Shown: positions 1 to 57,016 of the stretch, one piece after another
How positions within the stretch are numbered: the stretch's first letter is position 1
Layout of the letters: each line of letters opens with the position of its first letter
From: Acidimicrobiia bacterium
Lineage (GTDB): Bacteria > Actinomycetota > Acidimicrobiia > Spongiisociales > UBA5794
Reading direction: 5' to 3'
Assembly (NCBI GenBank): GCA_030064765.1
Contig: JASJEG010000002.1
Coordinates: 1 to 57,016 of the forward strand
DNA length: 57,016 nt
The notes under the pieces: model-generated
What the model was told of the DNA's origin: nothing
Database searches by the model: none
What the model saw: the letters and a program-made list of their open reading frames with translations, nothing else
Made by a program: the position numbers and the translations under genes

Positions 1-188
1 AGCATACGATTGCGAATCTGAGTGTTGCGGTTGAGAATCTGTCGGCTTCTGAGTCTCGGGTGCGGGATACCGATATGGCGGAGGAGATGGTGTCTTTCAC
101 TAGGCATCAGATCATGGTGCAGGCGGGTACAGCAATGCTGGCCCAAGCCAACCAGGTCCCCTCCAGCGTCCTCGCCCTACTCCAGTAG
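1..188 (+). CDS. fliC: Flagellin, C-terminal fragment (5' end upstream of window)
   Basis: Frame 3 reads ...[59 protein letters not shown]-stop (TAG 186-188). This is the conserved C-terminal D0 helix of flagellins. fliD and fliS follow directly. Confidence 0.85.
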
Positions 189-229
189 GAGGGAGCTCTC
201 CTTCAGTAGGAAGCCAACCGACCGACAGG

Positions 230-263
230 GAGAGGGTGGCCCGTCCCCCCGGGCCGCCCTCTC
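230..263 (+). terminator. GC-rich hairpin downstream of fliC (possible terminator, no clear U-tract)
   Basis: gagagggtggccc (230-242) pairs with gggccgccctctc (251-263), giving a 13-bp stem with one G:U and an 8-nt loop. It sits about 40 nt after the fliC stop. Confidence 0.4.
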
Positions 264-304
264 CACCTAAGCAAAGACAACACAACGGATCGGAAAGCCA
301 GTAG

Positions 305-2209
305 ATGGCAATCCCACTCTTCAACATAGGCGGCCTGGCCTCCGGGCTCGACACGAACTCGATCATCTCGAGCATCCTCGAAGTCGAGCGAATTCCGATC
401 AACCAACTGGAGGCCCGGAAGGCCGACCACCAGGCTGAGGACAGCGCGTGGCAGACGATCAAGGCGCGCTACTCGGCCATTCGTACTTCCCTCAACGCCC
501 TCGACTCGGCGCACGATTTCGACAAATTCGCCAGCGCAACCTCTTCGAATACCACGGCCGTCAGTGTGAGTACCACCGGCGCCGCAACTCCGGGCTCGGT
601 TTCTTTCACTGTCGATCAGCTTGCCGCCAACCACCAGCTTGCATCGGCCACCAACTTCACCGGTCTCGACGACCTCGTCGGCGCCGGCAATTTCACAATC
701 ACTATCGATGGGACCGACCACACGGTTACTGCCACCGCAGAGACGACGGTCGCCCAACTGGCTGCATCGGTCAACGGTCTCGATGCCGGAGTGTCGGCGT
801 CGGTCATCTCGGTTGACGGCACCAACTACAAGCTGCTGCTGTCGGCCGATAGCACCGGCGACGCCAACGTCTTCACCACCTCGGGAAACGTGGGTTCCCT
901 GGGGACGATGGATGTCATCCAGCAAGGGCTGGATGCCGAGATCACAATTGGATCGGGTGCCTCTGCTCTCACGCTCAGCCGATCCACCAACACGATCACG
1001 GATCTGCTTTCGGGGGTCAGTATCGAACTCGCCGAGACCACAGCCACCGCGGTCACCGTCGCAACCCAGCGCGACACCGCGGCGGCGGCCACCGCCATCA
1101 CCGACCTCGTCAACGAGGTCAACACGACGTTGAGCACCATCGCTGATCTGACCAGGTACAGCCCCGAATCTGACACGGGCGGGCCGCTTGCCGGCAACGC
1201 AACCGCACGGTCACTGGCGCTCGACCTGCGTTCCGCCATTTCCGGTTTCGTTAACAGCGGGTCGGCGGACTATCCGATAGCCAGCTCGGTAGGTATCTCG
1301 CTCAATCGCGAAGGTACCTTCGATATCGACGACAGCAAGCTGCGCGCCGCACTCGATGATGACTTCAACGCCGTCGTCGGCATGCTCTCCGAAGGGGCCA
1401 CCGTCGCCGACTCACGAGTGGCCTTCGCTGGGGCCGGCAGTGCCACGCTTCCCGGAGATTACGAAGTGGTCGTCACTCAGGCGGCCACCAAAGCCTCGGC
1501 TCTGAGCGACCGCTTCCGCAGGGAAAACGGCGACCATTCGTTCCAGATCATCGTCGACGGCACCACCGTCGATGTCGACCTCGCTCATCGGGACCCCATC
1601 AATACGGTCATCCAGAAGATCAACGATGCGTTGACCGCAGCCGGTGTTAGCACGCTTACCGCATCTCGGCTCAACCAGGGCGGGAGGTCCTACATCCAGC
1701 TCGATCATTCCGGCTACGGATCAGCGGCCGGGTTCGAGGTCATCGGCGACCCGTATGGTCTCGAAGGTGTGTATGCCGGGACTGATGTAGCCGGCACCAT
1801 CGGCGGAGAAGCCGCCACCGGTAGCGGACGCGCCCTGACCGCCGACGCGGGCAATCCCGAGGGCCTGGTTCTCTCCATTGCAGTCACTGCCGCCGACGTC
1901 TCCGGCGCCGGGGGCACCCTTTCGCTCGGCAACGTGTCGTACACCAAGGGCGCTCTCGGTTCGCTCGACATGACGGTCGGCTACGCCGAGGGCAGCGGGG
2001 GGCGCATCGCTCGCGCTGCTGATCTGACGGCCGCACAGATCAATCTGATCGACGATCGCATCGAGGTTCTCGAAGATCGGCTCGATCGACGCGAGGCGAT
2101 GCTGATTCGTCAGTACGCCGCACTCGAGTCGGCAATGGCAACGCTGCAATCGCAGTCGGCGTGGCTGACGTCGCAGCTTGCCGCCCTCAATGGTGGGGGT
2201 GAGTCATAG
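305..2209 (+). CDS. fliD: Flagellar filament capping protein FliD (hook-associated protein 2)
   Basis: 634-aa ORF. N-terminus MAIPLFNIGGLASGLDTNSIISSILEVERIPINQLEARK and C-terminal heptad region LIRQYAALESAMATLQSQSAWLTSQL are the FliD N- and C-terminal signatures. It lies between fliC and fliS. Confidence 0.9.
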   Translation: MAIPLFNIGGLASGLDTNSIISSILEVERIPINQLEARKADHQAEDSAWQTIKARYSAIRTSLNALDSAHDFDKFASATSSNTTAVSVSTTGAATPGSVSFTVDQLAANHQLASATNFTGLDDLVGAGNFTITIDGTDHTVTATAETTVAQLAASVNGLDAGVSASVISVDGTNYKLLLSADSTGDANVFTTSGNVGSLGTMDVIQQGLDAEITIGSGASALTLSRSTNTITDLLSGVSIELAETTATAVTVATQRDTAAAATAITDLVNEVNTTLSTIADLTRYSPESDTGGPLAGNATARSLALDLRSAISGFVNSGSADYPIASSVGISLNREGTFDIDDSKLRAALDDDFNAVVGMLSEGATVADSRVAFAGAGSATLPGDYEVVVTQAATKASALSDRFRRENGDHSFQIIVDGTTVDVDLAHRDPINTVIQKINDALTAAGVSTLTASRLNQGGRSYIQLDHSGYGSAAGFEVIGDPYGLEGVYAGTDVAGTIGGEAATGSGRALTADAGNPEGLVLSIAVTAADVSGAGGTLSLGNVSYTKGALGSLDMTVGYAEGSGGRIARAADLTAAQINLIDDRIEVLEDRLDRREAMLIRQYAALESAMATLQSQSAWLTSQLAALNGGGES

Positions 2210-2229
2210 ATGGGAAGGAGCAAGGGCGC

Positions 2230-2634
2230 ATGACAAGCCTGGCCGTCACTTATCAAGCAGCCGGTGAGGCTTACCAGAGCCAGGCAGTAGGCACTGCCGG
2301 CCCGCTGCAACTCGTGCTGATGCTCTACGACCGTGCCCTGGCAGCTATCGCCAGGTCGGAGTGGGCACTGAAGAATCGCGAACTGGGATCCATCGAATTG
2401 GCGCACAAGGAGCTGACTCGGGCACAGGACATCGTTACAGAGTTGATGCTTTCTCTCGACCACGACCAAGGTGGGGAGATATCGGCCTCGCTGAACGCGA
2501 TCTACGAGTTTTGTTTGGATCGGCTGACGCACGCCAACATCAACAAGGATGCGACGGCACTGCCGTTTGTGGCCAAGAGCCTCAGCGATCTGCGGGAGGC
2601 TTGGGCGCACATAGCTGCAGAAACGGGGGAATAG
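2230..2634 (+). CDS. fliS: Flagellin-specific export chaperone FliS
   Basis: 134 aa. AYQSQAVGTAGPLQLVLMLYDRALAAI...ITELMLSLDHDQGGEISASLNAIYEFCLDRL matches the FliS four-helix-bundle pattern. Position is immediately after fliD. Confidence 0.9.
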   Translation: MTSLAVTYQAAGEAYQSQAVGTAGPLQLVLMLYDRALAAIARSEWALKNRELGSIELAHKELTRAQDIVTELMLSLDHDQGGEISASLNAIYEFCLDRLTHANINKDATALPFVAKSLSDLREAWAHIAAETGE

Positions 2635-2903
2635 CCATCGGACTCGAGGCAGTATCTGAGCTCTTACTCGGCATCGAGGAGTCGCTGGAGGGCGGCGACT
2701 GGGACGCGTTGGGAAGTACCCAACCCGTCGAACCCGACGTCATGCCGGAAGATGAGCAGGAGCTGTGTCGACTGATAGCTGAGACCGAGCGGCTCCAGAT
2801 GCTCATTTCGAGTTACCTGGCCCAGGTGCATGCCGACCTCGATGAGGCTCCCCAACTACGTCGAGCGGCTGCCGCATACATCCAAGCCGACGGCATGGTC
2901 TGA
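2601..2903 (+). CDS. Hypothetical small protein, FliT-like (start codon uncertain)
   Basis: Open frame downstream of and overlapping the fliS 3' end, with coding-like GC3. It contains LLLGIEESLEGGDWDAL, reminiscent of the GEWD helix of FliT chaperones. There is no ATG before 2742; the only upstream candidate is TTG 2601, which has poor SD spacing. Confidence 0.3.
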   Translation: MGAHSCRNGGIAIGLEAVSELLLGIEESLEGGDWDALGSTQPVEPDVMPEDEQELCRLIAETERLQMLISSYLAQVHADLDEAPQLRRAAAAYIQADGMV

Positions 2904-2911
2904 TCGAATCC

Positions 2912-3388
2912 TCAATCCGTTCGCAGTCGCATCTCGACCATCGGGATCTGCTCGACCATCGCCACCCGGCCCTCATGGGTCCCGTCATGGGAAACCCCCA
3001 TCAGTTGCAGGAGGCGGGCGGCAGCCTTGGGATGCGCACGTTCATAGCCCGCAAACACGGTGGCCGCCTCACTGGCGGAGAGGAATCGTTGATCGACTGG
3101 GTAGCGGTGCGAACCCACCCATAGGGCTACCGCCGGGCGATTCCTGATGTTGCGATACCAATCCGCGCCGGAGCCGGTGCCCGAACACAAGACGAAAGCG
3201 TCGTGGTCGCGCCGAACCACCTCTAGCGGAGTCTGGCGCAGCCGTCCGGTCCGGCGCCCGGTATGTTCGAGCATGACAATTCGCTTGCCGAAGATGAACC
3301 CCAGCCTGGCGCGGAACAACCAGACTGGGGCGTGGAGAATGCGTTTGAAGGCTCCGGTTGGTTTCTGCTTGAAGTCGAAGGCAGCCAC
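2912..3388 (-). CDS. Deazaflavin (F420)-dependent nitroreductase-family protein (DDN/DUF385-like)
   Basis: C-terminal 120 aa MLEHTGRRTGRLRQTPLEVVRRDHDAFVLCSGTGSGADWYRNIRNRPAVALWVG... fits the HTGRKSG...GS..G...DWYRN pattern of this family. The start is set at GTG 3388. The long upstream extension of the ORF track (to 3640) overlaps the divergent SRPBCC gene and was trimmed. Confidence 0.65.
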   Translation of the reverse strand: MAAFDFKQKPTGAFKRILHAPVWLFRARLGFIFGKRIVMLEHTGRRTGRLRQTPLEVVRRDHDAFVLCSGTGSGADWYRNIRNRPAVALWVGSHRYPVDQRFLSASEAATVFAGYERAHPKAAARLLQLMGVSHDGTHEGRVAMVEQIPMVEMRLRTD

Positions 3389-3415
3389 GAAGCCAAGGTT
3401 ACCGAGAGAGGCGCA

Positions 3416-3847
3416 ATGGCAAAGATCCAGGTAAGTATCGATATTCCCCGGCCGCCCGACGTGGTCTGGGCCGATGTCGAGCGTCTCGAAACCCACGTGG
3501 AGTGGATGGCAGACGCCGAATCGATCGAGTTCGAAGGCGAGAATCGCCGCGGTGTCGGCACCACCATGCGGGTGCTCACGAAAGTTGGTCCACTGCAGAC
3601 CGTGGATGTGATCCGGGTCACCGGCTGGGACGCCCCCCACTCAATCGCGGTGAGCCATGAGGGCTTGGTGACGGGTGAGGGAGAGTTCACGCTCAACCCT
3701 ATCCCGGCCGGAACGCGGTTCCTCTGGACCGAGGAACTGACCATGCCGTGGTATTTCGGTGGCCCTCTTGGTGGGCTGGTGGCCAAGCCGGTTCTCGCCT
3801 GGGTATGGAGGCGCAACCTGAAACGCCTTGCTGCTCGTTTCGAATAG
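3416..3847 (+). CDS. SRPBCC (START/polyketide-cyclase-like) family protein
   Basis: Internal ATG 3416 gives MAKIQVSIDIPRPPDVVWADVERLETHVEWM...GEGEFTLNPIPAGTRFLWTEEL, typical of SRPBCC ligand-binding proteins. The upstream part of ORF 3263-3847 overlaps the divergent gene. Confidence 0.7.
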   Translation: MAKIQVSIDIPRPPDVVWADVERLETHVEWMADAESIEFEGENRRGVGTTMRVLTKVGPLQTVDVIRVTGWDAPHSIAVSHEGLVTGEGEFTLNPIPAGTRFLWTEELTMPWYFGGPLGGLVAKPVLAWVWRRNLKRLAARFE

Positions 3848-3916
3848 CGCCAGCTCCGTCCCGGCGAAGGCTGCGGTAGTAGTGAGATTGCCGGCCATGC
3901 CCGTTACCATCGCGTC

Positions 3917-4504
3917 ATGGCTATCGATATCGCCGGATTCATCACGTATGTGAAGGACCACGCCGTCGAGCACGGGTTCCATGTCCACGACGAGCGCCAC
4001 TTCATCGAGACGTTCTCGCTGCGGCAGTCCTTCGAAGTCGACTTGCACCCGGAATCGGCGTGCGACGGGCCACTCGACCTCAACCTTGCATTCGACATCG
4101 AACCGCGCGTGCTGCTTCGGCTCGAGGACTGGGTGAAGGAACACGAAGAAGACATCACCGAAGCCGACGGGCACTTCCAGCTACCCATCTACTTCAACTG
4201 GGCACTACCAACGATGAAGTCTCCGCCCGACCTGGTCGTTCTTGCGGCCGAACTCGCCGGCATCGGGGGCTTCGACCTTCCCATCGAAGTCTCTGGAGTG
4301 GAATCGACCGGAGCGCTGTCAACTGGGTCCGACATCCGGCTGTCCCTGGTCGGCCGCGTGGAGCTGTCATTGGTCGACGTGATGATGGGACAAGAGCAGC
4401 TCTGCGGGATACTCGATCGGTGTCGGGATGTGAGCGAATACCTCGTGACCGCCTCCGCCGAATGGGGGGTTGAGTACCCGCCGCCCTTGCCGCCGGCCGA
4501 GTAG
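3917..4504 (+). CDS. Hypothetical acidic protein
   Basis: 195-aa ORF with coding-like composition. I recognise no motif. Confidence 0.45.
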   Translation: MAIDIAGFITYVKDHAVEHGFHVHDERHFIETFSLRQSFEVDLHPESACDGPLDLNLAFDIEPRVLLRLEDWVKEHEEDITEADGHFQLPIYFNWALPTMKSPPDLVVLAAELAGIGGFDLPIEVSGVESTGALSTGSDIRLSLVGRVELSLVDVMMGQEQLCGILDRCRDVSEYLVTASAEWGVEYPPPLPPAE

Positions 4505-4618
4505 GAGTCGCTCCACGGCTAGTCCGTAGGGTTGCGACCCCCGGCCTAACCGCGCCAACTCCGACCCAATCGCCGTCATCGATTGATACGGTGGAGATAG
4601 AGCTCACAGAAGGAAAGG

Positions 4619-4945
4619 GTGAGCTCGCCGGAGGACCGCATGGACGAAGTGATAGTCGGCAGAGTCACCCACTACTTCCCCCGCGTTGAAGTTGCTGTAG
4701 TTGAGCTGACGGATGATGAACTCCGAATGGGGGACTCGATCCGAGTGCTGGGGACTACGTCGAACTTCACTCAGGCGATCGAGTCGATGGAGATCGAGCA
4801 TTCTCCGGTCGAGGTAGTTCGCACCGGAGACCAAGTGGCGATCCGAGTAGTCGAGCGGGCTCGGGTCGGCGATCTGGTGTTCCGCATCAAGCCCCACGCT
4901 CACATCGATGGCCTGTCGATTGGGCAAGAGGGTTCTGCGCCCTGA
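4619..4945 (+). CDS. Small translation-elongation-factor-like (EF-Tu domain-2-like beta-barrel) protein
   Basis: VIVGRVTHYFPRVEVAVVELTDDELRMGDSIRVLGTTSNFTQAIESMEIEHSPVEVVRTGDQVAIRV matches the conserved ~100-aa family usually annotated as translation elongation factor-like protein. The start could be the internal MDEV. Confidence 0.55.
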   Translation: MSSPEDRMDEVIVGRVTHYFPRVEVAVVELTDDELRMGDSIRVLGTTSNFTQAIESMEIEHSPVEVVRTGDQVAIRVVERARVGDLVFRIKPHAHIDGLSIGQEGSAP

Positions 4946-4963
4946 TAGGCCCTCGAGTTGGCG

Positions 4964-5761
4964 TCAATTGCCGGGCTTGGAGAAGTGCATGTAGTCCGCC
5001 GATTGCCAAACGCCGCCCCAGCTCCAGCCGACCTCCTCGAAGATGGTTATCGCCTCGTCGCCGAGGTTGATCATGCCGGGTAGGTCGAGCCCGCGATCGG
5101 TGTAGGCCTCGCCTTCGACGGGCAGCACATTCCCTTCTCGGGCCCAGGGATTGATCAAGGGATTGATATCGATTGCCAGGCCGAACGCGTGATTCGACCA
5201 GCGGTCGGTCCCATCCACGAAGCGACAGTTGAACCCGGAGGTCACATTGGCACGCATAGCGGCCCTGTCATCGCCGCCGTAGTCGTCGACTAGTTGTATC
5301 CGCTCGATGGGGAAGCCGATGTCGAACAGGCCGGCGAACACCTCAACGACATCGGGGACGACGGCCGTGTTGACGATCATCGGTCCCCTGACTACTTCGC
5401 CGTCGAAGTTCCAATGCGTGAGAATCAGCAGTGACAGTTGATCGAAGTGGAGCGGACACTCGTCACGCCAGCTGGCGTGGACGAGATCCGCTGATACCGG
5501 GGCCACCTCGTACTCGAACACCGGGGGGAGAGTCGTTGTCGGGGCGGTCGGGATGGTTGTCGTAGGCGCAGCGCTGGTTGATGGGGAAACCTCGCTGGTG
5601 GTTGTGGTGGATACTGCGGCTTCAGGCGCTGCGGCCTCTTCCACGGCCGGCAGAGGCGTCATTGCAGGTTGGGTAGATCCCACGCTCCCGGTGGCGCCGC
5701 CGCAACCGGCAACAATCAGGGCGAGTACCAGCAGTGCGCTGCGGCGTTTCATGGTTTCCAA
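4964..5761 (-). CDS. M15-family (VanY/D-Ala-D-Ala carboxypeptidase-like) metallopeptidase lipoprotein
   Basis: Signal peptide plus lipobox MKRRSALLVLALIVAGCGG, followed by a Thr/Pro/Ala linker. Zn-ligand motifs SNHAFGLAIDINP (H-x6-D) and ADYMHFS are present. Confidence 0.75.
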   Translation of the reverse strand: METMKRRSALLVLALIVAGCGGATGSVGSTQPAMTPLPAVEEAAAPEAAVSTTTTSEVSPSTSAAPTTTIPTAPTTTLPPVFEYEVAPVSADLVHASWRDECPLHFDQLSLLILTHWNFDGEVVRGPMIVNTAVVPDVVEVFAGLFDIGFPIERIQLVDDYGGDDRAAMRANVTSGFNCRFVDGTDRWSNHAFGLAIDINPLINPWAREGNVLPVEGEAYTDRGLDLPGMINLGDEAITIFEEVGWSWGGVWQSADYMHFSKPGN

Positions 5762-5786
5762 CGTAGCGGGCCCTCTGACATAGCCA

Positions 5787-6494
5787 TCAGTCGGTGGCTA
5801 GGAACAGGGTTATGGCGTCATTAACGTCGTTGGCGTTTTCTAGGGGCAACATGTGGCCGGCGCCTTCCATCATTACGATCCGCGCATCTTCCAGGGCGGC
5901 AGCCAACGGTTGTGCCGCCGCAGGTTTGGTCATCACGTCGCGTTCGCCGAGGATCAGCAGTGTTGGGCATCTCACTGTGGAAGCCGCAGCGGTGGCGCCG
6001 GCATAGGTGTCGCAGGCAGTCAGATCCCGTGCCAAGACACCGTTCTCAGCAGCTGTTGTGTAGGCGTTGCTGATTTCCACAACCCAGGGCTTGGGGCGGC
6101 CGTAGCCGGGCTCGCGCAGACTCCATTTGATGACCATCGCAGCTGCCGCAGCGTCCTTCTCCTTTGCCTTGGCGAGCAAGTCGCGGTTCACGGGCATGGT
6201 TGCGGCAGTGGCGATCAGGACCAGACGGTCGACAAAGTCGGGATTACGCGCAGCTGTCTCCAACACGATCAACGATCCCAGGGAATGACCGACCAGCGTC
6301 ACCGGGCCGGGACTCAGGCTGCGCATGTGCCGTTCGAGCCAGCCCGCGTAGGCGGGCACGCTGTCGTGTGCCTCCCCGGTCGACTTGCCGTGTCCCGGCA
6401 GGTCGACTGCGACCGACTCGGCGAAGAAGGACGTTTGCGGCCGCCACGACGCGCCGCTGAGACCGGCACCGTGCACAAATACGAGGTGGCTCAT
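5787..6494 (-). CDS. Alpha/beta-fold hydrolase
   Basis: Start at internal ATG 6494 (MSHLVFVHGAGLSGASW). HG oxyanion motif, nucleophile elbow GHSLGS, and C-terminal GAGHM catalytic His region are present. Confidence 0.85.
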   Translation of the reverse strand: MSHLVFVHGAGLSGASWRPQTSFFAESVAVDLPGHGKSTGEAHDSVPAYAGWLERHMRSLSPGPVTLVGHSLGSLIVLETAARNPDFVDRLVLIATAATMPVNRDLLAKAKEKDAAAAAMVIKWSLREPGYGRPKPWVVEISNAYTTAAENGVLARDLTACDTYAGATAAASTVRCPTLLILGERDVMTKPAAAQPLAAALEDARIVMMEGAGHMLPLENANDVNDAITLFLATD

Positions 6495-6670
6495 GCGCCG
6501 ATCATAGGGAGCGCTGCGGGCATACCAGTGAGGGTCAATCGTTCTGAGGGATGAGATCGCAATCAACCGTCCGGCCGACGATTGTTCGGCGGGTCTCCCG
6601 TACCTTTGGACCTGAATCTCGCGTGGCGTGTGGTCGCACCGTCGCCAAGTATCGATTGCAAGGGGAACAG

Positions 6671-7423
6671 ATGACAACCGCACAAATACCGATCACCGGC
6701 GCCGTTGCCGCAAGAATCGACGGGGGCGTCAAGATCTACGGAGAAGGTGATACCGAGGTGCGCGCCCTCGATGGAGTGAGCGCTCAGTTCGAGTCCGGCC
6801 GGTTTACCGCCATCATGGGCCCCTCGGGCAGCGGCAAGTCGACCTTGATGCACTGTGTGGCCGGTCTTGACGAGCTCACCTCGGGCACCGTCCACATCGG
6901 CGAGACCGAACTCGGGTCTCTCAACGACAAGGACCTCACGCTGCTGCGTCGTGAGCAGGTTGGCTTTGTATTCCAAGCCTTCAACCTGATCCCGACTCTG
7001 TCAGCACGCGAGAACGTCTTGCTCCCTCTCCTCATCGCTGGAGAGGATCACGATGAGGCCTGGTTCGACCAGGTGATCGGGATTCTCGGTCTCGGAGATC
7101 GCCTCACCCATCGCCCCTCGGAGCTGTCGGGTGGGCAGCAACAGCGGGTTGCTGCGGCGCGTGCGCTGGTTTCGCGTCCTGCGATTGTCTTTGCCGACGA
7201 GCCGAGTGGCAACCTCGACTCCAAGTCAGCCGCCGAGTTGCTCGACTTCATGCGCCGCGCAGTCAAGGAGTTTGGACAGACGATCGTCATGGTGACTCAT
7301 GATCCTGTTGCCGCCTCCTATGCGGACAGGGTCGTATTCCTGGAAGACGGCAAGATCGTAGATGAGCTCCAGGACCCGACCCCGGACAGCGTGATCGATC
7401 GCATGAGGCAGTTCGGGGCGTAG
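6671..7423 (+). CDS. ABC transporter ATP-binding protein (MacB/LolD/FtsE-like)
   Basis: Start ATG 6671 is preceded by aagggga. Walker A GPSGSGKST, signature LSGGQQQRVAAARAL, Walker B IVFADEPSGNLD and H-loop VTHD are present. Its stop is 4 nt from the permease start. Confidence 0.9.
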   Translation: MTTAQIPITGAVAARIDGGVKIYGEGDTEVRALDGVSAQFESGRFTAIMGPSGSGKSTLMHCVAGLDELTSGTVHIGETELGSLNDKDLTLLRREQVGFVFQAFNLIPTLSARENVLLPLLIAGEDHDEAWFDQVIGILGLGDRLTHRPSELSGGQQQRVAAARALVSRPAIVFADEPSGNLDSKSAAELLDFMRRAVKEFGQTIVMVTHDPVAASYADRVVFLEDGKIVDELQDPTPDSVIDRMRQFGA

Positions 7424-7427
7424 CGTC

Positions 7428-10046
7428 ATGATCCGTACAGCACTCAAGACTGTATTTGCGCACAAGTTGCGCTTGGCGCTTACGGCGCTCTCGGTGATGA
7501 TCGGCGTCGCCTTCATCGCCGGCACATTCATTTTCACCGACACCATCGACGAGACGTTCAATGACCTGTTCGATGACATCTTCCAAGGGCAGGATGTGAT
7601 CGTCCAGGGCGTCACCGAGTTCGATGTTGGCTTCAGCGGACCACCACCGATCGACGAGAGCGTGCTCGATGACGTGCTCGCCGTAGCCGGCGTGCAGGCT
7701 GCCGAAGGAACGGTGGGTGGCTTCGCCGTTATCTACGACAAGGAAGGAGAAGCGATTGTCCCCACCGGCCCGCCGACAATCGGTGGATCCGTCACCGAAG
7801 ACCTCCGGCTGGCCGGCAATGTCACGATCCGCGATGGCCGTTCCCCGACGGCGTCGGGCGAGGTTGCGGTTGATGCGCGGACGGCTGACGACAACGGCCT
7901 CGCGGTCGGGGACATAATCACGGTTCAGACACCGACGGTTGTCGATGACTACGAGATTGTGGCCGTCATCGGATTCGGGGAGTCTGACAACCTTGCAGGG
8001 GCGACTTTTGCGGCTTTCGAACTGGGCACCGCCCAAGAGGTGTTTGACCTCGAGGGGAAGTTCTCCTCGATCGTCGTCATCGCCGATGAGGGGACCAGCC
8101 CCGATCTACTGCGCAATAGCATCGCATCGGTTCTTCCCTCAGGTGTCGAGGCTGTAACCGCCGCCGACGAAGCAGCGGATCAGTCGGAAGCCCTGTCGGA
8201 GAGCCTCGGGTTCCTGCAGACTGCGCTGCTGGTGTTCGCGCTCGTCGCGGTATTCGTCGCTTCATTCATCATTCAGAACACTTTCCGGATCATCGTTCGG
8301 CAGCGTCAGAAGGAGCTGGCGTTGATGCGGGCAGTCGGGGCCACCGGCGGGCAAGTCATCTGGATGGTCGTTATCGAGGCAATCATTGTCGGCGTGGTGG
8401 CATCGATCCTCGGGATTGCCTTCGGATTCGTCATTGCCCAAGGCCTCACCAGTGTGATGTCGGCGATCGGGTTTGACCTTCCGTCGACGACGGCTCCGCT
8501 TGCCACGCGGACCATCATCGTCGGCGTCGCAGTCGGTCTCGGTGTCACCGTCTTGGCGGCGGTGCTGCCGGCGATTCGGGCCTCGCGGATTCCTCCGGTG
8601 GCGGCGCTGCAGGACGTCGACGTGCGGTTGCGGATGTCGGACCGGCGTCGCACCATCATCGGCTCTGTGGTGCTGGCTGCGGGCATCGCTCTGATCCTGA
8701 ACGGCCTGTTTGGTGACATCCTGGACCTGGGCCCGCTCAACGAACTGACCGCAGTGGGTGCCGGCGCGCTGCTGGTATTCCTAGCAGTCAGCATGCTGAG
8801 CTCGCTCATTGTGAAGCCGATTGCGAGAGTGCTGGGCCCAATCCTGGGCTTTATCGCCCCGAGCAACCTGCTGCGGCCGGTCCGGAACCTCATTGGCCGG
8901 CGCCGCGGCGTAGACAAGCTCACCGGTTTGCTGGCAGTGCAGAACTCGGTTCGCAAGCCAAGAAGGACCGCCACCACGGCATCAGCCTTGATGATCGGGC
9001 TGGCTTTGGTTGCATTCTTCTTTGTGCTTGGCGATTCGATCAAAGCATCTGCCAGTGGCGCCATCGAGGAAGGGCTGCGCGCCGACTATGTGGTCAGCGT
9101 TAGCGGATTCAGCGGCGGCTTCAGCCCTGCCCTCGGTGAGGAACTGGATGCCCAGCCGGAGATCGAAGCTGTCACTCAGTTGCGCTTCGGTTTCTGGGAT
9201 CGCAATGGCTCCGATGAGTTCCTCATGGGGATCAACACCGACACCGTGGAGCAAACCATCTTCCTCGGTGTCACGCGAGGCAGCATTGCCGAGCTGGATC
9301 AGGGCGGAGTAATGGTTGTCGAGGACATCTTCGACGATGAAGGCTGGACCCTCGGTCAGACCATCCCCATGGGTTTCGCCACGACTGGCCTACAGCAGGT
9401 GCCCGTCGTCGGCACTTTCACCGAGAACGGCATCGTGCAGGCCAACTTCCTGGTGAGCCTGGACTTCTATGAACAGAACTTCGAGGGCTTTGGCACCGAT
9501 GTTGACTTTGTCCTCGCGGCCAAGGCGGCGGACGGGGTGTCACTCGAGGACTCGCGGGCGGTCATGGATGCTGCGGCGGAGGATTATGCCAATGTCACGG
9601 TGCGTGACCAAGCTGAGTACCGGCAGTCGCAGGAGGATCAGGTCGATCAGTTGCTGGTCACCTTCAACGCTCTTCTGGTGCTTGCTGTGATCATCGCCGT
9701 GTTCGGTATCGCCAACACGCTGGCCTTGTCGATCTTCGAGCGCACCCGTGAGATCGGGTTGCTGCGAGCGGTCGGCATGGACCGCCCGCAGTTGCGCCGG
9801 ATGATTCGCCACGAAGCCATGATCGTTGCGATTATCGGCGCCATTCTTGGCATCATCGTTGGTCTGTTCTTCGGGATTGTCGTGACGGCGGCGTTGTCGG
9901 CCCAGGGTATAGACGTGCTCTCGATCCCGGCTGCGCAGATCACTGCCCTGGTCATCTTTGGGGCTGTCGCCGGGCTGATGGCGGCGATTCTGCCCGCCCG
10001 TCGTGCTTCCAAGCTCAATATCCTCGAAGCCATCGCCTACGAGTAG
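7428..10046 (+). CDS. ABC transporter permease, double FtsX/MacB-type domain
   Basis: 872 aa. Two repeats of an extracytoplasmic domain plus an FtsX 4-TM module (...RQRQKELALMRAVGATGGQV... and ...ERTREIGLLRAVGMDRPQLRRM...). Directly follows the ATPase gene. Confidence 0.9.
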   Translation: MIRTALKTVFAHKLRLALTALSVMIGVAFIAGTFIFTDTIDETFNDLFDDIFQGQDVIVQGVTEFDVGFSGPPPIDESVLDDVLAVAGVQAAEGTVGGFAVIYDKEGEAIVPTGPPTIGGSVTEDLRLAGNVTIRDGRSPTASGEVAVDARTADDNGLAVGDIITVQTPTVVDDYEIVAVIGFGESDNLAGATFAAFELGTAQEVFDLEGKFSSIVVIADEGTSPDLLRNSIASVLPSGVEAVTAADEAADQSEALSESLGFLQTALLVFALVAVFVASFIIQNTFRIIVRQRQKELALMRAVGATGGQVIWMVVIEAIIVGVVASILGIAFGFVIAQGLTSVMSAIGFDLPSTTAPLATRTIIVGVAVGLGVTVLAAVLPAIRASRIPPVAALQDVDVRLRMSDRRRTIIGSVVLAAGIALILNGLFGDILDLGPLNELTAVGAGALLVFLAVSMLSSLIVKPIARVLGPILGFIAPSNLLRPVRNLIGRRRGVDKLTGLLAVQNSVRKPRRTATTASALMIGLALVAFFFVLGDSIKASASGAIEEGLRADYVVSVSGFSGGFSPALGEELDAQPEIEAVTQLRFGFWDRNGSDEFLMGINTDTVEQTIFLGVTRGSIAELDQGGVMVVEDIFDDEGWTLGQTIPMGFATTGLQQVPVVGTFTENGIVQANFLVSLDFYEQNFEGFGTDVDFVLAAKAADGVSLEDSRAVMDAAAEDYANVTVRDQAEYRQSQEDQVDQLLVTFNALLVLAVIIAVFGIANTLALSIFERTREIGLLRAVGMDRPQLRRMIRHEAMIVAIIGAILGIIVGLFFGIVVTAALSAQGIDVLSIPAAQITALVIFGAVAGLMAAILPARRASKLNILEAIAYE

Positions 10047-10069
10047 CACGAATAAGTAGTCCACATTGG

Positions 10070-10093
10070 GGGGCCGCCCTGCGGGGCGGCCCC
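10070..10093 (+). terminator. GC hairpin after the permease gene (possible terminator)
   Basis: ggggccgccc (10070-79) pairs with gggcggcccc (10084-93): a perfect 10-bp stem with a 4-nt loop, 24 nt after the stop. No U-tract follows. Confidence 0.4.
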
Positions 10094-10135
10094 ACTCTCT
10101 CTCGACAATACGGGGGTCGACGCAGTTGCTATGCA

Positions 10136-10609
10136 ATGATGGGGCCAGTCGAACTGCACGCCCGGAAAATGTCAAAGGATCCTGACTATCTCGAATCGCT
10201 AGGCCGAGCCATCTACAGATGGGCTCAGATGGAATGGGCGATCGTGTACCTCACGAAGGAGATTCATCCTGAGGGTCGCGCGGTCCAGCGCTCGGCAACC
10301 ATGACGGCCGGGCATATCGCGCGGCGGCTTCGCTCAGCGCTTGACGAAACCAATGTGTCCGATGCCGCGTTCTCAGACGCCAAGTCGATCGCGAACGAGT
10401 ATGAAGCCCTGTTGCAGCGACGCAACGACATCGTGCACGCCCAGCCGGCAACTATGAGCGGACAGCAGCGCCTCCATCGGGTGCGGGCTGACGGCACACA
10501 CGAGAGCATCGAGGTGGACGACCTCCTCGCCTTCTCGTCAGACTGCGCCAGGCTGGGCAACAAGGCGAGTGCCTTGTTGTGGGCGCTACGACAAGGCGAG
10601 AAACGCTAG
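10136..10609 (+). CDS. Hypothetical protein with HEPN-type R-N-x3-H motif
   Basis: 157-aa ORF (alternative start MSKDP at 10169), predicted mostly helical. It contains LLQRRNDIVHAQP, the canonical R(N/D/H)xxxH HEPN RNase motif. It looks lower in GC than its neighbours by eye. Confidence 0.5.
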   Translation: MMGPVELHARKMSKDPDYLESLGRAIYRWAQMEWAIVYLTKEIHPEGRAVQRSATMTAGHIARRLRSALDETNVSDAAFSDAKSIANEYEALLQRRNDIVHAQPATMSGQQRLHRVRADGTHESIEVDDLLAFSSDCARLGNKASALLWALRQGEKR

Positions 10610-10702
10610 CTGGGTCGCTACGGGTCTGCTCCTCCAGATTCACACGAACAGATAGGGCGACCTCACCCTCTCATATCATGGGATGGTCCAAGGAGGTCTT
10701 TC

Positions 10703-11545
10703 GTGAAGCGGATCGTGGTGACCGGGGGAAGCGGCAAGGCGGGTCGGGCAGTAGTGGCCGATCTGAGCGAGCACGGCTACGAAGTGCTCGATGTCGATAT
10801 CGTCGCCTCGCTTCATCCCGACGATCCCACCCGGGTTGCCGACCTCACGGATTTGGGTCAGACCGTCGAGTCGCTGCGGACGGCGGATGCGATTGTCCAC
10901 TTGGCGGCCATCCCCGCTCCGAACATCGTGCCGCCCGGTGAGACGTTCCGGATCAACATGATGTCCACCTACAACGTCTTCACTGCCGCCCAAATCCTCG
11001 GCCTGGAGCGGGTGGTGTGGGCATCGTCGGAGACGCTCATCGGTATCCCCTTCGAAAGGGAGCAACCCCGCTATGCCCCCATCGACGAGGATCATCCTCG
11101 CATCCCCGAATCCCACTACGCGCTGTCGAAGCTTGCGGGGGAGGTCATCGCAGAGCAATTCAGCCGATGGTCTGGGATTCCGTATATGGCGCTTCGCATC
11201 TCCAACATCATGGAAGAACACGACTACGCCCGATTCCCGAGCTTCTGGGACGACCTGGAGCTGCGGCGCTGGAATCTGTGGAGCTATGTCGACGCCAGGG
11301 ATGTGGCCCAGGCGGTTCGCTTGGCGCTGACGACTGACATCACCGGTGGCGAAGCCTTCTTGGTGGCGGCGGCCGACAATTGCATGACCCGGGAGAGCCT
11401 CGACCTGATGGCCGAGGTATACCCGGGGGTGCCCATCCGTGGCGAGATCCGCGGCCACCAAACCTTGCTGTCGATCGAGAAGGCACGTTCGCTTCTCGGC
11501 TTCGAGCCCGAGCACTCCTGGCGGGACTACGTTTCGCCGGGCTAG
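10703..11545 (+). CDS. NAD-dependent epimerase/dehydratase (SDR) family protein
   Basis: GTG start. Rossmann motif VVTGGSGKAGRAV and catalytic YALSK (YxxxK) are present. Confidence 0.85.
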   Translation: MKRIVVTGGSGKAGRAVVADLSEHGYEVLDVDIVASLHPDDPTRVADLTDLGQTVESLRTADAIVHLAAIPAPNIVPPGETFRINMMSTYNVFTAAQILGLERVVWASSETLIGIPFEREQPRYAPIDEDHPRIPESHYALSKLAGEVIAEQFSRWSGIPYMALRISNIMEEHDYARFPSFWDDLELRRWNLWSYVDARDVAQAVRLALTTDITGGEAFLVAAADNCMTRESLDLMAEVYPGVPIRGEIRGHQTLLSIEKARSLLGFEPEHSWRDYVSPG

Positions 11546-11569
11546 TTGCTCCAGGAGCTGAATCCCCCA

Positions 11570-11622
11570 TTCCTGCGTAACTGACGGCTGATATCGGCCG
11601 TCAGTTACGCAAGAACCGGAGG
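11570..11622 (+). repeat. Palindromic intergenic repeat, copy A
   Basis: ttcctGCGTAACTGACGGCtgatatcgGCCGTCAGTTACGCAAGAACCGGAGG. Perfect 14-bp stem (11575-88 / 11597-610) plus the conserved tail GCAAGAACCG. It lies between convergent genes. Confidence 0.8.
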
Positions 11623-11644
11623 ACGAATCCCTGGTGTCGGGCGC

Positions 11645-12253
11645 TCACTCCGCAGCGCCATCGCAGTCCACGTTGAGGCCGGTGAGCAGCTCGTAGCCTG
11701 CTGCCAGCTCGGTGCAGCTGGTGCCATCGATGCGGAAGTCGACGTTGTACTCGCCACCCTGGATTCCCCACATGAGGATCTCGGCGGCGTGCTCGGTGGC
11801 CCGCTCTTCCCAGTTCACATCTCGTGACGACCAGGTCTCGAGTCCGCGCAGTTCGGTGAAGGCCTCGACGTTCTCGCCGCTGACGTTCTGGTCGATCCAG
11901 GCATGCGCCATCTCGTGCAGCAGGGTGCGCTGCCGCCAGGCTTCCTCCACCTCGGGGTTGTCGTGGGTTGCGCAGATGGCGATGGTCGCTATCCCCGTGT
12001 TGTCGAACCAGGCCCGTCCCCGTGCCCCGCCGCACCCTTCCTCCTTGTCGAAGAACTCGATCGTGGCGGCCGGTGCCTCGAATCCGGCTGCTGTGAACAG
12101 GCCCTGCACCTGCTCATACGCTGCTGCGTCCTGCTCGCTTGCGAAGACGGGCGCAGGGAGCTCGGTGGTTGCCGTGCTTGCCTGCGCCGGGGCCCCGAGC
12201 GCTATTGCCAGGACTGCCACGGTGATGATGCGGGAGGTGGTGTATGTAGCCAT
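11645..12253 (-). CDS. Secreted protein with HExxH zinc-metallopeptidase motif
   Basis: Signal peptide MATYTTSRIITVAVLAIALGAPAQAS, the motif LLHEMAHAW, and 4 Cys. No closer family assignment is possible by eye. Confidence 0.6.
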   Translation of the reverse strand: MATYTTSRIITVAVLAIALGAPAQASTATTELPAPVFASEQDAAAYEQVQGLFTAAGFEAPAATIEFFDKEEGCGGARGRAWFDNTGIATIAICATHDNPEVEEAWRQRTLLHEMAHAWIDQNVSGENVEAFTELRGLETWSSRDVNWEERATEHAAEILMWGIQGGEYNVDFRIDGTSCTELAAGYELLTGLNVDCDGAAE

Positions 12254-12317
12254 ACCCGCAGCGTCCGAAATGGACCTTTGCGGGCGATTAGCGGTGCATT
12301 AGCGCGGCTGTGGGCGC

Positions 12318-12334
12318 CTTAAGCGGGACTTAGC
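12318..12334 (+). promoter_or_regulatory. Distal 11-bp-phased direct repeat (CTTAAG-n5-CTTAGC) upstream of paralog 1
   Basis: cCTTAAGcgggaCTTAGCt. This weaker copy of the proximal box lies 68 bp upstream of it. Confidence 0.3.
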
Positions 12335-12385
12335 TGGGAAACAAAAACAGGCTCTGAGCGGGGACTTACCGCTATTTGGGAGGTG

Positions 12386-12404
12386 CCTTAAGTCTCGCCT
12401 AAGT
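12386..12404 (+). promoter_or_regulatory. Candidate SARP box upstream of paralog 1 (TTAAGT-n5-CTAAGT, 11-bp period)
   Basis: CCTTAAGTctcgCCTAAGT, about 70 nt upstream of GTG 12473. The same element occurs at the same distance upstream of paralogs 2 and 3. Confidence 0.55.
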
Positions 12405-12472
12405 CCGGTCGGCAATTCTCGCCCCACCAACCGGCACCGGTGTCGAATAGGGTGACGCAGGAAGGAGAGGGA

Positions 12473-15400
12473 GTGCAGTACCGACTGCTTGGTAAGTTTG
12501 AAGTGGAGCGCAACGGCGAGCTCGTTGATATCGGCTCGTTCCGACAGAGAGCGGCGCTCGCCTTCCTGCTGAAAACGCCCAACACGATTGTCTCCACCGA
12601 TCAGATAATCGACGCAGTCTGGGGGGATGACGCTGCGGCGGATCGCCAGAACGCGCTGTGGGTCCACATCTCGGGATTGCGCACCGCTCTGGAGCCCGAC
12701 AGGGAGAGGCGAACGGAGGGCAGCGTCCTGCTCACTCGATCCCCGGGCTATCTCCTTCAAGTGAATCCGGATGAGATCGACACGGTCCACTTCGAACGGC
12801 TCGTTGCAGAAGGTCGTGCCCTACTCGATGCCGATCCGGCTGCCGCCTCATTGGCACTTGGCGAGGCGCTAGCTCTGTGGCGAGGCCGCGCCTATGAAGA
12901 CTTCGCCTACGAGGACTTTGCCGCCTCTGAGATCGCCCGACTCGAGGAACTGCGGCTCGAAGCGGTCGAAGCCCGCATCGATGCCGACCTCCGGCGGGGG
13001 ATGTCCCGAGAGTTGGTCTCTGAGCTCGAGAGCCTGGTGCGGGAGCATCCACTTCGGGAACGGCTCACGGGGCAGGCCATGCTGGCGCTGTACCGATCGG
13101 GCCGGCAGGCAGAAGCGCTTCGCTCATACCAGTTCTTGAAGGCGCGACTCGGTGACGAACTTGGAATCGAGCCATCGGCTCAGATCCGCAAACTCGAGGA
13201 ACAGATCGTCGTCGGCGATCCGGAGCTCGAGCCCGCCACAACGCTACATCTTCCCGGGACCGGTCCGGAACCGGGTCTGGCGGTGCGTGGCTATGAGCTG
13301 CGCGAGAAGTTGGGTGAGGGCGCGTTCGGAGTCGTCTATCGGGCGTATCAGCCGGTCGTAGGTCGTGAGGTTGCCATCAAGGTGATCCGGCCCGAACTTG
13401 CCAACGACCCTGTCTTCATCCGCAGGTTCGAGGGCGAAGCTCAGCTGGTGGCGCGGCTGGAGCATCCCCACATCGTTCCGCTGTACGACTATTGGCGGGA
13501 GCCGGGAGCGGCTTACCTGGTGCTGCGATTGATGGGTCGTGGCAGTCTTCGCGACGTAGTGGAGTCCACTGCGCTGAGCAGCGACGAGGCAGTGCGCATA
13601 GTCCAGCAGATAGCCGGAGCGCTCGAGACCGCACATCGGTCTGGTGTGGCCCACGGCGATATCAAGCCGGAGAACATCCTCCTCGATGGCGAGGGCAACG
13701 CATTCCTCTCGGACTTCGCAATCGCCGTCGGCGGGAGGCGACACAGCGGCACTGACGCAGGCGGTGCTGCTGAGCCGCCCTACGCAGCGCCGGAGCACGT
13801 CGCTGACGGCGGCGCCTCTCCGGCCGGAGATATCTACAGTCTTGGTGTCGTCCTCGCCCAGGCCCTGACGGGGTTGGAGGGAGAGCTTGCCCAGATACGC
13901 GGAGCGCTGCCGCAGGGCTTGGCCCAAGTCATCGATCAGGCCACAGATGCCGATCCCCGTGCTCGCTACGCCTATCCCGGAGCGTTTGCGGACGCCGTTG
14001 TCGAAGAGCTGGCAGGTGCCGACCACGTCGCGCCAGAGGAGGCGGCGGCGCTCGTGGAGGCGGAGAATCCCTACAACGGTCTACGTCCTTTCTCCCAGGT
14101 CGATGCGTCCCGCTTCTATGGCCGAGGCCGGGTGATCGATCGTCTCGTCACCAGGCTCGGTGAGCCCGGTTCGCGTGGCCGGTTTGTTGCTGTGGTAGGG
14201 CCGAGTGGAAGTGGCAAGTCGAGCGTCGTAAGGGCTGGTCTGCTCCCTGCGCTGAGCAAAGGGGCCTTACCTAGTTCCGACATGTGGTTCGTTGCTGAGC
14301 TGACCCCGGCGCCCCATCCGTTCGAGGAACTCGACAATGCTCTGACCGGGATTGCTGTCGATCCTTCGACGACTCTTCTCGAACAGCTTGCATCCGAGCC
14401 GACCGGCTTGCGCCGTGCTGTCCGGCAGCTGCTTCCCGAGGGATCGCAGTTGCTGCTGGTCATCGATCAGTTCGAGGAACTCTTCACGCAGGTCGACCAA
14501 GAAACCGCAGACCGATTCATCGATTCTCTGGTCGATGCCGTCACCGGCGAGCATTCGAACATACGTATCGTTGTGACTCTGCGGGCTGATTTCTATGACC
14601 GACCGCTGCGGCATCGCACGCTCGGGGAGCTGCTGCGCGAGGGCACAGAGGTCATCACTCCGATGTCGCCCGAGGAACTGGAGCGCGCCATCACCGCTCC
14701 GGCGGGTGCAGTTGGGGTGACCTTTGAGCCTGCGGTCGTGGCAGAGCTGATTCGCGAGGTCGCTGATCGAATCGGCGCACTGCCATTGCTGCAGTACACC
14801 TTGACCGAGTTGTTCGATGGTCGGAGCTCGGCAGCGATTCCACTTTCCGACTATCAAGCCGTGGGCGGGATTTCGGGGGCGCTGGTGCGGCGGGCCGAAG
14901 GCCTCCTTGCCGGACTGGGCTCACAGGCTCAGGACGCCACCCGCCAGTTGTTCTTGCGTCTGGTGACGCTCGGGGAAGGCACTGAAGATACGCGGCGGCG
15001 CGTACTGCTCGCTGAGTTGCGCGATCTCCCTGTGGATCCACAGGATCTGGATCAGGTTCTCGATACGTTTGGTCGTCATCGGATGATCAGCTTCGACCGT
15101 GATCCCATTACTCGAGGACCCACGGCTGAGATCTCTCACGAGGCGTTGCTGATCCAATGGACCAGGCTCCACAACTGGATTGATGGAGCCAGACATGATG
15201 TGCGCAACCAGCGTCGGCTCGCCCAGGCGATGGCAGAGTGGCAGGGCGTCAACCGAGCGGACGACTATCTCTTGCGCGGCGGCCGTTTGGATCAGCTGTC
15301 TGGGTGGGCAGCGACCACTTCGGTTCCATTGAGTGTCCCGGAGCGAGAGTTCCTCACTGCCAGCTTGGAGGAACGGGACAGAGTTGAGCGCGAGCAACGA

Positions 15401-17389
15401 GAACGCGAGGAGCGCGCTGCCGAGGCGGAGCGGTCCGCCAAGCAACGGCTGCGGCTCCTCAGCGTTGTGGGTGGTGCTGCAGTCATCGTGGCACTGCTCG
15501 CGGTCTTCGCCTTTGTGCAGCGTCAAGCGGCTCGCGACTCAGAGGCTGAGGCCGTGGCGGCGGAGGCCGAGGCCATTGTGGCTCGCGATCGTGCCGTGGC
15601 AGCCGAGGAAGAGGCGCGGGCAGCCGAGGATGAAGCCCGTGCGGCCGAAGCCACCGTCGAGCAGTCGCGGCGCTCCCTGGCACTGGCCAGCGAAGCCAAC
15701 CGTTCGCTCGATGAAGACCCGGCGCTTTCGCTGTTGCTCGCTATCGAAGCGGCTCGGGCCACCGCCTCGAGTGGTTTCGCCACGCCCGAGGCAGTCGATT
15801 CGCTGCACTGGGCTCTCCATGCCAATGGGGTCGTGTACCCGGCCGACGCTTCGACCCCGGTGGCGGTTCGCGGCGGTCCGCAAGGAGTCACCGGAGTGTT
15901 CGCCCTCCCGCCCTCCGAGTTGACCGCGGTTGCGGCGGCTGCGACAGAACGCACATTCTCTGAGGCAGACTGCCTGAGGTTCTTCCCAGGCGAGCCGTGT
16001 CCGGATCCGTCGGTTCCTTTGCCCGCAGGGCTTGGCATCTTTGGTGGTGATGAAGCTTACGGTGTGACCGCCAACGGGCCGGGGGCCTTGGATGGGACGA
16101 GTGTTTCCCTTGCTGCGCCTTTCGACACCAGCGATCAGGACAAGGGTCTGGTCGGGGAGCTCGAGAGATTTGAGGAGCAGTCGGGCGTCAGCGTTTCGTT
16201 TATTCCAACGGCTACCGAAGCTGAAATCAGTCGTCGTAGAGCAGACGGGGACCCGCTGCCCGACCTAGGGGTATGGCCTCAGCCGGGGGCCCTAGTGACC
16301 GGCGCCGGAGACGGCTACGTGCTTGCTCTGTCCAGCTACCTGAATCAAGACGACCTTCACGCCACGTACGGCGAGTATCTGAGCAGCCTGGTGACCGTGG
16401 GCGTCGATGGCGAATGGCCGGCGGCGACCGGCGAGTTGTATGGGGTTCCTGTCGACGTTGACGTCAAGGGCCTCGTGTACTACCCGCGGGCAGCCTTTGA
16501 GCGAGCCGGGTACTCCGAGCCGGAAACGTGGGACGAGTTGATGGCCTTGTCTCGTCAGATGGTGGAGGATGGCACAACGCCCTGGTGTGTGGCCTTTGAG
16601 TCTGAAGTAGCGAGTGGCTGGCCCGGTACCGACTGGATCGAGAGCCTCGTGCTACGGGCCAACAACGATCTCTCGGTCTACGAGGATTGGAGCCTCCATA
16701 GGATTGCGTTCAATGATCCGCGTGTTACCGCTGCCACTGAGCTGGTCGACGACGTCATGTCAACGCCTGGGTTCATACGCGGCGGCAGGGGAGCGATCAG
16801 CAGGCTCAATTTCATTGTTCACGGACTTCTTCCGATGCTCGGTGACCAACCAGAATGCTGGTTCCACCACCAGGCTGACTTCATGCTGAGCACGGTTCCC
16901 GTTGACACTGAGCTGGGCAGCGAACTCGATTTCTTCGTGCTTCCTCCGGTTGACCCTGACCGACCGACCCCCATAAGCGGCGGCGGTGGCGTGCTGGGTG
17001 TCATGGCTGATCGGCCGGAAGTCCGGGCGTTTGTCCAATATGCCGCATCCCCCGAGTGGGGCGAGGTGTGGGCTGCGGATGCCACCGCCAACTTCTTGTC
17101 ACCGAGTCTTCTGTTTGACGTTTCCGCCTATGGAACGGAGGCCAACGAGTCCGAGCGCGCCGCAAGAGTCGCTCTGGGGACGGTGGCAAGAGATGCGATC
17201 GCAGCCGGGGTGTGGCGGTTCGACGCCAGCGACTTGATGCCGGCGGAAATCGGCGCCGCGACGAGCGAGGGCGCCGGCGCCTTCTGGCGAGGCATGCTCG
17301 ACTACGTCGACGGGGTCCGCACCATGGGCCAGGTCCTCTCCGACATCGATGCGGCCTGGGTGGCACTCGAGGAAGCAGACGGGGGCTAG
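12473..17389 (+). CDS. Giant membrane-spanning regulator, paralog 1: SARP wHTH + BTAD / Ser-Thr kinase / STAND P-loop NTPase / TM helix / extracytoplasmic family-1 solute-binding domain
   Basis: Start GTG 12473 after ggaaggagaggga, homologous to the ATG of paralogs 2 and 3. SARP/BTAD ~12473-13213 (ALWVHISGLRTALEP, SPGYLLQV, ALALWRGRAYEDF, AMLALYRSGRQAEAL). Kinase ~13289-14014 (GEGAFGVVY, VAIKVI, HGDIKPEN 13652-75, DFA 13712-20, APE). NTPase from ~14060 (NPYNGLRPF, GPSGSGKSS 14198-, LLLVIDQFEELF, LRADFYDRPL, PLLQYTLTELF). TM 15455-15517. SBP-like domain ~16080-17386 (KGLVYYPRAAFERAGY, TWDELMALSRQMVEDGTTPWCVAFES, GWPGTDWIESL). Confidence 0.9.
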   Translation: MQYRLLGKFEVERNGELVDIGSFRQRAALAFLLKTPNTIVSTDQIIDAVWGDDAAADRQNALWVHISGLRTALEPDRERRTEGSVLLTRSPGYLLQVNPDEIDTVHFERLVAEGRALLDADPAAASLALGEALALWRGRAYEDFAYEDFAASEIARLEELRLEAVEARIDADLRRGMSRELVSELESLVREHPLRERLTGQAMLALYRSGRQAEALRSYQFLKARLGDELGIEPSAQIRKLEEQIVVGDPELEPATTLHLPGTGPEPGLAVRGYELREKLGEGAFGVVYRAYQPVVGREVAIKVIRPELANDPVFIRRFEGEAQLVARLEHPHIVPLYDYWREPGAAYLVLRLMGRGSLRDVVESTALSSDEAVRIVQQIAGALETAHRSGVAHGDIKPENILLDGEGNAFLSDFAIAVGGRRHSGTDAGGAAEPPYAAPEHVADGGASPAGDIYSLGVVLAQALTGLEGELAQIRGALPQGLAQVIDQATDADPRARYAYPGAFADAVVEELAGADHVAPEEAAALVEAENPYNGLRPFSQVDASRFYGRGRVIDRLVTRLGEPGSRGRFVAVVGPSGSGKSSVVRAGLLPALSKGALPSSDMWFVAELTPAPHPFEELDNALTGIAVDPSTTLLEQLASEPTGLRRAVRQLLPEGSQLLLVIDQFEELFTQVDQETADRFIDSLVDAVTGEHSNIRIVVTLRADFYDRPLRHRTLGELLREGTEVITPMSPEELERAITAPAGAVGVTFEPAVVAELIREVADRIGALPLLQYTLTELFDGRSSAAIPLSDYQAVGGISGALVRRAEGLLAGLGSQAQDATRQLFLRLVTLGEGTEDTRRRVLLAELRDLPVDPQDLDQVLDTFGRHRMISFDRDPITRGPTAEISHEALLIQWTRLHNWIDGARHDVRNQRRLAQAMAEWQGVNRADDYLLRGGRLDQLSGWAATTSVPLSVPEREFLTASLEERDRVEREQREREERAAEAERSAKQRLRLLSVVGGAAVIVALLAVFAFVQRQAARDSEAEAVAAEAEAIVARDRAVAAEEEARAAEDEARAAEATVEQSRRSLALASEANRSLDEDPALSLLLAIEAARATASSGFATPEAVDSLHWALHANGVVYPADASTPVAVRGGPQGVTGVFALPPSELTAVAAAATERTFSEADCLRFFPGEPCPDPSVPLPAGLGIFGGDEAYGVTANGPGALDGTSVSLAAPFDTSDQDKGLVGELERFEEQSGVSVSFIPTATEAEISRRRADGDPLPDLGVWPQPGALVTGAGDGYVLALSSYLNQDDLHATYGEYLSSLVTVGVDGEWPAATGELYGVPVDVDVKGLVYYPRAAFERAGYSEPETWDELMALSRQMVEDGTTPWCVAFESEVASGWPGTDWIESLVLRANNDLSVYEDWSLHRIAFNDPRVTAATELVDDVMSTPGFIRGGRGAISRLNFIVHGLLPMLGDQPECWFHHQADFMLSTVPVDTELGSELDFFVLPPVDPDRPTPISGGGGVLGVMADRPEVRAFVQYAASPEWGEVWAADATANFLSPSLLFDVSAYGTEANESERAARVALGTVARDAIAAGVWRFDASDLMPAEIGAATSEGAGAFWRGMLDYVDGVRTMGQVLSDIDAAWVALEEADGG
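15455..15517 (+). other. Predicted single transmembrane helix of paralog 1
   Basis: LLSVVGGAAVIVALLAVFAFV (21 hydrophobic aa). It is preceded by ERSAKQRLR (positive-inside) and followed by QRQAARDSEAE. Confidence 0.75.
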
Positions 17390-17391
17390 GA

Positions 17392-17419
17392 GCCGTCCGG
17401 CTCGCGCAGGAACGGAGGG
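17392..17419 (+). repeat. Decayed remnant of the palindromic repeat downstream of paralog 1
   Basis: gccgtccggctcgCGCAgGAACGGAGGG retains the 3' tail (compare copy B ...ACGCAAGAACGGAGGGG), but the 5' stem arm is lost. Confidence 0.3.
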
Positions 17420-17520
17420 ACAACCCTCGAGTGCGCGCTGTTGTGTCATCCGCCGACTCATTGGCTTGGCAACTTGCGTGCGTACCTCTGCCCTGGCGGT
17501 TTTGGCTGGCGCGAACCTCC

Positions 17521-17539
17521 CCTTAAGTTGTTGCTAAGT
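17521..17539 (+). promoter_or_regulatory. Candidate SARP box upstream of paralog 2
   Basis: CCTTAAGTtgttgCTAAGT with 11-bp phasing, about 65 nt upstream of ATG 17604. It is followed by the conserved leader gcATAGGGTTGGAAGAGGGTgcc. Confidence 0.55.
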
Positions 17540-17603
17540 CCGGTAGGTCAAGGTGAGGTACCGAATTCAGGACGGCGCGCATAGGGTTGGAAGAGGGTGC
17601 CAA

Positions 17604-20600
17604 ATGCAGTACCGGGTCTTGGGCAAGTTTGAGGTCAGCCGGGACGGGGTGCCGGTTGATGTCGGTAGCTACCGGCAGAAGTCGTTGCTGGCTTTCCTAC
17701 TGACCACGCCGAACAAGGTCATCTCCACAGATCGGATCATCGATGCGTTGTGGGGCGACGAAACAGCGTCGGATCGTCAGAACGCCCTTTGGGTGCACAT
17801 CTCTGGATTGCGCAAAGCACTCGAGCCAGAACGAGAGAAACGTTCGGAAGGAACCATTCTGCTCACCCGTGCTCCGGGCTACCTCGTCCAGGTCGAGCCC
17901 CACGAGGTCGATGCGCTGCAGTTCGAGCGATTGGCGGCTGAGGGGCGCGCTCTCGCCGACACCGATCCCGCCGCAGCGTCACTCGTGCTCGGCGAGGCGT
18001 TGGCCTTGTGGCAGGGTCGGGCGTACGAGGACTTCACCTATGAGGCCTTTGCGGCAGCGGAGATCGCCCGGCTCGAGGAATTACGGCTGGCGACCGTGGA
18101 GGATCGGATCGATGCCGATCTGCAGCGCGGGATGTCCCGGGAGTTGGTGTCTGAGCTGGAGAGCCTGATCCGCCAATATCCGCTCAGGGAGCGCCTCACC
18201 GGGCAGGCCATGCTTGCGCTCTATCGCTCGGGACGGCAGGCAGAAGCTCTCCGGCTCTACCAGTTTCTCAAGTCTCGGTTGGGTGAGGAGCTAGGAATCG
18301 AGCCTTCCAGCAGGATCTCCAGACTGGAGGAGCAAATTGTGACCGGAGATCCTGCGCTCGAGGCCGCCTCGACCCTGCAACTTCCCGGGTCGGGTCCCGA
18401 GCCGGGTCTTGCAGTTCGCGGCTATGAGCTGCGCGAGCAACTCGGCGAGGGCGGCTCCGGCGTCGTCTACCGGGCGTATCAACCGGTGATGGGGCGCGAG
18501 GTGGCGATCAAGGTCATTCGACCCGAGCTTGCCAATGATCCTGTCTTCATCCGCCGGTTCGAGGCCGAGGCGCAGCTGGTAGCCCGGCTCGAGCACCCTC
18601 ACATCGTCCCGCTCTACGACTACTGGCGCGAGCCGGATGCGGCGTATTTGGCGATGCAGCTGATGGGTCGCGGGAGTCTGCGGGACGTCATCGAGGACAC
18701 CGCTCTGACACACGATGCCGCAGCCAGGGTGGTCGAGCAGATTTCTGGAGCGTTGGCAACAGCACACCGGGCCGGGGTAGCCCATGGAGACATCAAGCCG
18801 GAGAACATCCTCATCGATGGTGCCGGCAACGCCTTTCTTTCAGACTTCGCCATCGCCATCGACGCGAGGCAGCGCGTCGGTACGGGGGGACCGGATCGAA
18901 CCCTGCAAGCCCCTTACGCATCCCCCGAACAGTTGAGTGACGGGGCCGCATCACCGGTGGGAGACATTCACAGCTTGGGCGCTGTGATGGCGCAGGCCCT
19001 AACCGGCCTCGACGCCGCGCCCGCCCAGATACGAGGGGCGCTTCCACCGGCGGTGGCGCGCGTTATCGACAAAGCGACTGACCCTGACCCCGCTTCCAGG
19101 TACGAGGATGTGGCGGCCTTTGCCAGTGATCTATTGAAGGAACTCGTGGGCGACGAGCAGCCTGCGAGGCTCGCCGAGGTTGGCGACGTGGAGAACCCGT
19201 ATCGGGGTCTACGGCCTTTTGAGCAGACCGATGCGGACCAGTTCTACGGCCGCGAACGATTGGTCGAGCGGCTGCTCGCCCATCTTGGCGAGAAGGGCTC
19301 CCGAGGGCGTTTCGTTGCCGTCGTCGGTCCCAGCGGAAGCGGCAAGTCGAGTGTCGTCAAAGCCGGGCTGCTCCCTGCTCTGCGGAAAGGGGCCCTCCCC
19401 GCTTCCGACGAGTGGTTCGTTGTTGACATGACTCCGGCGCCGCATCCGTTCGAGGAACTCGAAGGTGCAATGAGGCGGATTGCAGTCGATCCGCCCCCAA
19501 CTCTGCTCGAGCAGCTGGCCGGAAACGACGCTGGTCTGCGTCGCATCGTCCGGCAGGTGCTTCCGGAGGGGTCGCAGTTGCTGTTGGTTGTTGATCAGTT
19601 CGAGGAGCTCTTCACCCAGGTGGATGAGGACACCGCCGATCGGTTCCTCGATGCTCTGGTTGACGCGGTTACCAATGCCCACTCCAACATCCGCGTGGTC
19701 GCGACGCTGCGAGCCGACTTCTACGATCGCCCGCTCCGGCATCGCGGCCTTGGTGAGCTGCTCCGAGAGGGGACTGAGGTGATCACACCAATGTCACCGG
19801 AGGAGCTGGAGCAAGCGATCACCCGGCCGGCCCACAGTGTTGGAGTGATGTTCGAGCCTGCACTGGTCGCCCAGCTCGTGACTGATGTCGCAGAGCGGCC
19901 CGGGGCGCTTCCGCTGCTGCAGTACACGCTCACGGAGCTGTTCGAGGGCCGTACCTCGCCCACCATTCCGTTGGGCGACTATCACTCCCTGGGGGGTGTC
20001 TCCGGTGCACTGGTGTCCCGAGCCGACGGATTGCTGGCCGGGCTCAGTCCAACTGCGGCCGATGCTGCCCGCGAGGTTCTTTTGCGTCTGGTGACTCTCG
20101 GCGAAGGCGCCGAAGATACGCGACGACGAGTTCTCGTTGCGGAGCTTCGTCAACTGGCGGTCGCGTCGCAAGACCTCGATCGGGTTCTTGATACGTTTGG
20201 GCGTCATCGGTTACTCAGTTTCGATCGCGATCCGGTCACCCGGGGTCCGACCGTTGAGATCTCACACGAGGCGCTGCTGACGCAGTGGATACGGCTGCGG
20301 GATTGGGTCGACGAAGCCCGGCACGATGTTCGCAATCAGCGCCGGCTGGCGCAGGCAATGAACGAATGGGACGCGGCCGGCCGCAGTGCCGACTACCTGC
20401 TGCGCGGCGGTCAGCTCGACCAGCTCGCTGGCTGGGCGGCGGTGACGTCTCTGCCGCTGAGCGACCCGGAGAGCGAGTTCCTCACCGCCAGCATTGTCGA
20501 ACGCGAGAGAGCCGCGAGTGAGCAGCGCGAGCAGGAAGAACGGACAACCGAGGCCGAGCGACGTGCCCGGCAGCGCCTCCGCCTGCTCAGCGTCGTTGGC

Positions 20601-22484
20601 ATCGCTGCCGTAGTTGTTGCGGTGCTGGCGGTATTTGCGTTTGTGCAACGGCAGGCAGCGCGCGACTCGGAAGCCGAGACACAGGTGGCGCTCGACCGCG
20701 CCGTTGTTGCCGAAGGAGAAGCTCGCGTAGCGGAAGAAGAGGCTGCCCGTCTGTTGCGTGCGTCGACCCTGGCGACCAAGGCCAACCTGAATCTCGACGC
20801 AAACCCCGAGTTGTCGCTGCTGCTTGCAGTGGAAGCTGCGCGTACAACGGCCGACTGGGGATTTGTCACGCCCGAGGCGGTCGATGCGCTGCACTGGGCG
20901 CTTCAGGTCAACCAACTTGTATATCCGGCAACGGGTGAGACAAACGTCGCCGTGCGCCCAGGGCCACTCGGTACCGTGGGTGTGTTTGCGCTAGAGCCCG
21001 ATCGGCTCGCCGAGCTGGCTTCCTCGGCAGCTGGGCGCTCGTTCACCGCGGACGAGTGTGCGCAGTACTTTCCCGATAACCCTTGTCCCGATTCGTCGCA
21101 GCCGCTTTCCGCCGGGCTGAGCATTCTTGGCGGCGAACAGGCCTACGGCGTAGTGCCCAACGCGCCCGGGGCGCTGGAAGGCACTTCGATGACGCTGGCG
21201 GGTAGTTGGGCGGAGATGGAAGGGCTGAGCAACGAACTGGAGCATTTCGAGCAGGTGACAAGTATCGACATCGGCTACGAGGATCGGTCTGCTACCCCGG
21301 GGTGGCTTGGCAAGAATGTCGGTGCGGGCAAGAGACTTCCTGAGCTCGCCCAAATGCCGCAACCTGGAGCTGTTGCCTATGCGGCTTTGCAAGGCTGGCT
21401 CATCGACCTCACGTCATATGTCACCCCGGAACGCGTCGCTGACGTTTCGGGAACCTTCCTGGCGTCCCTGGTACGAATCGGCGATAACGGTCAGTGGCCG
21501 GATCCCAGCGGGTCGGTCTACTCAATTCCGGTCGATATCGACGTCAAAGGTCTTGTGTATTACCCCCGTGCCAAGTTCGAGGAGGCCGGGTACCGGGTAC
21601 CCGAGACCTGGAATGAGCTAATGGCTCTTTCCGAGCAGATGGTGGTCGACGGCCATACCCCGTGGTGTGTCGCATTCCAGTCGCCAGGTGGCGCCAGTGG
21701 CTGGCCCGGTACCGACTGGCTCGAGAGTCTGCTCATCCGGGCTGGAGGTATCGACATCTACCAGCAGTGGACGTTGCACCAGATTCCCTTCGATGATCCG
21801 GCCATCGTGGCTGCAGCATCGATGTTCGACGCAGTTGTTGGTGGAGAGGGCTTCGTCCGCGGCGGTCGGGGTCTGATCAGCCAGTTGAACTGGGGTGTCG
21901 AAGTTGTCGACCCTCTTCTGAAGGACGAGCCACAGTGCTGGCTGGCTCTCAGAAGTGACTACCTGCTGGGCTTCATGCCGGCTGGGACGGAGATCGGCGT
22001 CGACGTCGATTTCTTCGAACTGCCGCCCACTGAAGCCGGCGTTGCCGTACCCGCAACCGGCGGTGGCAGTTTCATCGGAGCGACGGTTGATCGTCCGGAG
22101 GTGCGGGCCTTCATTGAACATGCGCTCACTGCTGAATGGGGAGAGGCATGGGCGGCGGCCGCCGATTCGGAGTTCATTTCCCCGAACCTCGAGTTTGACG
22201 TAGATCACTACGGCGCAGATGTCACAGAATCTGAACGCAGAGTACGACGAGCCCTCGGATCCCTTGCCCGCGACCGGCTGGCAGCAGATCTGTGGCGGTT
22301 CGATGCCAGCGACCTGATGCCGCCGGCGATCGGCTCGGCCACGCCTGCCGGACGCGGTGCCTTCTGGCAGGGCATGCTGGATTACGTCGACGGGTTGCGC
22401 ACCATGGATCAAGTGCTCTCCGACATCGAAGCTGCATGGGTGGCGCTCGAGGAGGAAGCCGCCGAGGAGGCCGGCGGGACCTAG
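17604..22484 (+). CDS. Giant membrane-spanning regulator, paralog 2 (same five-module architecture)
   Basis: Start ATG 17604 (MQYRVLGKFEV). The upstream 17 codons of the ORF track lie in the promoter/leader region. The motifs of paralog 1 are conserved: HGDIKPEN, SDFAIA, GPSGSGKSS, LLLVVDQFEELF. TM 20583-20645. SBP-like C-terminus (KGLVYYPRAKFEEAGY, TPWCVAFQS, GWPGTDWLESL). Confidence 0.9.
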   Translation: MQYRVLGKFEVSRDGVPVDVGSYRQKSLLAFLLTTPNKVISTDRIIDALWGDETASDRQNALWVHISGLRKALEPEREKRSEGTILLTRAPGYLVQVEPHEVDALQFERLAAEGRALADTDPAAASLVLGEALALWQGRAYEDFTYEAFAAAEIARLEELRLATVEDRIDADLQRGMSRELVSELESLIRQYPLRERLTGQAMLALYRSGRQAEALRLYQFLKSRLGEELGIEPSSRISRLEEQIVTGDPALEAASTLQLPGSGPEPGLAVRGYELREQLGEGGSGVVYRAYQPVMGREVAIKVIRPELANDPVFIRRFEAEAQLVARLEHPHIVPLYDYWREPDAAYLAMQLMGRGSLRDVIEDTALTHDAAARVVEQISGALATAHRAGVAHGDIKPENILIDGAGNAFLSDFAIAIDARQRVGTGGPDRTLQAPYASPEQLSDGAASPVGDIHSLGAVMAQALTGLDAAPAQIRGALPPAVARVIDKATDPDPASRYEDVAAFASDLLKELVGDEQPARLAEVGDVENPYRGLRPFEQTDADQFYGRERLVERLLAHLGEKGSRGRFVAVVGPSGSGKSSVVKAGLLPALRKGALPASDEWFVVDMTPAPHPFEELEGAMRRIAVDPPPTLLEQLAGNDAGLRRIVRQVLPEGSQLLLVVDQFEELFTQVDEDTADRFLDALVDAVTNAHSNIRVVATLRADFYDRPLRHRGLGELLREGTEVITPMSPEELEQAITRPAHSVGVMFEPALVAQLVTDVAERPGALPLLQYTLTELFEGRTSPTIPLGDYHSLGGVSGALVSRADGLLAGLSPTAADAAREVLLRLVTLGEGAEDTRRRVLVAELRQLAVASQDLDRVLDTFGRHRLLSFDRDPVTRGPTVEISHEALLTQWIRLRDWVDEARHDVRNQRRLAQAMNEWDAAGRSADYLLRGGQLDQLAGWAAVTSLPLSDPESEFLTASIVERERAASEQREQEERTTEAERRARQRLRLLSVVGIAAVVVAVLAVFAFVQRQAARDSEAETQVALDRAVVAEGEARVAEEEAARLLRASTLATKANLNLDANPELSLLLAVEAARTTADWGFVTPEAVDALHWALQVNQLVYPATGETNVAVRPGPLGTVGVFALEPDRLAELASSAAGRSFTADECAQYFPDNPCPDSSQPLSAGLSILGGEQAYGVVPNAPGALEGTSMTLAGSWAEMEGLSNELEHFEQVTSIDIGYEDRSATPGWLGKNVGAGKRLPELAQMPQPGAVAYAALQGWLIDLTSYVTPERVADVSGTFLASLVRIGDNGQWPDPSGSVYSIPVDIDVKGLVYYPRAKFEEAGYRVPETWNELMALSEQMVVDGHTPWCVAFQSPGGASGWPGTDWLESLLIRAGGIDIYQQWTLHQIPFDDPAIVAAASMFDAVVGGEGFVRGGRGLISQLNWGVEVVDPLLKDEPQCWLALRSDYLLGFMPAGTEIGVDVDFFELPPTEAGVAVPATGGGSFIGATVDRPEVRAFIEHALTAEWGEAWAAAADSEFISPNLEFDVDHYGADVTESERRVRRALGSLARDRLAADLWRFDASDLMPPAIGSATPAGRGAFWQGMLDYVDGLRTMDQVLSDIEAAWVALEEEAAEEAGGT
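20583..20645 (+). other. Predicted single transmembrane helix of paralog 2
   Basis: LLSVVGIAAVVVAVLAVFAFV, flanked by RRARQRLR on the N side and QRQAARDSEAE on the C side. Confidence 0.75.
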
Positions 22485-22495
22485 CGCGCCCCGCC

Positions 22496-22556
22496 TTGCC
22501 CATTCCGGCGTAGCTGGCGGCCTATATGAGCCGCCAGTTACGCAAGAACGGAGGGG
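22496..22556 (+). repeat. Palindromic intergenic repeat, copy B
   Basis: ttgcccattccgGCGTAGCTGGCGGCctatatgaGCCGCCAGTTACGCAAGAACGGAGGGG. 14-bp stem (22508-21 / 22530-43, one G:U), starting 12 nt after the paralog 2 stop. Confidence 0.8.
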
Positions 22557-22615
22557 TTCCGGGTTTCTCGTGCAGATCCGTTTCATGGCTGACTCCTCCG
22601 GTCCACCGGCGGTCT

Positions 22616-22634
22616 ACTTAAGTCGTGGCTAAGT
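22616..22634 (+). promoter_or_regulatory. Candidate SARP box upstream of paralog 3
   Basis: ACTTAAGTcgtggCTAAGT with 11-bp phasing, about 67 nt upstream of ATG 22701. The same conserved leader gcATAGGGTTGGAAGAGGGTtcc follows. Confidence 0.55.
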
Positions 22635-22700
22635 CCGATTGTTCAAGGTGGGGACTATCCGAACGAAGACGGACGGCATAGGGTTGGAAGAGGGTTCCAG

Positions 22701-25700
22701 ATGCAGTACCGGGTATTGGGCAAGTTTGAGGTAGGCCGGGATGGGGTGGGGGTCGACGTCGGCACGTACCGGCAGAAGTCGTTGCTGGCGTATCTGCTGA
22801 CTACACCGAACAAGATCGTCTCCACAGACCAGATCATCGACGCGCTATGGGGCGAGGAAGCGGGGGCGGACAAGCAGAACGCGCTGTGGGTCCACATCTC
22901 AGCAGTACGCAAAGCGCTGGAGCCGGCGCGGGAGAAACGCTCCGAGGGGACGATTCTGCTCACCCGGGCGCCCGGCTATCTGCTGCAGGTCGATCCGCAG
23001 GATGTGGACGCCCTGCAGTTCGAACAGATGGCTGCGGAGGGTCGGGCGCTCGCCGACACCGACCCCGCGGCGGCCTCCCTCGTGCTCAGTGAGGCACTGG
23101 CCCTGTGGCGGGGACACGCCTACGAGGAGTTCATGTACGAGGCGTTCGCCTCGGCCGAGATCGCTCGGTTGGAGGAGTTGCGGTTGGAGACAGTCGAGGC
23201 CCGCATCGACGCAGATCTGCGGCGGGGCATGTCGGGCGAGTTGGTGTCAGAGCTGGAGAGCCTGATCCGGCAGTATCCGCTTCGGGAACGGTTCACCGGT
23301 CAAGCGATGCTTGCCCTGTACCGGTCGGGCCGGCAGGCTGAAGCTCTCCGGCAGTACCAGTTCCTCAAGTCCCGGCTGGGTGAGGAGCTGGGCATCGAGC
23401 CGTCATCGCAGATCCGCAAGCTCGAAGAACAGATAGTCACCGGGGACCCAGCGCTCGAGCCGGCAACCACCCTCGCGGTAGCGGGCACAGGACCACAGCC
23501 GGGTCTGGCCGTGCGTGGCTATGAGCTGCGGGACAAACTGGGCGAGGGCGGCTACGGGTTGGTCTATCGGGCCTACCAGCCGACGGTAGGACGCGAGGTC
23601 GCCATCAAGGTGATCCGCCCAGAGTTGGCCAACGACCCCGCCTTCATTCGTCGGTTCGAGGCCGAAGCACAGCTTGTCGCACGGTTGGAGCATCCTCACA
23701 TCGTCCCGCTGTACGACTACTGGCGGGAGCCGGATGCCGCCTACCTGGTCATGCGGCTCATGGGCCGCGGCAGCCTGAGCGACGTCATCGACTCGACCGC
23801 GCTCAGTCCGGAACGGGCAGCAAAGGTCATCCAGCAGATTGCGGGCGCGCTGCACGCTGCCCATCGCAGTGGCGTAGCTCACGGCGACATCAAGCCGCAG
23901 AACATCCTGATCGACAGCGCCGGCAACGCGTTCCTCGGTGACTTTGCGATCGCGCTTGGCGCCGGTGACGGAAAGCCCGGGCGGGTCCTGGATACCCCCT
24001 ACGCCTCGCCCGAGCAGCTGGCGACCAACGAGGCTTCGCCCGCCGGCGACATCTACAGCTTCGCAGTGGCGATAGCTCAGGCACTCACCGGTCTCCGGGG
24101 CGAACCAGCTCAAGTGCTGGGTGCGTTGCCAGGAGCGGTGGCACGAGTCGTCGACAAAGCCACGGATCCGGATCCGGCGGCGAGATACGCCGACATCGAG
24201 GCGTTTGCGCAAGACGCCATTGGCGAACTGGCTGGCGGCGAGGAAGTGCCCGAGCCGGTGGAGCTAGGCGAGGTGGAGAACCCGTACATGGGTCTGCGTC
24301 CCTTTGATCAAACGGACTCGGCGCTGTTCTTCGGCCGCGACCGGCTCGTCACCCGACTGGTGACCCGGCTGGGAGAGCAAGGTCAGCGCAGCCGTATGGT
24401 TGCGGTGGTCGGTCCGAGTGGCAGCGGCAAATCGAGCGTGGTGAAGGCCGGGCTGCTCCCGGCGCTGCGCCAGGGAGCTCTTCCCGGTTCCGATCAGTGG
24501 TTCACGGTTGACATGACGCCGGCACCTCATCCGTTCGAGGAACTCGAGAGCGCACTGACTCGGGTTGCAGTCGATCCGCCACCAACCATGCTCGAACAGC
24601 TTGCCGCCAGCGAGTCCGGGCTGCGTCGGGTCGTCCGCCAGGTGCTGCCCGAGGGATCACAGCTGCTGCTGGTGGTCGATCAGTTTGAAGAGCTCTTTAC
24701 CCAGGTGGGAGAAGACACTGCGGATCGATTCATCGACACGCTCGTGGATACCGTGCGAGATGCTCACAGCAATGTCCGCATCATCATCACGCTGCGCGCC
24801 GACTTCTACGACCGGCCGCTGCGGCATCGGGGTCTGGGGGAGTTGCTGCGGGAGGGCACCGAGGTCATCACACCCATGTCCCCAGAGGAGCTGGAGCAGG
24901 CCATTGCTCGGCCTGCCGCCATGGTGGGTGTTGCGTTCGAACCCTCATTGGTTGCCCAGCTCGTGGCCGACGTGGTTGACCGGCCGGGAGCCCTGCCTCT
25001 GCTGCAATTTACGCTCACCGACCTGTTTGACAACCGCAGCTCGGCGACCATTCCCCTTACCGACTATGAAGCAGTTGGGGGTGTTTCCGGGGCGCTCGTC
25101 TCTCGGGCCGATGGCCTGCTGGCCGGCCTCAGCCCCAACTCCCAGGACGCCGCTCACCAGGTCTTCCTACGACTGGTGACACTGGGCGAAGGCAGCGAGG
25201 ACACCCGACGGCGTGTTCTCGAGGCCGAGCTGCGGCAGCTTTCCGTAGAAAGCAGAGACCTCGACCAGATCCTCGAAGTCTTCGGACGCCACCGGCTGCT
25301 CAGCTTTGATCGTGATCCGATCACCCGGGGACCGACCGTTGAGATCTCGCACGAGGCGCTGCTGACCCAGTGGAAACGCCTCCGTGACTGGATCGACGAA
25401 GCCCGCCACGACGTCGGCAATCAGCGCCGGCTGGCGCAGGCCATGAACGAATGGACCGCAGCCGGCCAGGCCACCGACTACCTGCTGCGGGGCGGTCAGC
25501 TCGATCAGCTCTCCGGCTGGGCGGCGGTGACTTCGCTGCCCTTGAGCGGTCCCGAGGCGAGCTTTCTGGAGTCGAGCCTGGCAGAGCGGGAACGAACCCA
25601 ACGGGAGCAGCGTGAGCAGGAGGAACGCACAACCGAGGCCGAGCGGTCGGCGCGGCAGCGACTGCGCCTGCTCAGCGTCGTCGGCATTGCTGCCGTTGTC

Positions 25701-27578
25701 GTTGCGGTGCTGGCGGTGTTTGCGTTCGTGCAGCGGCAGACGGCTCGGGATTCGGAGGCTGACGCGGTGGCTGCGCAGGCAGAGACGCAGGAGGCTCTAG
25801 ATCGCGCGGTTGTGGCTGAGTCCAAGGCCCTGGCTGCAGAAGCCGTTGTTGAGCGGTCGCGACGTTCCTTGGAACTGGCGAGCGAGGCAAACCGGATGTT
25901 GGATGAGGATCCTGAGCTATCTCTGCTGTTGGCAATTGAGGCGGCACGAGTGACTGTTGAAGACGGGTTTGTCAAGCAGCAGGCCGTCGACGCCCTCCAC
26001 TGGGCGATTCAGAAGAACGCCGTCATCTATCCGGTAGACAACGACGCGCCAGTTGCCGTGCGATCTGGCCCGCTCGGCGTCAGAGGCGTATATGCGATTC
26101 CACCTGCCGAACTTGCAGCGCTTGCGGCAAGCGCCACAGACCGAGCCTTCTCCGAGGGTGAGTGCGCCCAGCTCTTCCCAGGGGAGCCTTGCCCGGATCC
26201 CAGCGTTGCGTTGCCGAACGGACTTACCATCGATGTTGGCGACGAGTCTTACGGTGTCCGGGCGAATGGTCCCGGTGCGCTGGCCGGCACACAGGTCGAG
26301 TTCGTGACGGTTCAGGACATCAGCGTGCTCTACGAGGAATGGAACCGCTTCTGGGGCGATACTGGCATATACGTCTCACACTTGAGTACCGATCCCAGCG
26401 GAGAGATTGGGCGGCGCCAGAGCGAGGGATTCCCGGTTCCGGACGTGGCGCAACTTGCGCAACCAGGCGCCGTTACCGAGTTTGGGCAGGCGGGCCTTGG
26501 ACTCGACCTCTCGTTACTGCTCGAGGAGACGCGGCTAGAGGAGGATTTTGGTCCTTCCCTGATGGAACAGGTGACCGTCACTAGCGATGCCACCCCGTCG
26601 GATGCCGTGTATGGAATACCTCTGCAGGTCAATCTGAAGGGTCTGGTGTTCTATCCGAAGGCGGCCTTTGCAGCGGCGGGCTACGAGCTTCCCGCAACTT
26701 GGGACGAGCTCATGGCGCTATCGCGCCAGATGGTGGCAGATGGCCGCAGCCCGTGGTGTATGGGGTTTGAGTCGGTAGGGCCGCATGGATGGCCCGGCAC
26801 CGATTGGATCGAGAGCCTCGTCATTCGGGAAGCTGGACCGGAGTTCTACGACGATTGGGCGACGCACAGGGTCCCCTTCGATAGCGAAGTCGTGCGATCT
26901 GCTGCGGCCCTGTTTGATGAGTTGGTGTCCACGCCCGGGTTTGTCTGGTTGGGCAAGGAGAAGATCAGCCAGCTCAATGTGTTCTTCGCTCTCATACCGG
27001 AACTCGAGAGAGACGAGCCTGCTTGTTGGCTGTTCCACCAGGGCGACTTCGCGACCGGGTTCCTCAGCGCAGCGACGGAGCTTGGCCGGGACGTTGATTT
27101 CTTCGTGCTGCCACCGATCGATCCGTCCCGACCCACTCCGATTCTCGGGGGTGGTACCTATGCCAGCGCCCTCTCTGATCGACCGGAGGTCCGGGTCTTC
27201 TTGGAGCATCTGGCCTCACCTGAATGGGGCGAATTCCTAGCCAGCCAGCAGGGGTCCGGCTTCATCTCGCCCAACGCCCGCTTTGATACGGATCACTACG
27301 GCGCAGAGGCTAAGGAATCGGAGCGTTCGGTCCGGAGCTATATCGGCCTCGCCACTCGAGATGCGATCGCAGCTGGCGCGTGGCGCTATGACGCCTCCGA
27401 TCTGATGCCGGTAGAGATCGGTCATTACACTGCGGACGGACTGGGAGCCTTCCTACAGGGCATGATGGACTACGTCGACGGTGTGCGCACCATGGACCAG
27501 GTCCTCGCCGATATCGAAGCTGCCTGGGTCGCACTCGAGCAAGAGGAGACCGAGGTCGAGGACGACGACGGGACCTAG
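22701..27578 (+). CDS. Giant membrane-spanning regulator, paralog 3 (same five-module architecture, most divergent sensor domain)
   Basis: 1,625 aa with the same motif order (HGDIKPQN, GDFAIA, GPSGSGKSS, LLLVVDQFEELF). TM 25668-25730. The SBP-like C-terminus (KGLVFYPKAAFAAAGY, SPWCMGFES, GWPGTDWIESL) has a strongly diverged N-lobe. Confidence 0.9.
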   Translation: MQYRVLGKFEVGRDGVGVDVGTYRQKSLLAYLLTTPNKIVSTDQIIDALWGEEAGADKQNALWVHISAVRKALEPAREKRSEGTILLTRAPGYLLQVDPQDVDALQFEQMAAEGRALADTDPAAASLVLSEALALWRGHAYEEFMYEAFASAEIARLEELRLETVEARIDADLRRGMSGELVSELESLIRQYPLRERFTGQAMLALYRSGRQAEALRQYQFLKSRLGEELGIEPSSQIRKLEEQIVTGDPALEPATTLAVAGTGPQPGLAVRGYELRDKLGEGGYGLVYRAYQPTVGREVAIKVIRPELANDPAFIRRFEAEAQLVARLEHPHIVPLYDYWREPDAAYLVMRLMGRGSLSDVIDSTALSPERAAKVIQQIAGALHAAHRSGVAHGDIKPQNILIDSAGNAFLGDFAIALGAGDGKPGRVLDTPYASPEQLATNEASPAGDIYSFAVAIAQALTGLRGEPAQVLGALPGAVARVVDKATDPDPAARYADIEAFAQDAIGELAGGEEVPEPVELGEVENPYMGLRPFDQTDSALFFGRDRLVTRLVTRLGEQGQRSRMVAVVGPSGSGKSSVVKAGLLPALRQGALPGSDQWFTVDMTPAPHPFEELESALTRVAVDPPPTMLEQLAASESGLRRVVRQVLPEGSQLLLVVDQFEELFTQVGEDTADRFIDTLVDTVRDAHSNVRIIITLRADFYDRPLRHRGLGELLREGTEVITPMSPEELEQAIARPAAMVGVAFEPSLVAQLVADVVDRPGALPLLQFTLTDLFDNRSSATIPLTDYEAVGGVSGALVSRADGLLAGLSPNSQDAAHQVFLRLVTLGEGSEDTRRRVLEAELRQLSVESRDLDQILEVFGRHRLLSFDRDPITRGPTVEISHEALLTQWKRLRDWIDEARHDVGNQRRLAQAMNEWTAAGQATDYLLRGGQLDQLSGWAAVTSLPLSGPEASFLESSLAERERTQREQREQEERTTEAERSARQRLRLLSVVGIAAVVVAVLAVFAFVQRQTARDSEADAVAAQAETQEALDRAVVAESKALAAEAVVERSRRSLELASEANRMLDEDPELSLLLAIEAARVTVEDGFVKQQAVDALHWAIQKNAVIYPVDNDAPVAVRSGPLGVRGVYAIPPAELAALAASATDRAFSEGECAQLFPGEPCPDPSVALPNGLTIDVGDESYGVRANGPGALAGTQVEFVTVQDISVLYEEWNRFWGDTGIYVSHLSTDPSGEIGRRQSEGFPVPDVAQLAQPGAVTEFGQAGLGLDLSLLLEETRLEEDFGPSLMEQVTVTSDATPSDAVYGIPLQVNLKGLVFYPKAAFAAAGYELPATWDELMALSRQMVADGRSPWCMGFESVGPHGWPGTDWIESLVIREAGPEFYDDWATHRVPFDSEVVRSAAALFDELVSTPGFVWLGKEKISQLNVFFALIPELERDEPACWLFHQGDFATGFLSAATELGRDVDFFVLPPIDPSRPTPILGGGTYASALSDRPEVRVFLEHLASPEWGEFLASQQGSGFISPNARFDTDHYGAEAKESERSVRSYIGLATRDAIAAGAWRYDASDLMPVEIGHYTADGLGAFLQGMMDYVDGVRTMDQVLADIEAAWVALEQEETEVEDDDGT
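25668..25730 (+). other. Predicted single transmembrane helix of paralog 3
   Basis: LLSVVGIAAVVVAVLAVFAFV, flanked by RSARQRLR and QRQTARDSEAD. Confidence 0.75.
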
Positions 27579-27588
27579 GTGTTCTGGC

Positions 27589-27650
27589 CTTGCCCATTCC
27601 GGCGTAACTGGCGGCATATATGAGCCGCCAGTTACGCAAGAACCGATGGG
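27589..27650 (+). repeat. Palindromic intergenic repeat, copy C
   Basis: cttgcccattccgGCGTAACTGGCGGCatatatgaGCCGCCAGTTACGCAAGAACCGATGGG. Perfect 14-bp stem (27602-15 / 27624-37), 11 nt after the paralog 3 stop. Confidence 0.85.
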
Positions 27651-27727
27651 ACGGTCGCCGAACGGCTTGAGGTGTCGGGTCGATGGCCCCTCGCCGCCAA
27701 CCGGTGGCGGCGGTACGGTTGGCCCTC

Positions 27728-29989
27728 ATGGGCGAGCAAGGTGTTGTTAGACAGCGGCTGCGGGTGACCGGGGTCGTCCAGGGTGTGGGGTTTCGCCCCG
27801 CCGTGTACCAGCTAGCGACCGCCCTCGACCTTGGCGGGTTTGTCGGCAACGACAGTGCCGGGGTGTTCATTGAGCTCGAGGGCGAGCAGAGCGCCATCGA
27901 CGAGTTCGTCCTCAAGCTGCAGGCCGACCCGCCCCCGCTGGCCCACATCGACTCGGTCCAGCGCACCGACCTCGAACCCTGTGGCGATGGTGAGTTCGTC
28001 ATCGTCGAAAGCAAGAAGCAGGACGACGCCACCACCCTCGTTTCGCCCGATCTCGAGGTGTGTACCGACTGCTTGGCCGAGATGAACGATCCCGCCGACC
28101 GCCGCTACCGCTACCCCTTCATCAACTGCACCAACTGCGGGCCGCGCTTCACCATCACCCGGGAGACCCCATACGACCGGCCGCTTACCACCATGGCGTC
28201 ATTCGTCATGTGCGACCTGTGTCAGGCCGAGTACGAGGACCCGGGCAACCGGCGTTTCCACGCCCAGCCCAACGCTTGCCCCGACTGCGGTCCCCACCTC
28301 TGGCTGGAGCGGGAGAATCGCGAACCGGTCGAAGACGTGATAGGCGAGACCCGCCGTCGGGTCGCCGCCGGCGAGATCGTTGCCATCAAGGGGATCGGCG
28401 GTTTCCACCTCGCCTGCGATGCCCGCAACGCGGATGCCGTCGCCACCCTGCGGGAGCGCAAGCACCGCACTGCCAAGCCCTTTGCGGTGATGGCCGCCGA
28501 CTTGGCGACGACTGAAGCCATTGCCGATCTCGACGATGCCGAGGGAGCCCTGCTGGAGTCGCCGCAGCGTCCGATCGTTCTCGCTACCGAATCATCCGGC
28601 AGCGATCTGGTGGACGGGATCGCCCCCGGCAACAACCGCATCGGCGTCATGTTGCCCTACACCCCGCTCCATCACCTGCTGCTAGAACCTGGCGACGTGT
28701 GGGTGATGACCTCCGCCAACTACGCCTCAGAACCCATCGTCAAGGACAACGAGGAAGCCCGCAGCAAGCTTGGAGAACTCGCCGACACGCTGCTGCTGCA
28801 CGACCGGGGAATCCACGTCCACTGCGATGACTCGGTGGTTCGGATCGCTGCCGGTGCCGAGCTGCCCATCCGGCGCAGTCGTGGCTTCGCCCCCTTCCCA
28901 GTGCGGCTTCCCAATCCGGTGCCGCCGACCCTCGCAGTCGGCGGTGAGCTCAAAGCCACTTTCTGCCTCGCCGACGGCGAGAACGCCTTCATGAGCCAGC
29001 ACATCGGCGACATGGAGAACCTGGAGACCCTGGAGGCCTTCACCGCCGCCGTCGACCACATGACTGGGCTGTTCCGCATCGAGCCGGAGGTGATAGTCGC
29101 CGACCTCCATCCCCGCTACCTCTCCACGCGCTGGGCTGAGGATCAATTCCCAGACCGGGTCGTCCACGTGCAGCACCACCACGCCCACATCGCATCGGTG
29201 ATGGCCGAGAACGCCCACACCGAACCGGTGATCGGGTTCAGCTTCGACGGCACCGGCTATGGGATCGACGGCACCATTTGGGGCGGCGAGATCCTGGTGG
29301 GCAACCTCGACGGATTCTTCCGCGCCGGGCATCTCGGGGTCGCCCAACTCGTGGGTGGCGACGCGGCCGTGAAACGGCCCTACCGGATGGCCCTCAGCCA
29401 TCTCCACGCCGCCGGGATCGACTGGGATCCTGGCATCCCGGCCGTCGCCCGTGCCAGCACCGAAGAGCAGCGCATCATCCGCCAGCAGCTGGATACCGGG
29501 CTCAACTCCATCGAAACCACCAGCATCGGTCGGCTGTTCGACGCGGTGGCCTCGCTGGCTGGGGTCCGCCATAAGATCAGCTACGAGGGTCAAGCCGCCA
29601 TCGAACTGGAGGCGCTCGGAGTGCCCGACGCTGACGGGTCGTACCACTTCGAGCTTGTGGATAGCGACGAAGCGCTGGTACTCGACCCCACGCCGGTGAT
29701 CAACGCAGTTGCGGCCGATGCGCTGGCCGGAATCCCCGCTGCCGTCGTCAGCACCAGATTCCACCGAGCGCTGGCAGATGCTGTAGTGGCGTCGGCTCAG
29801 GAAATGCGGCGGCGGTACCATATCGACACCGCAGCGCTGAGCGGCGGCGTTTTCCAGAACGTCACGCTGCTCGAAGCCGCAACACAGGGTTTGGAAGAGT
29901 CGGAATTCGCAGTCTTGACCCACCGTTTGGTCCCGCCAAACGACGGCGGTCTCGCACTCGGCCAGGTAGCCCTGGCAGGACGGAGGTAG
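27728..29989 (+). CDS. hypF: [NiFe]-hydrogenase maturation carbamoyltransferase HypF
   Basis: Acylphosphatase N-terminus (RLRVTGVVQGVGFRPAVYQLA). Two Zn-finger pairs (CTDCLAEMNDPADRRYRYPFINCTNCGPRFT and CDLCQAEYEDPGNRRFHAQPNACPDCGP). YrdC-like (IVAIKGIGGFHLACDA) and Kae1-like C-terminal domains. The start is ATG 27728 or upstream ATG 27683. Confidence 0.9.
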   Translation: MGEQGVVRQRLRVTGVVQGVGFRPAVYQLATALDLGGFVGNDSAGVFIELEGEQSAIDEFVLKLQADPPPLAHIDSVQRTDLEPCGDGEFVIVESKKQDDATTLVSPDLEVCTDCLAEMNDPADRRYRYPFINCTNCGPRFTITRETPYDRPLTTMASFVMCDLCQAEYEDPGNRRFHAQPNACPDCGPHLWLERENREPVEDVIGETRRRVAAGEIVAIKGIGGFHLACDARNADAVATLRERKHRTAKPFAVMAADLATTEAIADLDDAEGALLESPQRPIVLATESSGSDLVDGIAPGNNRIGVMLPYTPLHHLLLEPGDVWVMTSANYASEPIVKDNEEARSKLGELADTLLLHDRGIHVHCDDSVVRIAAGAELPIRRSRGFAPFPVRLPNPVPPTLAVGGELKATFCLADGENAFMSQHIGDMENLETLEAFTAAVDHMTGLFRIEPEVIVADLHPRYLSTRWAEDQFPDRVVHVQHHHAHIASVMAENAHTEPVIGFSFDGTGYGIDGTIWGGEILVGNLDGFFRAGHLGVAQLVGGDAAVKRPYRMALSHLHAAGIDWDPGIPAVARASTEEQRIIRQQLDTGLNSIETTSIGRLFDAVASLAGVRHKISYEGQAAIELEALGVPDADGSYHFELVDSDEALVLDPTPVINAVAADALAGIPAAVVSTRFHRALADAVVASAQEMRRRYHIDTAALSGGVFQNVTLLEAATQGLEESEFAVLTHRLVPPNDGGLALGQVALAGRR

Positions 29990-29996
29990 AACAGAT

Positions 29997-30293
29997 ATGT
30001 GTCTTGGGATTCCCGGCAAAGTGGTCGAGGTGTACGACCTCGACGGAGCCCGCATGGGCAAGGTGGACTTCGACGGGATCGTCAAGGAGATATGTCTCTC
30101 GTTCGTGCCGGAAGCTGAGGTGGGTGACTACACCATCGTCCATGTCGGGTTCGGAATCACCAAGGTCGACGAGGAATCCGCTCACGAAACGCTTGCCCTC
30201 ATGAAAGAAATGGGGGTGCTCGAGGCCGAGCTCGACGCCTCCGTAGCGCTCGCCGAGGAGGAGGCCATCGCCAAGGGCGATGATCGGGCGTGA
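29997..30293 (+). CDS. hypC: Hydrogenase assembly chaperone HypC/HupF
   Basis: N-terminal [12 protein letters not shown] with the essential Cys2. 98 aa. It overlaps the hypD start by 4 nt. Confidence 0.9.
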
Positions 30294-31399
30294 AATACCT
30301 CGACGAGTACCGGGATCCGGAGCTCGCCAGGAAGCTCTTCGATGAGATCGACCGCATCACGACCCGGCCCTGGGTGATGATGGAGGTGTGTGGCGGCCAG
30401 ACGCATTCGATCATCCGCAACGGCATCGACAAGCTGCTCACCGACAAGATCGAACTGGTACACGGCCCCGGTTGCCCAGTATGCGTCACCCCGCTCGACA
30501 CCATCGACAAGGCGCTGGCGATCGCAGCCCGCGATGACGTCGTCTTCTGCTCGTTTGGCGACATGCTGCGGGTGCCGGGGAGCACCCAGGACCTGTTTCA
30601 GGTGAAGGGCGAGGGCGGGGACGTTCGGGTCGTGTACTCACCGCTCGACGCCGTCAACATCGCCAAGGACAACCCCGACAAGCAGGTCGTCTTCTTTGGA
30701 ATCGGCTTCGAGACCACCGCCCCGGCCAACGCCATGTCCGTGTACCAGGCGAAGCAGCTCGGGCTCACCAACTTCTCCATGCTGGTGTCGCACGTGCTGG
30801 TGCCGCCCGCAATCCGGGCAGTGCTCAACTCGCCGGTGAACCGGGTACAGGCCTTCCTCGCCGCCGGTCACGTCTGCTCGGTCATGGGGTTCTCCGAGTA
30901 CGTCCCGATCGTTGAGGAGTACGAGGTGCCGATAGTGGTCACCGGGTTCGAGCCGCTGGACATTCTCGAGGGCATCCGTAGGACCGTTGCGCAGCTCGAG
31001 GCCGGCGAGGCCAAGGCCGAGAACGCCTATACCCGGGCGGTCAACTTTGAAGGCAACAAGCCGGCACAGAAACTGATCGCCGACGTATTCGAGACCACGG
31101 ACCGCAACTGGCGGGGGATTGGTCTCATTCCCGAAAGCGGCTGGGAGCTGTCGGGCCGCTACGCCGACTACGACGCTGCGAAGCGTTTCGAGGTGGCCGA
31201 TATCGATACCCAGGAACCTGAGATCTGCCGGTCGGGCGAGGTACTCCAAGGCCTGATCAAGCCAAACGAGTGCGAAGCGTTCGGCAAGGAGTGCACGCCG
31301 CGCAAGCCGCTCGGCGCCACCATGGTCTCCGCCGAGGGAGCTTGCGCCGCCTACTACACCTACGGCCGCTTCATCGAGATCGAAGGGGTCTCGGCATGA
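30290..31399 (+). CDS. hypD: Hydrogenase maturation Fe-S protein HypD
   Basis: [16 protein letters not shown]..., [19 protein letters not shown], and C-terminal Cys cluster ([25 protein letters not shown]). GTG start. Confidence 0.9.
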
Positions 31400-32469
31400 C
31401 TTCGGACGACACGCCCGACGGGGCCACCATCGACGGGTGGTCTTGCCCGGCACCGTTGCGTGACCAGCCCAACATCGTCATGGGTCACGGCGGGGGCGGC
31501 AAACTGTCGGCCGAGCTGATTCAGCATCTGTTCTTGCCCGCATTCAACAACGAACACCTCGAAGACCTGGGGGATGCCGCTGTCGTCGAGCTCCCCGCCG
31601 GCCGCATCGCCATGTCCACCGACAGCTTCGTCATCCGGCCCCGGGTCTTCCCCGGAGGCGATATCGGCGAGCTGGCCATCAATGGCACCGTCAACGACGT
31701 CGCCATGACCGGGGCGACCCCGCTTTATGTCAGTGTGGCGATGATCCTCGAAGAGGGCATGCCGATCGATGAGCTGGCCGCAATCACCCAGTCGATGGCC
31801 AAGGCGGCCGACCAAGCCGGCGTGCAGCTCGTCACGGGAGACACCAAGGTTGTCGACCGGGGCCACGGCGACGGGGTCTACGTCAACACCACCGGCCTCG
31901 GGATCATCCGCGACGGCATCGACATTCGCCCGCAAAACGTTGGGCCGGGAGACGTCATTCTCGTCAACGGCACCATCGGCGATCACGGCATGGCAATCAT
32001 GAGCGTGCGAGAAGGACTCGAGTTCGAGACGACTATCGAGTCGGACACGGCCGCCCTCAACCACCTCGTGGCAGCTCTCCTCGATGCTGCGATCGATGTC
32101 CGGGCGCTGCGCGATCCCACCCGGGGTGGGCTGGCGGCGACCCTCAACGAGTTTGCCGAAGCGGCCCAGGTAGGTGTCGTCGTCGAGGAGTTGAGGCTTC
32201 CGGTCAAGCGCGAGGTTGCATCGGCGTGCGAGATGCTCGGGATGGATCCCTTCTATGTCGCCAACGAAGGCAAGGTCGTAGTTGTGGTCCCTGCAGAGCA
32301 GGCCGACAAAGCGCTCGAAGTCATGCAGGCGCACGAACTGGGCACCGACGCGACCAGGATCGGCGAGATCGTGGCCAATCATCCCGGCGTTGTGGTTGCG
32401 AAGACCGCAATTGGCGCCACCCGGGTCGTCGACACCCAGGTCGGCGAGCAGCTTCCCCGCATCTGCTAG
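31396..32469 (+). CDS. hypE: Hydrogenase maturation protein HypE (AIR-synthase-like, C-terminal PRIC)
   Basis: ATG 31396 overlaps the hypD stop (ATGA). [10 protein letters not shown] and the C-terminal ...GEQLPRIC with the cyanated Cys are present. Confidence 0.9.
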
Positions 32470-32502
32470 TCGGTTGGCTCGAACGACTCGACGGCATCAA
32501 CC

Positions 32503-32556
32503 CCGTTCTTGCGTAACGAGCGGCCGATATGCGCCGCCAGTTACGCAAGAAGCGTT
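32503..32556 (+). repeat. Palindromic intergenic repeat, copy D
   Basis: ccgttcttGCGTAACgaGCGGCcgatatgcGCCGCCAGTTACGCAAGAAGCG. Same family with two stem mismatches, 34 nt after the hypE stop. Confidence 0.7.
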
Positions 32557-32620
32557 GGTAAAGGGCGGGGTGTTCGCCGCCGATGAAACCTCTTGGGTCC
32601 CAGGCTGCCTCGATTGACTC

Positions 32621-34246
32621 ATGAAGGGGGTGGCGGCGATGGACGAAGCGATCGACCTACGCGCTGACGACCGCGATCTGCCCTCGCATCGGGCGGCAGA
32701 TGCCCGGTCGCGCTTTCTCGTCAATACGAGCCAGGAGATACGCAGCTACGTTGACGACATCGTCGCCAACACTGCAGAAGTCCTCGACTCCGAGCTGACA
32801 CTCGAGCAACGTGGTGCCCTGGTTGGTATCCAGACCTCCGCCGCCTCGTTGCTCACGCTGGTCAACGACCTTCACGACGTCTCCCGACTGGAAGATGGCG
32901 ACTTCATTCTGGAAGAGACGCCTTTCCTGCTGCGACGCACCATCGATCACCTCGTGAAGATGCACTCTTCAGCTGCCACCGAGAAGGGGCTCGACCTGAC
33001 TCATGAATTCCAGCCCGGCCTGCCGGATTGGCTGGTCGGAGATCCCGGCCGGTTCCGCCAGATGATCTCCAATCTCGTGGACAATGCGATCAAGTTCACC
33101 AATGTTGGCGCAGTACGGATCCTGGTCGAGGGGGAACAGAATCGAGTGGGCGGGATCACCCTCCACATTTCCATCATCGATACCGGCATCGGCATCCCTG
33201 AGGATGCCCAGGAACGTATCTTCGAGTGGTTCACCCAAGGGAACACCGCCACGGCCCGCAACTTCGGTGGCATCGGCCTTGGCCTCCCGATGGCGGCCCG
33301 CATCGCCGGGCGCATGGGTGGCCACATCTGGGTCGAGAGCAACACCGGAGTCGGCAGCACATTCCACTGCACCGCCTCGCTTCACGTGGGGGATGAGCCC
33401 GACGAGACTCCCAAGATCATCGAGGCTTTCATGGCCGCGTCGGCGGAGATTCCTGTACTGGTCATCTCCGATATCGAGGAAGAGCGCCGCCGCCTAGTCA
33501 CAACGCTCGGCGAGAGTTCGATGTCGCCGATTGCCGTGGCTCAGCTGGAGCCGGCATTCGGTGCCATGAAACGTGCCGCGGAGCGCGAGAGCCCGATCCG
33601 TGCCGTGGTGCTGGCGATGGAGGACGACCCGTTCATGGTGTTCGAGCGCTTCAGCTCGGCGCTCGCCGACCGGATCCCGGTTGTCATCACCGTTCCGTCG
33701 GGCAAGCGAGGCGATGCCACCCTGTGCCGTCAGCTGGGAGTCGCCGGCTACCTGGCCGGTCCAATCGCCCCCGGCGACGTTGGTGATACGGTCCGGGCCG
33801 TTATCCAACTGGCCGAGCAGGGAGACACCGCGACGCTGGTCACCAGCCACTGGCTCCGAGAAGGCCGCCACAGTCTCAAGGTGCTCATCGCCGATGACAG
33901 CCCCACCAACCTGCGGCTGACAACCCGCATGCTCGAGAATCGCGACCATTCGGTGACGGCCGTCGAGAACGGTCGGCTGGCGCTAGAGGCGTTACGGATG
34001 GGGGACTTCGACGTTGTGCTCATGGACCTGCAGATGCCGGTCATGGATGGCATCGAAGCCACGGCCGCAATCCGGGCCGAGGAGAGTCGCGGCCGACCCC
34101 ACGTACCAATCGTGGCAATCACCGCCTACGACGACCGGCAGCGGTGCATGGAGGCGGGCATGGACGGCTACCTCGAAAAGCCCTACCGCCCTCAGGAACT
34201 CTTCGAGACCGTCGAACGTATGGCGGCCGCGGTGGAGCAGGGCTGA
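32621..34246 (+). CDS. Hybrid sensor kinase-like protein (degenerate HisKA, HATPase_c, pseudo-receiver, C-terminal receiver)
   Basis: H-box position reads FLVNTSQEIRSYV, with Gln at 32732-34 where the His is expected. N box NLVDNAIKFT, G1 DTGIGI and G2 GGIGLGL are present. The C-terminal REC has the acidic pocket (LIADDSP), the phospho-Asp (VVLMDLQMPVMDG) and the Lys (YLEKP). Confidence 0.8.
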   Translation: MKGVAAMDEAIDLRADDRDLPSHRAADARSRFLVNTSQEIRSYVDDIVANTAEVLDSELTLEQRGALVGIQTSAASLLTLVNDLHDVSRLEDGDFILEETPFLLRRTIDHLVKMHSSAATEKGLDLTHEFQPGLPDWLVGDPGRFRQMISNLVDNAIKFTNVGAVRILVEGEQNRVGGITLHISIIDTGIGIPEDAQERIFEWFTQGNTATARNFGGIGLGLPMAARIAGRMGGHIWVESNTGVGSTFHCTASLHVGDEPDETPKIIEAFMAASAEIPVLVISDIEEERRRLVTTLGESSMSPIAVAQLEPAFGAMKRAAERESPIRAVVLAMEDDPFMVFERFSSALADRIPVVITVPSGKRGDATLCRQLGVAGYLAGPIAPGDVGDTVRAVIQLAEQGDTATLVTSHWLREGRHSLKVLIADDSPTNLRLTTRMLENRDHSVTAVENGRLALEALRMGDFDVVLMDLQMPVMDGIEATAAIRAEESRGRPHVPIVAITAYDDRQRCMEAGMDGYLEKPYRPQELFETVERMAAAVEQG

Positions 34247-34249
34247 GTC

Positions 34250-34990
34250 TCAGCCGACGAGCCGTAGCTCGGCCAAATAGTGGGCGCCCTCGTAGGCGGT
34301 GTCGACGAGTTCCCATCCACATGGTGCCGCCACCTCCGCCAAACGTTCCACGGGGAGGAACCAGTAGTCGAACCAAGGTGTGGCCAGCCGGTGCCACCTG
34401 ACCCTGATTCGCAGCTGACCCGGTTCCCGGCCCCGTTCCCGGTTCATCTGGTGATAGTCGAGATTGACCGGATCGTCGGTGTCCAGCGGATTGAGATTGG
34501 TCCCGATGATCCTGGCCCCCGACGCAGCCATTCGGCGCAGCGCATCGAGGAAGGGTGGAGCCTGATCCGGCCCGGCGAGTAACCCGTAGTTGTGGCCCAT
34601 GAGGAGGAAGGTGTCGAAGGGGACCGGATCCTGGTCCGCCAGTTCGAAGATGGTTCCCAGGAACGTCTGCTCGACACCCTGCCGTTGGCATACGGCAACA
34701 CATCCCGGGGACACGTCCAGCGCGACTACATCGTGGCCGCGCTTCTGCAGAGCGACAGAGAACCGGCCACCGCCGGCCCCAACGTCGAGCACCCTGCCGA
34801 CCACCCGATCCGGCACAGACTCTTCGACTGCGAACCAGTCGCCGATCTCGGTGAAGTAGAGGTCGGCCGGGTCCGCAGTGACATCGCCATCGTCGCGTTC
34901 GACAATGTGAACCCCCGCTTCCGAACCCTCGTCGAGGTGGGCGAGGAGCGCCGCACCGAGGGCGTCTCCGATCGCAGGTTCCGAGATCAC
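34250..34990 (-). CDS. Class I SAM-dependent methyltransferase
   Basis: Motif I VLDVGAGGGRFSVAL followed by the acidic motif II DVVALDVS. Confidence 0.8.
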   Translation of the reverse strand: MISEPAIGDALGAALLAHLDEGSEAGVHIVERDDGDVTADPADLYFTEIGDWFAVEESVPDRVVGRVLDVGAGGGRFSVALQKRGHDVVALDVSPGCVAVCQRQGVEQTFLGTIFELADQDPVPFDTFLLMGHNYGLLAGPDQAPPFLDALRRMAASGARIIGTNLNPLDTDDPVNLDYHQMNRERGREPGQLRIRVRWHRLATPWFDYWFLPVERLAEVAAPCGWELVDTAYEGAHYLAELRLVG

Positions 34991-35075
34991 GAGGCGATTG
35001 TGTCACGACCAGTTCGTGCAGGGAAGTATCTCGGCTCCGGAATCCGACCCGAACGATTCCGTTACGATTCTTGGG

Positions 35076-36047
35076 ATGTCGCTTGCCGATCCCGTTCCCA
35101 GCAAACAGATCAAGCTGCTCTCCTGGGGTGTGTTGTGGTTGACCGTGGCCGTTGTGGTGGGTGGTGCTCTGGTGCGGGCCACCGACTCCGGCGCCGGCTG
35201 TGGTGAGTCTTGGCCAATCTGCGGCGGTCAGTTGATTCCCGACATAGGCAACTACCACACGGCGATAGAAGTCAGCCATCGACTGATGACCGGGCTGCTT
35301 GGGTTCGTGCTGCTTGCCTTGTTCGTGCTGGTGCGACGCGACTTCGACAAGGCGCACCGGTTGCGCCGCGCCGTCTTCGCTGCGGGTGTGTTGCTCATCA
35401 TCGAGTCCCTGCTCGGGGCTTCGCTCGTGTTGTTCGGATGGGTCGAGTTCGACGCTTCGATTGCCCGGCTCATCGTCGTGCCGTTGCATCTGGTCAACAC
35501 GTTCCTGCTGGTTGGGGCCATGACACTTGTTGCTTTCTTTGCGTCGGGGGGCCTCGGCTTTCGGATCGATACGGGCAAGCGACGGGATCAGCTCGTGCTG
35601 GTCGGCCTCGGGATCGTGTTGCTGATCGGTGCCACCGGTGCCCTCAACGCACTGGCCGATACCCTGATTCAGTCGGATGCGCTCGCCGAAACGGTGCCGG
35701 GAGAGGTTCAAGTCACCGAGCCGGTGCTCCGCAAGATTCGGACGATCCATCCCTTCGTTTCCATCATCGGTGGGCTGGCCTTGTTCATGCTGGTGCGCTA
35801 CCTCGCCGAAGGTGCCGGGAGAACCGTGAGGTTGTTGGCCCTTGGTATCCAGGGCATCGTGTGGCTGCAGTTCTTCGTTGGCCTGCTCAACATCGCTCTG
35901 GAGGTGCCGTTGGAGACCCAGCTCATCCACCTATTCATCGCCGATGTGCTGTGGATTGCCGTCGTTCTCCTGGGGTCACACCTGATCGGGGGAACCACCG
36001 GCGCCCGGATGGGGCAGTCGGACAAGCCCGTTGCTGAACCCGTATGA
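35076..36047 (+). CDS. ctaA: Heme A synthase (COX15/CtaA family)
   Basis: Start at ATG 35076 (MSLADPV); the ORF track begins at TTG 34998. LVRATDSGAGCGESWPICGGQLIP, conserved His residues (EVSHRLM, PLHLVNT) and 8 hydrophobic segments are present. It overlaps ctaB by 4 nt. Confidence 0.85.
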   Translation: MSLADPVPSKQIKLLSWGVLWLTVAVVVGGALVRATDSGAGCGESWPICGGQLIPDIGNYHTAIEVSHRLMTGLLGFVLLALFVLVRRDFDKAHRLRRAVFAAGVLLIIESLLGASLVLFGWVEFDASIARLIVVPLHLVNTFLLVGAMTLVAFFASGGLGFRIDTGKRRDQLVLVGLGIVLLIGATGALNALADTLIQSDALAETVPGEVQVTEPVLRKIRTIHPFVSIIGGLALFMLVRYLAEGAGRTVRLLALGIQGIVWLQFFVGLLNIALEVPLETQLIHLFIADVLWIAVVLLGSHLIGGTTGARMGQSDKPVAEPV

Positions 36048-36943
36048 CCAACCCGGCCGTTCGTATCACCAATCCGCGGACCGAGACTCCGCTGCTCAAG
36101 ACCTATGTCGAGCTGATGAAGCTGCGGATAATCGAGCTTCTCCTGATCACAACTCTGCCGGCGATGGTGGCCGCGGCCGGTGGCTGGCCCGGCTGGTGGC
36201 TTGCCTTTGCCACCCTCCTGGGAGGAACTCTCTCCTCCGCTGGTGCCAACGCCATCAACCAGGTGATAGACCGAGACATCGACAAGCTGATGAGCCGAAC
36301 CCGGGGTCGACCGCTTCCCACGGATCGCGTGTCCCCGCGGGCCGTCATGGCTTTCGGTGTGGCTTTGGGAGCGGCTGGTTTCTTGTGGCTCTGGGCGACG
36401 ACCAACCTCTTGGCGGCCACCCTGTCGACGATCGGGCTGCTGTTCTATGTGTTCGTCTACTCGCTGCTGCTCAAGCGCACCACCACCCAGAACATCGTCA
36501 TTGGTGGGGCGGCTGGCGCGGTCCCGGTGCTGGTGGGCTGGGCGGCGGTCAACAACAACCTCGAGCTACCGGCTTGGATCATGTTCGCCATCGTGTTCTT
36601 CTGGACCCCGCCCCACTTCTGGGCGCTGGCCATTCGGTACCGGGAGGACTACGAACGGGCCGGAGTTCCCATGCTTCCTGTTGTCGTGGGAGAGAAGCGG
36701 GCAATCGATCACATGCTGGCCTACACGGTGGTCCTCGTTGGGGCGACGCTGTTGCTCTATGCCACCGGTCCTGTCGGGTGGCTGTATCTGAGCGTTGCTG
36801 CGGTCGCCGGGGTGGCGTTTCTCGCGGGCACCTGGATGCTGCGCGACCACCCGGAGGCAGCAATGAAGTACTTCGGGTACTCGAACGTTTATCTGAGCGT
36901 CATCTTCATCGCCATCGCGGGCGACGTGTTGGTGCTGGCGTGA
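36044..36943 (+). CDS. ctaB: Protoheme IX farnesyltransferase (heme O synthase)
   Basis: GANAINQVIDRDIDKLMSRTRGRPLP and WTPPHFWALA are UbiA-family/CyoE-CtaB signatures. Confidence 0.9.
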   Translation: MTNPAVRITNPRTETPLLKTYVELMKLRIIELLLITTLPAMVAAAGGWPGWWLAFATLLGGTLSSAGANAINQVIDRDIDKLMSRTRGRPLPTDRVSPRAVMAFGVALGAAGFLWLWATTNLLAATLSTIGLLFYVFVYSLLLKRTTTQNIVIGGAAGAVPVLVGWAAVNNNLELPAWIMFAIVFFWTPPHFWALAIRYREDYERAGVPMLPVVVGEKRAIDHMLAYTVVLVGATLLLYATGPVGWLYLSVAAVAGVAFLAGTWMLRDHPEAAMKYFGYSNVYLSVIFIAIAGDVLVLA

Positions 36944-37125
36944 TGGAGGACGCAATGCGCATCGTGGCAACGGCCGTTGTCGGACTCGGACTGCTCCTGA
37001 TCCTGTGGCTCGAGCTGGCCGCGGCAGGGGAGCGCCGCACGGTGGGACCGCTCCGGGACATCTTCGAGGTGTTGGTGCCCGTAGCGGCAACCGTTGCCCT
37101 CGTTGTCGGTGTCTGGGTCTACTAG
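36943..37125 (+). CDS. Small two-helix membrane protein, translationally coupled to ctaB
   Basis: ATG 36943 shares its A with the ctaB TGA (TGATG). 60 aa: MEDAMRIVATAVVGLGLLLILWLELAAAGE...LVPVAATVALVVGVWVY. No family recognised. Confidence 0.45.
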   Translation: MEDAMRIVATAVVGLGLLLILWLELAAAGERRTVGPLRDIFEVLVPVAATVALVVGVWVY

Positions 37126-37802
37126 ATCGAGTACGAATACCGCTCCGGGACCAACGCCGTCTTGTCGGGCCGGAACCCGATTCTGGTGAAGTAGTCCCGC
37201 TGGTCCTGCGTCGTGACTCGAGTCCACGCCACCCGGCTCCCGGTCTCTCGGGTGATTCCGGAGTCCTCTGAGTACAACCAGTTGGCCAGCTTGAAGTCGC
37301 GGTACTGCGGGATTACGTAGTCGAGCAGAACCTCGAACGAACTACCCCCATGGAGCCTTGCGACCAGCAAGCCCGCCGGGACCATGTCCCGCAGCATGAA
37401 CACGGCGATCACGTCGGGCGCCGGTTCGTAGACGAAGTCGGGCTGGTACCGCGTGGCTATGTCGTCCTCGTAGAAGTCGAGGAAGTACCGCAAGTAGCGG
37501 CCGTCCGGGCGCAGCCGCAAGATCGTGAAGACCTCGCTCTTGAGGCGTACCAGCTTGCGCAGGTAGTACAGGTGGATCGAGGCGGCGACGATATTGACGA
37601 CCGCGATTGGATACGCCTCGATGGAGACGCTGTAGATGAGAAACGTCAATGAGGCCACCAGGCCGATGGTGCGCAACCGCAGGATCGACTTCTGCAGCAG
37701 CGACAGGATCACAAGGCCGGATCCCAGGTAGCCGATAACCTCGACGAGTGTTTCGTTCACGCCGTGGATCGTAGTGAGCGGTCCCGCTACCTTTGCATCC
37801 AT
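37122..37802 (-). CDS. Membrane protein (YgjV-like N-terminal TM region + soluble C-terminal domain)
   Basis: Start chosen at MDAKV (37802) to avoid overlap with the divergent gene. There are three hydrophobic helices in the first ~90 aa. The family call is tentative. Confidence 0.5.
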   Translation of the reverse strand: MDAKVAGPLTTIHGVNETLVEVIGYLGSGLVILSLLQKSILRLRTIGLVASLTFLIYSVSIEAYPIAVVNIVAASIHLYYLRKLVRLKSEVFTILRLRPDGRYLRYFLDFYEDDIATRYQPDFVYEPAPDVIAVFMLRDMVPAGLLVARLHGGSSFEVLLDYVIPQYRDFKLANWLYSEDSGITRETGSRVAWTRVTTQDQRDYFTRIGFRPDKTALVPERYSYSI

Positions 37803-37815
37803 CGGAGGGAGGGTG

Positions 37816-38865
37816 ATGGCGCACGACACCGCACCGATCAGAGATGATGAGCGCTTCGACGAGAGAAGGGTTGCGTCCTACCTGCGCACTCACCTCCCCG
37901 AACTTGTCGGCGTTGACCCGATCGTGTTCGACCAGTTTCCCGGTGGGGCCGCCAATCTGACGTACCGGGCCGTCGCCGGCGACAGGGAGCTGGTGCTGCG
38001 GCGGGCACCGCACGGCCCGGTTGCTGAGCGCGGCCACGATATGGAGCGGGAGCACCATGTGCTGTCGCGATTGTGGAAGGCCTACCCCAAAGCGCCGCGG
38101 TCGTATCACTTCTGTTCCGACCCCGAGGTGCTCGGCAAGCCATTCTTCGTGATGGAGCGGCGGCGTGGCTGGGTGATCCGCAATCAATGGCCGCAGCGCT
38201 ATGTCGATGACGACGCTCTCAAGACTCGGTTGGCCGGCGCGCTGGTCGACGGCCTTGCTGAGCTCCACAGGGTCGATACTCGGGACGTTGGGCTGGGGGA
38301 CTTGGGAAGACCCGACGGGTTTGTTGAACGGCAGGTTGCTGGGTGGACCCGACGCTGGCATGCCGCCAAGACTCGGGAAGTACCTGCGATGGACAAGGCA
38401 TCCACGGCGCTTGTGTCGAATCCGCCCCGACCCGGGCCAACCACGATCCTGCACAACGACTACAAGCTGGACAACACGATGGCCGACGCCGACGGTGCCC
38501 TGGTGGCGGTGTTCGACTGGGACATGGCGACCCGCGGAGACGCCCTGGTCGACCTCGGCACGCTGCTGGCCTACTGGCCGGATCCGGAGGCGGCAACCTT
38601 TCAGATCTTCGGGGAGCAAGGGGTGATGCTGGCCCCGTATCTGGCCAAGAGCGACGTCGTGGACCGGTATGCGGCGGCAACCGGGCACGATGTGAGCGAC
38701 TTCAGTTACTACGAGGGTCTGGCGTTGTTTCGGATTGCAGTGATCGTCGAACAGATCTACCACCGCTACATCAAGGGGCAGACGGCTGATGACCGATTCG
38801 CCCGTTTCGAGCCGATTGCGCCGATCCTGGCTGAAGCTGCGTGCGAAAGGCTGGCGCGTCCCTAG
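37816..38865 (+). CDS. Phosphotransferase (APH/choline-kinase-like) family protein
   Basis: ATG 37816 (MAHDT). Catalytic HNDYKLDN and metal-binding FDWDMATRGD motifs are present. Confidence 0.8.
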   Translation: MAHDTAPIRDDERFDERRVASYLRTHLPELVGVDPIVFDQFPGGAANLTYRAVAGDRELVLRRAPHGPVAERGHDMEREHHVLSRLWKAYPKAPRSYHFCSDPEVLGKPFFVMERRRGWVIRNQWPQRYVDDDALKTRLAGALVDGLAELHRVDTRDVGLGDLGRPDGFVERQVAGWTRRWHAAKTREVPAMDKASTALVSNPPRPGPTTILHNDYKLDNTMADADGALVAVFDWDMATRGDALVDLGTLLAYWPDPEAATFQIFGEQGVMLAPYLAKSDVVDRYAAATGHDVSDFSYYEGLALFRIAVIVEQIYHRYIKGQTADDRFARFEPIAPILAEAACERLARP

Positions 38866-41800
38866 TCGTCGAGCAATCGACCAACGATGAGGAATGGAGT
38901 GTCCTCGTCAAAGCCCGTGTTTGGTCGGAAGGCGGAGCCCGGAACGAGGATCGTATCGGTGCCCACCGCCGGCGGCGAGGCCCACCACCATTCGGCATCG
39001 GGGTGCCAGAGGGCCAAGTTGCCGGCCCGCTCCCAGGTCGTACCGTCCGGCGATAGGTAGAGCGGGCGGGGTGGCGGTCGGTCGCTGTAGAAGTCGACCG
39101 CAATGGCCATCAGACCCAGCGGACCGGAGCCGAGGTCATATGCCCCTACCGGTTCTCCGGATGTTGTGACGACCCGCTCCCATTCGCCGCCATCGGGCGA
39201 GCTCCACAGTTGTTCACACGGCCCGGTGGAGCAGTCGGTGTGTGTTCCCTCTCCAACAGCGAAGTACCGACCCTTGTGGCGCTGCAGGTTCCATATGTAG
39301 CCGGTTTCTTCGATGACGGTCGTGGCGGCAACCTCATCCCAGTCGTATCCGTCCGGGCTGAGCCAGATTCGCAGTGACGGTGGCCAGCCCTGGATTGTTC
39401 CCAGCAAGAATCCCTCGTCCGATCCCTCGAGACCCATGATGTCTGCGTCAGCCGAGAAAGGGGCGGCCGGGAGTGTGGTTCTTCGGGGCACATTGTCAGG
39501 CCCGATGAGCCAGGCTTGGCGAAACTCGGGGCTTCCCATCGAGTCCTCACTCCATTCGAATGTGACGACCAAGGCGGTCTCGCCGCTCGTTGCGAGATGG
39601 CCGACGTCGTAGAACCGGCCGGCCTCCTCGCTGCCCGGCAGATCGATTGCGGTCCACTCGTCGCCGTCGTAGAAGGTGAGGAATGATCTCTCCCGCTCCC
39701 AGGCTTGGCCGATGAGCCCATCACGGAGCGGTTGTAGATTCCACAAGCCGTCAAAGTCGGGCTGGCCGCTCATCCGCTGCCAGGTGAGGCCATCCTGCGA
39801 AGTCCACAGGCTCACTTCGTCGGTCCAACGCTGCGGTTCACCGTGCCCGACAGCGATGAAGCCATCCCGGTAGTGGGTTATCCAGTTGAGGTGGGCGACC
39901 GGGACGGGAGCAGGTTCGAGCCACGACCATTCCATGGTTCCGAGCCTTGTCTCGATGATCCGGGTATCTCCCGGGCGCAGCAACCCGGCGATGAACTCCT
40001 CGGTTACTCGGAGGTGGACCGGGGCCGACTCCGGGGTGAACACCGGATCGATCGTTGCGGTAGCGGGGTCGTCCATGAGCGCTTGGGTCGATGAGTCGGC
40101 AAATCCGACGCCGTCTATCAGCATCTGCCACATGTGTGCAGACGGCGCGGTGGACAGGAGAACCTGCTTGATGGCGCCGTCTTCGACAACGATCTCGGCG
40201 GTTCCTGCATGGTCCTCATTCGAGTATGTCGCCAGCAGATCCGACGCCACATCAAAATCGCATGACACGCGCAAGCTGTCGACCTCACCCAAGCGCATGC
40301 GGGTTCGGCACTCGCCGAGATCGATCCGGGTGTTTATTGCGCGCAGGTAGTCGAAGGTGGCGGCGACCGAGTCAGGGTCGATGGCCTCGGTTGCCTCGTC
40401 CCACCAGGGGAGATCGGCACGGCCCAGCGACGGGATCTGGAATCGGGCCGGCTGCTCGGGCAGGAGCGCGACGACTGCGTTGGTGTTTTGTCGCTCGACG
40501 GCGTCGAAGTAGGCCATGGCCAGCTCCACGCCCGCGGCCTCCAACTCGCTGGTGTCCCAGGTGGAATGCCAGGCCTGCGGTGTTTCCCGATCGGAGCCGC
40601 CAACAACGGTGATGTTGGCGCCGGAGACGCTTGCGGCACGAGCCCAGCCCTGCAGCGCCGGATCGGGGTAGTCGATCCTCCACGAATCGCCCCCGTCGAC
40701 CGATGTCCACACGGCTGGTGTCTGCGGGCTGTGAACTCCCGCCCACCCGGCGATTGCGATGCGCCGCCCCTGCGCGACCGCTGAGATCGGCGACTGTCGC
40801 AGGCGCACCGTGTGAGGCTGCGAGTCGATGTCGAGGCGATCGGACGAGCCGTCGGCCCATTCCACCACAGCGCTGCTGTCGCTGATCCCGACCACCTCGA
40901 TCAAGCCGACGTTGGTCAACACTTGCGAGCCCTCAACCACGCGATGCTCCTGCCCGTCTATGGCTACAAGCGCCTCTTCGGCGTTCCTGGTGCCCTTCAA
41001 TTCAATCGCAACGCTGTGTCCTCGCAGGGCCGCGTCGGCCGATGCGATCCGGCTCCAGGCAGCGCCGTCCGATGAACGCCACACGGCGATTCCGTCGTTG
41101 GCTTCTCCCACGGCCAGCAACCCGTCGGCCGTGGCTGTGATGTCCACAACGGTGCCCCAGGAAGCAGGGAGAAGGTCATCGCCCAGCCCGCTGGTTTCTT
41201 CCCAATCGACCCCGTCCCGGGAGCGATAGATGGCGGCTTGCTCGCTATTCCGTTCCTGGCCCGCTGCATAGAACCAATCGCCGACGCCGGTCAGCGAGTT
41301 GACGAGGATCTGATCGAACGCCGCGCCCGCGGGGTAACGGCTCCACTCGAGACCGTCCTGCGAGCTCCAGATTGTGTGCGTGCCCTCCATGGCGGCAACG
41401 GCCAGCAGCGTGTCGGTAGCGGCAAGCCCAATCAGAGTGTGGCCGCCCATATCAGCCACAGGTCCGTGGTAGGTCCATTGGCGGCGATTGGGTGCCGTCC
41501 ACAGACCGACATCATCAGCCACTGCGCCCAGTGCCACGATGCCGCCGTTCCATACCACAGCATGGTCGATGCTGGAATCCGGATTCTCTGGATGCTCGAA
41601 TTGCGACACCTCGCGCCAGGCAGAACCGGTTCCCGTAACCCACGCTGCGGCGCCCTCGTCGTCGTGCCCGATCGCAAACAGCGAGGTGTTGTGGCGCAGG
41701 AGGTCATTGATACGGCCCGGCCACTCGAAGGGCACCGACTCCCAAGCCTCGGTCGCAGCCGAGCCGGTCGAGGTCAGGTCTATCAGTTCCGGACTGACCG

Positions 41801-41963
41801 CGCTCAGCCCAGGGGGAATCGTGGTTGAGGCTGCTGCGGGCTCCGGCTGGGATTCGGGTCGGGTGGCGGCAACAAACGCCAGCAATGCAAACCCAACGAC
41901 CACAATCGGCACCAGCCAGCGCCGACGCTCCCCATCTCTGGGATCCGGAGAGCGTGAAGCCAT
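38862..41963 (-). CDS. Large membrane-anchored protein with eight BNR/Asp-box repeats (beta-propeller, sialidase/Ycf48-like folds)
   Basis: Start at MASRSPD (41963; alternative 42023). N-terminal anchor RRRWLVPIVVVGFALLAFVAA. Asp-boxes: WSSQDGLEW, YRSRDGVDW, WRSSDGAAW, WTSVDGGDSW, WTSQDGLTW, WLSPDGYDW, WSSPDGGEW, YLSPDGTTW. Confidence 0.75.
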   Translation of the reverse strand: MASRSPDPRDGERRRWLVPIVVVGFALLAFVAATRPESQPEPAAASTTIPPGLSAVSPELIDLTSTGSAATEAWESVPFEWPGRINDLLRHNTSLFAIGHDDEGAAAWVTGTGSAWREVSQFEHPENPDSSIDHAVVWNGGIVALGAVADDVGLWTAPNRRQWTYHGPVADMGGHTLIGLAATDTLLAVAAMEGTHTIWSSQDGLEWSRYPAGAAFDQILVNSLTGVGDWFYAAGQERNSEQAAIYRSRDGVDWEETSGLGDDLLPASWGTVVDITATADGLLAVGEANDGIAVWRSSDGAAWSRIASADAALRGHSVAIELKGTRNAEEALVAIDGQEHRVVEGSQVLTNVGLIEVVGISDSSAVVEWADGSSDRLDIDSQPHTVRLRQSPISAVAQGRRIAIAGWAGVHSPQTPAVWTSVDGGDSWRIDYPDPALQGWARAASVSGANITVVGGSDRETPQAWHSTWDTSELEAAGVELAMAYFDAVERQNTNAVVALLPEQPARFQIPSLGRADLPWWDEATEAIDPDSVAATFDYLRAINTRIDLGECRTRMRLGEVDSLRVSCDFDVASDLLATYSNEDHAGTAEIVVEDGAIKQVLLSTAPSAHMWQMLIDGVGFADSSTQALMDDPATATIDPVFTPESAPVHLRVTEEFIAGLLRPGDTRIIETRLGTMEWSWLEPAPVPVAHLNWITHYRDGFIAVGHGEPQRWTDEVSLWTSQDGLTWQRMSGQPDFDGLWNLQPLRDGLIGQAWERERSFLTFYDGDEWTAIDLPGSEEAGRFYDVGHLATSGETALVVTFEWSEDSMGSPEFRQAWLIGPDNVPRRTTLPAAPFSADADIMGLEGSDEGFLLGTIQGWPPSLRIWLSPDGYDWDEVAATTVIEETGYIWNLQRHKGRYFAVGEGTHTDCSTGPCEQLWSSPDGGEWERVVTTSGEPVGAYDLGSGPLGLMAIAVDFYSDRPPPRPLYLSPDGTTWERAGNLALWHPDAEWWWASPPAVGTDTILVPGSAFRPNTGFDEDTPFLIVGRLLDD

Positions 41964-42143
41964 GGCATCGCCCCCATCGGCCGGGAGAACCCGTATCGCC
42001 GGAGGGCCATCACCGTTGCGCATCTGGTCCCTATCCACCACCCAATTCTGGGGGTATCGCCTCTTGCTGACAAACGTCTTGGGCCGGCTATGGCGTTCCT
42101 TTGGGGTTGCCGGCAGGGCAGATCGGGTATATGGTGCCCTGCA

Positions 42144-42215
42144 ATGAAACAAAACGGCCTCTACTTTGCGTACTTCTTTACCGGGCTTTCGGCCCGGGCA
42201 GAGGGTGCGCGCTAA
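42144..42215 (+). CDS. Candidate attenuation leader peptide MKQNGLYFAYFFTGLSARAEGAR
   Basis: 23-codon mini-ORF in the 5' leader of the DAHP synthase/chorismate mutase gene. Codons 7-12 are Y-F-A-Y-F-F. No strong SD is visible upstream. Confidence 0.45.
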   Translation: MKQNGLYFAYFFTGLSARAEGAR

Positions 42216-42242
42216 GCGAAGCCGACAGACACCACCTCACCG

Positions 42243-42276
42243 CCCGAAGCCGAAAGCGGCTTCGGGTTTCTCTTTG
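42243..42276 (+). terminator. Intrinsic terminator in the aro leader (attenuator)
   Basis: cccgaagccg (42243-52) pairs with cggcttcggg (42257-66): a 10-bp stem with an AAAG loop, followed by TTTCTCTTTG. It lies 27 nt upstream of ATG 42303, on the strand of the downstream gene, between divergent genes. Confidence 0.6.
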
Positions 42277-42302
42277 CCTGGGGCCGCCGTCTAGGAGAAA
42301 CC

Positions 42303-43376
42303 ATGAGCAATCCAAACCCAGACAAACCGGTACTCAAGAGCCACCGCCGGCCCGATGTCGACACCACAGTCGTCGCCGTCGGCAACGTCAGGTTTGGTGA
42401 TGGTTCGTACCCGGTGATTGCAGGCCCAATCGCCGTGGAAAGCGAGGAGCAGGTCATCAACACGGCAATGTCGCTCGCCGAATCGGGTGCCTCGATGCTG
42501 CGGGCCGGCACCTACCGTGCCGAGAACTCGCCGTACAGCTTCAAGGGGCTGGGGCAGGAAGGCCTGTGGCACCTGGAGAAGGCCGGCTTCGAGAGCGGAC
42601 TCCCGACAGTGACGGAGGTCATCGAACCCGGGCTCGTCGAGCTAGCCGCCGACCATGCCGACATGATCGAAATCGGCCCGGACAACATGCAGAACTTCGT
42701 ACTGCTGCGCGACGCCGGCAAGACGATGAAGCCGGTGATGTTGCATCGGGGCCCCTCCGCCACCGTCGACGAGTGGTTGATGGCAGCCGAGTACATCCTC
42801 GCCGAGGGTAACAACAACGTCGTCCTGTGCGAGCGAGGCAGTCGGGGTTTCGATCCCAGGACCTCGGACACGATCGATATCTCGGCGGTTCCGGTTGTGC
42901 AGCGACTCTCCCACCTCCCGGTTGTGATCGACCCTGCGTCGACGGAAGGCAACGCAGACATCCTCGGGCCGCTTGCTCTCGCCGGTAGGTCTGTTGGGGC
43001 TGACGGCCTGGTTGTCTCAGCCCACGTCGATCCGACCTCATCGTTGGCGGGCAACGGCAGTCAGCTCGACCTGGTCGAGTTCGCCCGGCTCATGGAGAAG
43101 CTCGGGATTCCATCACTGCGTGACGAGATCGACCGGGTCGATCGCGAGCTGATCAAGCTCGTGGCCCGTCGGCTCCATGGTTCCGTGGAGATCGCCAAGA
43201 TCAAGGCGAAGAAGGGTCTCGAGATGCGGTCGCCCGACCGGGAGAAGGAACTGATAGAGGAAGCGGTGATAGATGGCGCAGCCCTCGGCGTCGACCGCGA
43301 GTACATCGAGAACCTGATGAATCTCGTGCTCACTCACAGCCGGGCCGCCCAGCGCCGGGCCCTCGGAGACTCTTAG
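42303..43376 (+). CDS. Bifunctional 3-deoxy-7-phosphoheptulonate (DAHP) synthase, type I-beta, with C-terminal AroQ chorismate mutase domain
   Basis: SD aggagaaacc precedes the ATG. VIAGPIAVESEEQV, MLRAGTYRAENSPYSFKGLG and VVIDPAS fit the KDSA/DAHPS I-beta pattern. The C-terminal ~90 aa LRDEIDRVDRELIKLVARRLHGSVEIAKIKAKKGLEMRSPDREKELIEEA form the AroQ CM helix pattern. Confidence 0.85.
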   Translation: MSNPNPDKPVLKSHRRPDVDTTVVAVGNVRFGDGSYPVIAGPIAVESEEQVINTAMSLAESGASMLRAGTYRAENSPYSFKGLGQEGLWHLEKAGFESGLPTVTEVIEPGLVELAADHADMIEIGPDNMQNFVLLRDAGKTMKPVMLHRGPSATVDEWLMAAEYILAEGNNNVVLCERGSRGFDPRTSDTIDISAVPVVQRLSHLPVVIDPASTEGNADILGPLALAGRSVGADGLVVSAHVDPTSSLAGNGSQLDLVEFARLMEKLGIPSLRDEIDRVDRELIKLVARRLHGSVEIAKIKAKKGLEMRSPDREKELIEEAVIDGAALGVDREYIENLMNLVLTHSRAAQRRALGDS

Positions 43377-43441
43377 CGCTCACCTAACAGACCTCGAACG
43401 CACGCGTTCGACGATGTCTCCAGTCGATTCAAGGAGACATC

Positions 43442-43936
43442 ATGCGCAAGCGACTACTGGTGCTGCTGGCGACGCTCACGGTTCTCATGACCGTTGCGGT
43501 CGCTGCCCAGGCTCAGGAAGACGACGCCTCGATCGAGGGCAAGGGCTACATCTGGGCCAAGGGTTCGGGTGTGGCGATTCTCGACGGGCGCGGCCGAGTG
43601 CAGATGGCCATCGACGGCGATGTCGTCATCTATGACTACGCCGGGGACGCGGTCGTCAAGATTGGTGCGGTACCCGAGGAAGAGCCCGATGGTGCAGCCG
43701 CCCGGCTTCAAGAGGTCAGTCCCACGACGACCTACACCTTCGACAACTTCCGCGGTCGGATGCAGGTTGTTGGGTCCGACTTTCGCATCGAGGCGGAGGG
43801 GGATATGAAGTTCCGCGGACGTGGTGAGGGCACTGTCGAGCTCGACGGCAGGGGCTGGTGGAAGACTCTGCGCAACCGGGGCACGTGGGAGGGGACCGTC
43901 CTCCGCTTTGGTCGTGCCGACGTTCTAGAGAGCTAG
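43442..43936 (+). CDS. Secreted hypothetical protein (beta-rich)
   Basis: Signal peptide MRKRLLVLLATLTVLMTVAVAAQAQ, with SD aaggagaca upstream. Confidence 0.6.
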   Translation: MRKRLLVLLATLTVLMTVAVAAQAQEDDASIEGKGYIWAKGSGVAILDGRGRVQMAIDGDVVIYDYAGDAVVKIGAVPEEEPDGAAARLQEVSPTTTYTFDNFRGRMQVVGSDFRIEAEGDMKFRGRGEGTVELDGRGWWKTLRNRGTWEGTVLRFGRADVLES

Positions 43937-44011
43937 AAACTGCCGGTCCGTTGTAGCGCTCCGGTCACCCTTTCGGCCGGGGCGCTGCCGCGGCCGGGTA
44001 GGGTCGCCACA

Positions 44012-44611
44012 ATGATCGAACTCATCATCGGCGACGACGGCATCCCCCGCTGTTCCTGGGGTGACGCTCCGGAGATCTATCGGAGGTACCACGACGACGA
44101 GTGGGGACAGCCGGTCGACGATGACGGCGTGCTGTTCGAGAAGCTATGTCTGGAAGGGTTCCAGGCAGGATTGAGTTGGCTCACCATTCTGAAGCGACGG
44201 GAGGGTTTCCGGGCCGCCTTCCAAGGATTCGACATCGACGGGGTTGCCGAGATGGATGAATCCGATGTGGAACGACTGCTCCAGGACACCGGCATCATCC
44301 GGCACCGTGGCAAGATCGAGTCGACCATCAACAACGCAAGGCGGGCACAGGAGGTCATCGCCGAGCTGGGTACCCTGGGGGCGTTGGTCTGGTCCTATGA
44401 ACCCGAACCCGGCAGCTCCATCCTCGAGGCGCACACTGCGGAATCGACTGCGCTTTCGAAAGACCTGAAGAAGCGTGGCTTTAGCTTCGTCGGCCCGACC
44501 ACGGCCTACGCATTCATGCAGGCGATGGGCATCGTCAACGACCATCTCCCAGATTGCCACGCCTGGGAGTCCGTGGATCGGGCGCGGGCGAGCTTCGTGC
44601 GACCGACCTGA
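44012..44611 (+). CDS. tag: DNA-3-methyladenine glycosylase I
   Basis: CSWGDAPEIYRRYHDDEWGQPV, LFEKLCLEGFQAGLSWLTILKRREGFR, and the C-terminal His/Cys Zn site (DHLPDCH). Confidence 0.9.
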   Translation: MIELIIGDDGIPRCSWGDAPEIYRRYHDDEWGQPVDDDGVLFEKLCLEGFQAGLSWLTILKRREGFRAAFQGFDIDGVAEMDESDVERLLQDTGIIRHRGKIESTINNARRAQEVIAELGTLGALVWSYEPEPGSSILEAHTAESTALSKDLKKRGFSFVGPTTAYAFMQAMGIVNDHLPDCHAWESVDRARASFVRPT

Positions 44612-44687
44612 CCGTCGGCCCTGGGTTTTGGCGTCGCAAAACGGAATATGTTCCGGTCTGGGACGCCAGAACGGGGAAGGTGCAGCC

Positions 44688-45818
44688 CTAGTCCGCCTCG
44701 AGGAGGGCGTTCGTGAGGTCGACGACCAGGTCCAGCATGGCGACCGGGTTAGGGCCGAGCGTGTTGCTCAGCAGGGCAACTGTGAACCCGGACTCCGGGT
44801 AGTAGGCGAGCCAGGAGCTGAAGCTGACCGTGCCTCCTTCGTGAAAGATCGAAGGGCGCTCACCGATGTTGTCAAGATGCAGCCCAAGCCCATAGGGGAT
44901 GGCGGTTCCATCTGTCAGCGTCGCCGACGTAGACATGGCCGGGTAGAACTCGTGCGCCACCAGGTGGTGCTGCCACTGGATCATGTCTCCTGTCGTGCTG
45001 CAGATACCGGCGCCACCCGACAGCCACCCATCGGGCAGGACGGGACCAGCCACTGGTCCATCGGGCCCGATGTTGTATCCGGTGGCAAGTCCTTCGGAGT
45101 CGACCCAGCACAGGCGAGTGTTGTCGAGGCCGACCGGGATGAAGACGTCTCGTTCCATGGCGACCTCAAACGGCTGCCCGGTGACTGTCTCGATGATCGC
45201 CGCGAGCACCGCATAGCCGGTTGAGCTATAGATGAACTCGGACTCTGGTGGCGCGGCGAGAGCTTCTTCGATTTCGATGAAGGCAGCGACGATCTCGGTT
45301 GCCGAATAGCTGCGGGTCCAGTCGAATGGGGTGTCTGGATCAGCGGCGAAGATGGCGAAATGGTCTGGAATACCACCGGTGTGGCTGAGAATCTGACTGA
45401 TTGTCGTGCCCTGCCAGTCGGCAGGGAGCCAGGGGAGATAGTTGCCGACGGCGTCCTGCCGGCTCAGTACTCCGGCCGTCTCGAGCTGCAGGATCTCGTA
45501 GGCCACGAACTGCTTGGAGACAGACCCGATCTCGTAGACGGTTTCCGCGCCTGCCGGGATGTCATCGGCCAGGTCGGCTGTGCCATAGCTCGTGACGTAG
45601 GTGGGGCTTTGATTGCACTGGACCCCGACGGTGAGCCCGACCGCCTCCATCCCCTCCATGCCGGATGAGACCGCCTCGGCGATCTGATCCACGAGATCCG
45701 ATGGCATTGGCAGTTCCTCGGACGGATCTCCCGTTCGGTCACACAAGGGATCGGAGGCAGAGCTGCAGGCGGCGATCAGCAGAGCCAGGCACAGTGCTGC
45801 TGCGAAGCGCGGCTTCAT
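44688..45818 (-). CDS. Serine hydrolase / beta-lactamase-family lipoprotein
   Basis: Lipobox MKPRFAAALCLALLIAACSS and active-site S-x-x-K (YEIGSVSKQF). Confidence 0.8.
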   Translation of the reverse strand: MKPRFAAALCLALLIAACSSASDPLCDRTGDPSEELPMPSDLVDQIAEAVSSGMEGMEAVGLTVGVQCNQSPTYVTSYGTADLADDIPAGAETVYEIGSVSKQFVAYEILQLETAGVLSRQDAVGNYLPWLPADWQGTTISQILSHTGGIPDHFAIFAADPDTPFDWTRSYSATEIVAAFIEIEEALAAPPESEFIYSSTGYAVLAAIIETVTGQPFEVAMERDVFIPVGLDNTRLCWVDSEGLATGYNIGPDGPVAGPVLPDGWLSGGAGICSTTGDMIQWQHHLVAHEFYPAMSTSATLTDGTAIPYGLGLHLDNIGERPSIFHEGGTVSFSSWLAYYPESGFTVALLSNTLGPNPVAMLDLVVDLTNALLEAD

Positions 45819-46453
45819 GTTTCCGCCGCGCCAGGGTGCCGGACCATGAGGGAAAACGGAATGCCGATTTCTGCGATCGTCATCTCGTCCAGGACCTCGA
45901 AGCCGAGGCGCTCGTAGAAGGAGACGTTTTGCTCAGTCTCCGTCTCCAGGTAGATCATCTTGCCGTCGCGGTCCGCGTTTCGCATGCCGGCGCGCACCAG
46001 CGCCGATCCGTGGCCCTCACCCTGATGATCGGGGTCGACACCGATCGCCATGAGGTACCAATGGGGCTCCCGCATCAGCTGCTTCCTCTTCTTGTCGAAC
46101 TGGCGCATTACCCGGGTCAGCCGGCGGATGTTCTGGACTGGGGGAGTGAGTAACCAGCGGGCCGACGGACCCGCAGAGCTGATGATTGCGCGAGCGCCGA
46201 TTTCCTTGCCCGGCCGCAGCCACAGTGCCACGGCCTCGAAGCCGGCGGTCCTTTCCGGGGATCCGCCTGATGCGTGAGTCATCTTGGCGGCACCGATGAA
46301 CATGATCGGGAGGCGTTTCCGGCGGATGCTGGGATCGGGTACGAGCGCAGCCCATTGCGGGTCGGTGTAGAAGGCTCGGCCGAGCACGTCCCCGGCCCTG
46401 CGGTGTTCAGATTTCTCCAGCGGCACTACAGCCCGAGAAGCGGGTTCCGTCAC
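45815..46453 (-). CDS. GNAT-family N-acetyltransferase
   Basis: Acetyl-CoA motif A: MAIGVDPDHQGEGHGSALVRAGM...ERLGFEV. A 4-nt overlap links it to the downstream gene. Confidence 0.8.
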   Translation of the reverse strand: MTEPASRAVVPLEKSEHRRAGDVLGRAFYTDPQWAALVPDPSIRRKRLPIMFIGAAKMTHASGGSPERTAGFEAVALWLRPGKEIGARAIISSAGPSARWLLTPPVQNIRRLTRVMRQFDKKRKQLMREPHWYLMAIGVDPDHQGEGHGSALVRAGMRNADRDGKMIYLETETEQNVSFYERLGFEVLDEMTIAEIGIPFSLMVRHPGAAET

Positions 46454-46497
46454 TGGGTCATCGTACGTCCGGCTGCGGCTGCTGCCTACCCAGCTCG

Positions 46498-47505
46498 TTA
46501 TGCGATGCCGTGCATTTCCGGCTTGGCCTCCCGGGCCATCAGGTTTGACACCGCCTCGAGGGGCTCGGCGCCTTCGTAAAGCACTCTTGCGACCTGGGTG
46601 GCTATCGGCATCTCGATCCCGTGCCGGTCGGCCAGCGCCAGGATCCCCGGCGTAGATTTCACGCCCTCGGCGACCTGGTTCATCTCGTCGATGATGTCGT
46701 CGAGTTTCTTGCCCTGACCCAGCCCATAGCCAACTGTGTGATTGCGACTCTGCGAGCTCATGCAGGTGGCGATGAGATCGCCCATACCGGCCAGGCCGGC
46801 GAATGTCAGCGGCCGGCCGCCCATGGCCACGCCGAGCCTGGTGAGCTCGGCAAGGGCGCGGGTTATGAGAGTTGCCATGGTGTTGTCGCCAAATCCGAGC
46901 CCGTGGGCCATGCCCGCAGCAATTGCCATCACATTCTTGAGAGCACCTGCCGACTCGCTGCCAACGACATCGTCGTTGGTGTAGACCCGAAACCGGCTGC
47001 TCATGAACACCTGCTGCAACGCCGCGGCCGCGGCGCCGTCCTTCATGGCGATGACGGTGGCGGCAGGCTGGCCGGCAGCGATCTCCTTGGCGAGATTTGG
47101 CCCGGTGAGGACTCCGATTCGATCTGGATTGTGGTCGGGGAGTACATCAGCGGTGACCTCGGTCATTCGCATCAGCGATTCCCGCTCGACACCCTTCGCC
47201 AGCGAAATGATCGGCGTGTCCGATCCGAGCTGATCCCGCAACGACTCGAGTACTGCCCGATAGCCGTGCGACGGGACGCCCATCACGACTGCCTCGGTCG
47301 CGGCGATCGTTTCAGCCAGGTCAGATGACGCGGTGATGTTGGGGGCAAGCGGGTAGCCCGGTAGGTAGTCGGGGTTCTCCCGTCGCTCGTTGATGGCAGT
47401 GGTGAGCTCGCTGCGCCGCGCCCACAGGGTTACCGGCTGCTTTGCTCCCACCAAGTTGGCGACGGCTGTTCCCCAGGAACCGGCGCCGATGACCGACACG
47501 CGCAT
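46498..47505 (-). CDS. gpsA: NAD(P)H-dependent glycerol-3-phosphate dehydrogenase
   Basis: MRVSVIGAGSWGTAVANLV, NPDYLPG, GALKNVMAIAAGM, SSQSRNHTVG. Confidence 0.9.
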   Translation of the reverse strand: MRVSVIGAGSWGTAVANLVGAKQPVTLWARRSELTTAINERRENPDYLPGYPLAPNITASSDLAETIAATEAVVMGVPSHGYRAVLESLRDQLGSDTPIISLAKGVERESLMRMTEVTADVLPDHNPDRIGVLTGPNLAKEIAAGQPAATVIAMKDGAAAAALQQVFMSSRFRVYTNDDVVGSESAGALKNVMAIAAGMAHGLGFGDNTMATLITRALAELTRLGVAMGGRPLTFAGLAGMGDLIATCMSSQSRNHTVGYGLGQGKKLDDIIDEMNQVAEGVKSTPGILALADRHGIEMPIATQVARVLYEGAEPLEAVSNLMAREAKPEMHGIA

Positions 47506-47624
47506 TTGTTCTCCCTTCTCCTAAGTAAGCGTAGGGGAAGTGCCGATAGGTAGAGAAGGGTCCTTGCTTTTCGGTCCCAAGCCGGTGAGTCTTCCGTTGA
47601 CCGCCGCAGACAGGAGAGGCCAGG

Positions 47625-48935
47625 GTGACGAGAAAAACATACGTCTTGGACACCTGCGTACTTCTCGCCGACCCGCAATCCCTCCTCCGTTTCGATGAAC
47701 ACGACGTTGTATTGCCGCTCGTCGTCGTCGAGGAGCTCGATCGTCAGAAGATCCGGGTCGACGAGGTGGGTTCAAATGCCCGCAGGGCGATTCGGGCGCT
47801 CGAGAAGTTGGGCGCGTCAGAGGCCGGAGGGCTGGAAGCCCCCCGCCAGCTCGAGTCGGGAGGGACGATGCGGATCGAGCTGAATGGGACGCACTCCGAC
47901 AGGCTTCCAAAGGTGCTCGATCCCTCAACCGCCGATCATCGCATTCTCGCTACGTGTCTCAACCTCGTGGATGAAGGCGCCGACACGGTGCTGGTCACCA
48001 AAGATGCATCGCTGCGGATCAAAGGCGCTCAGCTCGGGGTCGAGGTCGAGGACTACCGCGCCGACACGGTTCCCGTCGATGAGTCGTACTCCGGTGTCGC
48101 CGAGATCACGGTGGATGCCTCGACGATCGACGAGATCTACTCCGAGGGCAAGATCGTGCTCGACCGGGATGATCTTCATGTCAATCAATACGTGATCCTG
48201 AAGACATCGGCTTCGCAATCGGCGGTGGGTCGTGTGGTCGACACCACTTTCGAGACCTCGGTGGTCCGTGTTCCCGGATCTCGCCAGGCCTTTGGAATCG
48301 AATCCAAGAATGTTCGCCAGGCGTTTGCCCTGGATCTCTTGATGGATCCGGACGTGACCGCAGTAAGCCTCATGGGCTTGGCCGGGACCGGCAAGACGTT
48401 CCTAGCTCTAGCGTCGGCGCTCGAGCAGACGATCGAAGCCGGCCGCTATCGCCGGATTTCTGTGTATCGCCCCTTGGTGGCCGTCGGCCGTCAGGAAGTT
48501 GGCTTCTTGCCCGGTGATCTAGATGAGAAGCTGGCCCCGTGGATGGCAGCGGTGCACGACAACCTGTATGCGCTGTTCAGTGGAGACCCGCAGTCCGCAA
48601 AGGGCGCTATCGACGAATTGCTCGACCGCAACGTCATCGAGATGGCAGCTGTGACCTATCTCCGTGGTCGATCGATCACCGATGAGTTGGTAATCATCGA
48701 CGAAGCGCAGAACCTGGAGTATCCGACACTCAAGGTGATACTCACCCGGATCGCGTCGGGCTCGAAAGTGGTGTTCTGCGGCGACCTCACTCAGGTCGAT
48801 AACCCCTACATCTCCCCGTTCGGTGGCCTCGCTGCTCTGATCGAGAAGCTGAAGGGTCAGTCGCTATTCGGTCACATCACTCTGGAGAAGTCGGTACGTA
48901 GCCCGCTCGCTGAACTGGCGGCTACTGCCCTGTAG
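47625..48935 (+). CDS. PIN-domain / PhoH-like ATPase fusion (PhoH2)
   Basis: GTG start. N-terminal PIN (YVLDTCVLLADP..., VVVEELD). PhoH domain with Walker A GLAGTGKTFLAL and Walker B LVIIDEAQNL. Confidence 0.85.
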   Translation: MTRKTYVLDTCVLLADPQSLLRFDEHDVVLPLVVVEELDRQKIRVDEVGSNARRAIRALEKLGASEAGGLEAPRQLESGGTMRIELNGTHSDRLPKVLDPSTADHRILATCLNLVDEGADTVLVTKDASLRIKGAQLGVEVEDYRADTVPVDESYSGVAEITVDASTIDEIYSEGKIVLDRDDLHVNQYVILKTSASQSAVGRVVDTTFETSVVRVPGSRQAFGIESKNVRQAFALDLLMDPDVTAVSLMGLAGTGKTFLALASALEQTIEAGRYRRISVYRPLVAVGRQEVGFLPGDLDEKLAPWMAAVHDNLYALFSGDPQSAKGAIDELLDRNVIEMAAVTYLRGRSITDELVIIDEAQNLEYPTLKVILTRIASGSKVVFCGDLTQVDNPYISPFGGLAALIEKLKGQSLFGHITLEKSVRSPLAELAATAL

Positions 48936-48945
48936 CTCCACCTTC

Positions 48946-49002
48946 CCGTTCCTGCGGAGCTAACGGCGGATATCTGCCGCCATGTACGCAAGAACCGAGG
49001 GG
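48946..49002 (+). repeat. Palindromic intergenic repeat, copy E (degenerate)
   Basis: ccgttcctGCGgAgCTaaCGGCGGatatctGCCGCCAtGTACGCAAGAACCGAGGGG. It lies 11 nt after the PhoH2 stop, in the 5' region of the HIT gene. Confidence 0.6.
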
Positions 49003-49034
49003 TGCCGCGCGCAGCAGCCCGCTACTCTCCGCCC

Positions 49035-49457
49035 ATGGCTTCTGTATTCACCATGATCATCGACGGGGAGTTGCCGGGGCGGTTCGTCTGGAAGGACGAC
49101 CGGTGTGTGGCGTTCCTGTCGATCAATCCGCTGGCGCCTGGGCACACACTCGTGGTGCCACGCGAGGAGGTCGATCATTGGATCGACCTCGAGGACGGCC
49201 TCATGCAGCACCTGATGGAGGTCTCCAAGAAGATCGGCGTTGCACTCAACTTGGGTTTCAAGCCGGCGAAGGTCGGCATGATGATCGCTGGGCTCGAGGT
49301 GCCACATGCTCACATTCACCTCGTACCGATGGCAGGCGAGCACGACCTCGACGCCGACAGTGCTGATCTCGCACCCAATCCGGATCATCTCGATGCTGCG
49401 GCTGACAGGGTCAGGGCCGCGCTCAAGGCGCTAGGGCACCCCGAGGTCAGCGAGTAG
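49035..49457 (+). CDS. HIT-family (histidine triad) nucleotide hydrolase
   Basis: ATG 49035 (MASVFTMIIDGELPGRFV). The histidine triad HAHIHLVP is present. Confidence 0.85.
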   Translation: MASVFTMIIDGELPGRFVWKDDRCVAFLSINPLAPGHTLVVPREEVDHWIDLEDGLMQHLMEVSKKIGVALNLGFKPAKVGMMIAGLEVPHAHIHLVPMAGEHDLDADSADLAPNPDHLDAAADRVRAALKALGHPEVSE

Positions 49458-49468
49458 CTCTGCAATAG

Positions 49469-49497
49469 AGAAGGGGCGCCGCTAGGGCGCCCCTTCT
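49469..49497. terminator. Bidirectional hairpin between convergent genes
   Basis: agaaggggcgcc (49469-80) pairs with ggcgccccttct (49486-97): a perfect 12-bp stem with a 5-nt loop, between the HIT (+) and opu SBP (-) stops. Confidence 0.6.
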
Positions 49498-49514
49498 GCA
49501 GTCCTCGGTTCGTT

Positions 49515-50411
49515 CTACAGGTTGTCGGAAATCCAGTCGGCCGCGACCTGTTCTGGGTCCTCCCCGTCGATACCGATCAGCTTGTTCATCTCGCTGAGCT
49601 CTTCGGTAGTCAACTCGGCGCTGACCTCGTTGAGGATATCGGCGAGAGCGTCCCCGTACTCATCGAGCATCTCCTGGCGGATGACGGGAGTCAGGTTCTC
49701 AGCGGGCTGCAATCCCTGGTCATCCTCGAGCAGCACAAACCCCTTCGCTGCGATGACACCGTCCGAAGTGAACAACAGTGCCACCTGGATCTCATCACCC
49801 TCGAGCGCCGCCACCGTCAGCGCGCCACCAACGTCAAGTGGCTTGAACTCGGCGAAGCTGAGTCCGTAGACGTCCTGCAGGCCGATTAGGCAGAATGGCC
49901 GCTCCGGGCACTCCGGGGGTCCACCGAACACGAGATCTGTGTAGGCCGCAAGGTCGCTCACCTTGCTCAACCCAAGCTCGTCCGCCGTGTCCTGACGAAC
50001 CACTATGCCGTTCTTGTCCTGAGCCGGCGCCGGATCCAGTACTGCAATGCCTTTGGCGGCAAACGCATTCCTGAGATCCTCTGCGGTTGCTGCGGAATCT
50101 GCAGTAGGCGTGCCGCCTTGGTTCGACAGCGCCGAGCCGACATACTCGGGCAGCAGATCCAGGTCGCCACTCTCGAGCGCAGCGGTGTACACCTCTCGGT
50201 TGCCGATGTTCAGATTGCGTTCAACCGGATATCCATCGTCTTCCAAGACCTGCGCGTAAATCTCAGCCACGAGGGCGTTTTCGCTGAAGTTGGCCGACCC
50301 GATTGTGATGGTCGGGCCTTCCTTTGCGTCCTCACCCGATCCACACGCGGCGGCCACGAGGGCCAGTGCTATGAAGATCGCCCCAAGGACGCGGTTGCGG
50401 TTGTTCCGCAT
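49515..50411 (-). CDS. Osmoprotectant (glycine betaine/choline-type) ABC transporter substrate-binding lipoprotein
   Basis: Lipobox ALALVAAACGSG. The OpuBC/OpuCC-like pattern is present (ITIGSANFSENALVAEIYAQVLED, LLPEY). It is the last gene of a 4-gene ABC operon. Confidence 0.8.
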   Translation of the reverse strand: MRNNRNRVLGAIFIALALVAAACGSGEDAKEGPTITIGSANFSENALVAEIYAQVLEDDGYPVERNLNIGNREVYTAALESGDLDLLPEYVGSALSNQGGTPTADSAATAEDLRNAFAAKGIAVLDPAPAQDKNGIVVRQDTADELGLSKVSDLAAYTDLVFGGPPECPERPFCLIGLQDVYGLSFAEFKPLDVGGALTVAALEGDEIQVALLFTSDGVIAAKGFVLLEDDQGLQPAENLTPVIRQEMLDEYGDALADILNEVSAELTTEELSEMNKLIGIDGEDPEQVAADWISDNL

Positions 50412-50480
50412 GGGTCACCTTCTCCTTCGATTGGGGAATGACAGAAACCTAACCGATCTCGACGATGGCGGCGACGTCGC

Positions 50481-51188
50481 TCAGGCGTGCGCTCCGGTAA
50501 CGACATCCTCGGTTGTCGTGAGCCCCTGCGGCACCACGCGCTTCTCGACGGCGCCGAGCACGATCTCGGTCCCGATGGAGAGCAGCGCCACCAGGATCCC
50601 CCCGGCAAGGACCCGCACGTTGTCCTGGACCGCAAACCCATCAACGATGTAGCGACCCAGACCACCCCACGCCACCAAGGCGGCTAGAGGCGCAGTCGCC
50701 ACCACCTGCACTGCGGAAACTCGAAGGGCAGCGAGAATCACGGGCGACGCCATGGGGGCCTCGATCTTGCGAAGGACCTCGCCGTCGGTCATCCCCATTC
50801 CGCGGCCCGCTTCGACAAGAGCGGGGTCGACATCTCGGACCCCTGTGTAGGTATTGGTGAAGATCGGCGGCAGCGCCAAAGCGAACAGCGCCAGCAACGT
50901 CGGCCAGAAGCCAAGGCCCAAGCCGAGGCGGATCGAGATCGGCAGGAAGAGCGCCATGATGGCAAACGACGGTATGGCTCGCCCGATGTTGATCGCAGCG
51001 ACCGCGGCGAATCCGCCACGTCGACGGTGACCGAGCCACAGCGCCGGGGGAAGCGCGATGGCGGCGGCGGCCACGGTGGCCACCACCGAGATCTGGATGT
51101 GCTCCCAGACGCGGCTCGGGATCCCGGCAGGACCAGTCCAGTTTTCCGGATCGAGAAACCAAGCGACGAGATCGCCGAGGAACTCCAT
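50481..51188 (-). CDS. Osmoprotectant ABC transporter permease
   Basis: Start at MEFLGDL (51188). BPD-type permease with an EAA-like loop (VEAGRGMGMTDGEVLRKIEAP). Confidence 0.8.
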   Translation of the reverse strand: MEFLGDLVAWFLDPENWTGPAGIPSRVWEHIQISVVATVAAAAIALPPALWLGHRRRGGFAAVAAINIGRAIPSFAIMALFLPISIRLGLGLGFWPTLLALFALALPPIFTNTYTGVRDVDPALVEAGRGMGMTDGEVLRKIEAPMASPVILAALRVSAVQVVATAPLAALVAWGGLGRYIVDGFAVQDNVRVLAGGILVALLSIGTEIVLGAVEKRVVPQGLTTTEDVVTGAHA

Positions 51189-51279
51189 CAATGCTCCGTC
51201 TCGTGTCGCTGGCGATGTACAGGGCGAAGCGCGGCGGTCCTGCTCGGCCTGGGCGCGGTATGTGATGCGAGTCGGAGCA

Positions 51280-51981
51280 TCAGGCGGTGACCCTCCGGCG
51301 AGCCCAAGGAGTGAGCAGCTTCTCCAGGCCGAGCAAACCGATGTCGGCAACCACCGCAAGCGCAACCGAAAGCACGGTTCCGGCAAGGATCTGCGTCGTG
51401 CCGATCGCCGAGAAGAACTGCAGCCCACGCAATATGAAGAAGCCGAGGCCGCCCTGGCCTATCAAGGCAGTTATGGTCACCAATCCAATCGTTGTCACCG
51501 TGGCGATCCGGATTCCGGCAATGATTACCGGGAGAGCCAGCGGCAGCTGGATGTCGAGGAACATCCGCCGCGGGGTGTAACCCATGCCCCGGGCCGCCTC
51601 GAGAATATGCGCCGGCACGCCGTCGATTCCGGCAACGATGTTGCGAATCAGGATCAGCAGGGTGTACGAGACGAGCCCGATCTGGGCGGTCAGCATGGTC
51701 AGCCCGGTGATCGGGACGAGAAAAGCGAAGAGGGCCAGGCTGGGGATCGTGTAGAGGATGCCGGTGACCCAGGTGATCGGCGTGTACGTCTTCCGCCAGC
51801 GCAAGGCAATGATCGATAGGCCGAGGCTGACAACCAGGCCGACCCCTACTGCGATCACCGTAAGCACGATGTGCTCCTGAGTCGCCGCCCACAGGTCGTC
51901 GAGATTGCGACCGATCCAGTCCCACCTGATGAACGGCTCGTCGGCCTGGGCGATCGTGAAGGCGCTCGTTCCGGTGGTCAC
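51280..51981 (-). CDS. Osmoprotectant ABC transporter permease
   Basis: EAA loop LEAARGMGYTPRRMFLDIQLPLA. A 4-nt overlap links it to the ATPase gene. Confidence 0.85.
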   Translation of the reverse strand: MTTGTSAFTIAQADEPFIRWDWIGRNLDDLWAATQEHIVLTVIAVGVGLVVSLGLSIIALRWRKTYTPITWVTGILYTIPSLALFAFLVPITGLTMLTAQIGLVSYTLLILIRNIVAGIDGVPAHILEAARGMGYTPRRMFLDIQLPLALPVIIAGIRIATVTTIGLVTITALIGQGGLGFFILRGLQFFSAIGTTQILAGTVLSVALAVVADIGLLGLEKLLTPWARRRVTA

Positions 51982-53069
51982 TGCACGATCTCCCGGCTGA
52001 TCTCATCGACCGTCGCCATGCCCAAGTAGCGGTCACCGTCGAAGACGGCAGCCGCCGCAGTGTGCGACGTAATGACGGCATCTAAGGCTTCGCGCAGGCT
52101 GTCCTCGGGCTTGAGCTTGATCTGGAAACTGCGGGCTTTGACGTCGCGTAGCGTCTTGTGGCCCTCCAGATCATCTGCCGTGAACCAGCCTTCGACGTCC
52201 GCCCCATCACCGATGGCCGCCCAGCCGATGTCGTAGCGCGCCATGACGGATAGTGCTTCTTCCCGGGTTGCGCGGCGTGAAAGCACCGGACCCGGGTCGA
52301 GCTTGATCTCTGAGATGGGGATGAGCGAGAGGCGCTTGATCCCGCGATCCGATCCGAGGAAGTCGGCGACGAACTCGTTCGCCGGGTTGCGCAGTATCTC
52401 GCCGGGTGAGTCGTACTGCTCGAGATGGCCGCCCTCGGACAGGATGGCGACCCGGTCGCCGAGCTTGATTGCTTCATCGATGTCGTGGGTCACTAGCACG
52501 ATCGTCTTCTTCAGCCGGGATTGCAGTTCGAGTAGCTCGTCCTGCAGGTTGGCTCGGACGATTGGGTCGACTGCGCCAAAGGGTTCATCCATGAGCAGAA
52601 CGGGGGGGTCGGCCGCCAGCGCCCTAGCGACACCGACCCGTTGCCGCTGCCCGCCCGAGAGCTCTCCCGGGTAGCGGTCGAGAAATTCGGGCGATAGCTC
52701 GACTAGTTGAGCCAGCTCCGCCACCCGCTCGTCCGTTCGTACCTTGTCCCACCCCAGAAGACTTGGAACCGTGGCGATGTTCTCTGCGATCGTCTTGTGT
52801 GGGAAGAGCCCGATCTGCTGGATCACGTATCCAATGCCGCGTCGCAGCTCGTGCGCCTGCATGCTGAGGATGTCCTGTCCGGCGACTGTGATCGAGCCGG
52901 AGGTGGGCTCAATGAGCCGGTTGATCATCTTCAGCGTTGTTGTCTTGCCACATCCCGAAGGTCCTACCAGAACGACAACTTCGCCCTCACCAATGCTGAG
53001 TGAGAGTTTGTCGACCGCAGGCTTGCTGGTTCCGGGGAAGGTCTTGGTGACCTCGGTGAGGCGGATCAT
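51978..53069 (-). CDS. Osmoprotectant ABC transporter ATP-binding protein with C-terminal tandem CBS domains
   Basis: Start at MIRLTEV (53069). Walker A GPSGCGKTT, signature LSGGQRQRVGVARAL and Walker B LLMDEPFGAVD are present. The CBS-like C-terminus is typical of OpuAA/OpuCA. Confidence 0.85.
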   Translation of the reverse strand: MIRLTEVTKTFPGTSKPAVDKLSLSIGEGEVVVLVGPSGCGKTTTLKMINRLIEPTSGSITVAGQDILSMQAHELRRGIGYVIQQIGLFPHKTIAENIATVPSLLGWDKVRTDERVAELAQLVELSPEFLDRYPGELSGGQRQRVGVARALAADPPVLLMDEPFGAVDPIVRANLQDELLELQSRLKKTIVLVTHDIDEAIKLGDRVAILSEGGHLEQYDSPGEILRNPANEFVADFLGSDRGIKRLSLIPISEIKLDPGPVLSRRATREEALSVMARYDIGWAAIGDGADVEGWFTADDLEGHKTLRDVKARSFQIKLKPEDSLREALDAVITSHTAAAAVFDGDRYLGMATVDEISREIVQ

Positions 53070-53155
53070 TCGGGTGGAGAATAGGGGACGAAGCCCTTGC
53101 GCATCACGACGGGGGAACACCCGGAGGTAGAAGCGTATTGCGCTAACTTCAGTTT

Positions 53156-54487
53156 GTGACGTCTCCAACTCCGCAACCGCAAGCAGAACCGGGCAAGTTG
53201 CGAGTCGTGACGGAGGCGGTGGTGACCCGGCTCCATGCCATGTTCACCTCCCGGGGTGCCGGCTTCCGTCGACTTGCGCAAGCACATGCCGGCAGCGTCG
53301 GCGGCGACACTTTGGTGGCGATGGCGCTTGCGGGAACGCTGTTCTTCTCGGTTCCATCAACCGAGGCCAGGGAGAACGTCGCCCTCTATCTACTGATCAC
53401 GCTTGCGCCCTTTGCCCTCATCGGTCCGTTCCTGGGCAGTTTCTTTGCACGGTTCCCCGGAGCATTTCGCGGTGGGCTGGTGGCAAGCGCGGCGATTCGA
53501 GCCGCCCTGGCCGTCGTCATGGCGATCTGGCTCGACTCGTTCTTGTTGTTCCCACTGGCTTTCGGGCTGCTGGTGCTGTCGCGATTTCACGGAATCAGCC
53601 GGTCGAGCGTGGTGCCGCTGGTTCTCGATGACCCGCGGGATCTGATCTCGGGCAATGCGCAGCTAGCCCGGATCGGGGTGCTGGCAAGCGGGGCGGTCAT
53701 TCCATTCGGGCTGCTCGGAGTTGGGTTTGATAACCCATCGGTCACGCTGATCATGGCGACGCTGGTGTACACGTGGTCCGCGCTTTCGGCGGTCGGCCTT
53801 CCAGTGCTGCGGATCCAGCACGACAAGGGACGTGAGGCGCGAATGCGTCGGAGGCGAGCCGTCGCCCCGCGGGATGTCCGCCTGGCGCGGTTTGCCACGG
53901 CCGGGGTGCGTTTCCTCAACGGCTTCCTCCTCCTTCTGGTGGCCTTTGCCTTCCGGGACGAGGACGCCGGCCTCCTAGACTTCTCAGCTCTGCTCGCCGC
54001 GGCCGGCCTCGGCTACTTCATCGCAGCCTTCATCACGCCGATCCTCGATCGCAAGATCTCCGAGGAGCCCATGGTGGTCACCGGGCTGGCCATCGAAGCC
54101 GGAGCGGCCTTCATCGCGGCACAGGTCTTCGGCCTTCCGGCGGCGGCCGCCTTAGCTGCGGCGGCCGGCTTCGCCTGGGGAACCGCCAAGTTCGGATTCG
54201 ACGGTCTGCTGCAGGCAACTGTTCCCGAGGAAGCGAGAGGCCGGGCCTTCACCAACGCGGAAACGTTCTTTCAGTTCGCCTGGGTGGTCGGAGCGTTGCT
54301 GCCGGTGTTTCTCACCATACCGACGGGATTTGGGCTGACTCTTGCCGGCTTGACCGCCCTGGCCGTTCAGGTGATCTACATCTCGGCCGTACTGATACCG
54401 GTTGCCCGCCGGCGCCGCATCGCGGCGGATCAGGCTGCAGCGAGAGATCGCAAACCCCCCGACAAGAACGTGCTCGACCTCATGTAA
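53156..54487 (+). CDS. Polytopic membrane protein (MFS-like)
   Basis: 443 aa with about 10-12 hydrophobic segments and a GTG start. The family call is tentative. Confidence 0.6.
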   Translation: MTSPTPQPQAEPGKLRVVTEAVVTRLHAMFTSRGAGFRRLAQAHAGSVGGDTLVAMALAGTLFFSVPSTEARENVALYLLITLAPFALIGPFLGSFFARFPGAFRGGLVASAAIRAALAVVMAIWLDSFLLFPLAFGLLVLSRFHGISRSSVVPLVLDDPRDLISGNAQLARIGVLASGAVIPFGLLGVGFDNPSVTLIMATLVYTWSALSAVGLPVLRIQHDKGREARMRRRRAVAPRDVRLARFATAGVRFLNGFLLLLVAFAFRDEDAGLLDFSALLAAAGLGYFIAAFITPILDRKISEEPMVVTGLAIEAGAAFIAAQVFGLPAAAALAAAAGFAWGTAKFGFDGLLQATVPEEARGRAFTNAETFFQFAWVVGALLPVFLTIPTGFGLTLAGLTALAVQVIYISAVLIPVARRRRIAADQAAARDRKPPDKNVLDLM

Positions 54488-54618
54488 TGCTGGTCGGGCA
54501 CGTGTCAGTTTTTGTAGGAAACTGCCAACGGATTCGGCGGTAGCCGAATCCGCAAGAACGTGCTCGACCTCATGTGAGTCGCAATGAAGCGAGGCGGATT
54601 CGGCTTGGCCGAATCCGC
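54463..54618 (+). repeat. Imperfect tandem duplication of the gene 3' end plus terminator hairpin
   Basis: A perfect 23-bp direct repeat caagaacgtgctcgacctcatgt occurs at 54463-85 and 54553-75. Each copy is followed by a hairpin: cggattcggcGGTAgccgaatccg (54530-52) and gcggattcggcTTGGccgaatccgc (54594-618). Confidence 0.8.
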
Positions 54619-54620
54619 GT

Positions 54621-55931
54621 CTACTCGATGAACTCGGCGAAGCGGTGCAGCTCAGTGCTCGGCACGCTCGCAGTGATCGCCGTCCCGGAATCTGTGTGCT
54701 CGGTCGAGGCAACCCTTCCGATGTCGTGCACGAGAGCTACCAGGTCGCCCCGTTCGTAGGGGACGATCATCTTGATCTCGTCGGCCGTTTCCGCCAGACG
54801 GCCGGTAATGGCGATGCTCAGCTGGTCGATCCCAGAGCCGGTGACTGCCGATGCGGGCACTGCCTCAGGGTGGAGCTGGTTGAGGCGGCGGATCGCCACC
54901 GGGTCGGCAACATCCGTCTTGTTGATGACGAGCTGTTCGGGGATCTCGTCGGCCCCGATCTCTCGCAGCACGGTGTGGACCGCCTCGATCTGGCGGTCCG
55001 GGTTGGGGTCCGACCCATCAACGATGTGAAGCAGGAGGTCAGCCTGATTCACCTCCTCGAGAGTGGACCGGAAGGCCTCGACCAGCTGGTGGGGGAGGTT
55101 GCGGACAAAGCCCACAGTGTCCGATATCAGGATCGGCGAACCGCTCGGGAGGTCGACACGCCGGATCGTCGAGTCGAGAGTCGCAAAGAGCCGGTCCTCA
55201 ACCAGCACTCCCGCGTCGGTCAGCAGATTGAACATCGTCGACTTGCCGGCATTGGTGTAACCCACGAGCGAAACCATCGGCAGCCGTGATTTCCGGCGCG
55301 CCTTTGTCCTCGTGTCGTGGGATCTGGCGATGTGCTTGAGCTCGCGTTCCAGCTTGGAGATGCGGTCGAGGATGCGGCGCCGGTCGGTCTCCAACTGCGT
55401 TTCGCCGGGACCCCTGGTGCCAATGCCACCGCCGAGGCGGCTCATCTCGACGCCTCGACCGCGCAGACGGGGGAGCCGGTAGCGCAACTGAGCCAGCTCC
55501 ACCTGCAGCATGCCCTCCTTGCTGGTCGCATGCTGCGCAAAGATGTCGAGGATCAGTGCTACTCGATCGACGACATCGCACTGGAACATCTTGGCTAGGT
55601 TGCGCTGCTGGGCCGGCGACAGTTCGTTATCGAAGATGACGACGTCGATATCCAGTGCCTTGGTCATCGACACCAGTTCCTCGACCTTCCCTTTGCCGAT
55701 CAGCGTCGCCGGGTCGAAACGGTCGCGCCTTACCAGCTCAGCCTCGACCGGGTCGGAACCGGCCGTGTCGGTGAGAAGACTGAGTTCGTCCAGGCTGACT
55801 TGCGTCTCAGGGAGCGCCGACTTCGACGTGGCGACCGCAACCAGGAAAGCCCGCTGCTCGACTACCTCGAGATCGGTGACGGTTGCGGTGAGCCTGGTGC
55901 GACTTCTGCCTGTGCGGGGTTGTTCAGCCAT
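54621..55931 (-). CDS. hflX: GTPase HflX
   Basis: Start at MAEQPRT (55931, computed from the ORF frame). The HflX N-terminal domain (QRAFLVAV...FDNELSPAQQRNL) and G domain (GYTNAGKSTMFN, DTVGF, NKTD) are present. Confidence 0.9.
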   Translation of the reverse strand: MAEQPRTGRSRTRLTATVTDLEVVEQRAFLVAVATSKSALPETQVSLDELSLLTDTAGSDPVEAELVRRDRFDPATLIGKGKVEELVSMTKALDIDVVIFDNELSPAQQRNLAKMFQCDVVDRVALILDIFAQHATSKEGMLQVELAQLRYRLPRLRGRGVEMSRLGGGIGTRGPGETQLETDRRRILDRISKLERELKHIARSHDTRTKARRKSRLPMVSLVGYTNAGKSTMFNLLTDAGVLVEDRLFATLDSTIRRVDLPSGSPILISDTVGFVRNLPHQLVEAFRSTLEEVNQADLLLHIVDGSDPNPDRQIEAVHTVLREIGADEIPEQLVINKTDVADPVAIRRLNQLHPEAVPASAVTGSGIDQLSIAITGRLAETADEIKMIVPYERGDLVALVHDIGRVASTEHTDSGTAITASVPSTELHRFAEFIE

Positions 55932-56013
55932 TCCAGCAATGAAAGCAGAAACTGCAGATCTGTCGACCGCACGCGGCCGAGGTTGGTAACTTGGGCTCCG
56001 ACTGGGAGGACGA

Positions 56014-56445
56014 ATGCAGAAGACGGTTGGGCAGCTGCTCGATGCCAAGGGCAGAGAAGTGTGGTCAATTGGGCCGGACGCCACGGTTTTCGAGGCGCTA
56101 GAGCTATTGGCGATAAAGAACGTGGGTGCAATCGTGGTCGTCGAAGACGGCCGCGTTTGTGGGATCGTCTCAGAGCGTGACTACGCCCGCAAGATCAGGC
56201 TCCTGGAGCGCGACTCGCGTGACACGGCGGTCAGCGACATCATGACATCTGAAGTACGGACGATCACTGAAGATCAGTCCGTGGTCGAGTGCATGGAATC
56301 GATGACCGAACACCACATCCGTCATCTGCCTGTGGTTGAGGGTGATCGGCTGGTCGGGATCATCACCATCGGCGATGTGGTCAAAGCGGTTATGGCCGAG
56401 CAAGCTTTCCTGATTCAGCAGCTCGAGCAGTACATCACCGGTTAG
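56014..56445 (+). CDS. CBS-domain pair protein
   Basis: 143 aa with two CBS repeats (GAIVVVEDGRVCGIVSERD and HIRHLPVVEGDRLVGIITIGD). Confidence 0.85.
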   Translation: MQKTVGQLLDAKGREVWSIGPDATVFEALELLAIKNVGAIVVVEDGRVCGIVSERDYARKIRLLERDSRDTAVSDIMTSEVRTITEDQSVVECMESMTEHHIRHLPVVEGDRLVGIITIGDVVKAVMAEQAFLIQQLEQYITG

Positions 56446-56454
56446 GAGACGGTT

Positions 56455-56766
56455 CTAGGCTCCGCGCTCAGCCATGATCGCCGCATCGTATGGCTCGATC
56501 ATGATGCACTCGCCGGGGCATTCCTCGGCAGCCTCAACCACGGTGTCGACCTGATCATCCGGAACCCGCGCCACACCACGTGCTCCGTCGGGGGCCTCGT
56601 TGCCGTCGAAGATGATGGTCTTTCCAAAGATGGAAGCTTCTTCTTTGACGACCCAGAGTCCGTCATCTCGACCAACGAAGACGTCAGGAGCGATCTCTTC
56701 GCAAATGCCGTCGCCGGTGCATAGGTCCTGGTCGATCCAGACCATGAGCGTGGTTTCTTCAGCCAT
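56455..56766 (-). CDS. Ferredoxin (single-cluster actinobacterial type)
   Basis: IDQDLCTGDGICEEIAPDVF...ECPGECI gives the CxxxGxC...CP cluster ligands. Confidence 0.8.
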   Translation of the reverse strand: MAEETTLMVWIDQDLCTGDGICEEIAPDVFVGRDDGLWVVKEEASIFGKTIIFDGNEAPDGARGVARVPDDQVDTVVEAAEECPGECIMIEPYDAAIMAERGA

Positions 56767-56859
56767 GGTTCCCCTTGGTTGCTCAATACCTGCCAGAGGT
56801 TACTAGTCGTTCTGGGTCTCAAAGACCACGCGGATGAGAAGCGCAGTACCCTGCCAGGC

Positions 56860-56951
56860 GGAGGCGTCAGGATGCCTGGTGGGTCCCGCGGTCTTCAAAA
56901 CCGTTGAGGCGGCGAAAGCTGCCTGGCGGGTTCGATTCCCGTCCGCCTCCG
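56860..56951 (+). tRNA. selC: tRNA-Sec (anticodon UCA)
   Basis: 92 nt. Acceptor GGAGGCG(U)/(C)CGCCUCC (7 bp plus U-C). 6-bp D-stem with one mismatch. Anticodon arm GCGGU-CUUCAAA-ACCGU. Long variable arm GGCGGC-GAAA-GCUGCC. T arm (G)CGGG-UUCGAUU-CCCG(U), discriminator G, no encoded CCA. The layout parallels E. coli selC. Confidence 0.8.
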
Positions 56952-56955
56952 CTGC

Positions 56956-56983
56956 GACCCGAGCCCATTCGTGGGCTCGGGTC
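56956..56983 (+). terminator. Hairpin terminator after tRNA-Sec
   Basis: gacccgagccc (56956-66) pairs with gggctcgggtc (56973-83): an 11-bp stem with a 6-nt loop, followed by ttgcttcg. Confidence 0.6.
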
Positions 56984-57016
56984 TTGCTTCGTGACGGGAA
57001 GCTTCTTGTTTGCCTG

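Follow-up and report, generated by a model that had tools for sequence, protein, structure and literature searches.

Three tandem proteins that join SARP, kinase and nSTAND1 modules to a predicted extracellular sugar-type solute-binding domain: candidate membrane-tethered transcription activators of uncultured Acidimicrobiia

NTPases of the STAND/NLR type (MalT, AfsR, Avs, and the plant and animal NLRs) are known for sensing in the cytoplasm, and outside-in signalling in bacteria is ascribed to histidine kinases, Hanks kinases, anti-sigma factors and ToxR-like proteins. In MalT and GutR, a sugar-type inducer and ATP drive oligomerisation of the STAND protein, which activates the DNA-binding domain fused to it; ToxR, CadC and TcpP bind DNA while anchored in the membrane. 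EmbR of Mycobacterium tuberculosis is a SARP-type regulator under PknH, a transmembrane Hanks kinase with an extracellular sensor, so that the signal passes from outside through the kinase to the SARP. In Streptomyces coelicolor, AfsR carries a SARP module followed by a STAND NTPase and is functionally linked to the Hanks kinase AfsK; its target, the afs box, is a pair of 11-bp direct repeats placed immediately before a weak -10 element (PMC10936776).

We analysed a stretch of 57,016 nucleotides of Acidimicrobiia DNA (the window), in which ORF translations reveal three intact genes in tandem on the + strand: gene A (12473..17389; 1,638 aa, start GTG with GGAAGGAGAGGGA ahead of it), gene B (17604..22484; 1,626 aa, start ATG) and gene C (22701..27578; 1,625 aa, start ATG). 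All three share one order of domains: a SARP module (wHTH plus BTAD), a Hanks kinase, an nSTAND1 NTPase, a TM helix, a helical stalk and a family-1 sugar-type solute-binding protein (SBP) domain. Five Pfam domains score above the gathering threshold in A, B and C; with coordinates quoted for protein A, these are Trans_reg_C (residues ~25-95), BTAD (102-245; E 1e-40 to 1e-44), Pkinase (274-467, within a kinase domain of 274-~525; E ~1e-39), nSTAND1 (PF20703; 533-930; E 1e-114 to 1e-119, profile positions 1-378 of 379) and, beyond the TM helix (~991-1013), the stalk and a juxtamembrane domain, SBP_bac_1 (1223-1529, the SBP part extending further; E ~1e-14, modest yet above the cut-off). These E-values exclude a chance origin of the five matches. 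An earlier note on this DNA had described three ORFs of collinear architecture, and both the ORFs and all of the motifs that it quoted are found as described; the STAND and SBP domains are recovered by HMMs and by Foldseek, and the ORFs are intact and recovered in other assemblies too. Its author knew of no characterised example, and our literature search likewise found no study describing this SARP-kinase-nSTAND1-TM-SBP design. With a probability of roughly 0.58, we read A, B and C as membrane-tethered, ligand-gated STAND activators that autoregulate and induce a secreted putative zincin.

The SARP part aligns with the structures of AfsR (8hvr/8k60, E~1e-33 over residues 2-257) and EmbR (2fez, E 3e-26). 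The NCBIfam AfsR model covers residues 2-255 alone (E 1e-44) and scores 150-153 bits where the cut-off is 1,430; so far below it, A, B and C are not members of the AfsR family. Pfam finds no NB-ARC or TPR match in the three proteins. The earlier proposal of an AfsR-like SARP-STAND switch with its sensor exchanged does not hold, as AfsR has an NB-ARC-type NOD and the NTPase here belongs to nSTAND1, and we rejected a description of these proteins as AfsR with a replaced sensor on the ground that the AfsR model matches their SARP part only. The NTPase itself is strongly conserved: GPSGSGKSS (with the Lys of Walker A) and DQFEE (with the Asp/Glu of Walker B) are invariant in 111/111 family members, and residues of the wHTH are invariant across the family as well.

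The kinase domains are 30-35% PknA/PknB-like (E 1e-35) and keep K303, D396, N401 and D414, with DFG changed to DFA and HRD to HGD. This catalytic K/D/N/D set, together with the frequency of kinases with extracellular sensors in Actinomycetota, would suit receptor Ser/Thr kinases of the PknB/PknD kind fitted with an SBP sensor, in which phosphorylation would be the main output, the SARP would serve autoregulation only and the NTPase would act as a scaffold. Yet all four catalytic residues are present in only 65/111 members and at least one is lost in 46/111 (41%) while the NTPase and wHTH residues stay invariant, complete kinase-less SARP-nSTAND1-TM-SBP variants of ~1,300 aa exist, A, B and C themselves carry DFA for DFG, and a 400-residue NTPase lies between kinase and membrane, unlike the juxtamembrane kinases of the PknB type. 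We consider such a receptor kinase improbable. On this sequence evidence the kinase is an accessory, optional domain of the family; the built-in kinase of the earlier note is indeed present in A, B and C, but it is missing or degenerate in many relatives.

Each protein has a single strongly hydrophobic 19-mer (Kyte-Doolittle 2.7-2.9) at residues ~986-1012, with a cluster of R/K on its N-terminal side. In C this helix (25656..25736, + strand; residues ~986-1012, LLSVVGIAAVVVAVLAVFAFV) is preceded by RSARQRLR; the equivalent helices of A and B lie at ~15440-15510 and ~20570-20640 of the + strand, and exactly one such TM segment is found in 119/120 homologues. Four Cys are invariant in 111/111 members, all of them C-terminal to the helix, where the number of Cys is always even (4, 6, 8 or 10) against a median of 1 in the ~990 cytoplasmic residues; relatives with WD40 sensors have an even number after the helix in 33/37 cases. 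These statistics place the C-terminus outside, as the earlier note had claimed, and support an N-in/C-out topology with a predicted extracytoplasmic, disulfide-bonded domain. A helix that does not span the membrane, in a wholly cytoplasmic protein (a soluble MalT/AfsR-like STAND with an SBP-fold sensor), or ORFs that are assembly chimeras, would be the contrary explanation. Sensors with a periplasmic-binding-protein fold do work in the cytoplasm in the LacI/GalR type; against this stand the hydrophobicity and flanking charges of the helix, the even-numbered invariant Cys found solely after it, the extracytoplasmic character of the SBP_bac_1 family and, for chimeras, the recurrence of the architecture in >100 independent assemblies from several sources and in GTDB genomes, so that we find either scarcely credible.

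An AF2 model of residues 975-1625 of C (pLDDT 93.7, pTM 0.88) shows the TM helix running unbroken into a stalk of ~50 residues. In Foldseek, ~50 sugar SBPs match this ectodomain model (E~1e-15; target TM-scores 0.7-0.82), including AcbH, GBP, RafE, BxlE and NagB, and by sequence the ectodomain matches AcbH and XOS-binding SBPs. The sugar-SBP fold proposed for the C-terminal domain is borne out by the agreement of the SBP_bac_1 HMM with Foldseek, and we infer that the ligand is most likely a mono- or oligosaccharide-like small molecule. With the family-1 carbohydrate SBPs (AcbH 3oo6, TtGBP 2b3b, ppGBP 5dvf, RafE, BxlE and NgcE-type) the domain shares the two-lobe fold and the SBP_bac_1 HMM; it differs from them in having neither signal peptide nor lipobox, being anchored instead through the upstream TM helix and stalk, and in an extra juxtamembrane subdomain of ~140 residues with an invariant Cys-X8-Cys loop. 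The fold is typical of receptors of ABC importers, and TM-anchored SBPs are known in Gram-positive bacteria, so the domain might be imagined as the tethered substrate-binding subunit of an importer whose transport the cytoplasmic part reports (a 'trans-ceptor'). However, no gene for a BPD_transp_1 permease or a sugar ABC ATPase occurs in the 57 kb window, neither is a conserved neighbour among 78 related loci, and the chassis also bears WD40 propellers, which could not serve a transporter; we regard an importer subunit as very improbable. Sugar-utilisation genes were likewise not found nearby.

Proteins A, B and C share 67-69% identity overall, a value that rises to 70-85% across the cytoplasmic domains and falls to 48-53% in the SBP part. 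These levels mark them as true diverged paralogues and not an assembly duplication, and the concentration of differences in the SBP part suggests that the three may serve different ligands. Protein C also occurs in identical form (P0001) on a separate 30.6 kb NCBI contig. These proteins are not rare: the ectodomain has matches in 463 clusters (50% identity, E<=1e-30), a count that includes some fragments and other architectures. The MAGs behind most related loci are labelled Acidimicrobiia or other Actinomycetota, and in loci from Chloroflexota-labelled MAGs the match is restricted to the cytoplasmic chassis and TM region; every listed homologue comes from a MAG or a metagenome. Judged by these matches, this is a large family of Acidimicrobiia, other Actinomycetota and Chloroflexota, and the design is frequent among uncultured Acidimicrobiia. 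The loci of the family include tandem as well as decayed copies, and the sensor is the fastest-evolving part of the protein. The commoner form carries an extracellular WD40 region instead of the SBP (36-40/61 relatives). These uncharacterised relatives, from Actinomycetota and Chloroflexota, share with A, B and C the cytoplasmic chassis (40-50% identity over residues 1-~1,100), the single TM helix, the first juxtamembrane helices (…DPELSLLLA.EA…), 11-bp direct-repeat boxes and often the same divergent HExxH partner gene; they differ in the sensor, a WD40/beta-propeller region of ~700 aa. As WD40 prevails on the chassis, the SBP replaced, or alternates with, WD40, and not the cytoplasmic TPR sensor whose exchange had been proposed earlier.

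A 22-bp box of two 11-bp repeats lies before each gene on the + strand: at -84 of gene A (12387..12408; CTTAAGTCTCG CCTAAGTCCGG), with -10-like CAATTC/AATTCT 5-6 nt downstream; at -80 of gene B (17522..17543; CTTAAGTTGTT GCTAAGTCCGG), followed by -10-like CAAGGT; and at -82 of gene C (22617..22638; CTTAAGTCGTG GCTAAGTCCGA), again followed by -10-like CAAGGT. Several observations set these boxes apart: firstly, the 57 kb contain exactly 3 copies of CTTAAGT-N5-CTAAGTC, those at -84 (A), -80 (B) and -82 (C), and the boxes found adjoin only these genes and the partner gene described below; secondly, TAAGT-N6-TAAGT occurs once each in 9/78 related loci, where it invariably precedes the homologue by 82-93 nt; thirdly, repeats offset by 11 nt are present in 16/38 upstream regions, against 0-3/38 at other offsets and 3.7% of random regions; fourthly, a conserved cAnnnT hexamer stands 5-6 nt past the box; and fifthly, the recognition helix co-varies with the box, QNALWV[HY] going with TAAGT and RNTLQ[ST]Y with CAAGC/GCAAG. 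CTTAAG is palindromic, so the orientation of a box rests on the bases flanking it. The geometry is that of SARP boxes, and we regard these as putative SARP-binding sites and activator-dependent promoters. The membrane-tethered activator function suggested in the earlier note gains strength from them.

Divergently from gene A, a gene at 11645..12253 (- strand) encodes a 202-aa secreted protein with signal peptide MATYTTSRIITVAVLAIALGAPAQA, followed by S. Both this partner gene and the autoregulatory boxes come from the present follow-up and were absent from the earlier note. Alignment of homologues shows an invariant HExxH (H113, E114, H117), an invariant EHAAE helix (154-158) ~40 residues after it, and Cys74/Cys94. 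No Pfam family scores above threshold (the best is SprT-like, E 0.0024); weak HExxH-centred matches are to SprT-like, M76, M35 and M78 families and to CapP (5e-4), and its 38 homologues are all 'hypothetical' or unnamed. The AF2 model (pLDDT 86.8) has no significant Foldseek match in the PDB; the best E is 0.23, and weak matches to zincins are present. We regard the protein as a putative small zincin metallopeptidase of an unannotated family. The gene lies divergently upstream of the big gene in 22/78 related loci, of SBP and WD40 types alike, and in L079 as well, a locus where a phage-type integrase adjoins the module.

Facing the partner gene, 79 nt from its start codon, is an inverted box on the - strand (12313..12334; GCTAAGTCCCG CTTAAGGCGCC; TAAGT-N6-TAAGG), which equals the gene-A box at 11/14 positions, a level reached in 0/500 shuffles; no clear -10-like hexamer stands in canonical register beside it. 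Four related loci (L079, L014, L008 and L038) have an inverted box at 79-82 nt from the small gene; in one of these, L008, the inverted box and the big-gene box form one near-palindromic site. In L019, L025 and L041 the distance is 59-183 nt by provisional start coordinates. Overall, the inverted box is significant in 7-8/15 intergenic regions.

The same machine could instead be a surveillance receptor of a conflict or 'innate-immunity-like' kind, sensing a non-self or danger molecule that stems from a competitor, a phage or envelope damage; on oligomerisation, nSTAND1 would launch a defence programme with the secreted zincin and/or kinase phosphorylation as effectors, and the sensor paralogues would reflect an arms race. 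The NTPase counts against our preferred reading here, since nSTAND1 was defined in predicted counter-invader systems and is otherwise known from predicted conflict/immunity systems, which favours another biological role. The exchange of SBP for WD40, the rapid evolution of the sensor, tandem and decayed copies indicative of birth-and-death dynamics, a partner that is a secreted putative peptidase and no catabolic or transport gene, the lack of sugar-utilisation or ABC permease genes nearby and the integrase beside the L079 module all fit such a role. By contrast, PADLOC returns generic kinase matches, to the kinase domain only, and none for the NTPase or the architecture; fused conflict effectors such as TIR, caspase or trypsin domains or EAD adaptors were not detected in A, B or C by Pfam; the kinase, the sole listed effector type present, is degenerate or absent in many members; strong purifying selection acts on the output domain, a classical transcription activator; and the closest SBP structures are ordinary sugar receptors. 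We judge surveillance unlikely, though deserving of real weight.

For a ligand-gated activator, we infer the ligand class, gating mechanism, direction of regulation and role of the zincin as follows. The N-terminal ~985 residues would be cytoplasmic, with the SARP as the DNA-binding and RNAP-recruiting module. A small extracellular ligand would close the SBP, a Venus-flytrap fold; stalk and TM helix would relay the closure to the NTPase, which would swap ADP for ATP and oligomerise, as in other STAND proteins. SARP modules would then sit side by side on the 22-bp box that stands in for a -35 element, a step with in silico support, activating the protein's own promoter in positive autoregulation and switching on the divergent HExxH gene too. 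Cross-regulation among A, B and C is probable, because their boxes and recognition helices are nearly identical. By analogy with AfsK-AfsR, the kinase would be an accessory modulator that tunes NTPase activity or oligomerisation in cis or in trans, and it may have other targets. A transcription factor held in the membrane must reach its promoter there, which is feasible, as ToxR and CadC illustrate. To our knowledge, no characterised protein relays a signal from an SBP to a STAND NTPase by way of a single TM helix.

We hold at just short of an even chance the bolder claim that these are the first transmembrane STAND (NLR-like) receptors, in which an external SBP or WD40 domain drives NTPase oligomerisation that assembles the SARP on its promoter, and the co-induced zincin acts on the source of the ligand or on the receptor's juxtamembrane stalk. 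If true, their signalling logic would be distinct from two-component, ECF-sigma, ToxR-like and Hanks-kinase pathways, and many uncultured Acidimicrobiia, other Actinomycetota and Chloroflexota would possess such receptors. A STAND switch between extracellular receptor and DNA-binding activator would add a route of transmembrane signalling, and the family would show a nucleotide-dependent oligomerisation switch driven from outside the cell. The swap of SBP and WD40 sensors and the optional kinase amount to a natural experiment in receptor design, with a bearing on what phosphorylation does in SARP-STAND regulators such as AfsR. The chassis might serve synthetic biosensors that lead from extracellular ligand to transcription in a single protein, and defined promoter boxes, a partner gene and three paralogues offer handles that could aid the physiology of the abundant uncultured Acidimicrobiia.

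Compared with known systems, each of the closest shares part of this design. EmbR and PknH are separate proteins that an FHA domain couples, and neither has a STAND NTPase, whereas here one polypeptide without FHA carries the parts. MalT and GutR are soluble and cytoplasmic, with a C-terminal LuxR-type HTH and a SUPR/TPR sensor for an internalised inducer; here the sensor lies beyond the membrane and an N-terminal SARP provides the DNA-binding domain. The design features of ToxR, CadC and TcpP are all present, namely a cytoplasmic N-terminal OmpR-type winged helix, a single TM helix and an extracytoplasmic C-terminal sensor, but those proteins have ~300-500 aa and neither NTPase nor kinase, while here ~900 residues of switch separate wHTH and membrane; no homology to ToxR/CadC was detected beyond the wHTH superfamily, and the likeness is one of design only. 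AfsR shares the succession of SARP and STAND NTPase, the geometry of the putative target, with two 11-bp direct repeats that overlap the -35/spacer by a weak -10, and a likely logic of SARP activity gated by the NTPase, which phosphorylation would modulate in turn (PMC10936776). It differs in its NB-ARC-type NOD, where A, B and C have nSTAND1 (PF20703), and in its TPR domain, absent here; the kinase of A, B and C is part of the same polypeptide and sits between SARP and NTPase, and a membrane anchor and an extracytoplasmic sensor complete the chain.

Three tandem sensor-regulator genes lie on the + strand of the window: gene A (12473-17389), which has a GTG start with GGAAGGAGAGGGA before it and encodes 1,638 aa, gene B (17604-22484; 1,626 aa) and gene C (22701-27578; 1,625 aa), the coordinates being those of the best-supported starts in the ORF listing of the window. 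In each product Pfam revealed one and the same series of five domains, Trans_reg_C, BTAD, Pkinase, nSTAND1 and SBP_bac_1, all above their gathering scores, with nSTAND1 matched over the full profile length (E values of 1e-114 to 1e-119). Residues 2-257 match in sequence the AfsR structures 8hvr, 8k60 and 8jke as well as EmbR 2fez, and residues 264-500 match the PknA and PknB structures. The earlier note had read each protein as a SARP regulator, a Ser/Thr kinase, a STAND NTPase, a TM helix and a solute-binding domain in one chain, and this architecture holds: all of its motifs were recovered in the translations and the five Pfam domains were confirmed, making A, B and C bona fide members of the SARP, Hanks kinase, nSTAND1 and SBP_bac_1 domain families. 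No NCBIfam equivalog scored above its cut-off for the sensor proteins, and a functional name is therefore not transferable. The three proteins share 67-69% identity overall; the cytoplasmic domains are better conserved (70-85%) and the SBP part much less so (48-53%), which marks the genes as old, diverged duplicates rather than an assembly artefact; other public contigs also carry these proteins.

Each protein contains one strongly hydrophobic segment (residues ~986-1012), and exactly one TM segment is present in 119 of 120 homologues, the remaining one being a truncated fragment. The cysteine and conservation statistics rest on 111 aligned full-length homologues: four cysteines, all after the TM helix (C1155, C1164, C1353 and C1442 in the numbering of C), are 100% invariant; the number of cysteines after the helix is even in every homologue (4, 6, 8 or 10); and the ~990 residues before it hold a median of one. 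Since the DNA-binding, kinase and NTPase domains need the cytoplasm, the cysteine pattern and the single TM segment argue for an Nin-Cout topology, in line with the extracellular C-terminal domain first proposed. A purely cytoplasmic protein, which the same cysteine statistics contradict, is poorly supported.

In sequence, the region C-terminal to the TM helix comes closest to AcbH and the XOS-binding protein. An AlphaFold2 model of residues 975-1625 of C, built with a 100-sequence alignment as input (pLDDT 93.7, pTM 0.88), shows the TM segment and a ~50-residue Ala/Glu-rich stalk as one continuous helix, followed by a small α/β juxtamembrane subdomain and then a two-lobe domain; the stalk/juxtamembrane peptide includes …SLELASEANRMLDEDPELSLLLAIEA…. 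Foldseek matched the two-lobe domain to ~50 sugar SBPs (E~1e-15; target TM-scores 0.7-0.82), among them AcbH, the Thermus and Pseudomonas glucose-binding proteins, RafE, BxlE and NagB, which agrees with the Pfam assignment and bears out the SBP-type ectodomain. Such a fold could also be read as a transport SBP that happens to be tethered, a reading that is poorly supported: no ABC permease partner gene was found in the window, in the related loci or among the conserved neighbours.

The pattern of selective constraint separates the NTPase from the kinase. Walker A (GPSGSGKSS), Walker B (DQFEE) and RADFYDRP are invariant in 111/111 members, as are the recognition-helix and wing residues of the wHTH. 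The kinases of A, B and C retain the catalytic K303, D396, N401 and D414, with HGD in place of HRD and DFA in place of DFG; all four catalytic residues are present in only 65 of the 111 family members, and the complete ~1,300-aa homologues P0191, P0194 and P0169 are kinase-less, with the order SARP-nSTAND1-TM-SBP. These data suggest that the core path runs from sensor through TM helix and NTPase to SARP, with the kinase as an accessory module; the earlier note had described it as built in. They likewise leave poorly supported the idea that these proteins are primarily receptor kinases, a function that would fit the residues kept in A, B and C but not the many members in which the domain is degenerate or absent.

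The full architecture occurs in more than 110 clusters (90% identity) among the best matches, those with named sources coming from Acidimicrobiia, Acidimicrobiales or Ilumatobacter MAGs; NCBI labels the homologues 'extracellular solute-binding protein' or 'BTAD domain-containing putative transcriptional regulator'. The ectodomain alone retrieved 463 clusters (50% identity) at E<=1e-30, so that the family is a large one rather than a rarity. A search of one genome per GTDB species found 326 stretches encoding relatives, from MAGs labelled Acidimicrobiia, Nitriliruptorales and Gaiellaceae (other Actinomycetota), Anaerolineae and Caldilineaceae (Chloroflexota) and, for a small number, other phyla. 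Many of these match residues 1-~1,100 only, and in 36-40 of 61 scanned relatives the ~700 residues after the TM helix are a WD40/β-propeller in place of the SBP, with an even number of cysteines in 33 of 37. Outside the membrane, the two types share no more than the stalk and the initial juxtamembrane helices (…DPELSLLLA.EA…). A common chassis thus carries at least two interchangeable extracellular sensors, of which the SBP is one. The evolutionary framing of the earlier note, an AfsR-like switch with a solute-binding sensor, accordingly needs revision on two counts: the NTPase is nSTAND1, which differs from the AfsR NOD, and relatives bear WD40 domains. Two ~900-aa proteins (P0165 and P0167) carry the same SBP-type domain twice in tandem.

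Tandem pairs were found in five related loci (L005, L007, L013, L034 and L073). Stand-alone SBP ORFs between the partner gene (described below) and the large gene were considered in three others and rejected as such, being frameshifted or truncated paralogue remnants beside an intact copy (L001 9433-10606; L003 9863-10914; L009 1727-3136). Together, the pairs and remnants point to repeated duplication and decay, a birth-and-death turnover of copies.

Aligning the regions upstream of A, B and C revealed a common sequence, CTTAAGT-N5-CTAAGTC, in which an 11-bp unit with TAAGT at its core is present twice as direct repeats; these 22-bp boxes (12387-12408, 17522-17543 and 22617-22638) lie 84, 80 and 82 nt before the respective start codons, and the exact sequence occurs nowhere else in the 57 kb window. 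The CTTAAG repeat core (12387-12392 and equivalents) is itself palindromic, so that the orientation of a box rests on its flanking bases only. Among the 78 related loci (~1.2 Mb), nine contain TAAGT-N6-TAAGT, each a single time and always on the coding strand, 82-93 nt 5' of the homologue. More distant relatives, WD40-type included, show other repeats there, likewise with an 11-nt period (for example TTTCAGCGACC, GTTCCAATCG, GCTGAAAG and CTTCAAGCG, each ×2). A repeat of ≥7/8 at offset 11 is found in 16 of 38 upstream regions, as compared to 3.7% of random regions, and at other offsets (8-14 and 22) in 0-3 of the 38. The box is followed 5-6 nt 3' by a conserved cAnnnT hexamer (CAAGGT, CAGACT or CAGGCT). 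Box and recognition helix vary together: QNALWV[HY] occurs with TAAGT boxes, RNTLQ[ST]Y with CAAGC, CACGC or GCAAG boxes.

The same geometry has been established for AfsR, in which one SARP protomer occupies each of two 11-bp direct repeats that overlap the -35/spacer region and adjoin a weak -10, CACTGT (PMC10936776). A sigma-70 promoter/terminator scan of 11600-27750 gave nothing beyond shuffle expectation and no -35/-10 pair, consistent with activator-dependent promoters without a -35. From these sequence patterns we infer that the SARP module binds the boxes and that the genes are positively autoregulated; the near-identical boxes and helices of A, B and C make cross-regulation likely. A copy with two mismatches (CTTCAGTCGTCGCCAAGTC; 28499-28517, - strand) lies within hypF, antisense to it, and is probably due to chance (4 matches in 1/100 shuffles).

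Upstream of A and divergent from it lies the partner gene (11645-12253, - strand). Its 202-aa product has a signal peptide, an invariant HExxH, conserved Cys and, ~40 residues after HExxH, an invariant EHAAE helix. Pfam gave no family at threshold and weak zincin matches around HExxH, and Foldseek found no significant PDB match for the confident model (pLDDT 86.8); the most apt description is that of a secreted, putative zincin whose family lacks annotation. In 22 of the 78 loci a homologue sits at the equivalent place, with SBP and WD40 types alike, and the same holds for L079, the closest orthologous locus with a single copy (73% identity), making this the only conserved neighbour across the related loci. 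The 219-bp region between A and the partner gene holds a second, inverted box, TAAGT-N6-TAAGG (12313-12334, - strand), 79 nt from the partner start, and this distance is 79-82 nt in the window, L079, L014, L008 and L038. Of 15 such regions between the divergent genes, 7-8 have a significant inverted box (≤1/500 shuffles); automated picking of the box of the large gene missed L016, L013 and L015, and by eye L016 has inverted repeat pairs. That these boxes face the partner gene suggests that it is probably co-induced, and its product could be an effector, a ligand generator or a processor of the conserved receptor stalk. The earlier reading, largely right, had contained neither promoter boxes nor partner gene. 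The two divergent genes of L008 may both be served by one near-palindromic box (CTTAAGTGCCGCTTAAGT; 2580-2600). A phage-type integrase (7633-8898, - strand) directly adjoins the partner gene in L079, a hint that the two genes may travel together as an island.

The hydrogenase maturation genes hypF, hypC, hypD and hypE (27683-32469, + strand) directly 3' of gene C and, the partner gene apart, the other genes of the window are not conserved neighbours in the related loci. A MacB/FtsX-type ABC exporter permease (6551-10046, + strand; 872 aa, two FtsX and MacB_PCD) has homologues in seven related loci, with no specific link to the sensor genes; the 290-aa ORF 5' of it may, by position only, be its cognate ATPase. 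The window further encodes the flagellar cap protein FliD (305-2209, + strand), notable in an Acidimicrobiia-like genome, a D-Ala-D-Ala carboxypeptidase-like Peptidase_M15_4 protein (4964-5761, - strand), a probable hybrid histidine kinase with HATPase_c and receiver domains (32621-34246, + strand), and an orphan 1,096-aa ORF (38862-42152, - strand) with a coding-like GC3 of 0.75, which no Pfam family matches at E<=1e-5.

What the analysis shows directly is the architecture, the fold, evidence on topology, the pattern of constraint, the boxes and the partner gene. The best-supported reading is a ligand-gated, membrane-tethered STAND activator, with ligand class, gating, direction of regulation and kinase role as we infer them. 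An extracellular ligand would close the SBP, and the stalk and TM helix would relay this change inward; nSTAND1 would then exchange nucleotide and oligomerise, gathering SARP protomers on the 22-bp box to recruit RNAP, and the kinase, where active, may adjust the NTPase or its oligomerisation, as AfsK does with AfsR. The main rival gives the same machinery another purpose, surveillance: nSTAND1 has otherwise been described in predicted conflict systems, the sensors are swapped and fast-evolving, the partner is a secreted putative peptidase, and catabolic or transport genes are absent from the neighbours. PADLOC, however, recognises the kinase alone, through generic matches (PD-T4-6 and Mad6), indicating that the sensor protein is not a member of a known defence system.

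Literature searches across 8 million papers, together with the two papers of Kaur and co-workers (eLife 2020, 2021), yielded no description of this architecture, in agreement with the claim that no characterised protein has this combination. As a membrane-tethered STAND activator, the sensor protein is a so far undescribed variant among STAND activators and membrane-tethered one-component regulators, and the use of a STAND switch across a membrane may be a novel principle. It resembles a hybrid of three known systems while belonging to none: it shares SARP, STAND and kinase with AfsR/AfsK, from which it differs in its type of NOD and in an AfsR equivalog score short by a factor of ten; it is like MalT, a sugar-gated STAND activator; and, like ToxR/CadC, it tethers a wHTH to the membrane with the sensor outside.
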